Part shown: positions 1 to 64,000 of the stretch, piece after piece
How positions within the stretch are numbered: position 1 is the stretch's first letter
How the letters are laid out: the number at the start of each line of letters is the position of its first letter
NCBI GenBank assembly: GCA_965248755.1
Contig: OZ252149.1
Span: 224,001-288,000, forward strand
From: Candidatus Latescibacterota bacterium
GTDB lineage: Bacteria > Latescibacterota > CBDEFO01
DNA length: 64,000 bases
Direction: 5' to 3'
Program-made: the position numbers and the translations under genes
Notes under the pieces: generated by a model
Database searches by the model: none
What the model saw: only the letters and a program-made list of their open reading frames with translations
What the model was told of the DNA's origin: nothing

Positions 1-290
1 TTGTCCCCTGGGGGTTGGGGGTAGGCGCGCGCGTCCACACCGGATAACCTGGAACTGACAGCGAAGGTCGACCACGTTGAACATGTCTGCCAGCTTGCTG
101 GAGGCACCCTGCACGCGGCCACCGGTAGGCTGACCCGGGTCACAACAACGATATCCCGTCCGACTACCAGATCACCGCTGATTTACAACACTCACGGATG
201 ATCCTGGGCCAGTCTGGGTACAGCACCGCAGACATCGATAAGATCTTCCACGGCAACTAATTGTGCTTCTTCCGCCAGTGGATGTCCGGG
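1..290 (+). pseudogene. Membrane dipeptidase (peptidase M19) C-terminal relic
   Basis: Manual translation gives KVDHVEHVCQLAGGTLHAATG and, after a frameshift, SGYSTADIDKIFHGN*LCFFR. These resemble the M19 C-terminal motifs DHIDHICQLAG and GYSxxDIxKIFHGNWLRFF, with a stop in place of W. Confidence 0.6.
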
Positions 291-980
291 AAGTCCTTGG
301 TCGAGTACCGGCCATTTGTGCAAAGAAGGCAAGGACATGATCGGGACTGTGCGGATCTAAGCTGTAGCGGGTCTGGCTGCTAGACTACTTGAGCATCCTT
401 TTCGAATGTATCTCGCTCGGGAAGGTCTTCGAGTGCAACATGAGTGAAAGAGCCCAGGAGGAGCTATTTCTACCCCACACCCAGGAAATATCGGATGGCG
501 AGGTGGTATATGTGTGGGGAGTGTTCGGTCTGGGATCCCGCAGCGGCTTCCAGTTGTTGACATGCGGTAACACCCAAGTCATTGGGCGGGCAGTCCTGAC
601 GTTCTAAATCATGAGGGACTCTGTATTACTATGGCGTCTCCTTCACCAAGAGAGCCCCAAGTACCTGGACTCCAGTGGAAGGTCGTGGTCGAAATTGCAA
701 TGGATACCCTTACTTCATGTCGACACTGAATACCTTTCGGTCTTTCCTCTGTCAGACCACAGCAGCTTTCAAAATATCCACCACTCCGACAGACTTCTCT
801 AGCGGAACAGCCGTTGACTTCTTGCTCTTTCCGTCATATATTGGAACTGAGCAGAGGAGTTGGAAATCTTCCTCATTTGGTGACTTTCTAGTCAGGATAA
901 CTTAGCTTCGGCTTACGACTGACGACGGTAAGATTGTAGTGACTAGAATAGAAGAAAATGTTACAATCAGATCCTACTTT

Positions 981-1025
981 CCCCCGAATGAACCCCCGAT
1001 TGATTCTATCGGGGGCGATCGGGGG
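981..1025. repeat. Nested short palindromic element (copy within copy)
   Basis: CCCCCGAATGAA [CCCCCGATTGATTCTATCGGGGG] CGATCGGGGG. Confidence 0.9.
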
Positions 1026-1098
1026 TCGCGGTAGAGGAGTCACCATACTGAATTAAGTCATAGGCTGGTCTGGAATTGACAGAGAAAGGAGATTGCGC

Positions 1099-2595
1099 AT
1101 GAGACGACGCCGAACGATCTACTTTAACGATGCGCGACATTACTATCTGTACGCCTTCGAGCCGCCCATGAAGTTGGAGGACGCCTGGAGACCGATAGAT
1201 GAGATCGCCGGCACCGCCGTTGACACGTTCATCTACGGCGTCTCAAGCGGCGGACTCTTCTACCCCTCTAAGATCGGACAACAATGGGGTGGAGATAAAA
1301 GTCCAGTCGCGTATTTTTGGCGTGCACGGAAGAATATGCAGAGCCTGATTGACAGGGGCCTCAACCCACTAACTGTACTCATCGACAGGGCGCATGAGGC
1401 AGGTTTGGACTTTTTTGCTAGCCTGCGGATGGGATCCTTCAGCGGAACTGATTCGAGCTATCAGATTGGTGTGCCCGGACCAATGGACGGCTGTCTGAAT
1501 CTAGCTCATCCAGAGGCGCGCGACCATCAGTTTGCAGTCCTTGAGGAGCTGGCCACAGAGTATTCTGTAGAGGGGATAGAGCTGGACTTCGGCTATCCCC
1601 CGTTCTTCCTCAAGCCCGACGAAGTGGAAAAGCAAACTCCATTGATGACAGAGTACGTCAGTAAGATCTCCCAGATGGTCCGGAATAGGCCGGGCGAGCC
1701 TGGGCAGGTCGGAGCTCGAGTATTCCCCACCGAAAAGATGTGCCTTGAGGCGGGATTGGACGTGCGCACGTGGTTTGAGGAGGGAATCGTTGACTTTGTC
1801 GTGCCGCTTTTGTACGGGTATTTCATGCTCGACCCTGACATGCCCATCGATTGGCTCATTCAATCGGCACATCAAAACGACAGCGCATCTGTCTACGCAG
1901 TGCTTCAACCCTACTCAGAATACGAGAGCGGACCATCTCACCGGAGAAAGTATGCTACACCTGAGATGATGCGTGCTGCTGCGGGAAACTTCTGGGATCG
2001 AGGCGTCGATGGTCTCTACACCTGGTTTTTGCGCTGGCCATTAGGAGATGCGGAACGCAGAATTCTCACGGAGATAGGCAATCCCGAACTATCAAAAGAA
2101 GGGGAAAAGCACTATGTTCTGCCGAGGCGTTGCGAAGATGCGGCAGGTGTTGGGCTTGTCTACGATGCGGCACTGCCCATCCAAATCCCGTCTGCTGACT
2201 CGAATGCACGCTACGAGATCCCCTTCTATGTATCAGATAATATACAAGGTTCTTCTGAGCGCGTACGTGAAGTGCGACTTAAGATCAACGTCAGTAATCT
2301 GGTGACGGCGGACAATCTTGCGATACTGCTGAACGGAAGGTCTCTGTCCCAAGAGACTTGCACGCGCACCTTCGGTGGAACACAGAAGATCGGAAATAGT
2401 AATGTTCCGTACAACGGTCAGTGGTTGGAATTCCGCCTGGAAGGGGAACGTCCACATAAGGGTGAGAACCTGTTAGAGGTGTCGCTGGAGAATAGACCCG
2501 ATGGGCTCACAGGAGGAGTGATAATTGAAGATGTGGAAATCGTCATCGAGTACGGTCCGTATACGTCCAGGTTGAACTACGGACCGTACTCGTAG
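1099..2595 (+). CDS. Putative glycoside hydrolase-like TIM-barrel protein (GHL10-like) with C-terminal beta-sandwich
   Basis: About 500-aa ORF with AAGGAG SD before ATG 1099; motifs AHEAGLDFFASLRM and GIELDF are typical of GHL10-like proteins. Confidence 0.7.
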   Translation: MRRRRTIYFNDARHYYLYAFEPPMKLEDAWRPIDEIAGTAVDTFIYGVSSGGLFYPSKIGQQWGGDKSPVAYFWRARKNMQSLIDRGLNPLTVLIDRAHEAGLDFFASLRMGSFSGTDSSYQIGVPGPMDGCLNLAHPEARDHQFAVLEELATEYSVEGIELDFGYPPFFLKPDEVEKQTPLMTEYVSKISQMVRNRPGEPGQVGARVFPTEKMCLEAGLDVRTWFEEGIVDFVVPLLYGYFMLDPDMPIDWLIQSAHQNDSASVYAVLQPYSEYESGPSHRRKYATPEMMRAAAGNFWDRGVDGLYTWFLRWPLGDAERRILTEIGNPELSKEGEKHYVLPRRCEDAAGVGLVYDAALPIQIPSADSNARYEIPFYVSDNIQGSSERVREVRLKINVSNLVTADNLAILLNGRSLSQETCTRTFGGTQKIGNSNVPYNGQWLEFRLEGERPHKGENLLEVSLENRPDGLTGGVIIEDVEIVIEYGPYTSRLNYGPYS

Positions 2596-2628
2596 CCCCC
2601 CGATTGAATCTATCGGGGGTATCGGGGG
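2596..2628. repeat. Short palindromic element plus extra right arm
   Basis: CCCCCCGATTGAATCTATCGGGGG followed by TATCGGGGG, directly after the stop codon. Confidence 0.9.
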
Positions 2629-2776
2629 TAGACCTGTTCGAAAGGTTCCCAGGTGCACTAACTAAATGCTTCTAATGACCCGTATTTATATCAGAAAGAA
2701 TAAGTTAGGATTCAAGCGATTAGGTTTAACCAACGATGATTAGTTTAAAATAACACATGACTAACTGAAATTAAAT

Positions 2777-2902
2777 GTGGGGGCCAGGTCATCCTGCTGT
2801 TGAGACCAGACACAGCACGCACCGTGTCCGTGTCTGTCTCCCTTGTGCAGGAGGCACGAAGTACCAGCAAACCACGTAGTAGCGAGGTTCCCTCGCCCCT
2901 AC
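2777..2902. repeat. GTAG-type REP/REPIN-like hairpin element
   Basis: GTAGTAGCGAGG-TTC-CCTCGCCCCTAC at 2876-2902 (minus strand starts GTAGGGGCGAGG); a degenerate partner GTGGGGGCCAGG at 2777; a central hairpin at 2802-2840. Confidence 0.45.
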
Positions 2903-2988
2903 TAATACATTACGTTGGGGCAACTTGTCATCTCTTGGAAAAACTTAAACCTCGCCTTTCCGAATCAGAGGTAGCTCTTAGTTTTTCC

Positions 2989-3017
2989 TTGACAGTATAA
3001 ATTATCCTGACTATATT
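2989..3017 (+). promoter_or_regulatory. Sigma70-type promoter
   Basis: TTGACA-17 nt-TATATT. Confidence 0.65.
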
Positions 3018-3027
3018 TTAAGCATTC

Positions 3028-3178
3028 TGGCAGAATACCGCCACAGGTGAGCGGCGGATGGATGCCATGTGGGGGAAAGAGGGACAGCTCCCGCGAGAGG
3101 GGGTTTGAAGCCCCGCCCAGGGGAGTGCCGGTGTCGAGCCGCGCCGGAGGCGTTAGGCTCTATGTGGCTTCTCTGCCA
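3028..3178 (+). ncRNA. Candidate structured RNA / 5' leader (unassigned family)
   Basis: Starts about 10 nt after the -10 box. Closing stem TGGCAGA/TCTGCCA, second stem GCCATGTGGG/TCTATGTGGC, and internal hairpins including GGGGTT-TGA-AGCCCC. Confidence 0.35.
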
Positions 3179-3286
3179 AATTATTATTACAAAGCTTGTT
3201 AATGGAAGGCGATTTAGTACCAGAAATTCCGCGAGTTTCATAATTTGCCGCCTGTGTCCGCATTCCATCTGGAACTGGAAGAGTTG

Positions 3287-4876
3287 ATGCACCGTTGTAG
3301 TCTTTCTACACATCTGCCAAACCTCTGGGTCGAACATCGACTTCGTAAGACAGGAAGCGGACGTCTTTGTCTTGGGCTTGCTATCTTAGTAGTGTGCTTT
3401 CTGTGTTATTCTGAGGCGGCTTACGGGCAGAAATTAAGCAAGGAGCCGAACAGTGATTCCGAGAACACCCGAAGCGGACAAGAACAGTATAAACTCGGAC
3501 GCTACTATGCCAAGAGTGGCGACTACGGGGCCGCAGAGACAGAATATAAGAAAGCCATCGTAATGGATCCAAAGAACATCCGTGCTCGCACCGGCCTCGG
3601 CTTAATTTATACCATACAAGCCAGGTATAGTGAGGCAGTAGAGGAATTTAGAGGTGCGCTCCAAATCGACCCTAACGATGTCCCCTCACTCTTTCATTTA
3701 GGTAAAATATCTTTCATACGAAAGGAATACGACAAGGCAAGGGATGCTTACGAACAGGTGGTTAAGCTCTCTCCAAGGTACTTGCCGGCACATCATGGCC
3801 TCGGCATTATCTACTCTCTGAATCAGGAGAAGCATAAAGCGGAACAGAGCTTTAAGAGGGCCATCAGTCTGAATCCCAATTACGGACCTTCTCGCTACAG
3901 CCTTGGGAGAATTTTCCTTGAAAGGCAAGAATACTCCAAAGCTGTAGAGACATTGCAACTTGCCTCAACATTACTACCCAATGACCCGTCTACCTATTAC
4001 GCTCTGGGGCATGCTCTCAGAGCCGTAGGTAGATTTCCCGAGGCTGTAGAGGCGTTCAAAAGGATTTTAAAGCATGATCCCAACCGCGCAGATGTGCACG
4101 ATAAATTGGGTCTGCTTTACATCGAACTGTCCGTTGCCCCTTTGGGTGCTGTATTTGCGGAGCAAGACGTACTATCTGAGGCTATCGGGGAACATCGTCG
4201 AGCTGTGGAACTCGCTCCTTCCAACAGGTGGTTCCACCACAACCTCGGCATGGCCTATGAACGGCAGCGGAAGTACGATGAGGCGGCCCAGCAGTACGAA
4301 AAAACGATCGAAATAGATCCTAATATAGCTCGTACGCACTTTCGGCTCGGGTTGATATATTCAAGACGTAAGATGTACGCTGAAGCTATCGAAGAATTTA
4401 AAAAGGCCATCAGTCTTGAATCTGACGATGGAGAATTTCATCACAATTTAGGCGCAATGTATGCCAAGCTCGGAAGACATGGAGAAGCCATACAAGAATA
4501 CAGGAAAGCTATTGAAGTCGAGCCCCATAACGCAGAAGCTCATTTCAGCCTGGGGAACGCCTATATCAGAGAGGGTAAATCTGAAGAAGGAAAAATGGAG
4601 TTGGAGATATTCAGGAAGCTGCGCGAACATAATGTAGACGATCTGGAACGTAGGGTAAGTATGGTCCCGAGTAACCCTGAATTTCACTGCGATTTGGGGA
4701 TAGCCTATTCAAATCAGGGCAGACACATAAAGGCTGTCAATGCGTACAAATACGCCATTGCTCTTGATCCCTATAACCCTGAGTTTCACTCTCGTCTTAG
4801 AGATGCTTATATAAAACTGGGCAGACAGCAAGACGCACAGAAGGAACTGGAGATCCTCCAGAGCCTGAAAAAGTAG
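3287..4876 (+). CDS. Tetratricopeptide repeat protein, N-terminal signal/TM segment
   Basis: Many 34-aa TPR units and a hydrophobic N-terminal segment. Start uncertain; the ORF is open from 3245. Confidence 0.85.
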   Translation: MHRCSLSTHLPNLWVEHRLRKTGSGRLCLGLAILVVCFLCYSEAAYGQKLSKEPNSDSENTRSGQEQYKLGRYYAKSGDYGAAETEYKKAIVMDPKNIRARTGLGLIYTIQARYSEAVEEFRGALQIDPNDVPSLFHLGKISFIRKEYDKARDAYEQVVKLSPRYLPAHHGLGIIYSLNQEKHKAEQSFKRAISLNPNYGPSRYSLGRIFLERQEYSKAVETLQLASTLLPNDPSTYYALGHALRAVGRFPEAVEAFKRILKHDPNRADVHDKLGLLYIELSVAPLGAVFAEQDVLSEAIGEHRRAVELAPSNRWFHHNLGMAYERQRKYDEAAQQYEKTIEIDPNIARTHFRLGLIYSRRKMYAEAIEEFKKAISLESDDGEFHHNLGAMYAKLGRHGEAIQEYRKAIEVEPHNAEAHFSLGNAYIREGKSEEGKMELEIFRKLREHNVDDLERRVSMVPSNPEFHCDLGIAYSNQGRHIKAVNAYKYAIALDPYNPEFHSRLRDAYIKLGRQQDAQKELEILQSLKK

Positions 4877-4882
4877 GAACAA

Positions 4883-6700
4883 ATGCGTATTCTCTTCTAC
4901 ATATCGTTCCTTGTTCTTGTGGGGTTATCGTCCTTCGGATGTCAGGGAAGTGACGAGTCTTCTAAGAAAAGTTCGGACAACAGTTTTCCGGAGGATAGTC
5001 AATTCGAGGTGTCAGAGGGCAGCAGTGGATCTTCAAAAACTATCAGCACTGCCAAAAGTCCCCCAGGGGACGGTCGCGTTATGTTCGTCGATGTATCATC
5101 GGATCTGGGGGTCGTTTTGAAAAACGTCTCCGGGGACAGTGAGCAATCCTACGTAGTCGATGCTATGATGGGAGGATCGGCGCTTTTCGATTATGACAAC
5201 GATGGCGATTTAGATCTGTACGTTTTGAATGGATCAAGAGTGGTGGGGTTTCCAGATGGCGATCATCCTCGAAATGCCCTTTACAGGAACGACGGAAACA
5301 CGTTCATCGATGTGACCGAAAAATCAGGAACGGGTGATGAGGGTTGGGGCATGGGTTGCGTAACCGGAGATTACAACAACGATGGAGACCTGGACATCTA
5401 TGTGACTAATTATGGGAAAAACGTTCTGTACAGCAACCAGGGTGATGGAACTTTCAAAGATGTAACAGAACGCGCCAAGGTGGGAGATGAAGGGCTTAGC
5501 ACAGGCTGCGCGTTCTTCGATTATGATGGTGATGGAGATCTGGACCTGTACGTCGCAAACTACATCGATTTTAATCACTTTTTAGAGACCACTCCCGATA
5601 GATCTTACAGGTGGAAAGGACTAAAGGTCCACTTCGGACCTCGAGGGATAAATGGAGATGGGGATATATTGTATCGCAATGAGGGAGATGGGACTTTTTC
5701 GGACGTGACTGAGGAGGCTAAAGTTGTGGGTGAAAAGATGCTCTACGGTCTCGGAGTGATCTGTGGGGATTATGACAACGACGGCGACCAGGACATCTAT
5801 GTGGCGAACGACACTGGCCCTAACTTCCTCTATCAAAACAACGGCGACGGGACCTTTACAGATGTAGGCTGGATGATAGGTGCCGCCTACAGCGCATACG
5901 GCGAGGCACAGGGATGCATGGGAATTGCCTTTGGAGATTACGATAACGACGGTTATCAGGATATATTTGTCACTAACTTTTGGGAACAGACCAATACTCT
6001 CTATCATAACGATAAAGGAGCATTCTTTTCAGATGTCAGCTTTGATGGCGGAGTAGCAATTGAGAGCTTCGAATTTTTGGCCTGGGGCACAGGGTTTTTC
6101 GACTACGACAACGATGGGGATAAAGACCTTTTTGTCGCTAATGGGCACATCTTTCCGCAGCTGGATAGGGCGAACTTGGGCACCAGCTATGCCCAGACCA
6201 ATCAACTCTTTGAGAATTTGGGAGATGGCACATTCGAAGATGTTTCCGAAAATTCGGGAGCGGGGCTGCAAATCAAGAAGGTAAGCAGAGGCGCATCCTT
6301 TGGAGATTACGACAACGACGGAGATATAGACATATTCGTCCTGGATCTGAACGATACTCCTACTTTTCTGCGCAATGAAGGCGGCAACAGAAACAACTGG
6401 TTGATGGTCAAGACTGTGGGAGTCCAAAGCAACAGGGACGGTATAGGAGCAAGGATAAAGGTCAGCTGTGGTGAACTGACTCAGATAAATGAGGTCAGAA
6501 GCGGTTCTAGCTATCTATCACAGAACGATCTTAGAGTTCACTTCGGGCTGGGGAAGAGCAATACTGTAGACCTGTTAGAAGTAATCTGGCCAAGCGGCCT
6601 TGTTGAAAGGTTCGAAAACCTTTCTGTCAACCAACTTGTGGTAGTCCAGGAGGGAAGTGGCATAATTAAGGGAAGTACGTTTTCTGCTATTTCCCGGTGA
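4883..6700 (+). CDS. CRTAC1 family (FG-GAP/VCBS repeats + ASPIC/UnbV) lipoprotein
   Basis: Repeated GDYDNDGDLDxYV and LYRNxGDGTFxDV motifs; C-terminal SNRDGIGARI...HFGLG...WPSG; lipobox-like SFGC. Confidence 0.9.
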   Translation: MRILFYISFLVLVGLSSFGCQGSDESSKKSSDNSFPEDSQFEVSEGSSGSSKTISTAKSPPGDGRVMFVDVSSDLGVVLKNVSGDSEQSYVVDAMMGGSALFDYDNDGDLDLYVLNGSRVVGFPDGDHPRNALYRNDGNTFIDVTEKSGTGDEGWGMGCVTGDYNNDGDLDIYVTNYGKNVLYSNQGDGTFKDVTERAKVGDEGLSTGCAFFDYDGDGDLDLYVANYIDFNHFLETTPDRSYRWKGLKVHFGPRGINGDGDILYRNEGDGTFSDVTEEAKVVGEKMLYGLGVICGDYDNDGDQDIYVANDTGPNFLYQNNGDGTFTDVGWMIGAAYSAYGEAQGCMGIAFGDYDNDGYQDIFVTNFWEQTNTLYHNDKGAFFSDVSFDGGVAIESFEFLAWGTGFFDYDNDGDKDLFVANGHIFPQLDRANLGTSYAQTNQLFENLGDGTFEDVSENSGAGLQIKKVSRGASFGDYDNDGDIDIFVLDLNDTPTFLRNEGGNRNNWLMVKTVGVQSNRDGIGARIKVSCGELTQINEVRSGSSYLSQNDLRVHFGLGKSNTVDLLEVIWPSGLVERFENLSVNQLVVVQEGSGIIKGSTFSAISR

Positions 6701-6724
6701 ACTGATGAAATTTAAGGAGTATAA

Positions 6725-9028
6725 ATGAGTAGGCCCTTTTTAACGCTGTTGACGGCATTTCTTTTTCTTTGCAGCTCGTGCGATAGGGATAGAGATGCAT
6801 CAGTAAGATCCCAAAGGGAAGACGTTCAAGATCGCTACTGGATGGGTATCAGTTACTATAAGCACGGCCAACTTGACAAGGCCGCGCGGGAATATGAAGC
6901 GTGTCTGAAAGGAGATCCCAATTACTATGAAGCCCTTGTTGAACTGGGAAGGGTGCACATCGACCAGTATAAGTTCGATTTGAGCGTCCGTGAACTCAAT
7001 CAGGCCATAGAAATCGATCCTGACCGAGTCGAGGCGCACCTCCTATTAGGCGAGGCACTTGCGCACCAGAAAAAGTTTTACCAATCGTACCTGGAATTTC
7101 AGCGGGCGGTTGAGATAGAACCAGGACACATAGAAAGCCGTGTGTCGCTTGGAGAGGCTCTGATGAATCCTGCTACTCCAACGATGAACCTCCAGGAATC
7201 CAAGAGACAGTTCCAAAAGGCACTGGAACTCAATCCGGGTTCTAGGCGCATCAGGTTCTTTCTGGCAGTGGCAGAATTGAACTTAGGGGAGTTTGAGGAG
7301 GCTGCCAAAGAGTTTAAAGCTCTCACTCAAGAGTATGCCAGGTATTTGGATTACCATTATCTCTTGGGCGTGACCCATCTTCGGGCTGGGGAGTATGAAG
7401 ATGCTATCTCGTCGCTGAAGCGTGTAGTTGATATAGAACCCCTCCATATGGAGGCGAAGTGGAATTTAAGACTGGCCTACGCCCAACAAGGAGGGTACCC
7501 CAACGACTTACACCAGAAATACAAAATAGAGCTCTCCAGACAGGGAATTGTTGAGTCACCCATTAAATTTACCGATATAGCTCCCGAAAGTGGGACTATG
7601 AAGGTGGATAGAGGGCGCGGCAGCGCCTGGGGCGATTATGACAACGACGGAGATCTGGACATCTTTGCCGTAGGAAATTACGATGGTCTTGCCCTCTACC
7701 GCAATAATGGCGACGGCACCTTCGATGACGTAACCCAACAGACTGGGGTTGATGACCCCAACGGCGGCTGGGCTGCGCTCTTTGCAGACTACGACAACGA
7801 CGGAGATCTGGACATTTACGTAACTAAAGACGGTTGGAATGGCAACGGTCGAAACACCCTCTATCGTAATAATGGGGATGGTAGATTTGATGATGTTACC
7901 GAGCAGGCTGGCGTCGGAGATACCCGATCGAGCTTTTGCGCCGCTTTTGGCGACTACGATAACGATGGATTCCTGGACATCTACATCGCCAACGGTATAG
8001 TGGGAGACGGATCCCCCAATGCCCTCTATCGGAACAACGGCGATGGCACCTTCAGGGATGTTTCTGCTCAAGCGGGTGTAAATCATAAGGGTAAGGCAAT
8101 CGGGACAGCCTTCGGGGACTACGACAACGATGGGGATTTAGATATATATGTGGTCAACTCTGGTCAGGAAGATGTTCTCTATCGCAATAACGGGGACGGA
8201 ACCTATCGGGATGTGACCGAACAGGCTGGGGTGGCGGGGTGGTCCAGAGAGGGATTTATCACATTCTTTTTAGATTATAACAACGATGGCTATCTGGACA
8301 TTTTCGTTTCCACGATGGCGACGTACCCAGATGTGATAGAGAGTCATGTGTTTGGGAAAGCCCCGAATGACGACTGCAAGCCACTCCTTTTTCGCAATAA
8401 CCAGGATGGCACCTTCTCCTACGCGACAGATGAGGCTAAGCTGCACAAGTGCTTCGGCACCATGGGGGGCAATTTCGGGGACGTGGACAACGACGGCTAT
8501 TTGGATATATACCTTGGTAACGGTGGACCGCAGATGTGGCGTTTGGAGCCGAGCGCGCTCCTTTACAACAACGGCGATGGCACATTTTCCGACATCACAG
8601 AATCAGCAGGAGTAGGACACATAGGTAAGACTCACGGAGTCATCTTCGCAGACTACGACAACGATGGAGATCAAGATATTTATGCCGCCGTTGGGGGAGC
8701 CTTAGAGGGAGATAGATGGGCAAATAAGCTCTACCGCAACGAAGGAAATGGCAATAACTGGCTCACGGTTAAATTAGTCGGAACAAAGAGCAACCGGGAT
8801 GGCATTGGAGCCAAGGTAACAGTCACTACGGGGCAGTTCTTGCGCTATGCTGAGGTGAGCGGGGGATGCGGATTTGGATCTACGAACAGTCTTCCCTTAG
8901 AATTTGGATTGGGATCTTATGAAAGTGCTGATCTGTTGGAGATCAAATGGCCCAGCGGCATAGTCCAGAGCTTGCAGGACGTCCCTGCGAATCAGATCAT
9001 CACAGTTGTGGAAGAGCCTGGACCTTAA
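6725..9028 (+). CDS. TPR + FG-GAP/CRTAC1 (ASPIC/UnbV) protein
   Basis: N-terminal TPRs, then DYDNDGD repeats and an UnbV C-terminus; AAGGAG SD. Confidence 0.9.
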   Translation: MSRPFLTLLTAFLFLCSSCDRDRDASVRSQREDVQDRYWMGISYYKHGQLDKAAREYEACLKGDPNYYEALVELGRVHIDQYKFDLSVRELNQAIEIDPDRVEAHLLLGEALAHQKKFYQSYLEFQRAVEIEPGHIESRVSLGEALMNPATPTMNLQESKRQFQKALELNPGSRRIRFFLAVAELNLGEFEEAAKEFKALTQEYARYLDYHYLLGVTHLRAGEYEDAISSLKRVVDIEPLHMEAKWNLRLAYAQQGGYPNDLHQKYKIELSRQGIVESPIKFTDIAPESGTMKVDRGRGSAWGDYDNDGDLDIFAVGNYDGLALYRNNGDGTFDDVTQQTGVDDPNGGWAALFADYDNDGDLDIYVTKDGWNGNGRNTLYRNNGDGRFDDVTEQAGVGDTRSSFCAAFGDYDNDGFLDIYIANGIVGDGSPNALYRNNGDGTFRDVSAQAGVNHKGKAIGTAFGDYDNDGDLDIYVVNSGQEDVLYRNNGDGTYRDVTEQAGVAGWSREGFITFFLDYNNDGYLDIFVSTMATYPDVIESHVFGKAPNDDCKPLLFRNNQDGTFSYATDEAKLHKCFGTMGGNFGDVDNDGYLDIYLGNGGPQMWRLEPSALLYNNGDGTFSDITESAGVGHIGKTHGVIFADYDNDGDQDIYAAVGGALEGDRWANKLYRNEGNGNNWLTVKLVGTKSNRDGIGAKVTVTTGQFLRYAEVSGGCGFGSTNSLPLEFGLGSYESADLLEIKWPSGIVQSLQDVPANQIITVVEEPGP

Positions 9029-9194
9029 GCACCTTGATATTTTATGAAAGGCGATTGGAAAATCGACTGTTCGTAGCAGTCTAAAGCGCGATATTTTTGA
9101 GTATCGGGTCCAAATAATATGGACAAGAATAATAGAGATCCAATATAGTATACAGCTATACAGCCAGCGGTAGTCTCACTCAGATTGCTTCACT

Positions 9195-9236
9195 CCCCCC
9201 AGATTGACACACGATAGAAGCCATCGGGGACAAGGG
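9195..9236. repeat. Degenerate nested short palindromic element
   Basis: CCCCCCAGATTGA [CACACGATAGAAGCCATCGGGG] ACAAGGG; the inner copy resembles CCCCGATAGAAGCAATCGGGG at 15932. Confidence 0.65.
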
Positions 9237-9506
9237 AAGAGTGACTTGACCTTTGTTCGCCGTTACATCGGTCACGACGGATAGTAGACCGGTCGGGTTT
9301 AACTGGGCTAAGGCTCAGTTTTGGAATATCTCCGTTGACTTTTAACATAGTACAAAACTGACCAGCCTGGTGTCCAGAGATAAATTCTGGACATTCAATT
9401 GCTTCTGGCATATCGTAATGTGATTGTTGTATAGTTTGTACAAAGGGCATTATTCACGACTCGCTGCAAGATCAAAATCGTAAGGTCGGAGCTGAAGTTC
9501 ATCACA

Positions 9507-10472
9507 ATGTCAAAAAGGAGGAATACCATTACAGGAACACGATGGGTTTTTCATCTCATAGCTCTGCTGAGTGTCCTCTTGCTGCCACTGGAGACAGGCT
9601 TTGGTCAAGACAATAGCACAAATACAACAAAATCCAGTCTATCAAAGTCGAAAATCGCTTTTGTCTCATACCGCCAGAGCAATGATTTTTTTACTTCGAA
9701 AAGCTCCGAAATTTACGTGATGAACGTTGACGGTACAAACCCAATAAGACTGACCTACAACACGGCGAAGGACTACCTGCCTTCTTGGTCGCCGGACGGG
9801 ACAAAGATCGCATTTGTGTCATATCGCGATGGCAACGGGGAGATCTACGTGATGAACCCTGACGGGACAAACGAAATAAGGCTGACCCACAACTCCGAGT
9901 ATGACACCGCGCCTTCCTGGTCGCCAGATGGGACAAAGATCGCCTTTCGGTCACACCGCGATGGCAACTATGAGATCTATGTGATGAACGCTGACGGTAC
10001 AGACCCGATAAGGCTGACTGACAACCCGGCGCGCGACGGTTTTCCTTCTTGGTCTCCGGATGGAACGAAGATTATCTTTATGTCAGATTCCGATGGCGAC
10101 TATGAAATCTATGTGACGAATGCTGACGGCACAGACCCGATAAGGGTGACCGACAACACGGCGGATGATTTTAGACCTTCCTGGTCTCCGGATGGGCAGA
10201 AGATCCTCTTTTGGTCACACCGCGATGGCAACTATGAAATCTACGTGATGGATAGTGACGGGACAAACCAGACACGGCTGACCGATAACAGGGCGGTAGA
10301 CGACTCGCCCTCTTGGTCTCCGGATGGGACGAAGATCGTCTTTCAGTCAAATCGCGATGGCAATGCGGAAATCTACGTGATGGGCGCAGACGGGACAAAC
10401 CAGACACGGCTGACCGACAACCCGGCGTATGATTGGGGGCCTTCTTGGTCGCCCGCACCGTCCTCCGATTGA
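9507..10472 (+). CDS. TolB-like beta-propeller protein (PD40 repeats)
   Basis: About six 44-aa repeats PSWSPDGTKIAF.S.RDGN.EIYVMN.DGT; signal peptide. Confidence 0.9.
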   Translation: MSKRRNTITGTRWVFHLIALLSVLLLPLETGFGQDNSTNTTKSSLSKSKIAFVSYRQSNDFFTSKSSEIYVMNVDGTNPIRLTYNTAKDYLPSWSPDGTKIAFVSYRDGNGEIYVMNPDGTNEIRLTHNSEYDTAPSWSPDGTKIAFRSHRDGNYEIYVMNADGTDPIRLTDNPARDGFPSWSPDGTKIIFMSDSDGDYEIYVTNADGTDPIRVTDNTADDFRPSWSPDGQKILFWSHRDGNYEIYVMDSDGTNQTRLTDNRAVDDSPSWSPDGTKIVFQSNRDGNAEIYVMGADGTNQTRLTDNPAYDWGPSWSPAPSSD

Positions 10473-10484
10473 ACCTATCGGGGG
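10462..10484. repeat. Short palindromic element overlapping the TolB-like stop codon
   Basis: CCTCCGATTGAACCTATCGGGGG; its TGA (10470-10472) ends the ORF. Confidence 0.85.
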
Positions 10485-10715
10485 CTAGACATCACGCAGC
10501 TTCCGCGATAGAGTACCGAGCACCCTCGAAGGCTCCTGACAAGCAATGAATGAAGGCGCAAGTGAAGAGAGGTTCGTCTGCCAAGATACGCTATGGCAAT
10601 CCTTCCAATCCCTGAGAAAGAGAAACATATATTCAACGTTACACTACAGCAAAACTTAAGCAAAACTTAAACCTTTACCTTTCCGCAGAATCAGAGTTCT
10701 TATGAAAAACAAGTC

Positions 10716-10744
10716 TTGACATCCGAAAGAGAGACTATTAAATT
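10716..10744 (+). promoter_or_regulatory. Sigma70-type promoter (upstream copy)
   Basis: TTGACA-17-TAAATT. Confidence 0.45.
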
Positions 10745-10955
10745 CGGAAGTAATTCGAATTTAATACGTCCGAGTAGTATAACTTCACAGAGAGTACGCT
10801 GTTTGGCACATTTAAGGTGAGCGTCCCTCGAAGGTGACTGTCCGTTGATTGAACTGCACACTAAAGTTGTAGAAATGTAGCCGCCGTAGGTATGTCTACT
10901 ATAAGCCCATAAGCCGGTTTTTTTCAAAAACCATGTGGCATCTCAAAAAAATATC

Positions 10956-10984
10956 TTGACATCTACAAGAGATATTAATAGATT
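10956..10984 (+). promoter_or_regulatory. Sigma70-type promoter
   Basis: TTGACA-17-TAGATT, A-tract upstream, overlapped by the imperfect inverted repeat AATATCTTG...CAAGAGATATT. Confidence 0.55.
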
Positions 10985-11236
10985 AGTAAAGCAAAGCTGG
11001 CGCAATTTCCACAAGTAGAGTCTTGTTTTTGAATCCTGCAAGGGATGTTAGGCGTCCCAAGGACGGTAGCGTCTCGCAGACACAAAATCTCAAGAAAGGA
11101 GGTGGTGTTAAGTTATTGATTCTGGAATATGATAACCGCTAAAGGAGGTGGTGAAAAAGGAGCGTTATACTGGTCTAAGTGTAATATATAGAATCCGTTG
11201 TATGAGTTAATAATCTTCAACGAAAGGATTGTCACA

Positions 11237-12106
11237 ATGAAGAAGATGTTAGCAATGTTCATAGTACTGGGAGTCGTGGTCTTTGCTGCTTCGATGAGTT
11301 CCGCTCACCTGAGGACAGATGAGATCTTTGTCGTGCCCCATGTTCCTGATAATCTTTCAGTGGACGGTGATGGGTCCGAGTGGCAGATGCTTCCTCGGCA
11401 GTACTATTTAACGATGGATGATCTGTTAGAGACCACCGATAAGGGGGTTTCAATGGACCCCGCCAACCTCGCCGTGAAGGTAGCCTGGGGATGGAGCTCG
11501 GTGACCAACAAGATCTATATGTGGGAGGAGAGATTTGACAACTTCTCTAATGCACGGATAACTACGACAGACCGTCAGGAAAACATCGAATTTGGTCTCG
11601 ATGCTGACCACGGCGGAGAACGGATGAACAACGTGGCTGTAGAAGATCTGGATGGGGCCAGGTGGGAAGGAGCTCGAGGTCAGGGCTATCGCTATTATCT
11701 GAACAGAGAGGATCCACTCTGGCATTGGGGAGCGTCCACGTGGGCAAGTCTGTCTCCTTATGCCGAGATCGGCTGGGATTTGGATGGCGAAATAGGTGGG
11801 GAAGGCGTCCAGACTGTAGAATTATCCGTCACTCCGTTTGACGACCTGCATCCTGAGGGTATTGATCAGAGCACGATACACACCCTTACAGAGGGAGAGG
11901 TCGTAGGAATCGTCTTTGCCGTTAAGGACAATGACGATCCCGAAAGTGGTGGCTACGACCAAGGCTGGTGGTCTAGCAGTCACGCAACTGCCGACTGCTG
12001 TGCGGATTCGTTTAATGATTACGTCCTGCTTGGTTTTGAGCCTGATATCTGGACAGCTGTTGAGACAGACAGCTGGGGACGCATCAAGTCAACCTTTAGA
12101 GAATAA
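11237..12106 (+). CDS. Secreted CBM9/DOMON-like protein with C-terminal TAVETDSWGRIK motif
   Basis: Signal peptide MKKMLAMF...SSA; VDGDGSEW motif typical of CBM9-like domains; paralog at 22999-23898. Confidence 0.75.
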   Translation: MKKMLAMFIVLGVVVFAASMSSAHLRTDEIFVVPHVPDNLSVDGDGSEWQMLPRQYYLTMDDLLETTDKGVSMDPANLAVKVAWGWSSVTNKIYMWEERFDNFSNARITTTDRQENIEFGLDADHGGERMNNVAVEDLDGARWEGARGQGYRYYLNREDPLWHWGASTWASLSPYAEIGWDLDGEIGGEGVQTVELSVTPFDDLHPEGIDQSTIHTLTEGEVVGIVFAVKDNDDPESGGYDQGWWSSSHATADCCADSFNDYVLLGFEPDIWTAVETDSWGRIKSTFRE

Positions 12107-12127
12107 GAAGGAAAGAAGTTAGATGTC

Positions 12128-12170
12128 AAGGGGGGCCGGTTGTTATTCACTACGCGCCCCCCTTTTTCTT
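12128..12170 (+). terminator. Intrinsic terminator
   Basis: AAGGGGGGC...GCCCCCCTT stem followed by a T-run, just after the stop at 12106. Confidence 0.65.
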
Positions 12171-12399
12171 GGGTCCGCAGGACGTAGCAGTGGACTACGA
12201 ACCATTCCTGCTGAGATCCAGTCCAATTAGCTAACGTGCCTTTGTCTGCAACAATCAGGGTAACGCCTCCTGCGTTATCGTCCATAGAATTGGGAGGCCC
12301 CCTTCACCTGCAGGCAAGGAGAGTCTTCAGGAGATAGGAATCGATTTAAGCAAAGCAAGCTGCTTGAACTCTGAGTTCATGGAAGGTCTCTCTCTTCAG

Positions 12400-13690
12400 C
12401 ACGCAAACGTTGGCTTGCATCAGCCTAATCCGACCCAGGACGGTGAGAACATAGCTTTGCCGATATTTCAGCAGTTATGGATGCGCAAACTATCGGTAGA
12501 TTGATAGTTAAAGTGATTGTCTATTAATTACACTATTACATACATAAGAGTACAGAAGTAGATGGCGATTTGGAAGTAAACTATCTAGGCTGGCAGGTTC
12601 GACTCTGCTTGCTTTGGTGGACGTCGTTATTTCAATATATGTTCCTCCTCAATGATTATCTACAGGACCAGAACGGCCTTTTTATCCGCAGAAAGAGACG
12701 GCCTCCAGGTGATAGGAGTCGATTTTAGGGAGATTGGCTGGTTGAAATCTGATTTTCTGTCGGACCTCGTTACAGATGCGTTAGATCATGAGGGAGAGAA
12801 CATAGCCTTAACGGTCGAGACAGAGGGACATGTTACTTCTGACGGAAGAGTTACTGTAAATCTACCAGGTTATGACGGAGACCGCGGATTAGCTGAGATA
12901 CAACTTTTCGGGGAGGGCACCGTAGCAGAGACCAGACGGCATCTAACTTTTGCGGAACAGCCCCCTTATTAGAGCTACCTGCGCCAAGGAAGCTGAGGTC
13001 CTTATCGAGGACCTTCTGGAGTCAGGCTGAACTTTAAGCAGGTAAAGCTTTCAAGTAAAGCTTTACAGAAGCGGCAGCCAACGTGAAAGTTATACAGTTG
13101 ACAGCAAGGGGGTAGACATCATTAGCAGATTAGGATGATTCTCTTTGGTTTCGTCTGCCCAGCCTTATGAAAGCTACTACTGGCGACTCTTCTAATCGAG
13201 GTCAAGTCCGCGAATTATACGGATTTAGCACATTTTTCGATGGTTCAATAGCCAACTCTTCCATAAAGGGTCCCTGGCAGACAACGGACGATGGTGATGC
13301 AAATGGCGTTACAGACAGCGAAAAGACAGTAGTATTAGCGCTTGAAGGAAACAAGATATTAGATAGCCAAGATATTAGATATCATTAAAGTAGTCGATCC
13401 TGAGAATCTCACACCGAAGGGTGATGGGATCAACGATGAGCGGACATAATCTTTTCAGTGTTGCGAGTGAGGTTATTAACACCTGTCCAGGTGCAGACAT
13501 AACTATCCTGGCGGCAACAAAGTTCGTGAATTGCTCAATGATCCTCTTTCCTCCCGGAGATATACAGTTCCCCGGTGATGGCACCGATAAGTCAGGAGAG
13601 CCAGCCACTGTGCTGGTATATACGTTATGAGGCTTATTGTTGATACCGATTCAGATTCGGGGGAAGATACTTCAGTCAGCCGGTTAGTTC
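12400..13690 (+). pseudogene. Degraded paralog of the downstream FlgD-Ig-tailed protein
   Basis: Fragments in different frames: GENIAL (twice), LAEIQLFGEG (cf. IDEFQVFGEG), LTPKGDGINDE (cf. FTPNGDGIND), GDGTDKSGEP..VY (cf. WDGTDDGGE..PGTY). Confidence 0.55.
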
Positions 13691-13731
13691 AGGTTGTATA
13701 TTAGCTTTGCCTAAAAAGAGGAGTAGATTGA

Positions 13732-15918
13732 ATGGACAGCAGTTTTTTTAGAAACTCATGGCTATTAGCCCTTCTTTTTGTGTCAGTGGTACTTATAACA
13801 AGAAAGTCTCATGGGGAAACGATCGTAATAGGAGGAGGCCCGGGCGCCCTTCCCTGGGACGAGCAATATTCTGATTTGTCGGTCATAGATTTTGACACGA
13901 ACCCCGGTACGATTCTACCCCGACAGACCGATCCTAACGATAACCTCTCTCTGGGTTTAATCGCAAGGGGGGGGGCTGTAACTTCACCTAACGCGGATAA
14001 AACGCTTGGAGTGACTAATGATTTCGTAAACAAGCGGTTAGCAACTATGGTTAGCGGTGATACTTTGGCTTTTGAAGTTAGTGATATCTCATCCGCAGGA
14101 ATAATAATTTTTATAGACCTGGGCGAGACTTTTGGTGTCAACAGGATCAAGTTTTTCCCAAGAAGTGACCATGAACAGTTTTTTTTGAGGGGCTATGAGA
14201 TATCCGTGAACGATGGGAGCAAGGAACAGACGAGCCAGCAAGGGAATCCTGTGTTCAGGCACTGGTGGTCGACCTCTAACAACACCGATCCTGTGGTTGA
14301 TCTGCATGTCCCACTGCAAAATGTCCGTTTTATACGGCTACAGCAGATTGTAAGTTCGGAGTGGGAGATAGACGAGTTTCAGGTCTTCGGCGAAGGTTAT
14401 GTACGCTCAGCGGCGTACACATCAAGGATACTCGACTCTTTTGATATGTTAAACCAGGGACAGCTTTCCATCTTTGGCGGTATAGAATGGTCCAAGGGGA
14501 GTATAGGCCAACCGGACAAATCGAGTGCGACCGTAACGGCAAGGAGTGGAAATGGAACAAGCTCCAGCGACGTTGTTTGGAGCGATTGGTCTCCGCCCTA
14601 TCCGGCGGGCGCCCTTACTGATATTCTCTTGCCAGCACCCCGCCGGTTTTTTCAGTTTCACATACTCTTTGAGAGCAACGATCTTGAGTCCGCCGCGACT
14701 GTCGATTCACTGGCCTTTCAAGTTTCTCCTGCAGTGGCTGACTCCATAAAGGGCGAGATATGGCCGCAAACTACACGCGTCGCCCAGGACACTAGGTTCG
14801 CCTACACGATAAGATCCTTTAACAGCACAGGCTTCGACACCCTCGAAATAAAGACCCTCGCTCCAGTGGACGTGGTAAGCTCGGTGCAAATAGATGGAAT
14901 TGAAGTTGATGATATTGACAAAACGGATGTCAAAGACGGGTTCAAAATAGCCTTTCCTAGAATTACGGGGGACAAGACCCTCAGGGTAATGTTCAACAGC
15001 TTGGCTTTACAGTATAACACAATCTTCAGCGGAAAGGTCTGGGATAGCCAAAGACCCGACTGGTTTCCCCAATCGGTAGTAGATGGAGACGTAGCCTCGG
15101 ATTTTGGCATATTCCTGGATGGCTTGGGCAATATCTATATCGCAGATACGTTCAATCATCGGATACGCAAGGTGGATACGTCAGGTATCATCAATACTGT
15201 GGCAGGAAATGGCATTGCTGGATTTTCCGGTGATGGTGGTCCTGCTACCAGTGCGAGCTTGAATGTTCCTTCTGGCGTATTCGTGGATGGCTTGGGCAAT
15301 ATCTATATCGCAGATACGTTCAATCATCGGATACGTAAGGTGGATATGTCGGGCATCATCAATACTGTGGCAGGAAATGGCATCCGGGGATTTTCCGGCG
15401 ATGATAGTCTGGCTACGAGCGCGAGTTTAGACTTTCCTGAGGGCGTATTCGTGGATGGCTTGGGCAATATCTCTATCCCGGATCAGAGAAATCAACGGAT
15501 ACGTATTGTGGATACGTCGGGCATCATCTCCACCGTGGCCCGTACGCTGCCAGCCGGAGATGACCTTTCTGTCGAACTAAAAATAGATAAAGAATTAGAT
15601 GTGATCTATTCCATAAAGACAGAGCCTAATCCCTTTACACCAAACGGAGATGGAATAAACGATATCCTCTTTGTAACCTATGACATTGTAAACCTGACAG
15701 ATATAGTCCCGGTCTCCGTAAGTGTATACGATCTTTCAGGCAGGCTTAGAAAGGAGATCTATTCGGGTCAGGACTCCAGCGGGAGATACCCACGGGACTG
15801 GGACGGAACAGACGACGGCGGAGAACTGCTTCCGCCTGGAACGTATTTACTTCGTGTGGAGCTAAAAACAGATTCGGGGACACTGGGGAAAACAGAAACC
15901 GTATCTGTAGTCTATTGA
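13732..15918 (+). CDS. Secreted multidomain protein: discoidin-like region, NHL repeats, C-terminal FlgD-Ig/T9SS-B-like domain
   Basis: Signal peptide; IDLGETFGVNRIKFFPR; NHL repeats; C-terminal PNPFTPNGDGIND...VYDLSGR...WDGTD...PPGTY. Confidence 0.8.
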   Translation: MDSSFFRNSWLLALLFVSVVLITRKSHGETIVIGGGPGALPWDEQYSDLSVIDFDTNPGTILPRQTDPNDNLSLGLIARGGAVTSPNADKTLGVTNDFVNKRLATMVSGDTLAFEVSDISSAGIIIFIDLGETFGVNRIKFFPRSDHEQFFLRGYEISVNDGSKEQTSQQGNPVFRHWWSTSNNTDPVVDLHVPLQNVRFIRLQQIVSSEWEIDEFQVFGEGYVRSAAYTSRILDSFDMLNQGQLSIFGGIEWSKGSIGQPDKSSATVTARSGNGTSSSDVVWSDWSPPYPAGALTDILLPAPRRFFQFHILFESNDLESAATVDSLAFQVSPAVADSIKGEIWPQTTRVAQDTRFAYTIRSFNSTGFDTLEIKTLAPVDVVSSVQIDGIEVDDIDKTDVKDGFKIAFPRITGDKTLRVMFNSLALQYNTIFSGKVWDSQRPDWFPQSVVDGDVASDFGIFLDGLGNIYIADTFNHRIRKVDTSGIINTVAGNGIAGFSGDGGPATSASLNVPSGVFVDGLGNIYIADTFNHRIRKVDMSGIINTVAGNGIRGFSGDDSLATSASLDFPEGVFVDGLGNISIPDQRNQRIRIVDTSGIISTVARTLPAGDDLSVELKIDKELDVIYSIKTEPNPFTPNGDGINDILFVTYDIVNLTDIVPVSVSVYDLSGRLRKEIYSGQDSSGRYPRDWDGTDDGGELLPPGTYLLRVELKTDSGTLGKTETVSVVY
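15106..15540 (+). repeat. 168-bp tandem repeat x2.6 (NHL blades)
   Basis: Units start at 15106, 15274 and 15442 and are highly similar at DNA level. Confidence 0.9.
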
Positions 15919-15965
15919 CCCCCGATTGAATCCCCGATAGAAGCAATCGGGGATTCAATCGGGGG
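15919..15965. repeat. Nested short palindromic element
   Basis: CCCCCGATTGAAT [CCCCGATAGAAGCAATCGGGG] ATTCAATCGGGGG, immediately after the stop codon. Confidence 0.95.
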
Positions 15966-16020
15966 CTTTAACTAATGTCAAAGCTGTAGCTGTTCTAACT
16001 TGTACCCGAGGGAGGGTTCA

Positions 16021-18753
16021 ATGATAATTGGTCACACCTTCAGATCTAAGGCGCGTGGTATCGTCCCTCTTATGCTTTGGGCGGGGATGATTTTCAACTC
16101 TATTGCTTACTCCCAAGATTACAGTGCGTCTCGGATAGGTGTGCGTCGGGGTGGGAAGATCACCTACGAACCGCAAGGACCTGGTGTCCTGTTCGGCGCT
16201 TTGGACCCGGCGGTCAAGAAATGGTATGTGCCGCAGGAGCTCTTCATGGAGTACCAATGGAAGCAGTGGGAGTACACAAACTACGCCCGGGACCGCTACC
16301 AGCGGTATGTGGACATCTCACATGAGGGAGATTATTTCTACGATCTCTATGGCTCCTATATCAGTCGTGGGTGGTTGATCTACGACTGGACCCAGACACA
16401 GGACCAGCCGAGAGGTAGCAGGATATTCAAGACTGAGAAATACAAAACTTTTTTCAGCAACTTGCTGGTGTCCTCTGATCAAAAGGGACAGTACCATCTG
16501 GGGGTAACAATAGGCGATGAAATCAGGACGACGCTGACTCCGATGACCTTCTCAAAGCCTTCGTTCAGCGGGATCCAGATAGATTATCAATCCGACGTAT
16601 ATGAAGCCACGGCGCTCCTTGCCCGGCCCAGTTCCCCCGCAGGCGCCGGTGCAGTAGCCTCAGAACAAACAAGCCAGACGGTCTTAACTGGGGGGAGGGC
16701 CACGGCCCAATTGGGCGATTTTGTCAAAATCGGAGCCACCTACGTAAATGTCCATAACTCTACGACACTTTTAGAGAGCTTCGAGGGGAGTCCGAGAAGC
16801 GGATCCCTCTCCATAGGCCAAAATTTACAGAGCGTAACAAAACTTTTCATAAGGATTTTGGACGATTCCCCCGAGGATAAGGAGGATGGAGCCGCCCTAT
16901 TTTCATGGGATCTGATCATAGAAGCGGATATTAAAATCGTTACTGAAAACATTGACGAAGAGGGAATCGGGACGATCGTAAGGACGATCGAAAGACAGGT
17001 AGTCAGGGCAAGCGAAGTGGGACTCATCCCTTCTCCTCAGGGCGGCGTCCCGCGCAGAGGTTTCTGGGAGGCATCAGGAGCTGAAGCGATAGACCTGCTG
17101 TTTGATCTTAGAGAGGGGTCATATACAGGCCCTGATCCGACGCAGATAAAGAAGGTCACGTTCGAAGTGGTGGTGGCAAACGACTACAGGGTAGAGGTGT
17201 CTTCAGACCGTCAGAATGACAGGATTGGAAACATTGTATATCTGTTAGCAGCCAGAGCCGATGGCAATGTAAAAGACAGCTCGAATCTGAAGCTCCTCAG
17301 GATCGACTACGGTCTGCCAACAGCCACCGAGATATATGGGGTAACGCTGGAGGCAAACGATATTTTGGGATTTGATATTTACGGAGAATATGACCGGAGC
17401 CGCAGTTACAGAAAATATCCCAACAGCCTGGAGACAAAACACAAAACAGCCTCCGACGAAGCCGATGCATGGATGGTAAACATATCAAAGATTGAGTATC
17501 CATGGTTCCTCTTCGGAGAGGCTTACAGCATGGAAGACAATTATAATACATCCGCATTTCTTACGAATTTTGGTGCGAATGATATATTTTACGATGAAAT
17601 TGGGAATTTCAAGTACGAACTTGTGGACGATAACGACGATCAAGATAGAAACCCAGATTGGGGTAGGAAATTCCAAGGTTTGGACACTAAGGTATTTCCG
17701 GGCTTCGATGAGAACCAGGATTTTATATCCGACTTTAATCAAAATGACAGCAGGGACAGGCCAAACGCGGTGCCTGACTATGATGAGCCCTTTTTAAGGT
17801 ATGGCACAGATCGGCCGGAGTTTCTATTCGGGATAGATATGAACAACAATAAGTGGGTGGATCGCTTCGAAAATGATGACGACGCCGACTTTCCTTACGA
17901 CATAGACCATAGAGGATTCAACGCTTATGTTGGTCTTCATGTAACTCCGGAAGTGAGGCTTATGATCGGGCAAAACAGAGAAGAACTCCTTTCCGGAGAT
18001 GGGGACAATATCACCAGCTACGTCCTCTTTACTCTGGACAAGGACTTCCCAGCATTGGGTAGGCTGAAGATATTCGAGAATTTTAAGTTGGCAAAGGACA
18101 ACATAGAAGATGACCTTCGCCAATGGGATGAACGAGCAAGGAGGAACGTTCCAACTCCCGATCCTCTGGCAGCTCAAGATACCTGGATAAATTCGGCCTT
18201 TGTAAGTTTTGACTACACAAAGAAGAGAAACCTGAACATTATCAGCAAGCTAAAATTCGATGTGTGGAACCAAAGGTCAGAACGGGAGGATTTCAACTTT
18301 TTCGGCCTGATCAATAAAGCCGACTATACCTTTAAGATAGGGGTTCTTGATATCCAACCTCGGATTAAAAACGCACTCAGGATCTCCCACGGATCACCGC
18401 CTATATTTGTGGCCTCGGAAGCCGCGGAGCTTAGATCGGATCCCAAGCGAAGGGAAAATACTCTAATTCTCTTTACGATAGCGACACTACCAGTGCTTAA
18501 TGGCTCGGAATTTCAAGGTGGAGTTGAGTACACGATCTTCCGACAGCTGAGGCAAGAGCTGAGGCAAGGATTAACAGACCACTTTAAAGAATCAGTACTT
18601 GCAGTGCAATTCTCCAACGCTGTGGACTACCTGGGATACAAGCTGATAAGCCAGTTCGGGATGAGATGGAGCAGAAAGAAGCTCGCCGGCGAGGAGGATG
18701 CGGTAACGGGCAGTGTAGCCTTTGCTACGGTATATGCCGGTGTGCAAGAATAA
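16021..18753 (+). CDS. Large exported hypothetical protein, probable outer-membrane protein
   Basis: Signal peptide, aromatic-rich N-terminus, Asp-rich Ca-binding-like motifs, alternating beta-strand-like C-terminal segments; GGAGG SD. Confidence 0.75.
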   Translation: MIIGHTFRSKARGIVPLMLWAGMIFNSIAYSQDYSASRIGVRRGGKITYEPQGPGVLFGALDPAVKKWYVPQELFMEYQWKQWEYTNYARDRYQRYVDISHEGDYFYDLYGSYISRGWLIYDWTQTQDQPRGSRIFKTEKYKTFFSNLLVSSDQKGQYHLGVTIGDEIRTTLTPMTFSKPSFSGIQIDYQSDVYEATALLARPSSPAGAGAVASEQTSQTVLTGGRATAQLGDFVKIGATYVNVHNSTTLLESFEGSPRSGSLSIGQNLQSVTKLFIRILDDSPEDKEDGAALFSWDLIIEADIKIVTENIDEEGIGTIVRTIERQVVRASEVGLIPSPQGGVPRRGFWEASGAEAIDLLFDLREGSYTGPDPTQIKKVTFEVVVANDYRVEVSSDRQNDRIGNIVYLLAARADGNVKDSSNLKLLRIDYGLPTATEIYGVTLEANDILGFDIYGEYDRSRSYRKYPNSLETKHKTASDEADAWMVNISKIEYPWFLFGEAYSMEDNYNTSAFLTNFGANDIFYDEIGNFKYELVDDNDDQDRNPDWGRKFQGLDTKVFPGFDENQDFISDFNQNDSRDRPNAVPDYDEPFLRYGTDRPEFLFGIDMNNNKWVDRFENDDDADFPYDIDHRGFNAYVGLHVTPEVRLMIGQNREELLSGDGDNITSYVLFTLDKDFPALGRLKIFENFKLAKDNIEDDLRQWDERARRNVPTPDPLAAQDTWINSAFVSFDYTKKRNLNIISKLKFDVWNQRSEREDFNFFGLINKADYTFKIGVLDIQPRIKNALRISHGSPPIFVASEAAELRSDPKRRENTLILFTIATLPVLNGSEFQGGVEYTIFRQLRQELRQGLTDHFKESVLAVQFSNAVDYLGYKLISQFGMRWSRKKLAGEEDAVTGSVAFATVYAGVQE

Positions 18754-20905
18754 AAGATGGGTTCAGAGCTTCCTCAGTAGTAAGACAATAGGCATTTTCC
18801 TTATTGCCTTAGCAGCAAGGCTTTTCTACCTCAGTCAGATATCGGATAGTCCGCTTTTCGACTCCCCTGTGGTAGACTCATTAACTTATGTAGATCAAGC
18901 CAAGGATATAGTTGACGGAAACTGGCTCGGTGTCGAGAAGGGCCCTTTTTGGCAGCCGCCTTTTTATCCGTACTTTCTGGCTTTAGTAAGGTTGATCTTC
19001 AAAGACCAGTTCTTCTGGGCAGTTCGCCTGATACAGATTGTACTCGGTTCTTTGGGATGTGTGCTGATATTTTTGATTAGCAGACGATTTTTTAATACGT
19101 CTGTGGCTATCATCGCCTCGGTGTTGGGTGCTCTTTACGGCATCTTGATATATTTTGACGGTGAACTCCTGCCCGCATCCATCGCCCTCTTTTTGGATCT
19201 GCTTCTTATTCTGTCTCTTTTAGAGGCTTCTGAACGTCCACGCATCTGGAAGTGGCTCCTTTCGGGATTCATCTTCGGCTTATCGGCCATTACGGTTCCC
19301 AATGTTTTAGCACTTGCACCTTTTATCTTGCTCTGGATGTGGATAGCGTTCAGATCCAGGTCAAACGTTGATTCAGTTCTGTCCGCTGAAAGCGGGCCGA
19401 TAGAGACTGCAGAACCCAAACTCGAAAGAGGTGGCAGAACTTCACAATTTGCGGTATGGTGCGGCAGCTTCCTTCTGGGTGGGCTTCTGGTGATTTCAAC
19501 TGTTACACTGAGAAACTACCTTGTAGGCGGAGATTTTGTCATAATTTCCTACAACGCGGGGATAAATTTCTACATCGGTAACAACCCTGACTATGACCGA
19601 ACCGTCGGGATCAGACCGGGATGGGAGTGGGAGAACCTCTCCTTTGAACCTTTAGAGAAGGGCATAGATAAGCACTCCGAAAGTTCGAGATACTTCTTCT
19701 CCAAGGCGTGGGAATTTATCAGAGACCAGCCCTTAGAGTATTTCAAACTCCTTTGTAAGAAGCTCTTTTTATTCTGGAACGGGAACGAAATTGGTCGCAA
19801 TCAGGAAATCTATTTTTCCAGGGGGTATTCCTCTTTGATGTGGGCTTCCGTATGGAAGAGGATCATCGCGTTCCCCTTTGGAATTTTGTCTCCTCTTGCT
19901 CTTGTGGGTCTGATCATATCTCTTCCCCGTTGGCGTAAGCTCCTGCTGCTGTATATCTTTGTTACAGTCTACGCCGCTTCTGTGGTCCTTTTTCTGGTGA
20001 CGTCCAGGTATCGCCTTCCAGTGTTGCCCTTTTTGATGATCTTTGCAGCCTACACGATATGGTGGTGGTTCCAGAGCGCTAAAGGCGGTCGCTATCTGAC
20101 TCTGAGTCTTTCGGTTGTACCGTTTGTCCTTTTCACCCTGGCTACAAACACAAAGATCGGAAAGATGGACACCGCCGACAATGCTGAGGTTCATTATAAC
20201 GTCGGCACAATGTACATGAGCAAGAAAATGTATGCAAGCGCTATCGTGGAGTTTGAGAAGGTTGTCTCTCTTAAAGAGAATTACTGGGAGGCATGGCTGA
20301 ATCTCGGTTCAAGCTACGCTGCGGTGGGGATGTACGATGAATCTATAGCTACCAGAAGAAAAGTTGCGGAGGCCAGGCCGAGCTTGATGCTTGCCCGAAA
20401 GGACATGGTGAAAGGGTATATCAAAACCAGTCTTTCTTTAGCAAACACTTACACACAATTAGGTATGTACGACAGGGCGCAAGATGAGTGCGAAAGTGCC
20501 TTCAAAATAGACCCTGGTAATGTAGAGGTTCGTCTTATGTTAGCTTACATCCTTGATAAGAAGGGACTCTATGACGAAGCTGTGGAAGAATACATGAGAA
20601 TCATCGAGACTGGCGACGCTAACCTAGAGGCGCGAAATAACCTGGGCGTTGCTTATGCCAAGAAAGGGATGCTGGACGAAGCAATAGCTGAATTTACAAG
20701 ACTGTTAGCGATCGAACCCCCACATCTAGATGCCCGTTATAATCTCGCTACTGTCTATAAGGAGAAGGGGATGTACGAGGAGGCTATTACTCAATACGAA
20801 GAGATTCTCAAGATCGAGTCGGACTATTCCGACGTCCACCTCAAATTAGCGCTCCTTTATAAGGAGAAGAGCGTTGTCAAAGATGAGGACTCAGTCAAAA
20901 GATGA
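18734..20905 (+). CDS. GT-C fold glycosyltransferase (ArnT/PMT-like) with C-terminal TPRs
   Basis: Multiple TM helices; motifs VDSLTY, FWQPPFYPYFLA, GINFYIGNNP, SRYRLP; TPR tail. Start uncertain. Confidence 0.8.
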   Translation: MPVCKNKRWVQSFLSSKTIGIFLIALAARLFYLSQISDSPLFDSPVVDSLTYVDQAKDIVDGNWLGVEKGPFWQPPFYPYFLALVRLIFKDQFFWAVRLIQIVLGSLGCVLIFLISRRFFNTSVAIIASVLGALYGILIYFDGELLPASIALFLDLLLILSLLEASERPRIWKWLLSGFIFGLSAITVPNVLALAPFILLWMWIAFRSRSNVDSVLSAESGPIETAEPKLERGGRTSQFAVWCGSFLLGGLLVISTVTLRNYLVGGDFVIISYNAGINFYIGNNPDYDRTVGIRPGWEWENLSFEPLEKGIDKHSESSRYFFSKAWEFIRDQPLEYFKLLCKKLFLFWNGNEIGRNQEIYFSRGYSSLMWASVWKRIIAFPFGILSPLALVGLIISLPRWRKLLLLYIFVTVYAASVVLFLVTSRYRLPVLPFLMIFAAYTIWWWFQSAKGGRYLTLSLSVVPFVLFTLATNTKIGKMDTADNAEVHYNVGTMYMSKKMYASAIVEFEKVVSLKENYWEAWLNLGSSYAAVGMYDESIATRRKVAEARPSLMLARKDMVKGYIKTSLSLANTYTQLGMYDRAQDECESAFKIDPGNVEVRLMLAYILDKKGLYDEAVEEYMRIIETGDANLEARNNLGVAYAKKGMLDEAIAEFTRLLAIEPPHLDARYNLATVYKEKGMYEEAITQYEEILKIESDYSDVHLKLALLYKEKSVVKDEDSVKR

Positions 20906-21520
20906 GAGCTGTCACTGCGCCCTTAAGGTCGAAATAGAAAATGGGTTAGCTCGTTTTCAACAGTCCGTAACAGGAAGTATGTCTCGCGTGTGGCATCATC
21001 GTCGGGCAGACCTGCAGGAGCTCTCCTTGCCAAAGAGGTGAACACACCCGGGCCTTGGGCGTGTATCTCTGGAACGTAAAAATCTGCACGCTGAATTCTC
21101 CTTGCCTGGAGCAGCGAACGTCGAAACTCCTCCCAACATAAGGGGTGAGGCGAACGACTGGTTGATCGAGACAAAGATCAAACTTTTCGGGCTCGCCCGA
21201 ATCAAAAAACCGCGAGCATTATTGATTGCTCTGCAGGCGAGAATGCGGCGGGTTACAACGTACTTGACTCACACCAATTCCCTCTAGTAAACAGGTGATA
21301 AAGGTGTATCCGTTCCACCATGACGACTGCAACCAGCAACAAATCGAGTTCATCAACGGTATTTCGGACAAGTTTAACATGGGTAGAGACTTTTGTCGCA
21401 ACGAAAGGTAGGCCTTGTTCTCAGGTAACTGGGAACTCCCTGAGGGACACCTCAGTTCATATCCGATCCAACCCATGACGCAATGAGACACGTGTATTGC
21501 CTAACCAGAAAGGACAAGCC

Positions 21521-22342
21521 ATGCACTTTACGGAGAAACAAATCGAGTTCTATCGAATCAACGGTTACTTGGCCGGGCCTCGGGTAATATCAGACGAGGA
21601 GATCAGCACACTTAAGGAGCGTATCGACCTTATCCTTGAGGGTCGCGTCGCGTTTCCCAGCCACCTGATGGGAGAAACGGTAGATAAGTCTAAACAAAAG
21701 GGGCAATTGCCGTCAGTAAAACTTGTCAATTTGTTTCGCCACGATCCTGTCTTCGCCAATGTTTGGAATAACAAAGCGATCAGTTCACTCTCCCACGATC
21801 TGATGGTCGAGCCCGTACGGGTGTGGGAGGACCAGATGATCTACAAGCCACCCTTCGACCGCAAGGCCGCGCTCGCATGGCATCAGGATTACACTTACTG
21901 GGACAACGTTGGACCCGCCGAATTAGGAACCTGCTGGATCGCCCTGGACGATGCAACAGTTGAGAACGGTTGTATGTACGTTATCCCCAAAAGCCATCGC
22001 TGGGAACTCAGTTACACGCGTGACGAAGTCGACGTCGGTGATCCAGAGTGGTTGCTCAAACGACCAGGGATTCCCCCCGAGGCGGACCCCACACCCGTGC
22101 CATGCGAGGTCCCGGCCGGCCATTGCCACTTCCACCACTGTCTGACCTTCCACGGCTCATATGGCAACAAGACGGATAACGCGCGCCGCAGCTACATCCT
22201 GCACCTGATGCCGGGAAACACGCGCAGGCTCGGCGATAACTGGAACCCTCGAATGGAGAGTGTCGAAGACGTCCCGATCGGCGCAATCGTCAAAGGCCCC
22301 AACTACCCTGAATTACCCACGCCACTGGAGGATCAGGGTTAA
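21521..22342 (+). CDS. Phytanoyl-CoA dioxygenase (PhyH) family protein
   Basis: WHQD...WIALDDATVENGC..VIP.SH...HGS 2OG-Fe(II) motifs. Confidence 0.9.
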   Translation: MHFTEKQIEFYRINGYLAGPRVISDEEISTLKERIDLILEGRVAFPSHLMGETVDKSKQKGQLPSVKLVNLFRHDPVFANVWNNKAISSLSHDLMVEPVRVWEDQMIYKPPFDRKAALAWHQDYTYWDNVGPAELGTCWIALDDATVENGCMYVIPKSHRWELSYTRDEVDVGDPEWLLKRPGIPPEADPTPVPCEVPAGHCHFHHCLTFHGSYGNKTDNARRSYILHLMPGNTRRLGDNWNPRMESVEDVPIGAIVKGPNYPELPTPLEDQG

Positions 22343-22998
22343 GCCCCAAGGCGATATTCCATGGCGTTTGGTCCTGGAATTAAGATGAAAAGGAGAAGTT
22401 TCCGGACAGGGCGCCTGCCTTGTAAAGCCTTTCACGAGAAGATATCTCTACGATATACCCACAGGCTCGTTCAAGCCGTTGGTCCAGGCCAGGAACAGTT
22501 TAATTGTCCCGTATATTGCCTTTGATTTCAGGCCAGATTACTGCTAACCTGAGTCTCCAAAAAGTATCCAAGAACTCTTCGAAGGAAGAGGAATTTCCTG
22601 ATTGCCAGAAGCAATGCTTTCGTGTATCATAGAGTGTATCTTCGCCCCTGCGGATACATGTGTCATATCAACAAAAGCTTCCAGGACCACGCTATCAGCC
22701 AAAACCTTGCCCTTTGTGGGACCCGAAGTATCTTGACCATTGCAATCCTATCCGAGGACACTATTTCAACCATAAGATCGAACCTTCAGGGGTCTCAAAA
22801 GATATAGACAAAGGCTATCGTCGATTTTTCAATTTCGCATATCATATCGTACGAATATCCGATTTCTGTTCACATTTCGGACTGGTGCTCCTCAGTATAT
22901 CAGACAGGAAACGCCCGCACTCATTCGAGGCAAGTGGAACTAGCTCAAATTCCTTGGCCCCATACTTTAGTCCTCTGAAGCACCTGATCACTTGTTTC

Positions 22999-23898
22999 TT
23001 ATTCGGACAAGGTTGACTTGACGCGACCGAGCGTGTCACACTCCACTGCTGTCCCGGCGGGCACCCAGATACTCGGATCAAAGGCGGCCAGGATATAGTC
23101 GACGAAGTTGTCGGCATGTCTGTCCAATCTTGTGGCCCCGCTGTTCGTCCAGAAACCGTTGTAGCCATCAACTTCGCTCTTATCAGTGTCTATAACGGCA
23201 AAGCCTACTCCGATGATAGCGCCCTCCTCATAGGTATGTATTATGCTATCATCAACACTTCTAAAATCTATATCATCAAATCCCATGAAGTATGTCTCAA
23301 CATTCAATGTGCCCGGTCCGCCCATTTCACCCTCAAAGGTCCAGCTTATGTGGGCATAAGGAGGTAAGCCCGGCCACGAGGCCGCTCCCCAAAACCAGAT
23401 GGGATCCTTTCTCTTCAGAAAATAGTGGTAATTCTGAGCCTGAGATGAGTTGTTCCTGTCCGGGTCCAGATCGAGATCTTGCATGACCTGGTACTGTCCT
23501 CCGCTGTGGTCAGCATCGATGACCCACTCGAGCATCTCGTAAATGGTTTCTGATGTAAAGTAAAGAGAAACATCGTCGTACCTATCCTCCATCGTGTATA
23601 TCAGGTTGGTCACCGGACTCCATCCTACGATTATCCTTTCGGCAAGGCTGGAGGAGTCCGGATCCCCGAGGCCCCGCACGGTCTCTATCAGATCGTTATG
23701 CGTCACCCAGAGCGAATCAGGAACGTTAGCCCACTCGCTGAGGTCACCGTCTATCTTAATGTTCTGGAACTCACTGGTATTGATAGGTACCTGGACAGCT
23801 ACGAAGGTCCTATCCATCCGCAGATGCGGAAAACCCGTCCCGACTGTAAAAAGCACAAATCCCAGAATGGTAGATACCGAAAATATGTTTTTCATCAT
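22999..23898 (-). CDS. Secreted CBM9/DOMON-like protein, paralog of 11237-12106
   Basis: Shares HLR.D..F, IDGDLSEW, GWS.VTN.IY..E.R.D and DADHSGG; C-terminus TAVECDTLGRVKST. Confidence 0.75.
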   Translation of the reverse strand: MMKNIFSVSTILGFVLFTVGTGFPHLRMDRTFVAVQVPINTSEFQNIKIDGDLSEWANVPDSLWVTHNDLIETVRGLGDPDSSSLAERIIVGWSPVTNLIYTMEDRYDDVSLYFTSETIYEMLEWVIDADHSGGQYQVMQDLDLDPDRNNSSQAQNYHYFLKRKDPIWFWGAASWPGLPPYAHISWTFEGEMGGPGTLNVETYFMGFDDIDFRSVDDSIIHTYEEGAIIGVGFAVIDTDKSEVDGYNGFWTNSGATRLDRHADNFVDYILAAFDPSIWVPAGTAVECDTLGRVKSTLSE

Positions 23899-24177
23899 AA
23901 TTCCTTCTCGTATAATTTGTTTTGCTGACTTTTCTATGTTGTTATTTACTTTTAAGAGAGATCTCGTATCATACCTTATGGAAGGGCATAGAAGGAAGAA
24001 TCTAGCACCTCCTGGTGTCCCAACTAATTGGAGCTTCTGTGCAAAGTATGTTTTCCTTAAGGTTAGACCCACAGGATTCTGAGGAACAAGGGGTACCTAA
24101 ATGGACTCAACCATGGCCGCTAGCACCTTCAAGAAGAGAAGACTCCTTCGAACTGTACCTGTAAGGATCGTCTTAAT

Positions 24178-24201
24178 CCCCCCGATTGAATCTATTGGGG
24201 G
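24178..24201. repeat. Short palindromic element
   Basis: CCCCCCGATTGAATCTATTGGGGG, just downstream of the larA-like stop. Confidence 0.9.
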
Positions 24202-24222
24202 TTAGCTTTCCTTTCTAACCTC

Positions 24223-25467
24223 TTATATCTCATGCTGTCTTTCCTGCAATTCCTTTCTGAACGTCATAACCTTCTTTTCTACCTTATCGGGAATCTGAAT
24301 AGCAGCATAAGGATACACAGCCACATCCACTTCGCTATTCCCATATCTTTCGTACAGATCGTCCAGCAACTTATGCCACGAACTATAAAAAGCGCACTCT
24401 GGATAGACCCTGAACGCCTCGGCTGGACCTATTATCGGCGAATAGAGGATAAACTCCGCCTCATCTATATGTTTGCCCACCTTCGTAGTCGCAACTCCGG
24501 GTCTTAACAGACTGTGATAGCCGACTCCGTCTGGACATCCACCGATCAATATCCTGGTCCCGCCCTCCTTGGCATAGTGGATGGGCCAACTTCCCTTGGC
24601 TACAAATATCAGTTGATAATCCATCGGGTAAGTATTCGCGATTACAATGTCGGCATCCTCTGGAAGGGGCACGGCGCACGCACGACTTGCAAACTTCACG
24701 CCCTCCCTGTGAGCCTTGATGAAATCCCCCACAAAGAGGCCTATTATCTCCTTCCTCTTGTTCAAAACCACATTGGCGATTGCATCTAATCCCACTCTTC
24801 CTGCGGCCTCCTCCATATCCATCCTCCACTCATTCTCCAGATCCCCGGCAAGACCTCCCGCCTTCAGGTTCATATGATTATGTCCACAGCTATCCCTCCC
24901 CGCGATCCCTGCCAGTACGATCTTAGCCCCTCCTCCCCAGGCTGACCCTCCATGCGGATATATCCCTCCAAGGCCGATCTTCAGATCGCACTCCATCGCA
25001 TACTTATTAACATAGAGCGGAGTTCCTCTCGAAAGTTTTCCCAAAAACTCTAAATCGTTCAGAGCGTCGTGACATATCGCCTCGATCCTCCCCATGATTC
25101 CCGCACCCAGCTTCTTTTCCATCTCCGACCGCGTCATATGTCTGTGACATCCGTAAGCCATTATGATAAGGATGTTACCTTCATCGATCCCTCCCTCCTT
25201 CAACTCCTCCAGGATATAGGGAAGCACCTTATAAGATGGAGTAGGGCGGCTCAGATCGTCCGTCAAGATGCAGACTTTCTTCTTTCCTTTTGCAAGTTCC
25301 CTTATAGGCAAAGTTCCGATAGACTTCTCAAACCTTTCCCTTAACTGATCATCTGTCAATACCGGACATTCCTTAGACTCCAGCACCTTGACACTCCAAT
25401 TCGACGGCATCTCCAGGTCCATGTCCCTGTCCTCCCACGAACACATAGGAAGAGTTATTCTATCCAT
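24223..25467 (-). CDS. Lactate racemase (LarA, DUF2088) domain protein
   Basis: DDLSRPTP, AYGCHR, IYPH..AWGGGAK..L.G motifs. Confidence 0.8.
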   Translation of the reverse strand: MDRITLPMCSWEDRDMDLEMPSNWSVKVLESKECPVLTDDQLRERFEKSIGTLPIRELAKGKKKVCILTDDLSRPTPSYKVLPYILEELKEGGIDEGNILIIMAYGCHRHMTRSEMEKKLGAGIMGRIEAICHDALNDLEFLGKLSRGTPLYVNKYAMECDLKIGLGGIYPHGGSAWGGGAKIVLAGIAGRDSCGHNHMNLKAGGLAGDLENEWRMDMEEAAGRVGLDAIANVVLNKRKEIIGLFVGDFIKAHREGVKFASRACAVPLPEDADIVIANTYPMDYQLIFVAKGSWPIHYAKEGGTRILIGGCPDGVGYHSLLRPGVATTKVGKHIDEAEFILYSPIIGPAEAFRVYPECAFYSSWHKLLDDLYERYGNSEVDVAVYPYAAIQIPDKVEKKVMTFRKELQERQHEI

Positions 25468-25622
25468 GAGCTTATATCCCCATTATGTTAAGAGATTAGA
25501 CCTACTCCTTTCTCACATCTGACCACTGACCTCTACAGCGTCGGCTCCTTAAAGACCTACTGTTTAAATGAAGTTGACAACGTGCAGGAATAGGGAGAGG
25601 CAAAGGAAGATTACTTCGCTGA

Positions 25623-25757
25623 CCGCTTTGCTTCGTTCTGGGCCAAAGGTTCTGGGCTTAGGCTGGCAAGGACATTGCCTGTCTTGGCCTCCACTAATTG
25701 GGAGGTGCCAAACCGGACCCCGTCAGGAATTGCGACCCCGGGGGAGACGCGAAGCGG
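25623..25757 (+). ncRNA. Candidate structured small RNA (unassigned)
   Basis: Long closing stem CCGCTTTGC...GCGAAGCGG with G-U pairs favouring the + strand; inner hairpins GGCAA/TTGCC and TTGGCCTCC/GGAGGTGCCAA. Confidence 0.3.
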
Positions 25758-25764
25758 AACCAAT

Positions 25765-25785
25765 CCCCGATTGAATCTATCGGGG
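25765..25785. repeat. Short palindromic element (21-bp form)
   Basis: CCCCGATTGAATCTATCGGGG. Confidence 0.95.
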
Positions 25786-25835
25786 CCAAGGGATGAGAAA
25801 CTGCGTCCCGTCCACTGTGCAGTGAATACTATCTA

Positions 25836-26228
25836 CTATTCCGGAAGAGGCGTTCTTCTCCACACTATCTGAAGTCTGTTACCCTCAGGGTCGTTTCCAA
25901 AGGAGACCTTTACATCTCCATCAAAAAGCGTCAACGCGTCCTCCATCTCGACTCCCTCGGACTTCAATCTCTCAATCTCCCGGTCAAAATCGTCCACCCA
26001 GAAAGACAAATGTCTGACATTCTTATCGACCAAATCGGGGATTCTGTAATCCCCTAGGCCCGCAGGTATGATCTCAACCGCACTTCCCTTTTCACCTTTG
26101 ACGAAATAGATGGGGTTTTCTCCCCCTCCCTCGTACACAACTCTCAACCCGAAACGGTCACAGTACCACTCGGTCAGAGCCTTCGTATCCTTTGCAGGAA
26201 TAGCCGTGTGTTCAAGATACGTCCCCAT
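25836..26228 (-). CDS. VOC / glyoxalase family protein
   Basis: LEHTAI, RHLSFWVDD, DPEGNRLQI motifs. Confidence 0.85.
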   Translation of the reverse strand: MGTYLEHTAIPAKDTKALTEWYCDRFGLRVVYEGGGENPIYFVKGEKGSAVEIIPAGLGDYRIPDLVDKNVRHLSFWVDDFDREIERLKSEGVEMEDALTLFDGDVKVSFGNDPEGNRLQIVWRRTPLPE

Positions 26229-26258
26229 GGAATCCTCCTTTAGGTTTTCGACTACAGA

Positions 26259-27179
26259 TTATGGAGCCACACCTTCTTCATCCACAATCCGTATTTCCAA
26301 TTCCAACCTGACGCCACAAAGGTCCATTACCTTCTCTCTTACTATGTCTATCAGCGTCAACACGTTATCTGAAGTTGCACTGCCCTGGTTGATAATAAAA
26401 TTTCCGTGCACATCCGACACACAGGCATCGCCCACTCTCAAGCCTTTACAGCCCGCCTTATCTATTAACATCCCTGCGGATTTTTCGCCATAGTTCTTGA
26501 ATATACACCCCGCGCTCCTGTCCGAAAGGGGCTGAGATCTCTTCCTGTAATCCAGCATCTCGTCCATCCTCTCCCTTATCTGCTCAGTGTCCCCTCTATC
26601 CAACTTGAACGTCGCCCCTGTTATCACTATGTCTATTGGAAAATCTGCGCTCCTGTATTCAAACCTTATGTCCTCCTTCTTCAACACAGTAGACTCTAGA
26701 GAGTTCATATCTATTCCCACAACCTCGATCAACCTGTCAGAAATGCTCTTGTCAAACGCCCCGGCGTTCCCCCTTACAGCTCCTCCCACAGTCCCTGGAA
26801 TATCCCACACAAACTCCAGCCCTGACAGTCCTGCATCAGCGCATTTTCCCGCAAATCGGGACAGATTGCCTCCCGCTCCAGCTTTAGCCATGGATTCGTC
26901 AAAGGACACATCGGGGGCAGATCTTCTCATGTTAATAATCAGACCTCTAAACCCGCTCTCTGCAAATAGCAGATTCGTTCCACCTCCTAAGGTCATAACC
27001 CGAACCCCTTCATCCCTTGCAAGGGTCAAGGCCCCCACAATATCCTCCACGCGGGCCGGATAGAGCATAAAGTCCGCGGGTCCACCGATCCGCAAAGACG
27101 TATGACTCGAAAGCATCTCATCCCTACGTACCTCCCCTCTGTACCTTTCCCGTAATTCTCTTCCGACATCAATTGTCAT
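26259..27179 (-). CDS. murB: UDP-N-acetylenolpyruvoylglucosamine reductase
   Basis: HTSLRIGGPAD, LGGGTNLL, IPGTVGGAVRGNAGA, SAGCIFKN, HGNFIIN motifs. Confidence 0.95.
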   Translation of the reverse strand: MTIDVGRELRERYRGEVRRDEMLSSHTSLRIGGPADFMLYPARVEDIVGALTLARDEGVRVMTLGGGTNLLFAESGFRGLIINMRRSAPDVSFDESMAKAGAGGNLSRFAGKCADAGLSGLEFVWDIPGTVGGAVRGNAGAFDKSISDRLIEVVGIDMNSLESTVLKKEDIRFEYRSADFPIDIVITGATFKLDRGDTEQIRERMDEMLDYRKRSQPLSDRSAGCIFKNYGEKSAGMLIDKAGCKGLRVGDACVSDVHGNFIINQGSATSDNVLTLIDIVREKVMDLCGVRLELEIRIVDEEGVAP

Positions 27180-27227
27180 CTTCTACATATCACCAAATGT
27201 AGGGGTGGGATAACAGCACCCTCTCTG

Positions 27228-28202
27228 TTACTCTACATATTCAATTTCTCCTGCTAAAAAGTGCTGCTGCAATCCCTTATCCCCTTCCACAATCAGCGCG
27301 CCGTCCACGTCCACGGCGACAGCTACGCCTTCTATAATCCTATCACCTTCACTTATTCTGATTCTCCTGCTCAAAGTATCTGAGAACCCTCTCCATCTTT
27401 CCAAAATCCTCTCGCCATACTCTAAATCATGGCATTCCCTTTCCATCTCCGTCAATATCCTCCCAGCTAATTCCGCCCTTTTGTATGACCGGCCCGATTC
27501 AATAAAAAGTGAGGTGGCTTTACCCTTGAGATAATCCGGGAAATCATCTGTTTTATGATTCACGTTGAGACCTATTCCAACCACAGCGAAATCGAGCCTT
27601 TCGCCGTCCAGCCTAGTCTCCGTCAAGATCCCTGCTACCTTTCTGCCATTTGTTAAAACGTCATTTGGCCACTTCAACTTAGCAGAAAGCCCTGAAATTT
27701 CTCGCACCGCACATGCTACGGCGATGCCTGATAGCATCGTAATTCTCATAATCTTTGCCGCCTTAATCTTCGGCCTTAAAATCAACGACATCCATATTCC
27801 CAAGTTGCTGGGCGAATGCCATTCTCTTCCGAGACGCCCTCTTCCTGCGGCCTGCCGTTCCGCCACTACTAACGTCCCTTCCTCTGCACCCTCTCTTCCT
27901 AATCTCAAAGCCACATCATTTGTAGAGCCAATCTCATTATACGAATAGATCGTCCTACCTAATCTATTAGTAGACAGACTATTAGCTATCTCAACGTTAG
28001 ATAAAATATCAGGTGCAGAAAGGAGTCTGTATCCTAAAATTGGGTGTATCTCAATATTATATCCCGCGCAAAGGAGACGACCTATTTCCTCCTGCACATC
28101 CACGGTCTTTGCCTTAATTTCCGCGGACAACTCGCCACCGGATAGATGCTCCCCCCTCCTTTCACGCAGAACCTGAAGTATGTCCCTGCTTATGCTATCC
28201 AC
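27228..28202 (-). CDS. birA: Bifunctional biotin ligase/repressor
   Basis: N-terminal HTH; STND, QAAGRGRLGREW and KWPND motifs. Confidence 0.95.
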   Translation of the reverse strand: MDSISRDILQVLRERRGEHLSGGELSAEIKAKTVDVQEEIGRLLCAGYNIEIHPILGYRLLSAPDILSNVEIANSLSTNRLGRTIYSYNEIGSTNDVALRLGREGAEEGTLVVAERQAAGRGRLGREWHSPSNLGIWMSLILRPKIKAAKIMRITMLSGIAVACAVREISGLSAKLKWPNDVLTNGRKVAGILTETRLDGERLDFAVVGIGLNVNHKTDDFPDYLKGKATSLFIESGRSYKRAELAGRILTEMERECHDLEYGERILERWRGFSDTLSRRIRISEGDRIIEGVAVAVDVDGALIVEGDKGLQQHFLAGEIEYVE

Positions 28203-28384
28203 TGCACTCCCTGCAATTTACACAAGTAGACGATAAAAGGGGAACCTTCCCCCTTCGTCTACTGTCTAAGAGATTTCCTTAGTCGGGCTGCAACGACGGT
28301 TCATTTGTCCCGTTCAGTTTCTTGGCTTTGCCCCTCAGTCATCCGACAGGCGAACCTCCCGATGCAATCTCACCTGTCTCTTGA

Positions 28385-29278
28385 CTAGTATCTGCTACTA
28401 TTGAACTGAAGACTCATGTCCAGCGCACTTACAGAATGTGTCAGAGCCCCAACAGATATAAAATCGACTCCCACAGAAGCCATCTTTCTCACGTTCTCCA
28501 CGGTCACATCCCCCGAAGCCTCGATCTGCACCTTTCCCTTCGACCTCTGGCGCCATTCGTTTACAATCCTGACGGCCTCTTTTGTCTCAACTATTCCCAT
28601 ATTATCCAACATAACCCTGTCGGGGCACGCAGAAAGCGCCTCTCTAAGCTGGGCGATATTCTTAACTTCAACCTCCACCTTCAAATCCTTACCCCGATCC
28701 CTCATATGCCTCCTTGCTCCATCCACAGCCGCCGCTATTCCACCGGCTGCCTCAATATGATTATCCTTGATCAGAATCATATCGTACAGCCCAAGCCTGT
28801 GGTTACTCCCTCCGCCCACACGGACAGAGTATTTATCCAGGACCCTCAACCCCGGTGCAGTCTTTCTCGTATCGAGTATCACAGCCCCTGTTCCTTTAAC
28901 TGCATCCACATATCTTTTTGTTGCAGAAGCAATTCCAGACATCCTTTGAATGAAATTCAGAGCCGTTCTCTCCCCTGTCAGAATCCCCCTTGCACTACCT
29001 TTCACATCAGCGACAACATCCCCTGTGCTAATAAGATCTCCATCTTCAAAGTAGTCTATGAAATCTATCTCCTCATCTATCCTCAAGAAAACTAACCGGG
29101 CTACATTCATCCCGGCTAGGACACCTTCTTCCTTTGAAACAATACGGCATTCAAATTTAGCATCCTCTGCAACACACCAAAGGGTTGTGAAGTCCCCTGA
29201 ACCTACATCCTCCTCCAACGCCGATTCCACTATCCTTTCGGCATACTCCCAATCGAACCCCTGAATATCCCTGCTCAA
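28385..29278 (-). CDS. nadC: Nicotinate-nucleotide diphosphorylase (carboxylating)
   Basis: ERTALN, DTRKTAPGLR, HRLGLYD..LIKDNH and ISVGALTHS motifs. Confidence 0.97.
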   Translation of the reverse strand: MSRDIQGFDWEYAERIVESALEEDVGSGDFTTLWCVAEDAKFECRIVSKEEGVLAGMNVARLVFLRIDEEIDFIDYFEDGDLISTGDVVADVKGSARGILTGERTALNFIQRMSGIASATKRYVDAVKGTGAVILDTRKTAPGLRVLDKYSVRVGGGSNHRLGLYDMILIKDNHIEAAGGIAAAVDGARRHMRDRGKDLKVEVEVKNIAQLREALSACPDRVMLDNMGIVETKEAVRIVNEWRQRSKGKVQIEASGDVTVENVRKMASVGVDFISVGALTHSVSALDMSLQFNSSRY

Positions 29279-29296
29279 GGTGAATGCTCCTTTTAG

Positions 29297-31306
29297 CTAA
29301 TCCGAAACCTTAGCTTCTTTTTCCATCTCCTCCCCTATCCTTCGAATCTGATCCCTCAACCTTGCAGCCCTTTCAAACTCAAGCCTTGACGCCGCCTCAA
29401 TCATCTGACCCTCCAGGACCTCTATCAACTCTTCTCTATCCATCTGTGCCGTGTACTCTGCCATCTCCTCCTTTACCTGGTACCTGTCCTTTCTTATGAC
29501 ATCCGCCACAGCTGTAGTTCTCATAACCTCATCTACCGACTTGTATATGGATTTAGGTTCTATTCCGTGCTCCATGTTAAACTCCTCTTGGATTCCCCGC
29601 CTCCTGTTTGTTTCGCCGATAGCCCTCCTCATAGAATCTGTCATATTATCCGCGTAGAAGATGACCTCCCCCGCAACGTGCCTTGCCGCCCTGCCCGAAG
29701 TCTGAATCAACGATCTTTCAGACCTTAAGAAGCCCTCCTTATCCGCATCTAATATCGCTACCAAAGATACTTCGGGCAGGTCCAACCCCTCCCGTAAAAG
29801 ATTAACCCCCACTAGTACATCGAACTCTCCCAGCCTTAAATCTCTCAAGATTACGACTCTGTCTAAAACGGCTATTTCGGAATGCAGGTATCTCACCTTG
29901 ATACCCATCTTATCTAAATAGTCAGCAAGATGCTCCGACATCTTTTTGGTCAGAGCAGTAACTAAAACTCTCTCCCTTTTCTCCACCCTTGCCCTTATTT
30001 CCTCCAACAGATCGTCCACCTGTCCCCTTGCAGGCTTTACGGTAATCTTGGGGTCCACAAGCCCCGTAGGACGGATAATCTGTTCCACCACCACACCGTT
30101 GCATTTTTCATGCTCATACTCGGCTGGAGTGGCTGATACGAATACAACCTGATTCACAACCTCCTCAAACTCCTCAAAATACAAAGGTCTGTTGTCGTAT
30201 GCTGACGGGAGTCTGAATCCGTACTCTATCAATGCCTCTTTTCTCGATCTGTCTCCAGCCCACATACCCCTAATCTGTGGCACAGTTGCGTGTGATTCGT
30301 CCATGAATATTAAGAAGTCCTTGGGGAAATAGTCTAAGAGGACCCAGGGTCTCTCCCCTGGCCGTCTTCCTGTAAGGTGTCTCGAATAGTTCTCAATTCC
30401 CTGACAGTAACCTATCTCGTTCAGCATCTCCACATCGAACTTCGTCCGGGATTCCAACCTCTGCGCCTCCAGCAGCTTTCCCTCAGACTGAAATTTGGCC
30501 AACTGTTCGTCCAACTCCCGCAGGATAGCTTCGCACGCCTGTTCAAGTGTAGGTTGAGTAACCACGAAGTGCCTCGCAGGATATATCGCAACTTCTTCCA
30601 GTTCGTTTAGAATCTCACCGGTAAGCGTATCAATCACCGAAATTGCCTCAATCTCATTCCCGAAAAGGTCTATCCTTATCGCATCCTTTTCATAAGCGGG
30701 AATCACCTCAACTACATCTCCCCTCACCCTGAAAGTACCTCGTTTAGGCTCAAAATCGTTCCTGTTATAGTGAATATCTATCAATCGTCGCAAAACCTCA
30801 TCCCGCTCTATGTAATTCCCAACCTTCAGAGCAAGGTTCAGTTTTCTGTACTGCTCCGGAGAACCTATTCCATATATACACGAAACGCTCGCCACGGTAA
30901 TGACGTCATTTCTCTCCAAAAGAGAACTCGTCGCACGGAGCCTTAATCTGTCTATGTCGTCGTTTATATCCACCTCTTTCTGGACATACGTGTCTGTAAC
31001 GGCGTTGTACGCCTCAGGCTGATAATAATCGTAATAACTTATGAAATACTCCACAGCGTTTTCGGGGAAAAAGCCCTTAAATTCTCCGTACAACTGCGCC
31101 GCCAAAGTCTTATTATGAGACATCACTAAAGTCGGCTTCTGCAACTTTTCTATCACCGACGCCATAGTATAGGTCTTCCCACTCCCTGTAACGCCCAAGA
31201 GCGTCTGGAACTTGTCTCCCCTTTCTATCCCCTCCACCAACTCTTCTATTGCCCTGGGCTGATCCCCCTGAGGCTCGTAATCCGACTGTAGCTTGAATTG
31301 GGGCAT
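29297..31306 (-). CDS. uvrB: Excinuclease ABC subunit B
   Basis: [19 protein letters not shown] and [28 protein letters not shown] motifs; C-terminal UVR domain. Alternative GTG start at 31318. Confidence 0.98.
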
Positions 31307-31565
31307 ACAGGAATCCACCTTATCCAGAGAGTTTAACCAGAATTTCTATCGCAGTACCCATGTTTAAGGCTACCGACCATATAACACGCCAGTTTTTATA
31401 ATTTATCTATATAGCCCTTCAAAAGCAACAAAAAAAGCCTATCAAAGAGAAAGGCTCATAGACTTGGCAGGGAACTATGAAAAAGCTGATCTCACGATGC
31501 GGGATATAAGGGTTTATCTAACATATTGCTAAACATTAAGATATATCAGAAGATCCTGTTTTTAC

Positions 31566-31607
31566 TTGACTTTATTACTTGCATCTATTATTATGCGGTT
31601 ATATAAT
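31566..31607 (+). promoter_or_regulatory. Two overlapping sigma70-type promoters
   Basis: TTGACT-17-TATTAT (31566-31594) and TTGCAT-17-TATAAT (31579-31607). Confidence 0.6.
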
Positions 31608-31630
31608 TCTGATATTCACAAGGATTTAAT

Positions 31631-32005
31631 ATGGGAAACGCAGCTTTGACAATAGTCTTCGTTTATAATGCAGATAGCGGCTTTTTTAATGCGCTTACCG
31701 ACTATGCTCACAAGATAATCTCACCCGACACCTACTCCTGCAATTTATGCACTATTACTTATGACAATATGGGTATGAAGCAGAAGTGGAAGAAGTTCAT
31801 TGACAATCTCAGCATACGTGTTGAGTTTTTACACCGTGATGAATTCTTGAAGCGTTATCATTTGAAGGAAATAGAGTTCCCATCTGCCTTTATCAAAAAA
31901 GAGGAAAATATCACTTTGCTTATTACTCATACCGACATTGACAACTGTAAGTCGATGGGAGATTTGATGAACCTGGTGACAAAAAAGGTGGAGGAGATTG
32001 GATAG
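31631..32005 (+). CDS. Conserved hypothetical protein
   Basis: FVYNADSG...HKIISP.TY.C.LC.ITY motif; promoter and SD present. Confidence 0.75.
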   Translation: MGNAALTIVFVYNADSGFFNALTDYAHKIISPDTYSCNLCTITYDNMGMKQKWKKFIDNLSIRVEFLHRDEFLKRYHLKEIEFPSAFIKKEENITLLITHTDIDNCKSMGDLMNLVTKKVEEIG

Positions 32006-32043
32006 AAAAGCGAATGGACTTTCGAACTGACAGGTGACATCGT

Positions 32044-33501
32044 ATGATGCGTGTTCTGATCGTGCTAACTCATCTATTTGAGTTTCTTTCAGTTGTTTCT
32101 GGGTTACTGTTCGGGGCAAGCTTCACCCCAGACGAACTGAAAAAATATCCGATCCTTGATCCGATCGTTGCCGAGCTTAAGGGAAATCGACTACTCCTAT
32201 TAATTTTCGCCATTGTTTTCCTAGCAATTTCCCGTATAGCAAACGCATGGAAGGAATCCTTAGGCAAGAAGGAACCTGTGATTGTGTTCATTCGGGGATC
32301 TCAGGGAGAACTCATCCCAAAAGCAACATTGACTGGATTCAAAAGAGAGTTGGTAGAAGCCGCGGCTGAACGAGTCAGAGAAGTGGAAGATTACTTTAAT
32401 GTTGCTGAACGTCGTTTTGCATCGAACCGCTACCGAGATGCTGCCAGCAATTATCAGAAATCTATTGGTGTGTTTCCAACGATGTCTGCTTACCTGAACC
32501 TTGGCATTTCACTTTCTTATGTCTCGCACTTTCCGGAAGCCGAGGATGCTTTCATCTCTGGACTTCAGATTGCTCGAAAGAAACATCATAGGGAGTTTGA
32601 AGGACTCTTTCTCGGTAATATCGGTATCGTCTACTTTAGGCAGGGGAATTTGGATGAAGCACTGAAGTCTTACGAAGCGGCATTTAAGATTTTCGAAGAG
32701 ATTAGCATTCCTTTAGGCCAAGCTAACACGTTCGTTAACATCGGCAACATCTATAGGAGTCAGGGGAAGTTGGATGAGGCACTGAAGTCTCATAAGGCAG
32801 CACTTGACATTTACAAGGAGATTGACAATCTTTTAGGCCAAGCCAATGTCCTAGGTAACATAAGCAACGTCTACTTTAATCAAGGGAAGTTGGATGAGGC
32901 ACTGAAGTCTCATAAGGCAGCGCTTGAGATCGACAAGGAAATTGGTAATCCTCAAGGTCAGGCCAATGACCTCGGCAACATAGGCACCGTCTATGCTGAG
33001 CAAGGGAAGTTGGATGAGGCGCTGAAATCTCACAAGGCAGCACTTGAGATTCACAAGGAAATTGATAATCTTTTAGGACAGGCCAATGCGCTTGGCAGCA
33101 TTGGCATTGTCTATAAAAAATGGGGGAAGCAGGAGGAGGCTCTCAGTTCTTACAGAGCGGCACTCGAGATTCACAAGGAGATTGGCAATCCTTTAGGCCA
33201 AGCCAATGACCTCGGCAACATAGGCACCGTATATGCTGAGCACGGGAGGCTGGAGGAGGCTCTGAAGTCTTACAAGGCAGCACTTGAGATTCACAAGGAG
33301 ATTGGCAATCCTTTAGGCCAAGCCAATGACCTCGGCAACATTGCCCACGTCTATGCTAACCAGGGGAAGAAGCGTGAGGTCCTCGAGTTGCTGAGGCAGG
33401 CTCGTGAAATTTATCGAAAGATCGGTGCAACAAGGGAGTTGCAGACAGTTGAGAAGAACATTGATCGGATCAATGCTGCAATGGATAAGCCTGATAGGTA
33501 A
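32044..33501 (+). CDS. Membrane-anchored TPR protein (40-aa repeats)
   Basis: Two N-terminal TM segments; about seven 120-bp repeats encoding LGNIG.VY..QGKLDEALKSHKAALEI.KEI.NPLGQAN. Confidence 0.9.
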   Translation: MMRVLIVLTHLFEFLSVVSGLLFGASFTPDELKKYPILDPIVAELKGNRLLLLIFAIVFLAISRIANAWKESLGKKEPVIVFIRGSQGELIPKATLTGFKRELVEAAAERVREVEDYFNVAERRFASNRYRDAASNYQKSIGVFPTMSAYLNLGISLSYVSHFPEAEDAFISGLQIARKKHHREFEGLFLGNIGIVYFRQGNLDEALKSYEAAFKIFEEISIPLGQANTFVNIGNIYRSQGKLDEALKSHKAALDIYKEIDNLLGQANVLGNISNVYFNQGKLDEALKSHKAALEIDKEIGNPQGQANDLGNIGTVYAEQGKLDEALKSHKAALEIHKEIDNLLGQANALGSIGIVYKKWGKQEEALSSYRAALEIHKEIGNPLGQANDLGNIGTVYAEHGRLEEALKSYKAALEIHKEIGNPLGQANDLGNIAHVYANQGKKREVLELLRQAREIYRKIGATRELQTVEKNIDRINAAMDKPDR

Positions 33502-33529
33502 GAGCTAAATATCAATATTAAGGAGCAAG

Positions 33530-34579
33530 ATGATCGCACCCCGTAAGGAGCAATTCAGCGGGTGTCTGATCGGTCAGTGTTTGGGTGATGCGTTAGGTTT
33601 CCCGGTGGAGGGCTATCCCCCGGAAATTTGCCAGCAGTACGTTACAGAAGTACTAAAGGCAGGGCGCGCAGGGGAAAGAGGTCGTGGCTCTTTTTCATTC
33701 GGTCAATATACGGATGACTCTCAGCTTGCCCGCGAGCTATTAGAAAGCTATGTCGCTTGTAAAGGGTTCGATCCGCGCTATTATGCGGGTCGGATCAGTT
33801 CCATCATTGCAGAGGGACGGATTGTCGGTCGCGGGCGGGCAACTGAGGAAGCTGCAGGGCGTCTGGCAGGGGGCGCATCGTGGGAGGAAGCGGGAACTCC
33901 TCCTCCATCTGCCGGAAATGGCAGTGCCATGCGGGCAGGGCCTGTAGGCTTGTTGTTCTTCGACGACCCAAAAGAGCTTGTTCGGAGGGCGCACGATCAG
34001 GGCCGCATCACTCATCAAGATAGGAGATGCTCAGCCGGTGCGGTCGCCATCGCCGGTGCTGTGGCATTAGCCCTTGAAAGCGAGAGAATTAGGGCAGATC
34101 AATTTCTCTCCCAGCTTGTCGAGTGGACAGAGATGATCGAAGGGTCGGTCGCCTCAGGTATTGGACAATTGAGGGAATGGATGCCCTTACCTCCCCACGA
34201 AGCGGCCACTTTTATTTCCAAAGCCGGTTCGCCTGACTATTCGGATGAATGGCAGGGGATCTCGCCGTTTGTTACGGGCAGTGTCCTGTGGAGTTTATAT
34301 TCGTTTCTGAGAACACCAAATGACTATTGGGAGACTGTCTGCACTGCAATCGCCGTAGGTGGAGACGTGGATACAACTGCCACTATGGCTGGAGCTATCA
34401 GCGGAGCCTTTTTGGGGCTAGAAGGGATTCCGTCTGATTTATGTCGTCACCTTACAGACCGAGGAACGTGGGGCTTTGCCGAACTTGTTGACTTGGCTCA
34501 CAGATGCTACGAGCTGAAAGTGCAACTGGGGAAAAAGGGCGGCAAATCCGGATCAGATACTACTTCACCTGAAAGCTGA
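33530..34579 (+). CDS. ADP-ribosylglycohydrolase family protein
   Basis: GDALG, YTDDSQ, GNGSAMR and GGDVDT motifs. Confidence 0.92.
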   Translation: MIAPRKEQFSGCLIGQCLGDALGFPVEGYPPEICQQYVTEVLKAGRAGERGRGSFSFGQYTDDSQLARELLESYVACKGFDPRYYAGRISSIIAEGRIVGRGRATEEAAGRLAGGASWEEAGTPPPSAGNGSAMRAGPVGLLFFDDPKELVRRAHDQGRITHQDRRCSAGAVAIAGAVALALESERIRADQFLSQLVEWTEMIEGSVASGIGQLREWMPLPPHEAATFISKAGSPDYSDEWQGISPFVTGSVLWSLYSFLRTPNDYWETVCTAIAVGGDVDTTATMAGAISGAFLGLEGIPSDLCRHLTDRGTWGFAELVDLAHRCYELKVQLGKKGGKSGSDTTSPES

Positions 34580-34801
34580 TGACTAGTGTGTCATCGAAGG
34601 AGTCATCCCCCACAACATGGTGGACACTGTGTAAACCTTTCTCTTTTATGTCAACGCATGCGTTATCTTATCTCATAGTCCGTATGATTTGTTACCGGTG
34701 GTTCCAGATCGGGTGTGAGGGGATGAAAGTTAAACACACATTCACTTTGGGACGGCGGGCCTTTCGATCAGTTGGTTCCGCTTTGTCATTTTGGAAGAAA
34801 A

Positions 34802-35875
34802 ATGAATGAGTTAGATGGACAGATAGATTCTGTAGAAATTGAGGCGCCTCTGCCCGATGATTTGATAGAGGAGTTGATCGATTTCTGGGAGGTGATCTTC
34901 GAAACTTCCTTTGAAGATCTTCGAAGTGTACTCGCTGCTGCAGAATCTGTACAAAACAGCGATATTCTATACTTAGTGCGCCATGGGAAGAAATTAGCTA
35001 GCAGCTCCCACTTGACAATTTCCAAGTCGAATCCGGAATTGGGAGGATTGGGGGAAATGGCGACTGCTCCTGAATTTCGTCGTCTGGGGCTAGCCAGCAA
35101 ACTCTGCGAGCGTGCGCTTGACGATTTTCGAACACAGGGAGGCCAGGCACTTTTTCTTGGGACGGGAAACCCGGCAGCCGCTCGAGTGTACAATCGTCTT
35201 GGGTGGCGGAAATTGGCAGGAGCCAGCGTAATGGTCTTTATTGCAAGTGGGGACTCACCGGAGACTTTTCTTGTGGACTACTTCAGGAAAGATGGCTCAA
35301 CAACAACTGCAGTAGCCTCGGCCTCTGAGCGCATTCCTATGATCCCACTGCTTATATCTCCTCACGACTGGCAGGTGTTGGACGCCAACGTGGGTATCTT
35401 TTCAACTCGATACGTTGTGCAGTCTTCATGCATGGGGCTCTATCCCCGGTATGAGGCACTCGTCCGAGAGGGCCGAGGTGAATGGTTTCGTGCTCGCACA
35501 GATCGAGGCAATCTGGTCGGACTAGCAACAGCACAACTTGATCAATCCACGATTGACCCCCGATTGAATCCATCGGGGAGCAGGGATCAACCCTCAATTG
35601 AATCTATTGGGACTCAATGCCAGGTGGACGCTTTCACTCATCAAAATTATATAGGCGCTTTGGAAGACCTCATCCAGGCAGCCATGTCCTGGGGCGTTTC
35701 CCGCGGTGTACCTCTATGTTCGGCAACTCTCTCAGTCGAGGATGAAAATAAGCGAGCATTATTCGAGTCCCTGGGATTTCGCGAAGCTGGAACGGGCGAG
35801 GAATTCAATTTGGATGGGAGGCGAGTGGCGTCCGTCCGTTTGGAAAGATCGGCTGCTGATGCCCTGTCCACTTAG
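34802..35875 (+). CDS. GNAT family acetyltransferase containing in-frame palindromic inserts
   Basis: Motif A FRRLGLAS and AARVYNRLGW; second degenerate GNAT domain (LFESLGF). Confidence 0.85.
   Translation: MNELDGQIDSVEIEAPLPDDLIEELIDFWEVIFETSFEDLRSVLAAAESVQNSDILYLVRHGKKLASSSHLTISKSNPELGGLGEMATAPEFRRLGLASKLCERALDDFRTQGGQALFLGTGNPAAARVYNRLGWRKLAGASVMVFIASGDSPETFLVDYFRKDGSTTTAVASASERIPMIPLLISPHDWQVLDANVGIFSTRYVVQSSCMGLYPRYEALVREGRGEWFRARTDRGNLVGLATAQLDQSTIDPRLNPSGSRDQPSIESIGTQCQVDAFTHQNYIGALEDLIQAAMSWGVSRGVPLCSATLSVEDENKRALFESLGFREAGTGEEFNLDGRRVASVRLERSAADALST
35546..35612. repeat. Short palindromic elements inside the GNAT CDS
   Basis: TCCACGATTGA [CCCCCGATTGAATCCATCGGGG] ... CCCTCAATTGAATCTATTGGGA, read as PRLNPSG and PSIESIG. 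Confidence 0.9.
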
Positions 35876-35886
35876 CTGGAGAGATA

Positions 35887-35919
35887 GCAAGCCCCCGATA
35901 GATCCAATCGGGGGCTTGC
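35887..35919. repeat. Short palindromic element, reverse orientation, extended stem
   Basis: GCAAG-CCCCCGATAGATCCAATCGGGGG-CTTGC. Confidence 0.9.
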
Positions 35920-35992
35920 CACGAAGTGGGTGGAGCTGCCTGAAATCTATCTGCACAAGCCCGTGGCGCACGCGTAGGGACATCCAAAAGGT

Positions 35993-36235
35993 AAGGTAAC
36001 CGCGAGCGAGGTCCACAAACTCTTCCTCGAATACGAAGACTGCTTCGCTTACCAGCTCAATCACTACTACGTTCCCACAAGGCGCACCGTGTACGTAGTG
36101 CACGCGGACGACGGAACAGTGGGCTTGGTGGAGAGCGGCTCTACCGAGCCTCAGGAGGTCATCGACCAGTACATAGGCGCTAAATCCTCTTCAATTGATT
36201 GAGGGACGAGACCTCGTTGGGCTTAGGGACAGTAG
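35993..36235 (+). pseudogene. N-terminal relic of an enolase-superfamily (mandelate racemase-like) gene
   Basis: KVTASEVHKLFLEYEDCFAYQLNHYYVPTRRTVYVVHADDGTVGLVES..., then frameshifted DETSLGLGT; no start codon and truncated. Confidence 0.5.
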
Positions 36236-36406
36236 GGGGGTCATCGTCAGCGGTAAAACCCAGGTGGACACTGGCGAATCCACCACACCCGGAGAAGGAT
36301 TAGGTCGGATTCTTCGGCAAGTGGAGAACTGGATGACGCTGTGCAAGAACGCTATCGAACTAGTGAATCTTCAAAAGCCAATTTCTACAGCAGAGGAGAA
36401 CAAAAG

Positions 36407-37333
36407 ATGCTGACCCGAGACACCTTCACCGGACCCTGGGCGGGTCTACCTGTGGCCTGGACTGACGATGACCGATTCGACGAAGAGACCTATCGCGCAG
36501 ATGTAGCGCGTTGCTGCAAGGCGGGCGTGCCCGGTGTATACACCGGAGGAACAACAGGCGAGTTCTATGCAATGGAATTGGACGAGTTCAAGGCCGTGGC
36601 CAAGGCCACAGTGGAGGAGTGCCGCGCACATAGCACGCCGGCTATGATAGGATGCAGCTCGACCTACACACTCGGCGCAGTCCGACGCACCTCCTTTGCC
36701 GCTGAACTCGGCGCCGACGCGATCCAGGTGGCGCTGCCGTTCTGGATGGAGGTCGGGGATACAGAGATTGTGCCGTTCTTCACGGAGGTTACCGAGGCCG
36801 CAGACGGACTGCCGCTCTCGATCTACGAAACCACGCGGGCAAAGAAGACGCTTACGCTAGATCAGCATCGGGCGGTCAAAGACGCCGTCCCAACTTATCT
36901 GATGGTCAAGGCCAATGCGGGCACTGTAGGGGCCACGCCTGAGGGCTGTAGGGCACTTTCCGAGTTCATCAATGTATTTGTCGGTGAGCGCCTCTGGCCG
37001 ACACTCGGGCCACAAGGGGCAATAGGATGCTGCAGTTCGATGGTCTACGAGAATCCCAGGGTCACCCTGTCCATCTGGCAGTTAGTGCTGAAGAATGACT
37101 GGGCCGCTCTGGAGGAGTCCATAGCCCGCTTTAGGTCCGTGGACAAGCTTTATGAAGAGTTAGGACAGCGTGGATACACGGACACGGCCTACGACCGACT
37201 CGGAGGTTTGGCAACCGGATTCCTCAAGACCAGTATAAGGAGCCGCGGTCCATATCCTTCTGCCACCGAGGAGGATGTAAAAACCCTGCGAGAGTTGTAC
37301 CGAGAGCACGTCCCGGAGATGCTGGAGTTGTGA
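36407..37333 (+). CDS. Dihydrodipicolinate synthase / class I aldolase family protein
   Basis: GGTTGEF, GADAIQVALP and catalytic-like Y and K (IYET, MVKAN); GAGGAG SD. Confidence 0.85.
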   Translation: MLTRDTFTGPWAGLPVAWTDDDRFDEETYRADVARCCKAGVPGVYTGGTTGEFYAMELDEFKAVAKATVEECRAHSTPAMIGCSSTYTLGAVRRTSFAAELGADAIQVALPFWMEVGDTEIVPFFTEVTEAADGLPLSIYETTRAKKTLTLDQHRAVKDAVPTYLMVKANAGTVGATPEGCRALSEFINVFVGERLWPTLGPQGAIGCCSSMVYENPRVTLSIWQLVLKNDWAALEESIARFRSVDKLYEELGQRGYTDTAYDRLGGLATGFLKTSIRSRGPYPSATEEDVKTLRELYREHVPEMLEL

Positions 37334-37515
37334 TCGCGATAAACAGGTAAGGCGGTAGCTCTACATTTAGTAAACAGTAGATAGGGCACCTCAGCCCTCT
37401 GTTGCTATCTAATCGTTGAGGCAGAATTGATGATACTATTGTTCCTTATGTTGTGAGGCATCTAAAGCAGTAAGTGGATAAGAGTAGAGAAAACATAAGG
37501 AAAGACAGGCTCACA

Positions 37516-39516
37516 ATGACAGAGATACCTTGGGCAAAAATCGGTAAACCCCTCGAAGACCTGCTCAGGTACGAGCGCCAGCTAGGCCACTACGAACACG
37601 CCGGCTACGATCTCATCTCCACCCTCGTCCACTCCCCGATCCCCGACAGAAGCAATCGGGGATCAATCGGGAACTGGCGCTCATTCATCCTGGGGGACGA
37701 CCACTTCGAAACCGTGGTTTCTCAGGTCATCGCCATATCAATAAAGGATAGCATAACTCCCAAAACGGCCCTCGACACAATTCGCACAATTGCTGAAGCA
37801 GCCTATGCCAACTTCCCTCAACAGGCCCCTTTGTTCCTCGAAGCGTACCTGAAACAGAGGCCGTACTTCCCGGGTTCCGTGCGCGACCAGCTGGACCAGC
37901 TCGCCGCAGCGGGAACTACCTCGATCCCTCTCTGCGCGGCTGCCTTGGCCGTGGAAATACAGCGCGCCAAACCCGTGGAGACGCAGGACGAGGCTGAAAA
38001 GGAGGTGTTCGACCACTGGTACGGGCGCATCGTCCGGGAGGAAATCTCCGAGCATCAGGCAAAGACCATACCTGCGCAGATCCTGGAAGCAGAAGCCCGG
38101 CTGCTGGAGCACTTGCAGGAGATGGAGGAGAACGTACAGGCCGACAAAGCAACCCTTTACAAAAGCTACAGCTGCATCCTCAAGTCGAACAATATTCCGA
38201 CGCTGACCGATCTGGTGACGGCCGCGTCCAAGTCCGGGCTTGGCATCAGCGTCGAACAGGTCGAAAACTTTCTGGAAAACCTCTCGAGGGACGAGGCCCT
38301 ACATCGCTTCGAGCAACTGGGCGCGTGGATTGCCCGGATCAACAACCAGAACCACGACGGCGTCACGTTGACGCCCGTGCTGACCGACTACCTGGCGCAA
38401 CCATCTGATTTCGAGTCCCTCATAGGCGAACTGGATCGCCTCAGAGCAGAGACCCGCGCCGGCCACTTCCGCATGAACAATGAACTGCAAAAAGAACTGG
38501 AATACATGCGCTTCACCACTGAGTACAACTGGCAATTCGACGAGCCGTTGGACACCTCGGAGCACTACGCCATGTTCGAGCAGTTGCAAAAACTGCCGCC
38601 GCCCTGCGAGGAAGAATTCGAGCTGGACGGACAGCACCTGGTGGAAGTCAGGCGCGTCGCGTACGAGGCCGTGGGCTTTCTACGCTTCCTGAGAGAATTT
38701 CGCGCGAGGACCAGCCGCCGCATCGCAGTTATAGGCAACGACCGCTACGGCAGGCAGTGGGTCGTCGAGCCCCAGGAGGACTACCTGCACGACGGCTTCA
38801 CTCTGCACTACTTCCGCAACCCCTCGCACATGTCCATGCGTCTGAAGGTCCGCCATGAACTCTTCTACAACATCCGCATGGGGTTCACAAGGGATTTCGT
38901 CAAAGACCTCAACCAGCACATGCCTCACGTGGTGATCGCCGACAGTTGCAGTCCCAGGGGTGGCGACCAGATCATGCAGCTCTCCCGGGGCTGCCGCGAT
39001 TACGTCAACTGGTTCATGGTCTTCAACGATATCCGCGCCCAGAGCGATGGCTCCAGGTACGAAGCCCACAGCTCCCTGCCGCCAGAGCACTTGCCCGAGC
39101 TGAAGAAGTGGCACGAGTTCACCAGGGTGAGGCGGCAGTTGCAGGACTGGGTCGACCCGGGACCCACCTACAAAATCGCGCACTGGGCCCCGGTGCAGAA
39201 GGAGACGGTGCTCCTGGGGGATTTCACAGTGCCTCGCAAAGACCCGGACTTGGACGACGACAGCCCACAGGTCATAATCGCCAATCCCGTGGTGTACCCT
39301 GACGATAATAATGAAATCCCTGAGCCCTTGCGCGGAACTAGCCCTTACTATTTCGATGACCCCGAGAGATACGAAAAAGAGGAGGTACTCTTCGGCTTCG
39401 GAGATCACGGCTTCGAGACCCGGCTCAAGGGTGTGACCACCGATACCTTTGTAGCCGCCATCCAGCACTACATGAAGACGGAAATTGATAGGCTCCTGCG
39501 GGAAACAGGTGACTGA
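37516..39516 (+). CDS. Hypothetical protein with in-frame nested palindrome
   Basis: Long ORF with GC-biased codons; no family recognised. The ORF is open from 37474. Confidence 0.75.
   Translation: MTEIPWAKIGKPLEDLLRYERQLGHYEHAGYDLISTLVHSPIPDRSNRGSIGNWRSFILGDDHFETVVSQVIAISIKDSITPKTALDTIRTIAEAAYANFPQQAPLFLEAYLKQRPYFPGSVRDQLDQLAAAGTTSIPLCAAALAVEIQRAKPVETQDEAEKEVFDHWYGRIVREEISEHQAKTIPAQILEAEARLLEHLQEMEENVQADKATLYKSYSCILKSNNIPTLTDLVTAASKSGLGISVEQVENFLENLSRDEALHRFEQLGAWIARINNQNHDGVTLTPVLTDYLAQPSDFESLIGELDRLRAETRAGHFRMNNELQKELEYMRFTTEYNWQFDEPLDTSEHYAMFEQLQKLPPPCEEEFELDGQHLVEVRRVAYEAVGFLRFLREFRARTSRRIAVIGNDRYGRQWVVEPQEDYLHDGFTLHYFRNPSHMSMRLKVRHELFYNIRMGFTRDFVKDLNQHMPHVVIADSCSPRGGDQIMQLSRGCRDYVNWFMVFNDIRAQSDGSRYEAHSSLPPEHLPELKKWHEFTRVRRQLQDWVDPGPTYKIAHWAPVQKETVLLGDFTVPRKDPDLDDDSPQVIIANPVVYPDDNNEIPEPLRGTSPYYFDDPERYEKEEVLFGFGDHGFETRLKGVTTDTFVAAIQHYMKTEIDRLLRETGD
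37634..37672. repeat. Nested short palindromic element inside a CDS
   Basis: CCCCGAT [CCCCGACAGAAGCAATCGGGG] ATCAATCGGGA, read as PIPDRSNRGSIG. Confidence 0.9.
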
Positions 39517-39741
39517 CCACAGAAAGGATATCTCATGAAAAGATATTATTAGTAATTGCCTTTGGTTGCATTCTGCTGATCTACGTTTTATTGGTACGGA
39601 CTGTACAGTCTACTTCAAAGCAAAACCAAATAGAAACCGTTGCTAGGATAGCCATCTACAGTGAACAAATCGCACAACGTCTGGCAGAAGCCCTGCGGTT
39701 TGAGACTAATTCATGCAAGCGAGCTAGAGGAGTATTCGTAG

Positions 39742-40736
39742 ATGCCAGACCGTGAAAACTTCATGGGTAAACAGCCAGTACGAGTGCTAGAGAACAATAT
39801 ACTCGCCTGGTTTGAGGGCAAATATCCCGAGTTCCGCCAAGAGCTTGAAGAAATCGGAAAGAAGTTTGGTGCCAAGAGAGCTATCAAGTACTTCTGCGAT
39901 GAGGAACCTACAGTCGGCCTCAAGGAAGGTAAAATGATCCCACATGTTACTGAGGAAGGTCAGATCTGTATTCACGAGACCTTCCTTTCCTATCTCTGGG
40001 GTTTGAGCTACGCATTTCTGGTCATCTTCGACGAGCAGGTCCACGGGCCAAGAACCGGCAGATCTCCTTCTCATGGCAAGCCTTTGGGGTACTTTACCAG
40101 TAGAGGATATCAGGTACTCAACTACGCCGTTGGCCTAACAGACGACTTTGAGAAATGGCCTTCACACCTCCTGAACCCTGAGACCTATGCCACCGAAGAT
40201 CGGCCCTTTGTGGAGAGAGCTAACGGGATCTACTTAGCTGCCGTTGATTTCATCCTCTGCCACGAATTAGCGCACATCGCCTGTGGCCACCTTAAGAGAC
40301 AGAAAGAGGCTTGCGACCGAGGAGAGTATATTACCTCTGCTGAGAATTAAGGAGTTTGAGCAGCGAAGCCGACAGATGGGCTTTCCACTGCGTCTCCAAG
40401 GGCATTCGCGATCCAGAGCGTAGTGCGACTAATGTCGGTTTCGGAGCAGCAACTGGTCTCGGCTGTCTTCTATTCCTAAATAGCGGGCTCACTTCATGCA
40501 AGCACCCAGATACAGACGATCGAATTGCCAACGTACTTACAGGCCTATCCCTTGATGAGATTGACAATCTCTGGGGCGTTGCAGCCACTTTCTATATTGC
40601 GTGGAATCAGCGGTTCCAAATTGGCCTGGATTTCACAGGCGAATTTGACACCTATCAAGCGCTGGCTCATGCTATCTACAGGCAACTTGATCCCATAAAG
40701 CACAAAGAAGAAGACAGACGAATGGGTCTCGACTGA
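39742..40736 (+). pseudogene. Frameshifted Lit-family (peptidase U49) phage exclusion protease
   Basis: ORF1 has FILCHELAH (HExxH); ORF2 continues EADRWA...HPDTDDRI; the break is at about 40345-40363. Confidence 0.65.
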
Positions 40737-40966
40737 AGATAGGATAATCCGAGGTAGCACTGACCAGGCAAGGCCGTCTACGCAGTAACTGTGCAACAAT
40801 TGATCAGGAACTGTACGCAGGTCTAACAGCAGCAGTTAAATGTGAATGACCAGCTCAGGCGATGGAGTAGAATCCTGGTTTATATCTGATCACAATCATC
40901 TATCCCCAACAATACACGCAGTACCACGGCGCCTCAACCGTATGCAGCGTACGATCAGTGCTCGAC

Positions 40967-42958
40967 CTACACAGCCCGCCGTACTTCCTCGAGGGTCTCT
41001 GGGTTCATCAGGCTGGAGGTATCGCCCGGATCTTCACCCAGATAGGCGCTGCGGATAACGCGGCGCATCACCTTCTGATTGCGCGTCTTCGGCAAATCCG
41101 AGACGAATTTGATCTCCTTTGGCTGCAGCGGTTTGCCCATTTCTGCGGCGACTTTGGCTTGCAGTGCCCCCCGTAGGTACTCACTTGGCTTAAAGTTAGG
41201 TGCCAACACGCAAAAACAGACCACCGCGTTACCCTTGATCGGATCTGGGGCGCCGATGGCAGCCGCTTCATTGACCGCCGGATGGTTGACCAGCACGGAC
41301 TCAACCTCCGCAGGGCCAAGTCTCACCCCCCCGACGTTGATCGTGTCATCCGAGCGGCCCAGGATGTACCAGAGCCCGTCTTCGTCCACCGCTGCCCAGT
41401 CGCCGTGCACCCAGATGTTCTTCCAGCGTGACCAGTATACCTCCAGGTAACGCTCTTCGTCACGCCAGAACCCGCGCGTCATCCCGATCCAGGGGGCGCG
41501 AATCACCAGCTCCCCAACCTGGTTACGCACCGAATTCCCCGCTCCATCCAGCACGTCAGCCGCAATGCCGGGACACGGCCCGGAGAAGGCCGTGGGCTTC
41601 AGCGGCGTCAGTGGATTGCCCATCACGATTCCCCCGGAGATCTCCGTTCCACCCGAGTAGTTAATGATTGGGCGACGTCCTTTCCCCACGACGTTGAAGA
41701 GCCATAACCAGGGATCAGGGTTCCACGGCTCGCCGGTGGAAGCAAAAAGGTGAATGGACGACAGGTCGTGTGCTTTAACCGGCTCTTCCCCGTGGGCTAT
41801 CAGGGCCCGCACCAGCGTCGGCGAAAGGCCCAGAGCGGTGATGCGATGTCGCTCGACCAGTGCCCACAGCCGATCGGGACCGGGGTAGTCCGGTGCGCCA
41901 TCGTACAGAAGGCATGTTGCTCCCAATAGGGTGGCACCGAACACCAGCAAAGGCCCCATCATCCATCCCATGTCCGTCATCCAGTAGATCACGTTACCCG
42001 GGTGTACATCGGTGCCGAAGGCCATATCCTGTGCCGACTTGATAGGGAAGCTGCAGTGGGTGTGCACCGCTCCTTTGGGGCGTCCGGTTGTCCCGGAGGT
42101 GTAGATTACCATTAGTACGTCTTCAGCGTCGGTGGGTTCGAGTCCGGCCTGATCTGATTGGACAGGTATCAGATCGTGCCACCAATGGTCACGTCCGCTT
42201 TGCATCGGAACATTGTTCCCTGCCCGCTGGAGCACGATAATGTGCTTCACGGTCCCAACCTGTGCTGTCGCCTGGTCAGCGGTCGCTTTGAGCGGAACGA
42301 CCTTCCCGCGCCGGAAGAATCCGTCTGCGGTGAACAGCCCTTTGGCACTGGCATCATTCAGGCGAGCGGCGAGCGCTCCGGCGCCAAAGCCGGAGAACAG
42401 AGGCAGAACGATACCCCCGATCTTGCCAATCGCAAAAAAAGCGATAACGATTTCCGGCGTCATCGGCATGTGCAGTCCAATGGCGTCGCCTTTAACAAAA
42501 CCTAGTTTACGGAGGGCGTTCGCGCAGCGGTTGACCTGCCTCCCCAGTTCTCCATAGGTCAGCGTGCTGCTATCCCCTTCTTCTCCCTCCCAGATCACCG
42601 CCCCAAGCTCACGGGTCGCAGGGTCTTCCGCCCATTTGTCCACGCAGTTGTAGACGATGTTCAGCTTGCCGCCCACACACCATTGAGGGTGTTGAATTCC
42701 GCCCGACAGGTCCATAACCTCTGAGTAGGGCTCTTGAAACTGGATGTCCAGATACTTGATCACCTCATCGGTAAACCAGGCCACGTCACCTGTCGAACGT
42801 TCCATCAATTGGGAGAACGACTCCATACCGTGCTTGTCCATGAACCGCTTCAGGTGACTGCGTTCGATGTATTCAGGGGTCGGTTTCCAGACGATCTCAC
42901 CGCCGAAGTCGAAGGTCGGGCGGCGGTCAGATGGAGCACGACTGCGTGCAGCGGGCAT
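40967..42958 (-). CDS. Acetyl-CoA synthetase-like AMP-binding enzyme
   Basis: YTSGTTGRPKG, STGEPWN, GRSDD and LPKTRNQKVMRR motifs. Confidence 0.92.
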   Translation of the reverse strand: MPAARSRAPSDRRPTFDFGGEIVWKPTPEYIERSHLKRFMDKHGMESFSQLMERSTGDVAWFTDEVIKYLDIQFQEPYSEVMDLSGGIQHPQWCVGGKLNIVYNCVDKWAEDPATRELGAVIWEGEEGDSSTLTYGELGRQVNRCANALRKLGFVKGDAIGLHMPMTPEIVIAFFAIGKIGGIVLPLFSGFGAGALAARLNDASAKGLFTADGFFRRGKVVPLKATADQATAQVGTVKHIIVLQRAGNNVPMQSGRDHWWHDLIPVQSDQAGLEPTDAEDVLMVIYTSGTTGRPKGAVHTHCSFPIKSAQDMAFGTDVHPGNVIYWMTDMGWMMGPLLVFGATLLGATCLLYDGAPDYPGPDRLWALVERHRITALGLSPTLVRALIAHGEEPVKAHDLSSIHLFASTGEPWNPDPWLWLFNVVGKGRRPIINYSGGTEISGGIVMGNPLTPLKPTAFSGPCPGIAADVLDGAGNSVRNQVGELVIRAPWIGMTRGFWRDEERYLEVYWSRWKNIWVHGDWAAVDEDGLWYILGRSDDTINVGGVRLGPAEVESVLVNHPAVNEAAAIGAPDPIKGNAVVCFCVLAPNFKPSEYLRGALQAKVAAEMGKPLQPKEIKFVSDLPKTRNQKVMRRVIRSAYLGEDPGDTSSLMNPETLEEVRRAV

Positions 42959-42990
42959 CGCTTACCTCCTAACAGGATGGTCGTTCTGTA

Positions 42991-43770
42991 CTATAACAGG
43001 CGTACGATCCTGTTCTTTGCATCAAAACGCACTGGATGGGAATAGTGGTACACGCTTATGTCCTCGGCAACGGGTGTAGGAACACACACGATAAACTCGA
43101 TCCAGCCAGGGTTATTAAAAGCGGAAAAGGCCAGTTCCAGACCGCTTATCATATCCTCTAACTCCTTGGAAAAATCGGGCAGAAGCACCGGACCGGTATC
43201 GGTCTGATAGATTTTGTCGCGCTCACTGGCATTAATAGTTTTGACCGGGTAGTCGAGAACGGCTATATAGTGTTCCTCCTCGATCTCAGTCTGCGCGACC
43301 AGTATCTGATTTTCAAGGACAGCCTCTACGATCTGGTCAGGAGTCTCCAGCACCTCACCGCTGACAGAAGTCAGATCTATGCGCACGCTGTCGTAGGCTT
43401 CGGCCACGCTGCCAACCTGCCTTAGGGGCTGGGGACCTAACGAAGGTGGATGAAGCATCACCTGCTTATCGGCTTGGTCAAAGGTCTTCAAGATCATAAA
43501 TCGTTCCCGGGAAAAAATCGGAACGAAATCCGCATTTGGTACGGTCCAGATATCCTTTTCCACTCCGACCCGTTCAGTTTTGCAGCTAACACCCAGAACA
43601 AACTCCTCAGATTCACCGGTGCGTTTATCTGTAATCTCACAGCGGCAATCGATCGGAATACGAGAATTATTCAGGGTAAATGGGGGCTTGTGACTCGCGG
43701 TGGTAGGGGGCTTCTTGAGTGTGTCGACGCGAAAGGTCAAAAAAGATCGCGAAAAATCAATTGTTTTCAT
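42991..43770 (-). CDS. Conserved hypothetical protein
   Basis: About 259-aa ORF starting MKTIDFSRSF, co-oriented with the acs-like gene. Confidence 0.7.
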   Translation of the reverse strand: MKTIDFSRSFLTFRVDTLKKPPTTASHKPPFTLNNSRIPIDCRCEITDKRTGESEEFVLGVSCKTERVGVEKDIWTVPNADFVPIFSRERFMILKTFDQADKQVMLHPPSLGPQPLRQVGSVAEAYDSVRIDLTSVSGEVLETPDQIVEAVLENQILVAQTEIEEEHYIAVLDYPVKTINASERDKIYQTDTGPVLLPDFSKELEDMISGLELAFSAFNNPGWIEFIVCVPTPVAEDISVYHYSHPVRFDAKNRIVRLL

Positions 43771-44321
43771 CTGGTTCGCCTCGTGGAGCTGGGAATTTGT
43801 AGAGAGTCCGTTGACAAGACGTAAATACGACAAAGCGTCATTTTGATGGCGCCCTGTTTTGCCCTATTCTACCAACTCGAGATTATAGGAATATCCTTGA
43901 GGATGCTACCTAGGGGATAACTTGAATCAGTAGACCGGGCATCTCACTCCGGTGGCTTGCCTCCTACTATTTTGCATCGTAATGATTCTGTTTTGCAAAA
44001 TCGTTTGGTCTACTGCGATTTACAGAGATTAGGTGTGTTCTTCTTGATTGCGAATGACCGAACGCCGAAAACAATCCCTTTCCGGTCGGTCAGTGATAAA
44101 ACCCCGAAGGAAATTGCTTCGCTTTGTCCTAAGAGGTTCTCCGAACCCCTTTCGCACTCAACCACGCTTTAGGGCGGAAGCAGGGATTCCCTGTCTACTG
44201 TTGCCTCTTTACTGGATCGTTTGTCAAGCTACTTAAGAGATATTAAGTGTAAGTATAATATGGCTTTGGACAGGACAACCAATGGCAAGGACTGAACTGA
44301 CACTATCTTACACGATTTCTA

Positions 44322-44350
44322 TTGACATCCATCTTTTTCTTCTATATCTT
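44322..44350 (+). promoter_or_regulatory. Sigma70-type promoter with no obvious downstream gene
   Basis: TTGACA-17-TATCTT. Confidence 0.35.
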
Positions 44351-44726
44351 ACGTTTTGATTGATTCACACCTGCCTTTTGTACCTTTTCTTTCGAGTACG
44401 ACTTACACGAGACCACAGACTCACCGGCAGAAAACAGGCATTACACTAAAGATTTACCCTTTTACATTAATAAGATCAACAGCCACCTAATCCAGCGGCT
44501 TATCCCTCGGAGATACTTGGCAAGAAACTGTGCAGCGTTGTGGGGTCTGTAGCAGAAGATTTCACAATCAGATCGTATTACACTACTGTAAGAGGATCTT
44601 CTATGCGGAATCAGTTGGGTTCAGGTCTGTCAGAGAGGAGCAAATGCAACGGCATAGACATCAGAAGTCGAGGCTTTAGAAAGATGAGAAACGATCCATT
44701 CATACATCTTTACGTCTCTTTCTCTT

Positions 44727-45119
44727 CTATACGGTGATGTCTATCCGTTGTCCCTTATTAGATTCGGCGTCTTGGGAGCTCAAGGCACTGTTATTCTGTT
44801 CTTTGTCTTCTGAGTCTTGGAACTCATCTGTGTGATTCTGTTCTTCTGCCAAGAGGAAGTCATCGTCTTCGTCCTTTTCTCTGTATATGTAGTCAGCATA
44901 TGCCCTGTTGTGGTCGGCGTAAGCCCTGATTATATATGTCTGAGCTTCCTGAGGCTGTAGAATTGGAACCACCGTTGCGCGCTTTGCCTCGACGCTTTCC
45001 TGAACCTGCAGGGCAAATCCCTTTTGGTCTGTGTCCGGCTGTTGTCTTAGCTCATCAAACATCCTTTCCACGAGCTGGGTCTTGGAAAGAGTGTTCTGGA
45101 GATATGCTGATTCGGCCAT
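44727..45119 (-). CDS. Hypothetical acidic protein
   Basis: 130-aa ORF ending KGQRIDITV. Confidence 0.5.
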   Translation of the reverse strand: MAESAYLQNTLSKTQLVERMFDELRQQPDTDQKGFALQVQESVEAKRATVVPILQPQEAQTYIIRAYADHNRAYADYIYREKDEDDDFLLAEEQNHTDEFQDSEDKEQNNSALSSQDAESNKGQRIDITV

Positions 45120-45856
45120 TGGACGGTCACCATCTAATGAAAGACAAGGAACAAAGAACAGGAGTCAAGCCTATGCTTACAACTAACATCCGAAGCATCT
45201 TTAGCATAATGGAGATAAGGATAGTACAAACACCTCTTCGGCATACTTACACTTCTTAATTACGAACCAAGATAAACAATAAATCCTACTTTGTCAAGGA
45301 AAAGTGTAGCTGTTGACTTAAGTACAATAAACACAGCAGATTATTGTCTGGTACATGAAGAGTAAGAGAGTCGCCTTATGAAAACAAAGAACCCTCATGC
45401 GGCGCGAGGGCGTATTGACCGATAATAATGAATTGCTATGTGCAGGGTGTTTGGGAGGGCAACGAATACGACGAGGAAGGTCACACTGCCTGCGACCTTG
45501 ACGCCTGCGGAAAGAGTACGGTCGTCTTCATCAACGTACACTATTATAAGTCGCAGCAGTTTAGATGGGGAAAGGAAAGAACTTTTAAGGTTGCAGACAA
45601 ACTACCGATCAGTGCGGGCGTGGATTTCAGGTTTACCCGGACGGCGGTACTGTTCAGATGAAAGGCTTTTTTTAACAGAGTAATACACAATAACACTGTT
45701 TGCAAGAACCAAGTTTCTGAATCAAACAGCAGTGCCGAGGTCAGCATGAATATCCGTTCTGCGTCCTGAAGCCACAGGAGTCAGAGTGGACGAAAGAACG
45801 GTAATTTCACGATATACACACACTCCACCACAGGCCATAACAAAGGAAGGTTACCG

Positions 45857-46606
45857 ATGCGCTTGATCCTCATCGGCTGCGAATATGCTGGCAAGACGAC
45901 TCTGGCCGTGGAGATCTCCAGGTGGATGATAGGAGCGATGGGACTTCCGTTCGTGCGCTGGCACAATCACTTTGTCGTGCCACACCTGGACCAACATCTG
46001 GTGGTGCAAGCACGGGCAGATGGCCGCTATGTAGTACCGGGGAAAGAGGCTGGAGACCTTAACAAGGAGGAAGAGGAAAAGCAGATCCTGAGCTTGAGAC
46101 CCTTGCTGCTGGAGCAGTTCCAGCGCCACATGATCTGGCGGCATCTGCACCCCGACATGTACCGCGACTGTGACGATACCTTGACGATCAACGGCTATTA
46201 CGCTGATGCCGTCTACGCGCCGCTTTACTACGGCTACGGTGAGCCGGGCACTTTTGCCGACCGCAGGCGGAGAGCACGGGCCTGGGACGCCGAGCTGCTG
46301 AAGCTGGCGCCGGACACAGTACTGATAATGGTGAAAGCCTCGGCCGACGTCATTCGGGAGCGTATCCGCCAGAACCTCCGTCCAAGGTGCATTCTCAAAG
46401 AGCGGGAAGTACAGATAGTGTTAGACCGCTTCCAGGAGGAATACGACAATTCGCTGATCCACCGCAGCTTTACGCTGGACACGACCGGTACGTCGGTGGA
46501 AGGGACTCTGCAAGAGTTTCTGGGGCAGATGTGGCAGCACCTGTCACAAGTAGACCGACTGCGGATGGTCTCAAGTAGACCGACTGCGGATGGTCTCACA
46601 ACCTGA
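45857..46606 (+). CDS. P-loop (nucleotide kinase-like) hypothetical protein
   Basis: N-terminal ILIGCEYAGKTT Walker A motif. Confidence 0.8.
   Translation: MRLILIGCEYAGKTTLAVEISRWMIGAMGLPFVRWHNHFVVPHLDQHLVVQARADGRYVVPGKEAGDLNKEEEEKQILSLRPLLLEQFQRHMIWRHLHPDMYRDCDDTLTINGYYADAVYAPLYYGYGEPGTFADRRRRARAWDAELLKLAPDTVLIMVKASADVIRERIRQNLRPRCILKEREVQIVLDRFQEEYDNSLIHRSFTLDTTGTSVEGTLQEFLGQMWQHLSQVDRLRMVSSRPTADGLTT
46547..46596 (+). repeat. Perfect 25-bp tandem duplication
   Basis: CAAGTAGACCGACTGCGGATGGTCT x2. Confidence 0.95.
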
Positions 46607-46678
46607 CACATCCTACAGACCTTCAGGTATTGAATCTGAAGAAAAGTAGTGCCTGAGCGTTACAGAAAACACCCAAGG

Positions 46679-48436
46679 CTATTTGTTTCGCCTTTTTCTT
46701 AGTGTCATCCGCTGCCAAATGGCGAGGGAACCGTCGCCTTCTTTGTATCTCCTATATTTGCGACCTGAAACTCTCCATCCCGAAGCTAAACTGTCACTTA
46801 TTTCTTGAGTGAGCGCGGAATACTTTCTATCGGACTCGAGTTTCTCGTCAAGGGCCTGCCTTTTCTGGTTTCTTATTAATACGCGATGCTGTATAGTTCC
46901 TTTGTACGTCCTATTTTCTGTTTCAATTACTTCCCATCCCTTAGCCAGACTGTCACTTATTACTTGAGCAAGTTCAGAAAAGCTTTTACGACCTGTAACT
47001 TCTTCCTCGAGATCTCTTCCAAGCTCGACGAATATGGCAACGAGAAAGTCATATTCGGAAGCAACCTTCCCAATGTCTTCCATCATCTGTTCAGCTCGAA
47101 TATGGAACCCGAAGCTCGTATTATCGGACTCCTCACTATTAGCGACCCAGACAAAGAGCGGTACTTTCTTCCCCAAAATTAGAGGTTCTTGAAAGATTCT
47201 TCCCTTCCTGACAGCATCGTAGCCAGTAATGTCATAGGGGTGATAAGATATGCTAGGATATGGATCCCCCACCGTTATCTTAAGCTGATCATCCGATTCG
47301 CGGACGAAGATCGTCAAGCTGTGCTCACCCGGGGATATACGCCTTGTCTGTGCACGGTGGTCTATCCCCATTCTCTGCCCATCTATGAAGTAGTCGCACG
47401 TATAGGTGATCTTATGTTGGAAGGGTACTTCATATACAAGGCGGTGCTGTGTTATTCCTAAGAACATGAAAGTACCAGTAATCTCTAAGGATGTTGGTGG
47501 CTCAGTGGCATGTTTAATAGGGTAAGTGGCCTCTTCGGACTCTGCGGAAGACTTATCTCCTTCGAGATTCGAGGCCAATAGAGCCTTCTCCTGAGCACTG
47601 GCTAACCTCGTCTGCATCATTTTGGGCGTAAAGGATTCCTCCTCGGGCAACTCAGATTCCTCCTGGCCGGACGCCAGCCAGCCTACAAATCCACCGATCA
47701 GAGCAAGGGCTCCGATACCTGTGAGAATCCCCTTCGAACTCAAACCCCATTTCAAAAGCGGAGCGACGGGCTTCTGATCCGGAAAGGAAATCAGAGGTAA
47801 AGCTGACTTAACCTTCTCTGTAAACTTTCTCCCCAATGCCTTCTCCTTTACCGTTACCTCTACAAACGGAATCATCTTGCTCTCCAGCTTCTCCCTGCCA
47901 TTCTGCAGATGACTTAAGACCGTGCTCGGCGCAACTCCCAGGAACATGGAGATCTCTATATGCGACATATCGTTGAAGTAGAACAATAGGATCGCCTCCC
48001 TGCTTTTCTCAGGAAGTTCCCCGATAGCTTTCCAGATTGCTTTCTTCATCTCCTGTAATTCGTACTCCTCCTCAGGGGTCTTAGGAACAGTCGCATTCTG
48101 GATCGTTAGAACTCCTTCTGCCTCTTCTCCGAACAGGGACAACTCTCCCATAACCTCCGATTCCCTCCTTTGCCTCTCCAGCCACCTGTTGCAGAGATTC
48201 GTGGCTATCCCACACAGCCAGCTTGAGAAATTGGCAGGTTTCCTTATCTTCCCAAGATTGACATACGCCTCGATAAAGGTGTCCTGCGCCAAATATTCCA
48301 CCTGGTCGAAGTCTCTGATACGGCTCAAGAGCAGGCCGTAGACCAGATTCTTGTACCGGTCAATCAATTCTCCGAACGCACTTTGATCACTGTTCAGAGA
48401 CATCTTGACTAAAGTCACATCTTCCCTTACTCTCAT
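46679..48436 (-). CDS. ECF sigma-70 factor with long C-terminal membrane-anchored extension
   Basis: Region 2 (AFGELIDRY..LAQDTFI..FSSWL) and region 4 (LPEKSREAILLFY..EIS..LGV); a TM segment, then about 320 further residues. Confidence 0.85.
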   Translation of the reverse strand: MRVREDVTLVKMSLNSDQSAFGELIDRYKNLVYGLLLSRIRDFDQVEYLAQDTFIEAYVNLGKIRKPANFSSWLCGIATNLCNRWLERQRRESEVMGELSLFGEEAEGVLTIQNATVPKTPEEEYELQEMKKAIWKAIGELPEKSREAILLFYFNDMSHIEISMFLGVAPSTVLSHLQNGREKLESKMIPFVEVTVKEKALGRKFTEKVKSALPLISFPDQKPVAPLLKWGLSSKGILTGIGALALIGGFVGWLASGQEESELPEEESFTPKMMQTRLASAQEKALLASNLEGDKSSAESEEATYPIKHATEPPTSLEITGTFMFLGITQHRLVYEVPFQHKITYTCDYFIDGQRMGIDHRAQTRRISPGEHSLTIFVRESDDQLKITVGDPYPSISYHPYDITGYDAVRKGRIFQEPLILGKKVPLFVWVANSEESDNTSFGFHIRAEQMMEDIGKVASEYDFLVAIFVELGRDLEEEVTGRKSFSELAQVISDSLAKGWEVIETENRTYKGTIQHRVLIRNQKRQALDEKLESDRKYSALTQEISDSLASGWRVSGRKYRRYKEGDGSLAIWQRMTLRKRRNK

Positions 48437-48755
48437 CTTCTGCCTCCGGTCTTATCCGTGCGAAACCGTTTACTGTTCACTACCTCCTCTAATAATTAGT
48501 GACATGAGAGACAGAAAACATCCAAAACTTTTTTGAGTTCTTTCAAAATTCTTGAGTTCTTTGCCACAGAAGCATTATGCTACATATTTGCACTCGACTT
48601 TTAGTAGATCAAAATAGAACTTTTGAGGAGATACCTCTTGATGCCCAACGGCCCGACGACCTGCAGCGTGCGCACAAGTTGCCCGGCTGACAATCCAACT
48701 GTCAGTAGTACAATTCCGAACATGTTTCGTTTTCTCATCGCTTTTCCGTCCTCAA

Positions 48756-51700
48756 TCATTTTTCGACCATCAGACTCACCGGCTTATAGAGTCCGCCAGA
48801 ACCGGAATAGTTATGTACCTTGATCGCAAGCAGATACTCACCCTGGCTCTTGAGGCTGCCCGACACGTCCAGAAGGAACGGCTTGCTCCAGGTCTCGTCT
48901 GGATCGGCGGTGTCGTACCAGGCGACGAGCTTGCCATCGACATAGAGCCAGGCGGATTCATCGACGGCTCCAAAATGGAGGAACAACCGCTTGCCGTCAG
49001 GCAAGTCCGGACACTTGTATCGAAGCCGATACCATCCCTCTCTGAGGTCCTTGAATCCTTGCTCGTCCCAGAACTCGGCGATCTTTATTTCGCTAAGATT
49101 TGCGGACGGAAAATCCGGCCTGAAATATCCCTCTTCAACGCCGACTCCCCGCGGATCGTCCTTAAACCGCCAACCGTCGATCGGCAGTCGCGCCAAGACC
49201 CTCAACCGCGGGACAAGGTTCCGACAATCGGCGCCATCCACGTAGTGCGCCTCGGCCGGTGACGTCTTGCCGAAACCGGATACTCTCTTGGTATTGGTGA
49301 ACTTGCCGTCTTTCGTAAGGCTGCGAACAGCGTCGCCAACCGGCGCGGCTCTAGGGCCCAATTCATCGAAAAGCGTGACGACGTAATTCTTCGTGACCAC
49401 CGTTACCCTCGGGTTCTTGAGCAAGTTGACCATTTTCCACAGGTCCGCAGTGCCTCCGCGGATACAGGTGAGGGCATAGTAAGACTCTGCCTGCTCGTTG
49501 CCGGGATCGTCCTTCGCGGCGTATTTCTCTAGTGCCGGTATGGCCATCTCGGCGGCTGGCCCGATGGCAGCCAGTGCCTTTATGACGGCGCTGTTGCCGG
49601 GACTCTTAGCGTGTAGTTCCGCCAGCGTTGCCGCTGCCCCTGCGGCATCCTGCCCGAGGCCGGTGATCAGGGCGACTCCAGAGGCGCGAGTGGCCCGGTT
49701 GGAGGATTCAAGCATGGTGATTACCGTCGGAATTGCCAGTTTTGCAGCTGGCCCCAACGCTGAGATGATTGTAGCGACTTTACGCGCTACGACGGGGTGC
49801 TCATCCAGTAAGGCGCCCGCCAGCGGTCCGGCGACAGTGGCAGCCTGTGCCGACGGCGATCGACGCCCACTTTTTACGCGCTTATCCAACGGGCAACCAA
49901 TCCTCGCGAGCGTTAGCACCGCCCCCATGCGGAAGTAGGAATCCGGATGCTTCAGCAGGCGCGCGATTTGCGGTACAGCCGGATACGCCTGCGGACCGAT
50001 GGCCTCAAGGGCATGCAACGCCGGCATCCGTACATCGTCGTCATCAAGCAGCTGTGCAAGCGTCGCTGTCGCCGCCGCTGCCTTCGGCCCCATATCAAAA
50101 AGGGCCCAGGCTGCCGCACGACGCTGTGACGCGTCAGCATCACGCAACCCCTTTATGCACGCCGTCACGGACTTGCCCCTGAAGGGAGCCGCCTCATCCG
50201 TCGGGCGGCGCCTCGGCTGGGGCGCCATAGCCGCAGGAGGAATCGGGCCCAGGCGCTGAATGTAGGACGCAGCCCTAGCGCGAATTTCGTCATATTCGGC
50301 AAGTGCCAATGGTTTTCCGGCCACCACGTCCAGGGGCTGCGTGATTTTTCCCAGTCGCGCCCGCAAGCCCGCCAACCAGGACTTCGCCTCTCGCGCCAGC
50401 GGCTTCTCATGATTTGCCTCCACGGCATCCTGGAGCATCTGCAGATAACGATAGTCGTCGACTCCTTCGCGGCGCATCTCCCAACCGGTCACCGGCTGCG
50501 GCTCATCACTGCCCGGTGCAAACCAAGCATGCCGGTGCTTTCCATGATTATAGGCCCATATCCAATTACCACGGAGCCCCATCGACCAAGTGTGGAGTCC
50601 GGCGAAATAACGCTGGCGCACGGGATAGAAACCATCTCGCCATATGGTGTAAGAATAGACCTGCATCTCGGTCCCCAGGCGCTTTGCTTCGGCCATGACC
50701 TCCGGTGTAACGACGCCCTCTGCTACCGTTTGAATGTCGTACAGTCCATACGTGGAGTAGCCGTATACTGCGGAAAGCTCGGATTGATCCAGGTTCATCC
50801 GAAACGAGGTGCCGCGCATCGACTCGCAAGCCTCCCTGACCTCGATATCTTCCTCCGGATAGTCCGGCTCATCCGGGCCGAAACCAACAAGCTCCGGCCA
50901 ACCCTTCTCGCGGCACTCGGCCTGCAGCCAGGATGCCGCCTCCTCCACCTGCTCACGCGTGTACCCCCCTGTGATGCCGCCGATCAACGTACTGCTGACC
51001 TGAGGATCAACGAGTCCGGCCTCCTTCGCCAATGGCAGTAACTTGTGCAATACGTGGTCGTTCTCCGGCGCCACCGGAAAAAAGTTGCCGGCCGGATAGA
51101 AGGCGCCGGCGTTTTGGCCGTGCACTGCCATGTCCCGGTAAATCTTTAACATCGTCTCCCGCGATGTCGACACGCCGCCGAAACGCTTCGGCAGCATGTC
51201 TTCGCGGCACCACATGCCATACGGAATTCTCGGGCGCTGTAACGCGAATGGGCGCACCGTTATCGCCAAATCTACAAAGGTTGGTGACTTACCGGCCGTT
51301 CTTATCCGGACCTTTCCCAGATGCCGACCAGGCTTGGTGTCCCGGTCGGCGTGAAACGTCAGCCAGAAGTTGACGCTCTGCCCTGCTCCAAGGACAGGAA
51401 ACACATTCCCCCGCTGCAACAGAATTTTGCTCGGTATCCAGCCGCTGACCTCCCCCGAATCCATGGGTTCGAGTGCCAGTTGTTCCTTGACAGCTGGCAG
51501 AATCCGGTGATATACGGTAACATCAAGGTCTGACTCTACATTCACTGATATAGCCTCGACATCGTCAGCAATCGCGTGCACACCGAATTGGAGCGATTCA
51601 TACTCATCTGTTGCCAGGACGCATGTAAGCCTGTTTACAGTACTTTCCCGACGCGGTACGTGGCCTGCCGGAAGGTTTTTCATCGTGGAGTAGGCGAAGA

Positions 51701-51830
51701 CCACATAACCCTTGTCCCGTTCGGCTTTGGTCCACTTGTCCTTCGCGCTCGCCTCTCCTTGTCCACGTGCACTGACCGCCACTAACCCAATTGCCAGCAG
51801 TGCAAGACCAATCATGCTACGGTGTCCCAT
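48756..51830 (-). CDS. GH123-like (DUF4091) hydrolase + HEAT repeats + GH2-type sugar-binding domain
   Basis: Signal peptide after AGGAGG SD; DEYESLQFGV, GPDEP and WEMRREGVDDYRYL; HEAT repeats; C-terminal LHFGAVDESAWLYVDG...GGLYKPV. Confidence 0.75.
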   Translation of the reverse strand: MGHRSMIGLALLAIGLVAVSARGQGEASAKDKWTKAERDKGYVVFAYSTMKNLPAGHVPRRESTVNRLTCVLATDEYESLQFGVHAIADDVEAISVNVESDLDVTVYHRILPAVKEQLALEPMDSGEVSGWIPSKILLQRGNVFPVLGAGQSVNFWLTFHADRDTKPGRHLGKVRIRTAGKSPTFVDLAITVRPFALQRPRIPYGMWCREDMLPKRFGGVSTSRETMLKIYRDMAVHGQNAGAFYPAGNFFPVAPENDHVLHKLLPLAKEAGLVDPQVSSTLIGGITGGYTREQVEEAASWLQAECREKGWPELVGFGPDEPDYPEEDIEVREACESMRGTSFRMNLDQSELSAVYGYSTYGLYDIQTVAEGVVTPEVMAEAKRLGTEMQVYSYTIWRDGFYPVRQRYFAGLHTWSMGLRGNWIWAYNHGKHRHAWFAPGSDEPQPVTGWEMRREGVDDYRYLQMLQDAVEANHEKPLAREAKSWLAGLRARLGKITQPLDVVAGKPLALAEYDEIRARAASYIQRLGPIPPAAMAPQPRRRPTDEAAPFRGKSVTACIKGLRDADASQRRAAAWALFDMGPKAAAATATLAQLLDDDDVRMPALHALEAIGPQAYPAVPQIARLLKHPDSYFRMGAVLTLARIGCPLDKRVKSGRRSPSAQAATVAGPLAGALLDEHPVVARKVATIISALGPAAKLAIPTVITMLESSNRATRASGVALITGLGQDAAGAAATLAELHAKSPGNSAVIKALAAIGPAAEMAIPALEKYAAKDDPGNEQAESYYALTCIRGGTADLWKMVNLLKNPRVTVVTKNYVVTLFDELGPRAAPVGDAVRSLTKDGKFTNTKRVSGFGKTSPAEAHYVDGADCRNLVPRLRVLARLPIDGWRFKDDPRGVGVEEGYFRPDFPSANLSEIKIAEFWDEQGFKDLREGWYRLRYKCPDLPDGKRLFLHFGAVDESAWLYVDGKLVAWYDTADPDETWSKPFLLDVSGSLKSQGEYLLAIKVHNYSGSGGLYKPVSLMVEK

Positions 51831-51920
51831 GTTAAACCTCCTAATTTCGTCAGTGAATCGTTCCTCACAATGTCTTGGTACACGCTTTAGGACTTCTCTC
51901 GAGTGCATTTCCGATGCTAG

Positions 51921-52505
51921 TCAACTTGCGTTTTGTTGACTGTATTGCCTCGCGGCATTGGTCATTGCCCGGATGTTCTCAGGGGGTGCTTCGGGGGGGA
52001 TCCCGCATCCGCCGGAGAGAAAGAAACGGCCCGAAGCCCCGAGTGCTTCGATGTTGTGCCGTGCCCACCGTGCCCATAAACGGTGATAGTCGCCGGCTGA
52101 GCTTGGCAAACCACACGCGGTCGTCGCGAATGGGTAGTTTGCGCACCACTTCAGAAAGACTCTCGGTAAGCATTGCCGTAACCGTGGTTCCCGTGAGCAG
52201 GCCGAATCTCGGCACCAAACCCGTAACCGCCCGGTCCCGAGTAATTTCGATGTCATCAATGTGCACGAGCAGGGTGTCGCCCTCCTCCTCGCCATTGACG
52301 TAGACCGGTCCTCTTTGCGGGTTCTAGTACGGATATTCACAGACCTCGGAATAACTTTGGTCTTCGCGCACCAGGCGATTCTCAAAGCAGTCCACACAGT
52401 GAATACGTACACGCTGCCCTGGCTCTACATTCGCAATCGCTTCATGGGCAGCCAAATACGTATACCCATACCGTTGGTGTTTATGAAAATCCACGATTTA
52501 GTCAC
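51921..52505 (-). pseudogene. Fused relic: acetamidase/formamidase N-terminal part + URO-D family C-terminal part
   Basis: VEPGQRVRIHCVDCF...PY*NPQRGPVYVNG...GDTLLVHIDDI with in-frame TAG at 52324-52326, then in another frame FFLSGGCGIPPEAPPENIRAM. Confidence 0.65.
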
Positions 52506-52534
52506 TCGTGCTACTGCTCCTTGCGACTCCTTCT

Positions 52535-55132
52535 TCAGTTGTACGGCAGCAACCTGAGCGGGCTTCCGCCTTCCTCAACTCTGCGGAAAAATGTCAACTC
52601 GAGTTGGCTGACCAGATCAGGTCTAGCCTTCAGAAGGGACAATCGATCCCGCACCAGGGGGGCGACCGGTGCGGCTTTGGCGCCGAGAGCGATGAGGTAC
52701 CTGACTACATCCTTCCACGCCCCCGAATTCTCCTTGTCACCCAGCAGCCCGACCATAGTTTTGAGGTCTGACTCCTCGCCACGAATGCAGAACAGGGCGT
52801 AGCATGTGTCAGCCAGGTGTGAGTTTTGCGGCGTGCGGTACCGCTCCAGGACGGAAACGGCGTCGGATGCAGCCGGTCCAATGGCTGCCAGCGCCAGCGT
52901 GACATAGCGATTTTTGGCTTTGGCAGCGGTGTAATGCTCGACTAGAAGGGGGACGGCTGCCGCGGCTGCCGGCCCCATCCCGGCCAGCGCCCGCGTCGCG
53001 GCGCCAACGTTGTCGTGCGGTTTGCCTGCGACCAGCTTCATTGCGTCGGACAGTGCCGGTGCAGCGGCCTCGCCGCAACGGGAGAGCCCGTACCCGGCTA
53101 CCCACACGATGTCCTGATGCGAATCACGCAGCGCTTGCCGCAACGCAGGTACGACTACGTGAGCATACGGCGACACATCCTCGAGTGCATATCCGTTGAA
53201 ATCTTCATCCCAGTTTCGGGGGCGGGCGATACCGGCCAGGGCGAACGTCGCGCCCTGGCGCACGACAGCATCTGGATGTGACAGCAGCGAGGCTATTTTC
53301 GCCGCCGCCGGATACGCATCGGGGCCGATCGCCTCAAGTGCGTGCAGGGCGGGAAAACGAACTTCCGGATCATCGAGCAACGGGATAAGCGCCGGCGTGG
53401 CTTTAGCGGCCTGTGGGCCCAGTTCATACAGCGCCCACGCAGCTGCCCGGCGTTTAGAAACATCAGAACCACGCAGCCCCGCGATACACCGTTTCACCGA
53501 CTTGCCGCGGAAGGCCGCAGCCTCGTCCTTCAGACCCCTACCGGTCCGCCGCTCTTTCCGGTTCACTATCGGGCCGAGCTTTTCAATGTAATCGGCCGCC
53601 GTGGCTCGAATCGCGTCATACTCCTCAATCGTCAACGGCGCGCCTGCCTCCACCTGGTGCGGCAGGATGGATTTTATCGTCAGGCGTGCCCTTAACGCCT
53701 CCACCCATGCCCCCGCCTCGATAGCTGTCGGGTCGGGTGTCTTCGCCTCGACCAGGTCCTCGACCATCTGAAGGTAGCGATAGTCGTCAACGCCTTCGCG
53801 GCGGCCCTCCCAACCCGTGTGTGGCATCGGCTCGTGGCTGTCTGGTTTCCACCAGACCTGACTGTGAACCCCGGTGCCCGCGTATACCCACAGCCAATTT
53901 CCTTCGATCCGGTGCGCCCAGGTGTGCAGTCCGACGTAGTAGCGCTGAGTAATCGGGCTGAAGCTCTGCCTCCATATACGATAGGAGTAGCTCCAGACCT
54001 CTGCACCCATCCGTTTGGCCTCGGCCTGAAACTCGGGTGTGAGCAAGCCGTCGTGTAAGGTCCACACGTCGAGAAAATCACCATAGGCGTACGCCGGCGA
54101 GATGTGACTCATATCCGCCGACACGCGAATCGGCAACGGGCGCAGGGGAGTAAAGATTTTCCGAAACCCGAGCGCTGGATACATCCCTTCATCCCGACCG
54201 AATAAGACAATCTCCGGCCAGCCGAGCCGGCGCCCCTCCTTCCCCAGCCAAGCCACTGCCGCCTTCTGCTGCGTTCGGGAAATGTCATCACCGACCATGC
54301 TGGCCACGGTTACAACGGGAATTCGCGGGCGAGTGAGCCCCGCCTTTTTGGCCAATGCGAGGGATTTCTCCACCATCCGGCTGTTTAGTGGCGGCAACTC
54401 GGTCCGGTAGTCTCCCCCACCATAGAATGTAACCGAGTTCTGCCCGTGCGCCGCCATATCCCGGTAAAACGCCAGCGCAACCTGATCCTCCAGTTCCCAG
54501 GATCCAAATCGCTTGGGTAACATATCCTCACGAAAGTACACGGCAAATACGGCTCGCGGCTCTGCCAGTTGAAAAGGCCTGACGCGCACCTGCAAGTCCA
54601 GCTCGGTCGCTGGCCGACCGTCCGGCTCAATGCGGATCTTACCCTGATGCACACCGTGAGGTGTTTCAGGATCAGCACGGAACAGCAGCCAAAAATTGAT
54701 GGATTCGCCTTTAGCAAGTTCGCCAACAACCTCTCCTCGCTGCAAATACACTTCGCTTGGCACCCGCATTAGCACCGTCGCGCCGGGTTCTGAGGCCACT
54801 TGTTGCTTGATGCCTGGATCGATGCGGTGATAGACCGTCACCTCGAGGTCAGATATCACCGTGACCCGGATGTTGGTCAAGCCACCTGCCAGCGCGTGAA
54901 CACCAATCTGAACCGGCTCGTACTCATCCCCGGCTAACGAGCATGAAACTTTCTCGGCAACGTCGCCCGGCGTGGGCACGTGCGAAGGCGGCAGGTTCTT
55001 AAGCGTGCTGTAATTAAAGACAACGTAACCCTTGTCTCGATCCACTTTCATCCACTCCATGGGCCCACAGGCATTGAGAGCCGTTAATCCAACGGCCAGC
55101 AATGTATAGGCAACTATGCTGCGTTTTCTCAT
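52535..55132 (-). CDS. GH123-like (DUF4091) hydrolase + HEAT repeats, signal peptide intact
   Basis: MRKRSIVAYTLLAVG signal; GRDEG and WEGRREGVDDYRYL; ALAAIGPAA HEAT repeats. Confidence 0.8.
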   Translation of the reverse strand: MRKRSIVAYTLLAVGLTALNACGPMEWMKVDRDKGYVVFNYSTLKNLPPSHVPTPGDVAEKVSCSLAGDEYEPVQIGVHALAGGLTNIRVTVISDLEVTVYHRIDPGIKQQVASEPGATVLMRVPSEVYLQRGEVVGELAKGESINFWLLFRADPETPHGVHQGKIRIEPDGRPATELDLQVRVRPFQLAEPRAVFAVYFREDMLPKRFGSWELEDQVALAFYRDMAAHGQNSVTFYGGGDYRTELPPLNSRMVEKSLALAKKAGLTRPRIPVVTVASMVGDDISRTQQKAAVAWLGKEGRRLGWPEIVLFGRDEGMYPALGFRKIFTPLRPLPIRVSADMSHISPAYAYGDFLDVWTLHDGLLTPEFQAEAKRMGAEVWSYSYRIWRQSFSPITQRYYVGLHTWAHRIEGNWLWVYAGTGVHSQVWWKPDSHEPMPHTGWEGRREGVDDYRYLQMVEDLVEAKTPDPTAIEAGAWVEALRARLTIKSILPHQVEAGAPLTIEEYDAIRATAADYIEKLGPIVNRKERRTGRGLKDEAAAFRGKSVKRCIAGLRGSDVSKRRAAAWALYELGPQAAKATPALIPLLDDPEVRFPALHALEAIGPDAYPAAAKIASLLSHPDAVVRQGATFALAGIARPRNWDEDFNGYALEDVSPYAHVVVPALRQALRDSHQDIVWVAGYGLSRCGEAAAPALSDAMKLVAGKPHDNVGAATRALAGMGPAAAAAVPLLVEHYTAAKAKNRYVTLALAAIGPAASDAVSVLERYRTPQNSHLADTCYALFCIRGEESDLKTMVGLLGDKENSGAWKDVVRYLIALGAKAAPVAPLVRDRLSLLKARPDLVSQLELTFFRRVEEGGSPLRLLPYN

Positions 55133-55342
55133 GTTCCATCTCCTTCCAGCGAGTTAAGATCCGAATTGTCCGCACGCTGCGACCGGACAACACGCTTGCC
55201 CAGATGTGGGCCCTTTATCCCAATATCCACCTGATGATCCGGTTTGTTAGGCCGGGGCATGAGTTCACCTTCAAAACAAGAGCTGTCAGTTACCTCCCAA
55301 CCACAGGTGCTAGAGCCTCCCCTGGAAGTTTCGTATAAGCTT

Positions 55343-56047
55343 GACGTCGAAGACCCGTCGTCCGGGTACGGTCACTTTGACCTCGCCGGCCTCGACCCAG
55401 GGGATAAACGGCGCCAGGATTGTCCACTCCACCAAGCCCATAACCAGCATCTATGCCGGCACAATCAAAATTCGACCCTGAACGCCGGGCAGCAATGGGC
55501 ACGCCGAACGCTATTGGCTCTGATCTCTTTATTCGTCTCGAATGATATGGAAACAACTGGCCAACCGTACAGGAGCTGATAGAGGTTTTTTATGCAAGCC
55601 ATTGCCTATCTTGACGGGCAGTTGACGGCAATTCGGTCAAATAGACCGTCCCGTCTGATTCGGCCAGCGGTTCCAAAGCGACATCAGGACTACCACCTGA
55701 AAGAAACACCCGGCACCTCTCCCCTTTTCACTTTGTCAAGGAAAGACTCCAGGTCCTCTTCCCAATCGGAAAACTTCCCCGACTCGACCATCTGGCGGAT
55801 CTCATCGGCAACAGGTTCCGCCTTTGCTCCCAGTTCATTGAGGAGCTTTACAACTCGCTTCTTCGTCTCGGTGTCCTCATCCGCGTCCTTTAGCAACTCG
55901 ACCATTTTCCGGAGGTCGGAAACCTCATTCCGGATGCAGAAAAGCGCATAGTATGAGTCTGCCCGATTAGGACCGGAGTCCTCCTTTACGGCGTATTCTT
56001 CCAGAGCCGGAATGGCCGATTTGGCGGCCGGGCCAATGGCTGCCAGC
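55343..56047. repeat. Direct repeat copy 1 (gene 3' end + spacer), paired with 58275-59046
   Basis: Near-identical DNA including the intergenic relic; this copy lacks about 66 bp between the TCGTCCGG/TCGTCTGG microhomologies. Confidence 0.9.
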
Positions 56048-58233
56048 GTCCAGGTTACGGGACGATCTTTACCTTTGGCGGCCGCGTAAGATTCGACTAG
56101 AAGGGGGACGGCTGCCGCTGCTGCCGGACCCATCCCACACAGCACCCGCAGCCCGGCCGCGCGGTTGTCGCTTGTTTCCTGGGCCATCTTCATTGCGTCG
56201 CGCAGTGTCGGCGCGGCGGCCTCTCCGCAACGGGACAGCCCATACGCAGCAATCCACACGACATCCTGATGCACATCACGTAGCGCTTGCCGCAACGGCG
56301 GTACAACCGTCTGAGCATAAGGCGACACATCCTCGGGTGCGTATCCGTTCACATCCTCATCCCAGTTTCGTGGGCGGGCGATGCCGGCCAGGGCGAAAGT
56401 CGCGCCCAGGCGCACGAAAGCATCAGGATGTGACAGAAGCGAGGCTATGTTCGGCGCCGCTGGATACGCATCGGGGCCGATCGCCTCGAGTGCGTGCAGG
56501 GCGGGAAAGCGCACTTCCGGATCATCGAGCAACGGGATAAGTGTCGGTGTCGCTTGAGCGGCCTTGGGGCCCAGTTCATACAACGCCCACGCCGCCGCCC
56601 GGCGTTTAGAAACATCAGAACCATTCAGTCCCGCGACACACTGTTCCAGCGACTTGCCGCGGAAGGCCGCAGCCTCGTCCTTCAGACCCCTACCGATCCG
56701 CCGCTCTTTCCTCTCCACTATCGGGCCGAGCTTTTCAATGTAATCGGCCGCCGTGGCTCGAATCGCGTCATATTCCTCGACGTCCAGGGGCTTGCCTGCC
56801 ACCACCTCGTGCGGATCGATGGCCGTGAGCGTGAAGCGTGCCCTCAGCGCCTCCAGCCATGCCCCCGCCTCGATGGCTGTCGGGTCGGGTGTCTTCGCCT
56901 CGACCAGGTCCTCGACCATCTGCAGGTAGCGATAGTCGTCAACTCCTTCGCGGCGGCCCTCCCAACCCGTATGGGGCATCGGCTCGAGGCTGTCCGGTTT
57001 CCACCAGACCTGACTGTGACGCACATGAGTGTATCCCCACAGCCAATTGCCTTCGATCCGGTGCGCCCAGGTGTGCAGTCCGACGTAGTAGCGCTGAGTA
57101 ACCGGGCTGAAGTTCTCCCTCCATATGCGATAGGAGTAGCTCCAGACCTCTGCACCCATCCGTTTGGCTTCGGCCTGCAACTCGGGTGTGAGCAAGCCGT
57201 CGTGCACAGTCCACACGTCGTGAATACCACCATACGCGTGCGCCACCGAGATGTGACTCATGTCCGTCGAGAGGCGAATCGGCAACGGGCGCAGGGGAGC
57301 ATAGGTTTCCCTCATCCCGAGCGCTGGATACATCCCTTCATCCCGGCCGAATAAGACAATCTCCGGCCAGCCGAGCCGGCGCCCCTCCTTCCCCAGCCAG
57401 GCCACCGCCGCCTTCTGCTGCGTTCGGGAAATGTCATCACCGACCATGCTGGCCACGGTTACAACGGGAATTCGCGGGCGAGTGAGCCCCGCCTCTTGGG
57501 CTAGTGCGAGGGACTTCTCCACCATCCGGCTGTTTAGTGGCGGCAACTGGGTACGGTAGTCTCCCCCACCATAAAATGTAACCGAGTTCTGCCCGTGCGC
57601 CGCCATATCACGGTAAATCGCCAGCGCCACCTGATCCTCCACGTCCCAGGTCCCAAAGCGCTTGGGCAGCATGTCCTCACGAAAGTACACGGCAAATACG
57701 GCTCGCGGCTCTGCCAGTTGAAACGGCCTGACACGCACCCGCAGGTCCAGCTCGGTCGCTGCCCGATCGTCCGGCTCAATGCGGATCTTACCCTGATGCA
57801 CCCCGGGAGGTGTGTCAGGATCAGCACGGAACAGCAGCCAAAAATTGATGGATTGCCCTTCAGCAAGTTCGCCAACAACCTCTCCTCGCTGCAGATACAC
57901 CTCGCTTGGCACCAACTCCTGCACCACCGACTCGGGTTCTGCAGCCAGCTGTTTCCTGAGGCCTGGATCAATGCGGCGATAGACCGTCACCTCGAGATCC
58001 GATGCCACCTTGACCCGAATGTTGGTCAAGCCATCGGCCAGCGCGTGAACACCAATCTGAACCGGCTCGTACTCATCCCCGGCTAAGGTGCATGAAACCT
58101 GCTTGGCAACGTCGCCCGGCGTGGGCACGTGCGAAGGCGGCAGGTTCTTAAGCGTGCTGTAATTAAAGACAACGTAACCCTTGTCTCGATCCACTTTCAT
58201 CCACTCCATGTGTGCACCTGAATTATCCTTCAT
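55690..58233 (-). CDS. Chimeric GH123-like + HEAT repeat protein, no signal peptide
   Basis: Body resembles 52535-55132; the last about 115 aa resemble 58687-61224. Confidence 0.8.
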   Translation of the reverse strand: MKDNSGAHMEWMKVDRDKGYVVFNYSTLKNLPPSHVPTPGDVAKQVSCTLAGDEYEPVQIGVHALADGLTNIRVKVASDLEVTVYRRIDPGLRKQLAAEPESVVQELVPSEVYLQRGEVVGELAEGQSINFWLLFRADPDTPPGVHQGKIRIEPDDRAATELDLRVRVRPFQLAEPRAVFAVYFREDMLPKRFGTWDVEDQVALAIYRDMAAHGQNSVTFYGGGDYRTQLPPLNSRMVEKSLALAQEAGLTRPRIPVVTVASMVGDDISRTQQKAAVAWLGKEGRRLGWPEIVLFGRDEGMYPALGMRETYAPLRPLPIRLSTDMSHISVAHAYGGIHDVWTVHDGLLTPELQAEAKRMGAEVWSYSYRIWRENFSPVTQRYYVGLHTWAHRIEGNWLWGYTHVRHSQVWWKPDSLEPMPHTGWEGRREGVDDYRYLQMVEDLVEAKTPDPTAIEAGAWLEALRARFTLTAIDPHEVVAGKPLDVEEYDAIRATAADYIEKLGPIVERKERRIGRGLKDEAAAFRGKSLEQCVAGLNGSDVSKRRAAAWALYELGPKAAQATPTLIPLLDDPEVRFPALHALEAIGPDAYPAAPNIASLLSHPDAFVRLGATFALAGIARPRNWDEDVNGYAPEDVSPYAQTVVPPLRQALRDVHQDVVWIAAYGLSRCGEAAAPTLRDAMKMAQETSDNRAAGLRVLCGMGPAAAAAVPLLVESYAAAKGKDRPVTWTLAAIGPAAKSAIPALEEYAVKEDSGPNRADSYYALFCIRNEVSDLRKMVELLKDADEDTETKKRVVKLLNELGAKAEPVADEIRQMVESGKFSDWEEDLESFLDKVKRGEVPGVSFRW

Positions 58234-58274
58234 GTTAGCTTCCCCCTCCGTTGACATTGAGAGCCGTTAATCCA

Positions 58275-59046
58275 GACGTCGAAGGCCCGTCGTCCGGCAT
58301 CCAGGCGAGCCACTACCTTGTTGGTGAAGAGATCAATTACCTCCAGATTCTCTCGTCTGGGTACGGTCACTTTCATCTCACCGGCCTCCGCCAAGGCGAC
58401 AAACAGCGCCAGGATCGCCCACGCCACCAAGCCCATAACCAGCAGCCATGCCGGCACAATCAAAATTTGACCCTGAACGCCGGACAGCAATGGGCATGCC
58501 GAATGCTATTGGCCCTGATCTCTTTGTTAACCTCCAATGATATGGAAATAACTGACCAACCGCACAGGAGCTGATAGAGGTTTTTTATGCAAGCCATTGC
58601 CTATCTTGACGGGGCAGTTGACGGCAATACGGTCAAATAGAACCGTACCGTCTGATTCGGCCAGCGGTTCCAAAGTGACATCAGGACTACCACATGAAAG
58701 AAACACCCGGCACCTCTCCCCTTTTCACTTTGTCAAGGAAAGACTCCAGGTCCTCTCCCCAATCGGAAAACTTCCCCGACTCGACCATCTGGCGGATCTC
58801 ATCGGCAACAGGTTCCGCCTTTGCTCCCAGTTCATTGAGGAGCTTTACAACTCGCTTCTTCGTCTCGGTGTCCTCATCCGCGTCCTTTAGCAACTCGACC
58901 ATTTTCCGAAGGTCGGAAAGCTCATTCCGGATACAGAAAAGCGCATAGTATGAGTCTGCCCGGTTAGGACCGGAGTCCTCCTTTGCAGCGTATTCTTCCA
59001 GAGCCGTAATGGCCGATTTGGCAGCCGGACCGATAGCAGCCAGCGC
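58275..59046. repeat. Direct repeat copy 2
   Basis: Matches 55343-56047. Confidence 0.9.
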
Positions 59047-61224
59047 GTTAATGTACCTGATGTCCTCAGATTTGTTCTTGTGCATTTCGATGAGCTTTGG
59101 CACTGTTGCGGCGGCATCCGGACCCAGTCCAGTAATCAGGCCGATTGCTGCGCTTTGACGCGTGTGAGAAGGGTCATCGAGCATTGTGATCGCCTGCGGC
59201 AGAGCGGGCCTGGCAAGATTCCCCATGACGGAGAGCATTCCCGCCGCCTGGGATGACAGCGATGCATTATCATCCCGGTAGGCGACCATCAGCGGTTCGG
59301 CGACGATCGCGGCCCATTCCGAAGGCGATCTGCGCCCGCTGCGGTCGCGTTTATCCAACGGGCACCCGATCTCACCTAGAGCTAATATAGCACCCAGACG
59401 CACGTAGAAATCGGGATGATTCAGCAGCCGTACTATCTTGGGCACGGCCCGATATGCCTCCGGACCGATGTGCTCAAGTGCGTGCAGGGCGGGTATTCGC
59501 ACCTCGGGATCATCAAGCAACCGGGCCAGCGGCTCTGCGGCCTGCGCCGCTTTCGGTCCTAGCTCAAAAAGGGCCCAGGCAGCAGCGCGACGTTCTGACA
59601 CATCCGAACTGGCCAGACCGGCGATACACTGTCTCACCGACTTACCCCGGTAAGATGCTGCCTCATCCTTGGCGTGCGATATCGGCGGACGAGACACAGC
59701 CTCGTTTGGAACAGGGCCCAGTCGTTGGATATAGTCGGCCGCCCTGGCTCGAATCTGGTCGTATTCATCAAGCTCCAGAGGCTTGCCGGCCTCCACTTCG
59801 TTGGGAACGGTGGCCGAAAGACGGACCCTCAGGGCCTGCAGCCACGCCGCTGCTTCAATCGCCAGTGTCTCGTCTGGATTGGCCGCAACGCAGTCCTCGA
59901 CCATCTGCAGGTATCGGTAGTCATCAATCCCTTCCCGCCGGGCCTCCCAGGCAGTAACGGGCATCGGCTCGTGACTCTCAGGCGTAAACCAGACATGCCG
60001 GTGATGCCCGTGGTGATACGCCCAGACCCAATTGCCCCCGAGCTGGTATGTCCAGGTGTAAAGCCCCGCAAAGTAGCGCTGGCTGAAAGGATAGAAATGC
60101 TCTCGCCATATGCGGTACGAATACGTCCAGATCTCTGTTCCCACACGTCTCGCCTCGTCCAGCATCTCAGGCGAGATCATTCCATCCATCACGTTCTGGA
60201 TGTCGCAAAGATCGCCGCCATACCCGTATGCCGACGTTCCAGACAGATCCACGACCACCCGCATGGGAAAGCCGCGCAGATTCCTCAACTCTCTGCTGAC
60301 CGCATCATAGTCCCGCGGGTAACTCGGCTCGTCCGTGCCAAATACAATCAACTCAGGCCATCCCCGTTGCCTTCGCTCTGCTTCCAACCAGGCAGCCGCT
60401 GCCTTCAGTTCCTCATCATTGAGGCCCCCGGGAATTCCGCCTGCGATCAAGCTGGGCACTTCCGGGTCAAGGAGGCCGGCCTGCTGGGCCAGCGGGATCA
60501 GCTTGTCAAGCGCATAGTTGTTCCTGGGCGGCAAGTCGCTAAAGCTTCCCAACGGATAGAACCAACTGGAATTGTGGCCGTGCTCCGCCATGTCCCGGTA
60601 CATGGCCAGTACCGATTCCTTCGGCGTCGCCAGGCCCCCAAAACGTTTCGGCAGCATGTCTTCTCGAAAGTACACGCCAAAAGGCACTCTGGGGCGCTGA
60701 AGCTGGAACGGCCGCACCTTCACCTCGAGACCCAGCACAGTCCCCCGCCTGCCCGCAGCCTCTATCCGAACCTTCCCCCGGTGCAGGCCCTCTGTCGTCT
60801 CGGCATCCGCCCTGAACGTAAGCCAGAAGTTGACGCTCTCACCTGTCGGAAGCTCTTCAAACACGTTCCCTCGCTGCAGATGTATCTGACTTGGTGTCCG
60901 CCGTGCAATCTCATCCATCTCCGCTGGTTCGGATGCCAGTTGCTCTTTGACACGCGGGCTGATCCGGTGATAAACTGTCACTTTTAGATCTGACTCCACC
61001 TTCACCTGTATATCTTTGATGTCGTCCGACAGCGCGTGCACGCCGAACTGAATAGACTCGTACTCATCCCTGGCTAAAGCGCACGAAACCTTCTCCGCAA
61101 CGTCACCCGGCGTGGGTACGTGCGAAGGCGGAAGGTTCTTAAGCGTACCGTAATTGAATACTACGTAGCCCTTGTCTCGATCCAGTTTCATCCACTCCAT
61201 GGGTGCACCTGAATTATCCTGCAT
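58687..61224 (-). CDS. GH123-like + HEAT repeat protein; signal peptide cut off by an in-frame TAA
   Basis: GTDEP and WEARREGIDDYRYL motifs; the in-frame upstream ATG at 61308 encodes MRKRSIVAYTVLAVG... and ends in TAA at 61231-61233. Confidence 0.8.
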   Translation of the reverse strand: MQDNSGAPMEWMKLDRDKGYVVFNYGTLKNLPPSHVPTPGDVAEKVSCALARDEYESIQFGVHALSDDIKDIQVKVESDLKVTVYHRISPRVKEQLASEPAEMDEIARRTPSQIHLQRGNVFEELPTGESVNFWLTFRADAETTEGLHRGKVRIEAAGRRGTVLGLEVKVRPFQLQRPRVPFGVYFREDMLPKRFGGLATPKESVLAMYRDMAEHGHNSSWFYPLGSFSDLPPRNNYALDKLIPLAQQAGLLDPEVPSLIAGGIPGGLNDEELKAAAAWLEAERRQRGWPELIVFGTDEPSYPRDYDAVSRELRNLRGFPMRVVVDLSGTSAYGYGGDLCDIQNVMDGMISPEMLDEARRVGTEIWTYSYRIWREHFYPFSQRYFAGLYTWTYQLGGNWVWAYHHGHHRHVWFTPESHEPMPVTAWEARREGIDDYRYLQMVEDCVAANPDETLAIEAAAWLQALRVRLSATVPNEVEAGKPLELDEYDQIRARAADYIQRLGPVPNEAVSRPPISHAKDEAASYRGKSVRQCIAGLASSDVSERRAAAWALFELGPKAAQAAEPLARLLDDPEVRIPALHALEHIGPEAYRAVPKIVRLLNHPDFYVRLGAILALGEIGCPLDKRDRSGRRSPSEWAAIVAEPLMVAYRDDNASLSSQAAGMLSVMGNLARPALPQAITMLDDPSHTRQSAAIGLITGLGPDAAATVPKLIEMHKNKSEDIRYINALAAIGPAAKSAITALEEYAAKEDSGPNRADSYYALFCIRNELSDLRKMVELLKDADEDTETKKRVVKLLNELGAKAEPVADEIRQMVESGKFSDWGEDLESFLDKVKRGEVPGVSFMW

Positions 61225-61650
61225 GTTAGCTTACCCCTCTCTATTGACATCAAGAGCTATTAATCCGACGGCTAGGACCGTATAGGCAACTATGCTGCGT
61301 TTTCTCATGTTTCATTTCCTTCCAGTGAGTTAAGATCCGAGTTGTCCGCCTGCCGCGACCGGCCAATTGGCTTCTCCAGATGTGGGCCCTTTATTCCAAT
61401 ATCCACCTGATGAGCCGGGCTTCTCGGGCTGGGATAGAGGAACGGCGGTAGAGTTTACTATCGTGGTTTCCGGCTTCAAAAACATAGATAGAATAGTGAA
61501 GGACTGAAGGGTTTAAACCCTTAGACAGTAACTTTTTCAAAAACATTTTTTCTTTTTTCTGGAAAAGTTCATAGAAAACCCTTCATCTCTTCAGTCTCCC
61601 TGGACAAAAAAACGTAATAGCCAGGTAACGTTTTCTCAAGGGAGGAAAAA

Positions 61651-61836
61651 ATGAATGTTTAAGACCTCGTTACAGTCAAAGAGGAAGCCCAGTTCTTAAG
61701 GTGCTTGGAAAGGCACGTGCACAATGTTTATAGAGTCTGGATTGGTCGCAGCCACAAACCGGGGAAACAGTTCCTCCTACCCAGAAGCAGTGTCTTGAGC
61801 TACTTCAAGAGATGCAAATATGCCCCCTTTGAGTAG
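61651..61836 (+). pseudogene. Excisionase-like helix-turn-helix relic
   Basis: GGAGG SD, then MNV*DLVTVKEEAQFLRCLERHVHN / IESGLVAA / KPGKQFLLPRSSVLSYF across frameshifts. Confidence 0.5.
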
Positions 61837-61848
61837 TGGCTCTACCTG

Positions 61849-61889
61849 CCCCCAACCACCAATTGAATTTATTGGGGGTTCAATCTGTG
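61849..61889. repeat. Degenerate nested short palindromic element
   Basis: CCCCCAA [CCACCAATTGAATTTATTGGGGG] TTCAATCTGTG. Confidence 0.7.
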
Positions 61890-61940
61890 ACTCATCATGA
61901 CCCAAGCTGGGATGGGACACGTACCCCTGTCTACTTTCTA

Positions 61941-62912
61941 CTAAAAAGCGGCCTGGCATCCGGAGACTGGCCTTGACCGTCTCGCTACCCATCGGACACC
62001 GTTAAAGAGGCCCCTGGCTCTCTCGAGCGTTTCATCCGGCAGCGGCCCCTTTTCCAAGAACCGCACGGCCTCCGCCACATGTTCAGAGTTTGTCGATCCG
62101 AGAAGAGCTGTATCTACGTCAGCGTGTGAGAGTGTGAAGCGCAACACAAATTCCACCATGGATAAGTCTCCTGCGAGTTCTTCCAGAGGCAACTGGCGAG
62201 CCCGCTGCCACGGCTTCCGATAGAAGTCGTCCTCGGGTTCTTCCTTCAACTCCCACACTACATTTGAGATTGGCCGCTTGACGATAGTGCCTACTCCGCT
62301 TTCCTGAAGCGCCGGAATCAGCTCAGTGGCCGCTTCCTGAGACAGGAAATTGTAGGTGAACTGCCAGGTGTCCACCGGCCACTGCCGAACGAGTTCAGCG
62401 GCATATAGCACACCGGTCGGCTTCCCGACAAAGGCCCCGGCCGCAGGCCCATCAGCCGAAACCCCGACGAACCGGGCCCAGCCCCTCTCCCTAAGTCCCA
62501 GAAGAACCTCGAAGGCTTGCTCCACCTGTCCCACGGGGGGAAGACCGTGGAACTGGACCAGATCGATCATATCCACACGCAGCTTCTGCCTGCTTTGGTC
62601 CACAGTCCGGAGGATACCTTCGCGCGTATAGTCTTCGGAGATCTTTCGTCTGCCGTCACTTTCCAGCCAATAGCTGCCACACTTGGTAGCGATGGCGAAT
62701 TCATCCTTTCGCTGAGACAGCAACCTGCCAATGCGCTCTTCACTCAGACCATAGAGTGCAGCAGTGTCAAGGAAGTTGATGCCCAGGTCCAAGGCCTCAT
62801 TGAGCACCTTTTCCACGTGGGCATCTGACAGCTCCGCACTACCCAGACCGGCTGTGCCGAGACCAATCCTCGACACTTTTAGTCCTGTATTGCCGAGCAC
62901 GCGATATTCCAT
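61941..62912 (-). CDS. Aldo/keto reductase
   Basis: MEYRVLGNTGLKVSRIGLG, GINFLDTAALYG and ATKCG motifs. Confidence 0.92.
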   Translation of the reverse strand: MEYRVLGNTGLKVSRIGLGTAGLGSAELSDAHVEKVLNEALDLGINFLDTAALYGLSEERIGRLLSQRKDEFAIATKCGSYWLESDGRRKISEDYTREGILRTVDQSRQKLRVDMIDLVQFHGLPPVGQVEQAFEVLLGLRERGWARFVGVSADGPAAGAFVGKPTGVLYAAELVRQWPVDTWQFTYNFLSQEAATELIPALQESGVGTIVKRPISNVVWELKEEPEDDFYRKPWQRARQLPLEELAGDLSMVEFVLRFTLSHADVDTALLGSTNSEHVAEAVRFLEKGPLPDETLERARGLFNGVRWVARRSRPVSGCQAAF

Positions 62913-63069
62913 ACGATATCCCTTTGCGGTGAGTCCCACTCACCTGTTGTAAGCAGTGTCCTGGCAGGCGCATGTGGGACATCCCGGCCTCGCAGAGGGG
63001 GAATATAATTGTGCCTCATCGCTCAGTCAGGTGCATCCCGTTGTTAGGCCGCTTGTTGACGGTACTCTG

Positions 63070-63825
63070 TTATTGTACTGTCCAGCCACAATCAATCGTC
63101 CAACATGCTCCAGTTATCGATACGCCTTTTTCAGAACAAAGATAGAGCACAAGGTCGGCAACTTCCTTTGGTTCTATTAATTTCTTTATGGCAGCTGATT
63201 TGAGCATGATGTTCGCCACTACCTCTTCTTCACGAATCTGGTGTATTTTGGCCTGATCGATGATTTGCTTTTCAACTAAGGGAGTCCGTACATAGGACGG
63301 ACAAAGGGCATTTACGGTTATCCCATGAGCCCCACCTTCAAGGGCGGCCGTACGGGTCAATCCTATTAGACCATGTTTGACTGAGATATATCCAACCTTG
63401 TTCTGGGAAGCAACCAGTCCATGTATTGAGGCGATGTTCACAACACGTCCCCATTTTTGAGTTTTCATGTAGGGCCACACATATTTGGTCAGCAGAAAGG
63501 GCGCTGTCAGCATCACTCTCAACATCTGATCCCATTTTTCTTCTGGAAAATCCTCAAGCGGCGAGACATGCTGAAACCCCGCATTGTTTACCAGGATGTC
63601 GACTCTTCCGTATTGGCTAACCGTCGCATCGACCAAGTGACGGCACGATTCGCGTTCAGTCAGATCAACGTTGACAAAATAACCACCGACCTTTTCGGCT
63701 ACCGAAAGACCCTCCTCCTCCGTCCTGTCAGCAACGACAACTTTATGCCCTTCTTGACTCAAGGCTTCAGCTACTGACCTCCCGATGCCACGTGCACCAC
63801 CTGTTACTATTGCGCATTTCTTCAT
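63070..63825 (-). CDS. bdhA: 3-hydroxybutyrate dehydrogenase (SDR)
   Basis: TGGARGIG, NNAGFQHVSP, SIHGLVAS, YISVKHG and CPSYVRTPLVEKQI motifs. Confidence 0.88.
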   Translation of the reverse strand: MKKCAIVTGGARGIGRSVAEALSQEGHKVVVADRTEEEGLSVAEKVGGYFVNVDLTERESCRHLVDATVSQYGRVDILVNNAGFQHVSPLEDFPEEKWDQMLRVMLTAPFLLTKYVWPYMKTQKWGRVVNIASIHGLVASQNKVGYISVKHGLIGLTRTAALEGGAHGITVNALCPSYVRTPLVEKQIIDQAKIHQIREEEVVANIMLKSAAIKKLIEPKEVADLVLYLCSEKGVSITGACWTIDCGWTVQ

Positions 63826-64000
63826 GGTCTTCTCTGGCTAACGGCTGAGCTCAGCCTATCTACCAAATATTCGAGACCTTCCTTACTAAGTGTATTATTG
63901 TATGTATAATAGCCTTGATAGATTTGATGGAATAATATCAGGCGACTGGGTAATTAATATTTGCGGCTTATTAAGTGCCACTGCCAGTCCCGCTTCAAAA

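Follow-up and report, generated by a model that had tools for sequence, protein, structure and literature searches.

A dispersed, apparently mobile 23-nt hairpin in a Latescibacterota genome and its resemblance to the stem-loop of CGTC-type REPs

Described short palindromic repeats and the place of the new element

How repeats of 20–30 bases multiply has been an open question since the cyanobacterial SDRs, and the CGTC-tagged REPs have been described without a mover. The SDR1–8 families of Nostoc, which Elhai et al. are said to have presented in 2008, are reportedly hairpins of 21–27 nt that occur in hundreds of copies and are inserted precisely, with an unknown mover. They are also said to nest in other repeats and in heptamer arrays, and to insert without duplication. 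The Nostoc SDRs are cited in the consulted portions of three papers (PMC4390886, PMC2884548, PMC3116915), the first of which mentions the insertion of SDR5 into HIP1; in the present genome HIP1 is not abundant (49 sites). For REPINs, which are associated with RAYT, it is the doublet that is regarded as replicating, with singlets taken for remnants, according to the sections drawn on from Bertels and Rainey (2011, PMC3116915). CGTC-tagged REPs are treated in Di Nocera et al. (2013, PMC3733652), and Ssn-related motifs (NTS), together with the Ssn GIY-YIG single-strand nucleases, in Chenal et al. (2025, PMC11893778). In the portions of the latter paper used here, cleavage by SsnA needs three bases upstream of the palindrome and binding needs a C after it, the cut site lies in the flank upstream of the tag and not at the foot of the hairpin, and no joining activity is reported.

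The window analyzed here is a 64-kb stretch of the single-contig, 4.54-Mb genome of a Latescibacterota bacterium (G000), and it contains copies of a short hairpin that an initial annotation had called REP/RPE-like while recognizing no known family. This description has held and can be sharpened: a CGTC-type REP of other genomes has this hairpin as its stem-loop, no exact match to a described REP or IS end was found in print, and Rfam gave no match. Neither the motif nor its tagged form has a published match in the full texts searched; the consensus figures of PMC3733652 may contain the hairpin. No description of tag-less mobile cores of Ssn repeats was found there, nor was any link between SDRs and Ssn found in print. 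The link between hairpin and Ssn and the two insertion sizes are new in this analysis.

The copies in G000 belong to neither the CGTC REPs nor the REPINs. They lack the tag of the former (GTCA stands to the left of 1 of 540 copies) as well as the A-T first pair and the CC tail (TCC to the right of 7 of 540, tag and tail together at 0 of 540); they start at the second stem pair and allow a C-G outer pair; they are singlets that insert one by one, whereas CGTC-tagged REPs are mostly head-to-head dimers; and a motif-flanked ssn gene is absent from G000, the ssn gene of its congener and sister species (G001) being flanked by a different motif. The likeness to REP/REPIN systems with RAYT is that of short, palindromic, non-autonomous DNA and a small enzyme gene flanked by the repeat, a layout that recurs in the tagged two-arm unit around ssn described below, but G000 gains singlets as the unit and has no RAYT gene. 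GTAG occurs within 8 nt to the left of 24 of 540 copies, at no fixed place. The element works like the cyanobacterial SDRs and has probably descended from CGTC REPs. It shares with the SDRs a dispersed hairpin of 21–27 nt in hundreds of copies, filled and empty sites in relatives, and nesting both in other repeats and in itself, and differs from them in sequence and in phylum. The SDRs, moreover, reportedly insert without duplication, whereas the present element has one class of insertions with a 4-bp duplication and another with a 4-bp replacement.

One hairpin is found in two states, tagged beside an intact gene for a 98-aa nuclease and tag-less in hundreds of copies, and dozens of before-and-after sites fix the geometry of insertion, by which an old question becomes a concrete enzyme–substrate test with oligonucleotides. 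If the reading preferred below is true, it would provide a minimal route of transposition and possibly a tool for short, precise insertions; if its Ssn component is false, the four-base rule would still narrow the search for the enzyme.

The 23-nt unit, its spread and its copies in the window

A genome-wide count, suggested in the initial annotation, gave 572 matches in G000 at up to 4 mismatches, 105 of them exact. The annotated size of 21–23 bp resolves to its upper value, 23 nt, and not to 21, as the outer pair covaries: among 534 distinct copies, the two bases flanking the 21-mer can pair in 75.5%, whereas shuffles give 44.6%. This pair, T-A in 236 of the 534 copies and C-G in 165, follows the loop variant (GAGTC, 31 T-A and 0 C-G; GCTTC, 15 and 1; GACTC, 7 and 16) and is therefore copied with the element, which sets the unit at 23 nt; element subfamilies inherit their outer pair. 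Beyond it, flank positions 2–12 show no excess of fold-back pairing. The unit folds into a 7-bp stem and a 7-nt loop, in which the middle three bases are variable and the others are conserved by sequence. A loop variant reported earlier is real as a sequence but is not a separate variant, being the reverse strand of an ordinary one.

At 2 mismatches the pattern is present in 2 of 41 genomes of the phylum, G000 and G001 (491 strand matches), and absent from the other 39; a reversed control gave 0. Among the matches listed in a collection scan were Candidatus Latescibacterota (the congener), Deltaproteobacteria, one Thermodesulfobacteriota and one archaeal contig, and five genomes from the scan records hold 8–54 strand matches each. 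A wider pattern was matched in 19 of 61 relatives of the genome G041. The exact core also occurs in metagenome loci, whose G+C content spans 36 to 68%. Viral contigs gave 0 matches to the local form and 4 to the wider pattern, and the two matches in plasmids are at chance level. No RNA run was among the sequencing runs listed as holding the element, and no excised form was seen in sequencing-run contigs.

The window holds 12 copies, namely all 11 sites annotated earlier, in both orientations as stated, and one further copy at 35592. At up to 5 mismatches, these 12 matches compare with a mean of 0.26 and a maximum of 2 in 100 Markov simulations. Their 21-nt cores begin at positions 994, 2598, 9209, 10463, 15932, 24180, 25765, 35558, 35592, 35893, 37641 and 61857; each annotated site has its core, while several of the annotated start points are the outer halves of nested copies and not core starts. 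The sites are as follows, with the strand after the coordinates:

981..1025, plus: nested composite, a 23-nt copy (993-1015) within the two halves of an older copy, read from the sequence; same composite in G001
2597..2628, plus: 23-nt copy (2597-2619) 1-2 bp after a stop codon, then a 9-nt repeat of its own 3' arm; the extra 9 nt are absent in G001
9195..9230, minus: decayed copy (core 9209-9229) with the left half of another copy before it; less decayed in G001
10462..10484, plus: 23-nt copy overlapping the stop codon of a TolB-like gene (9507-10472), read from the sequence
15919..15965, minus: copy (core 15932-15952) within a perfect inverted repeat (13 bp) built from the arm of the element itself, directly behind a stop codon, the whole folding as a single long hairpin (-25.8 kcal/mol, z -9.8); 12 nt shorter in G001
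24179..24201, plus: 23-nt copy between a LarA-like gene and its downstream neighbor; common to G001
25764..25786, plus: 23-nt copy whose core equals the consensus exactly, on the margin of another repeat (fold -6.6 kcal/mol, z -3.1); G001 differs
35546..35579, plus: nested copy (core 35558-35578) in a GNAT-domain ORF (34772-35875), frame kept; 18 nt shorter in G001, also in frame
35587..35617, plus: copy (core 35592-35612) in the same ORF, with the 4-bp direct repeat TCAA on its flanks; missed by the initial annotation
35892..35914, minus: 23-nt copy 16 bp after the stop of ORF 34772-35875; common to G001
37634..37671, minus: nested copy (core 37641-37661) in ORF 37474-39516, frame kept; the nested form in G001 differs, is 6 nt longer and is also in frame
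61849..61889, plus: decayed nested copy (core 61857-61877); no orthologue in the G001 stretch compared

As had been noticed, five copies lie at most 25 bp from a stop codon or overlap one; three cores are inside long open frames. The copies in two window ORFs keep the frame in both species despite the 18- and 6-nt differences, and the first part of the shorter allele of 35546..35579 is present in contigs of three sequencing runs from other studies. The copy-free stretch at 40–61.8 kb, to which attention had been drawn, is unremarkable, as the genome has 571 gaps between copies, of which 37 span at least 24 kb. The reported lack of a transposase in the window agrees with a scan of its 36 ORFs against NCBIfam, which gave no transposase-family match at E 1e-8. 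The element may be mobilized in trans; no candidate enzyme gene was found in G000.

Gain at single sites and the geometry of insertion

Orthologous loci were aligned between G000 and G001, the latter being compared over 2.0 of 4.6 Mb and flanks being taken as orthologous at 88% identity or more; such flanks were available for 145 of 565 clusters in G000 and 138 of 239 in G001. A copy is missing from the other genome at 15 of the 145 G000 sites and 15 of the 138 G001 sites, giving 30 filled/empty sites. These represent insertions rather than deletions because an empty allele gives back the known sequence of the host, and in multicopy hosts most alleles are empty. The element is almost certainly mobile and was gained at single sites between the sister species, and the earlier view of a very short, non-autonomous mobile element stands, with presence or absence at 30 sites between congeners and no confinement to terminators.

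A motif selected by the host as a terminator, RNA stabilizer or protein-binding site, and itself immobile, would suit the 93 of 145 orthologous copies that are kept in both species, as well as the 123 of 366 copies with an upstream stop that lie within 30 bp behind it, compared to 14.7% of random intergenic sites. However, copies behind a stop occur in either orientation (74 and 105), no replichore switch in their polarity is seen in G000, and gain proceeds by length-changing insertion in a motif absent from the 39 other genomes of the phylum. Of the 572 copies, 427 are outside called ORFs, 60 in ORF interiors and 85 near ORF ends, and 61 copies lie between divergent genes. With a T-run after the stem in 2 of 540 copies, and copies in divergent spacers and ORFs, an intrinsic terminator is ruled out. 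Host selection is an exceedingly improbable reading, and as the origin of the element it is refuted.

The element prefers to land in other hairpin repeats and in itself. Another repeat motif lies within 40 bp of 239 of the 427 non-ORF copies, against 6.9% of random intergenic sites; the neighboring motifs are CGTC-type tags (108 copies), heptamer arrays (61), GTAG-type repeats (38) and pieces of the element (75). In GTCATT-tagged hosts, 43 of 53 de-duplicated copies run in the direction of the tag, and some of these copies may have multiplied along with the host that contains them. No enrichment of the 27-nt forms in reading frames was seen (7 of 43 vs. 81 of 529, p 0.83).

The net change at the 30 sites was +19 in seven, +20 in three, +27 in seven and +23 in none, the other 13 being scattered from +4 to +91. 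In a larger set of 104 site clusters, comprising orthologous sites, paralogues and loci of other genomes, four bases are replaced in 20, three in 16 and two in 8, four are added in 20, a replacement of zero or one base is seen in none, and 40 show other changes; 48 clusters, about half, fall outside the three main insertion classes. A clean 23-base insertion was not seen: copies replace 3–4 target bases (+19/+20) or add 4 (+27). The +27 class is either an exact 4-bp target duplication or a CCTG/CTTG carried on one side, and neither the +19/+20 nor the CCTG-led class has a target duplication. The CCTG/CTTG leader stands in front of 51 of 540 copies and its mirror trailer behind 22, and both are never found together (0 of 540), which is suggestive given the ~2 joint copies expected if the two were independent.

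Direct repeats of 4 bp flank 23 of 534 copies, with 3.2 expected. All 23 duplicated 4-mers read YnnR, a pattern that is not independent because joins are biased to purine-to-pyrimidine steps (a purine to the left of the unit in 82%, a pyrimidine to the right in 74%). Direct repeats of 3 bp flank 46 copies, with 13.5 expected, and 35 of these are TAG, CTA, CAA or TTG; they were rejected as a duplication class, as they fit a 4-base replacement in a 7-base array, which one filled/empty pair displays. Of 49 self-nested insertions, 30 have cost the host copy four bases, as compared with 4.6 in re-paired controls; the lost bases are nearly always host positions 12–15, and this holds for either orientation. 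The same nested composite was seen 17 and 12 times, and a nested donor may have been copied, in which case such events are not independent. The simplest inference is that of two breaks four bases apart, and we lean towards an account in which each event comprises two such strand breaks, the four bases then being removed (+19) or kept beside a duplicate or carried 4-mer (+27).

A dedicated enzyme would be superfluous if copies arose by microhomology-guided template switching or gene conversion at stalled forks, with the +19 and +27 registers derived from founder donors. The recurrence of the one nested composite is in keeping with this, as are the flank words and duplicated 4-mers, which are the element's own words (TCAA, TTGA, TGAA, CCGA, TCTA), and the lack of a candidate nuclease in G000. 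On the other hand, unrelated single-copy targets show the same sizes and none shows +23, the unpaired loop bases are conserved by sequence, and a letter-for-letter spread across phyla needs a vehicle. Such template switching appears quite improbable.

Candidate movers and the tagged hairpin

The HUH/RAYT transposase proposed in the initial annotation is not borne out, as PF01797 has no match in G000, G001 or G075, the last being a genome of another phylum. Movement of a REP singlet by such an enzyme would be consistent with the REP-like size of the hairpin, with hints of a single-stranded intermediate, with the 10 Y1 matches in G041 and with the 38 copies in GTAG-type repeats. However, a copy is present at only 1 of 12 Y1 loci, where ~1.4 kb separates it from the gene, and G000 has no doublets because only 82 of its 572 copies have another full copy within 200 bp. 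HUH enzymes are not known to leave 4-bp duplications. This route is very improbable.

Several other functions were searched for and rejected as candidates. Ku end-joining was found in 0 of 5 genomes, and a GxxExxY nuclease in neither G000 nor G001. A four-helix-bundle protein gene occurs once in G000, where it is broken and has its nearest copy at 8 kb, and is absent from G001; reverse transcriptase has two matches in G000 and none in G001, G041, G075 or G079. A classical MITE of a DDE-type IS was likewise rejected, as only a minority of copies have a duplication and the IS ends compared, those of a 1266-bp rve element, differ from those of the hairpin.

The same mobile hairpin could instead be handled by another enzyme that makes 4-base staggered cuts or exchanges strands, such as an unrecognized recombinase, a type II topoisomerase acting by subunit exchange or a DDE transposase, so that the likeness to Ssn repeats would reflect ancestry only. 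A fixed 4-base geometry and a 4-mer carried on one side only are features that resemble coupling-sequence or 4-base-overhang chemistry, and G000 has many active DDE elements (IS1380-type, IS256-type, IS5/IS1182-type and the 1266-bp rve element). However, a loss of four bases is not readily given by DDE chemistry, and no recurring gene family beside the element was found among the 148 of 191 metagenome neighbor ORFs scanned, which were mostly housekeeping genes with no recurring mobile family. No enzyme of the kinds named was tied to the hairpin. In G000 itself, 52 ORFs have copies on both sides, of which one was scanned against Pfam. Another enzyme of this kind is unlikely, though a serious alternative.

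Ssn is the only gene tied to the hairpin, and the tie is one of association. The hairpin recurs in G075 with a TGTCA tag, arranged in head-to-head dimers, and a frameshifted GIY-YIG gene lies there between two tagged copies. The tagged hairpin (GTCA tag) occurs in 25 of 401 sampled genomes of that phylum, and the same sample contains a CCTG-led, tag-less form in 5 genomes, each of them a relative of G041. In G149, an intact ssn gene of 98 aa (G149:C101:8576-8869) lies between a sibling arm and a tagged hairpin, and two-arm units without a gene adjoin the locus. This tagged form, as seen in G075, G149 and others, can be assigned from its sequence to the CGTC-tagged REP/Ssn-related motifs, with which it shares the TGTC/CGTC tag, A-T first pairs, an 8-bp stem, head-to-head dimers and an ssn gene between two arms.

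Forty GIY-YIG loci were examined, with identities expressed relative to the G149 Ssn. The nearest homologues with this arm are those of G075 (79%) and a fragment in G348 (74%); the Ssn of G346 (85%) has the sibling arm and another motif instead of this arm, and that of G403 (66%) has a tagged copy 169 bp away. Homologues at 63% or below are accompanied by other motifs, including the GTCATTGCGAG type, which is the main host of the element in G000. A tree of 26 proteins unites G149, G346 and G075 with 100/100 support in a cognate clade of three genes, of which one (G346) lacks this arm; clustering of the arm label on this tree is not significant (69 of 500 shuffles).

A stem-loop of a CGTC-type REP is the likely source of the 23-nt element, and the best reading of the G000 element is that of a tag-less derivative spreading as an SDR-like module. 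Our preferred explanation, to which we assign a probability of about 0.5, is a detached stem-loop of this type that travels in single-stranded form through the action of a passing Ssn-type nuclease and of host repair. The hairpin arm of an Ssn repeat would first lose its tag, giving a CCTG-led 27-mer that keeps an ancestral A or G at position 7, and then the bare 23-mer that dominates in G000; a transient Ssn-type enzyme, helped by host repair, would excise the hairpin and join it, single-stranded, at breaks separated by four bases. No stand-alone GIY-YIG or ssn gene was found in G000, where 457 repeat tags are nevertheless kept; ssn genes therefore come and go, and a past role is possible. 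That the cutter is an enzyme of the Ssn clade visiting genomes briefly is a tentative proposal, somewhat short of an even chance, and points against Ssn as the direct mover are that the G000 copies lack the tag and tail that SsnA needs and that SsnA makes its cut upstream of the tag. More speculative still, and on balance doubtful, is the generalization that SDR-class repeats are hairpins escaped from Ssn repeats, that Ssn-type GIY-YIG nucleases drive single-strand hairpin transposition with a four-base stagger, and that the 23-nt element owes its movement across phyla to the 98-aa enzyme of G149 as its cognate mover.

The tagged form is probably the ancestor, with the tag lost later, in a direction of descent that is not rooted. 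Counting against the preferred explanation, position 7 is A or G in most tagged copies and T in the dominant G000 form; among leader-bearing copies A or G is found at this position in 63 of 100.

ssn loci and their hairpin arms

Genes for Ssn-type GIY-YIG single-strand nucleases (ssn) were found beside hairpin repeats (arms) at the following loci.

L414:1380-2340 (G149:C101, a genome of another phylum), ssn gene flanked by two different hairpin arms
L315 (G001:C4:479839-480120, the congener), ssn gene with canonical arms

At L414, gene-less two-arm units in tandem adjoin the ssn gene, an autonomous/non-autonomous layout that resembles a REPtron. The L315 gene, which is absent from the source genome, G000, is flanked by two duplicated gene pieces.

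Hairpin copies in other genomes

Loci L352 and L353 of G079, a further genome compared, are runaway hairpin stacks that arose by successive self-insertion of the 27-nt form, so that AAGCCTGCCC leaders recur along one flank and 3' arms along the other. Among the matches listed, one exact hairpin copy lies on a 3.5-kb contig titled Nanoarchaeia archaeon (L077), which may be misbinned.

Window ORFs and reverse transcriptases

Window 39742-40350, ORF resembling phage exclusion protein Lit (E 3e-16, under the family cut-off)
Window 48756-61224, minus strand, four long ORFs (845-1050 aa)
G000:C1:3731483-3732284, reverse-transcriptase match (266 aa frame)
G000:C1:3677786-3679310, reverse-transcriptase match (507 aa frame)

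The NCBIfam scan returned no match for the four minus-strand ORFs. Reverse-transcriptase matches numbered two in G000 and zero in G001.

Insertion sequences of G000

G000:C1:1316075-1317472, IS1380-type transposase (n=50)
G000:C1:1512987-1514234, IS256-type transposase (n=12)
G000:C1:4014971-4016377, IS5/IS1182-type transposase (n=11)
G000:C1:4067351-4068616, insertion sequence, 1266 bp

The first three types are all high-copy, indicating that G000 is undergoing an IS expansion burst. The 1266-bp element, present in 52 full-length, near-identical copies, carries a 316-aa frame for an rve-like transposase and a long antisense frame. Its two ends are not mutual inverted repeats, and the 27-nt hairpin form is present at at least nine related ends.
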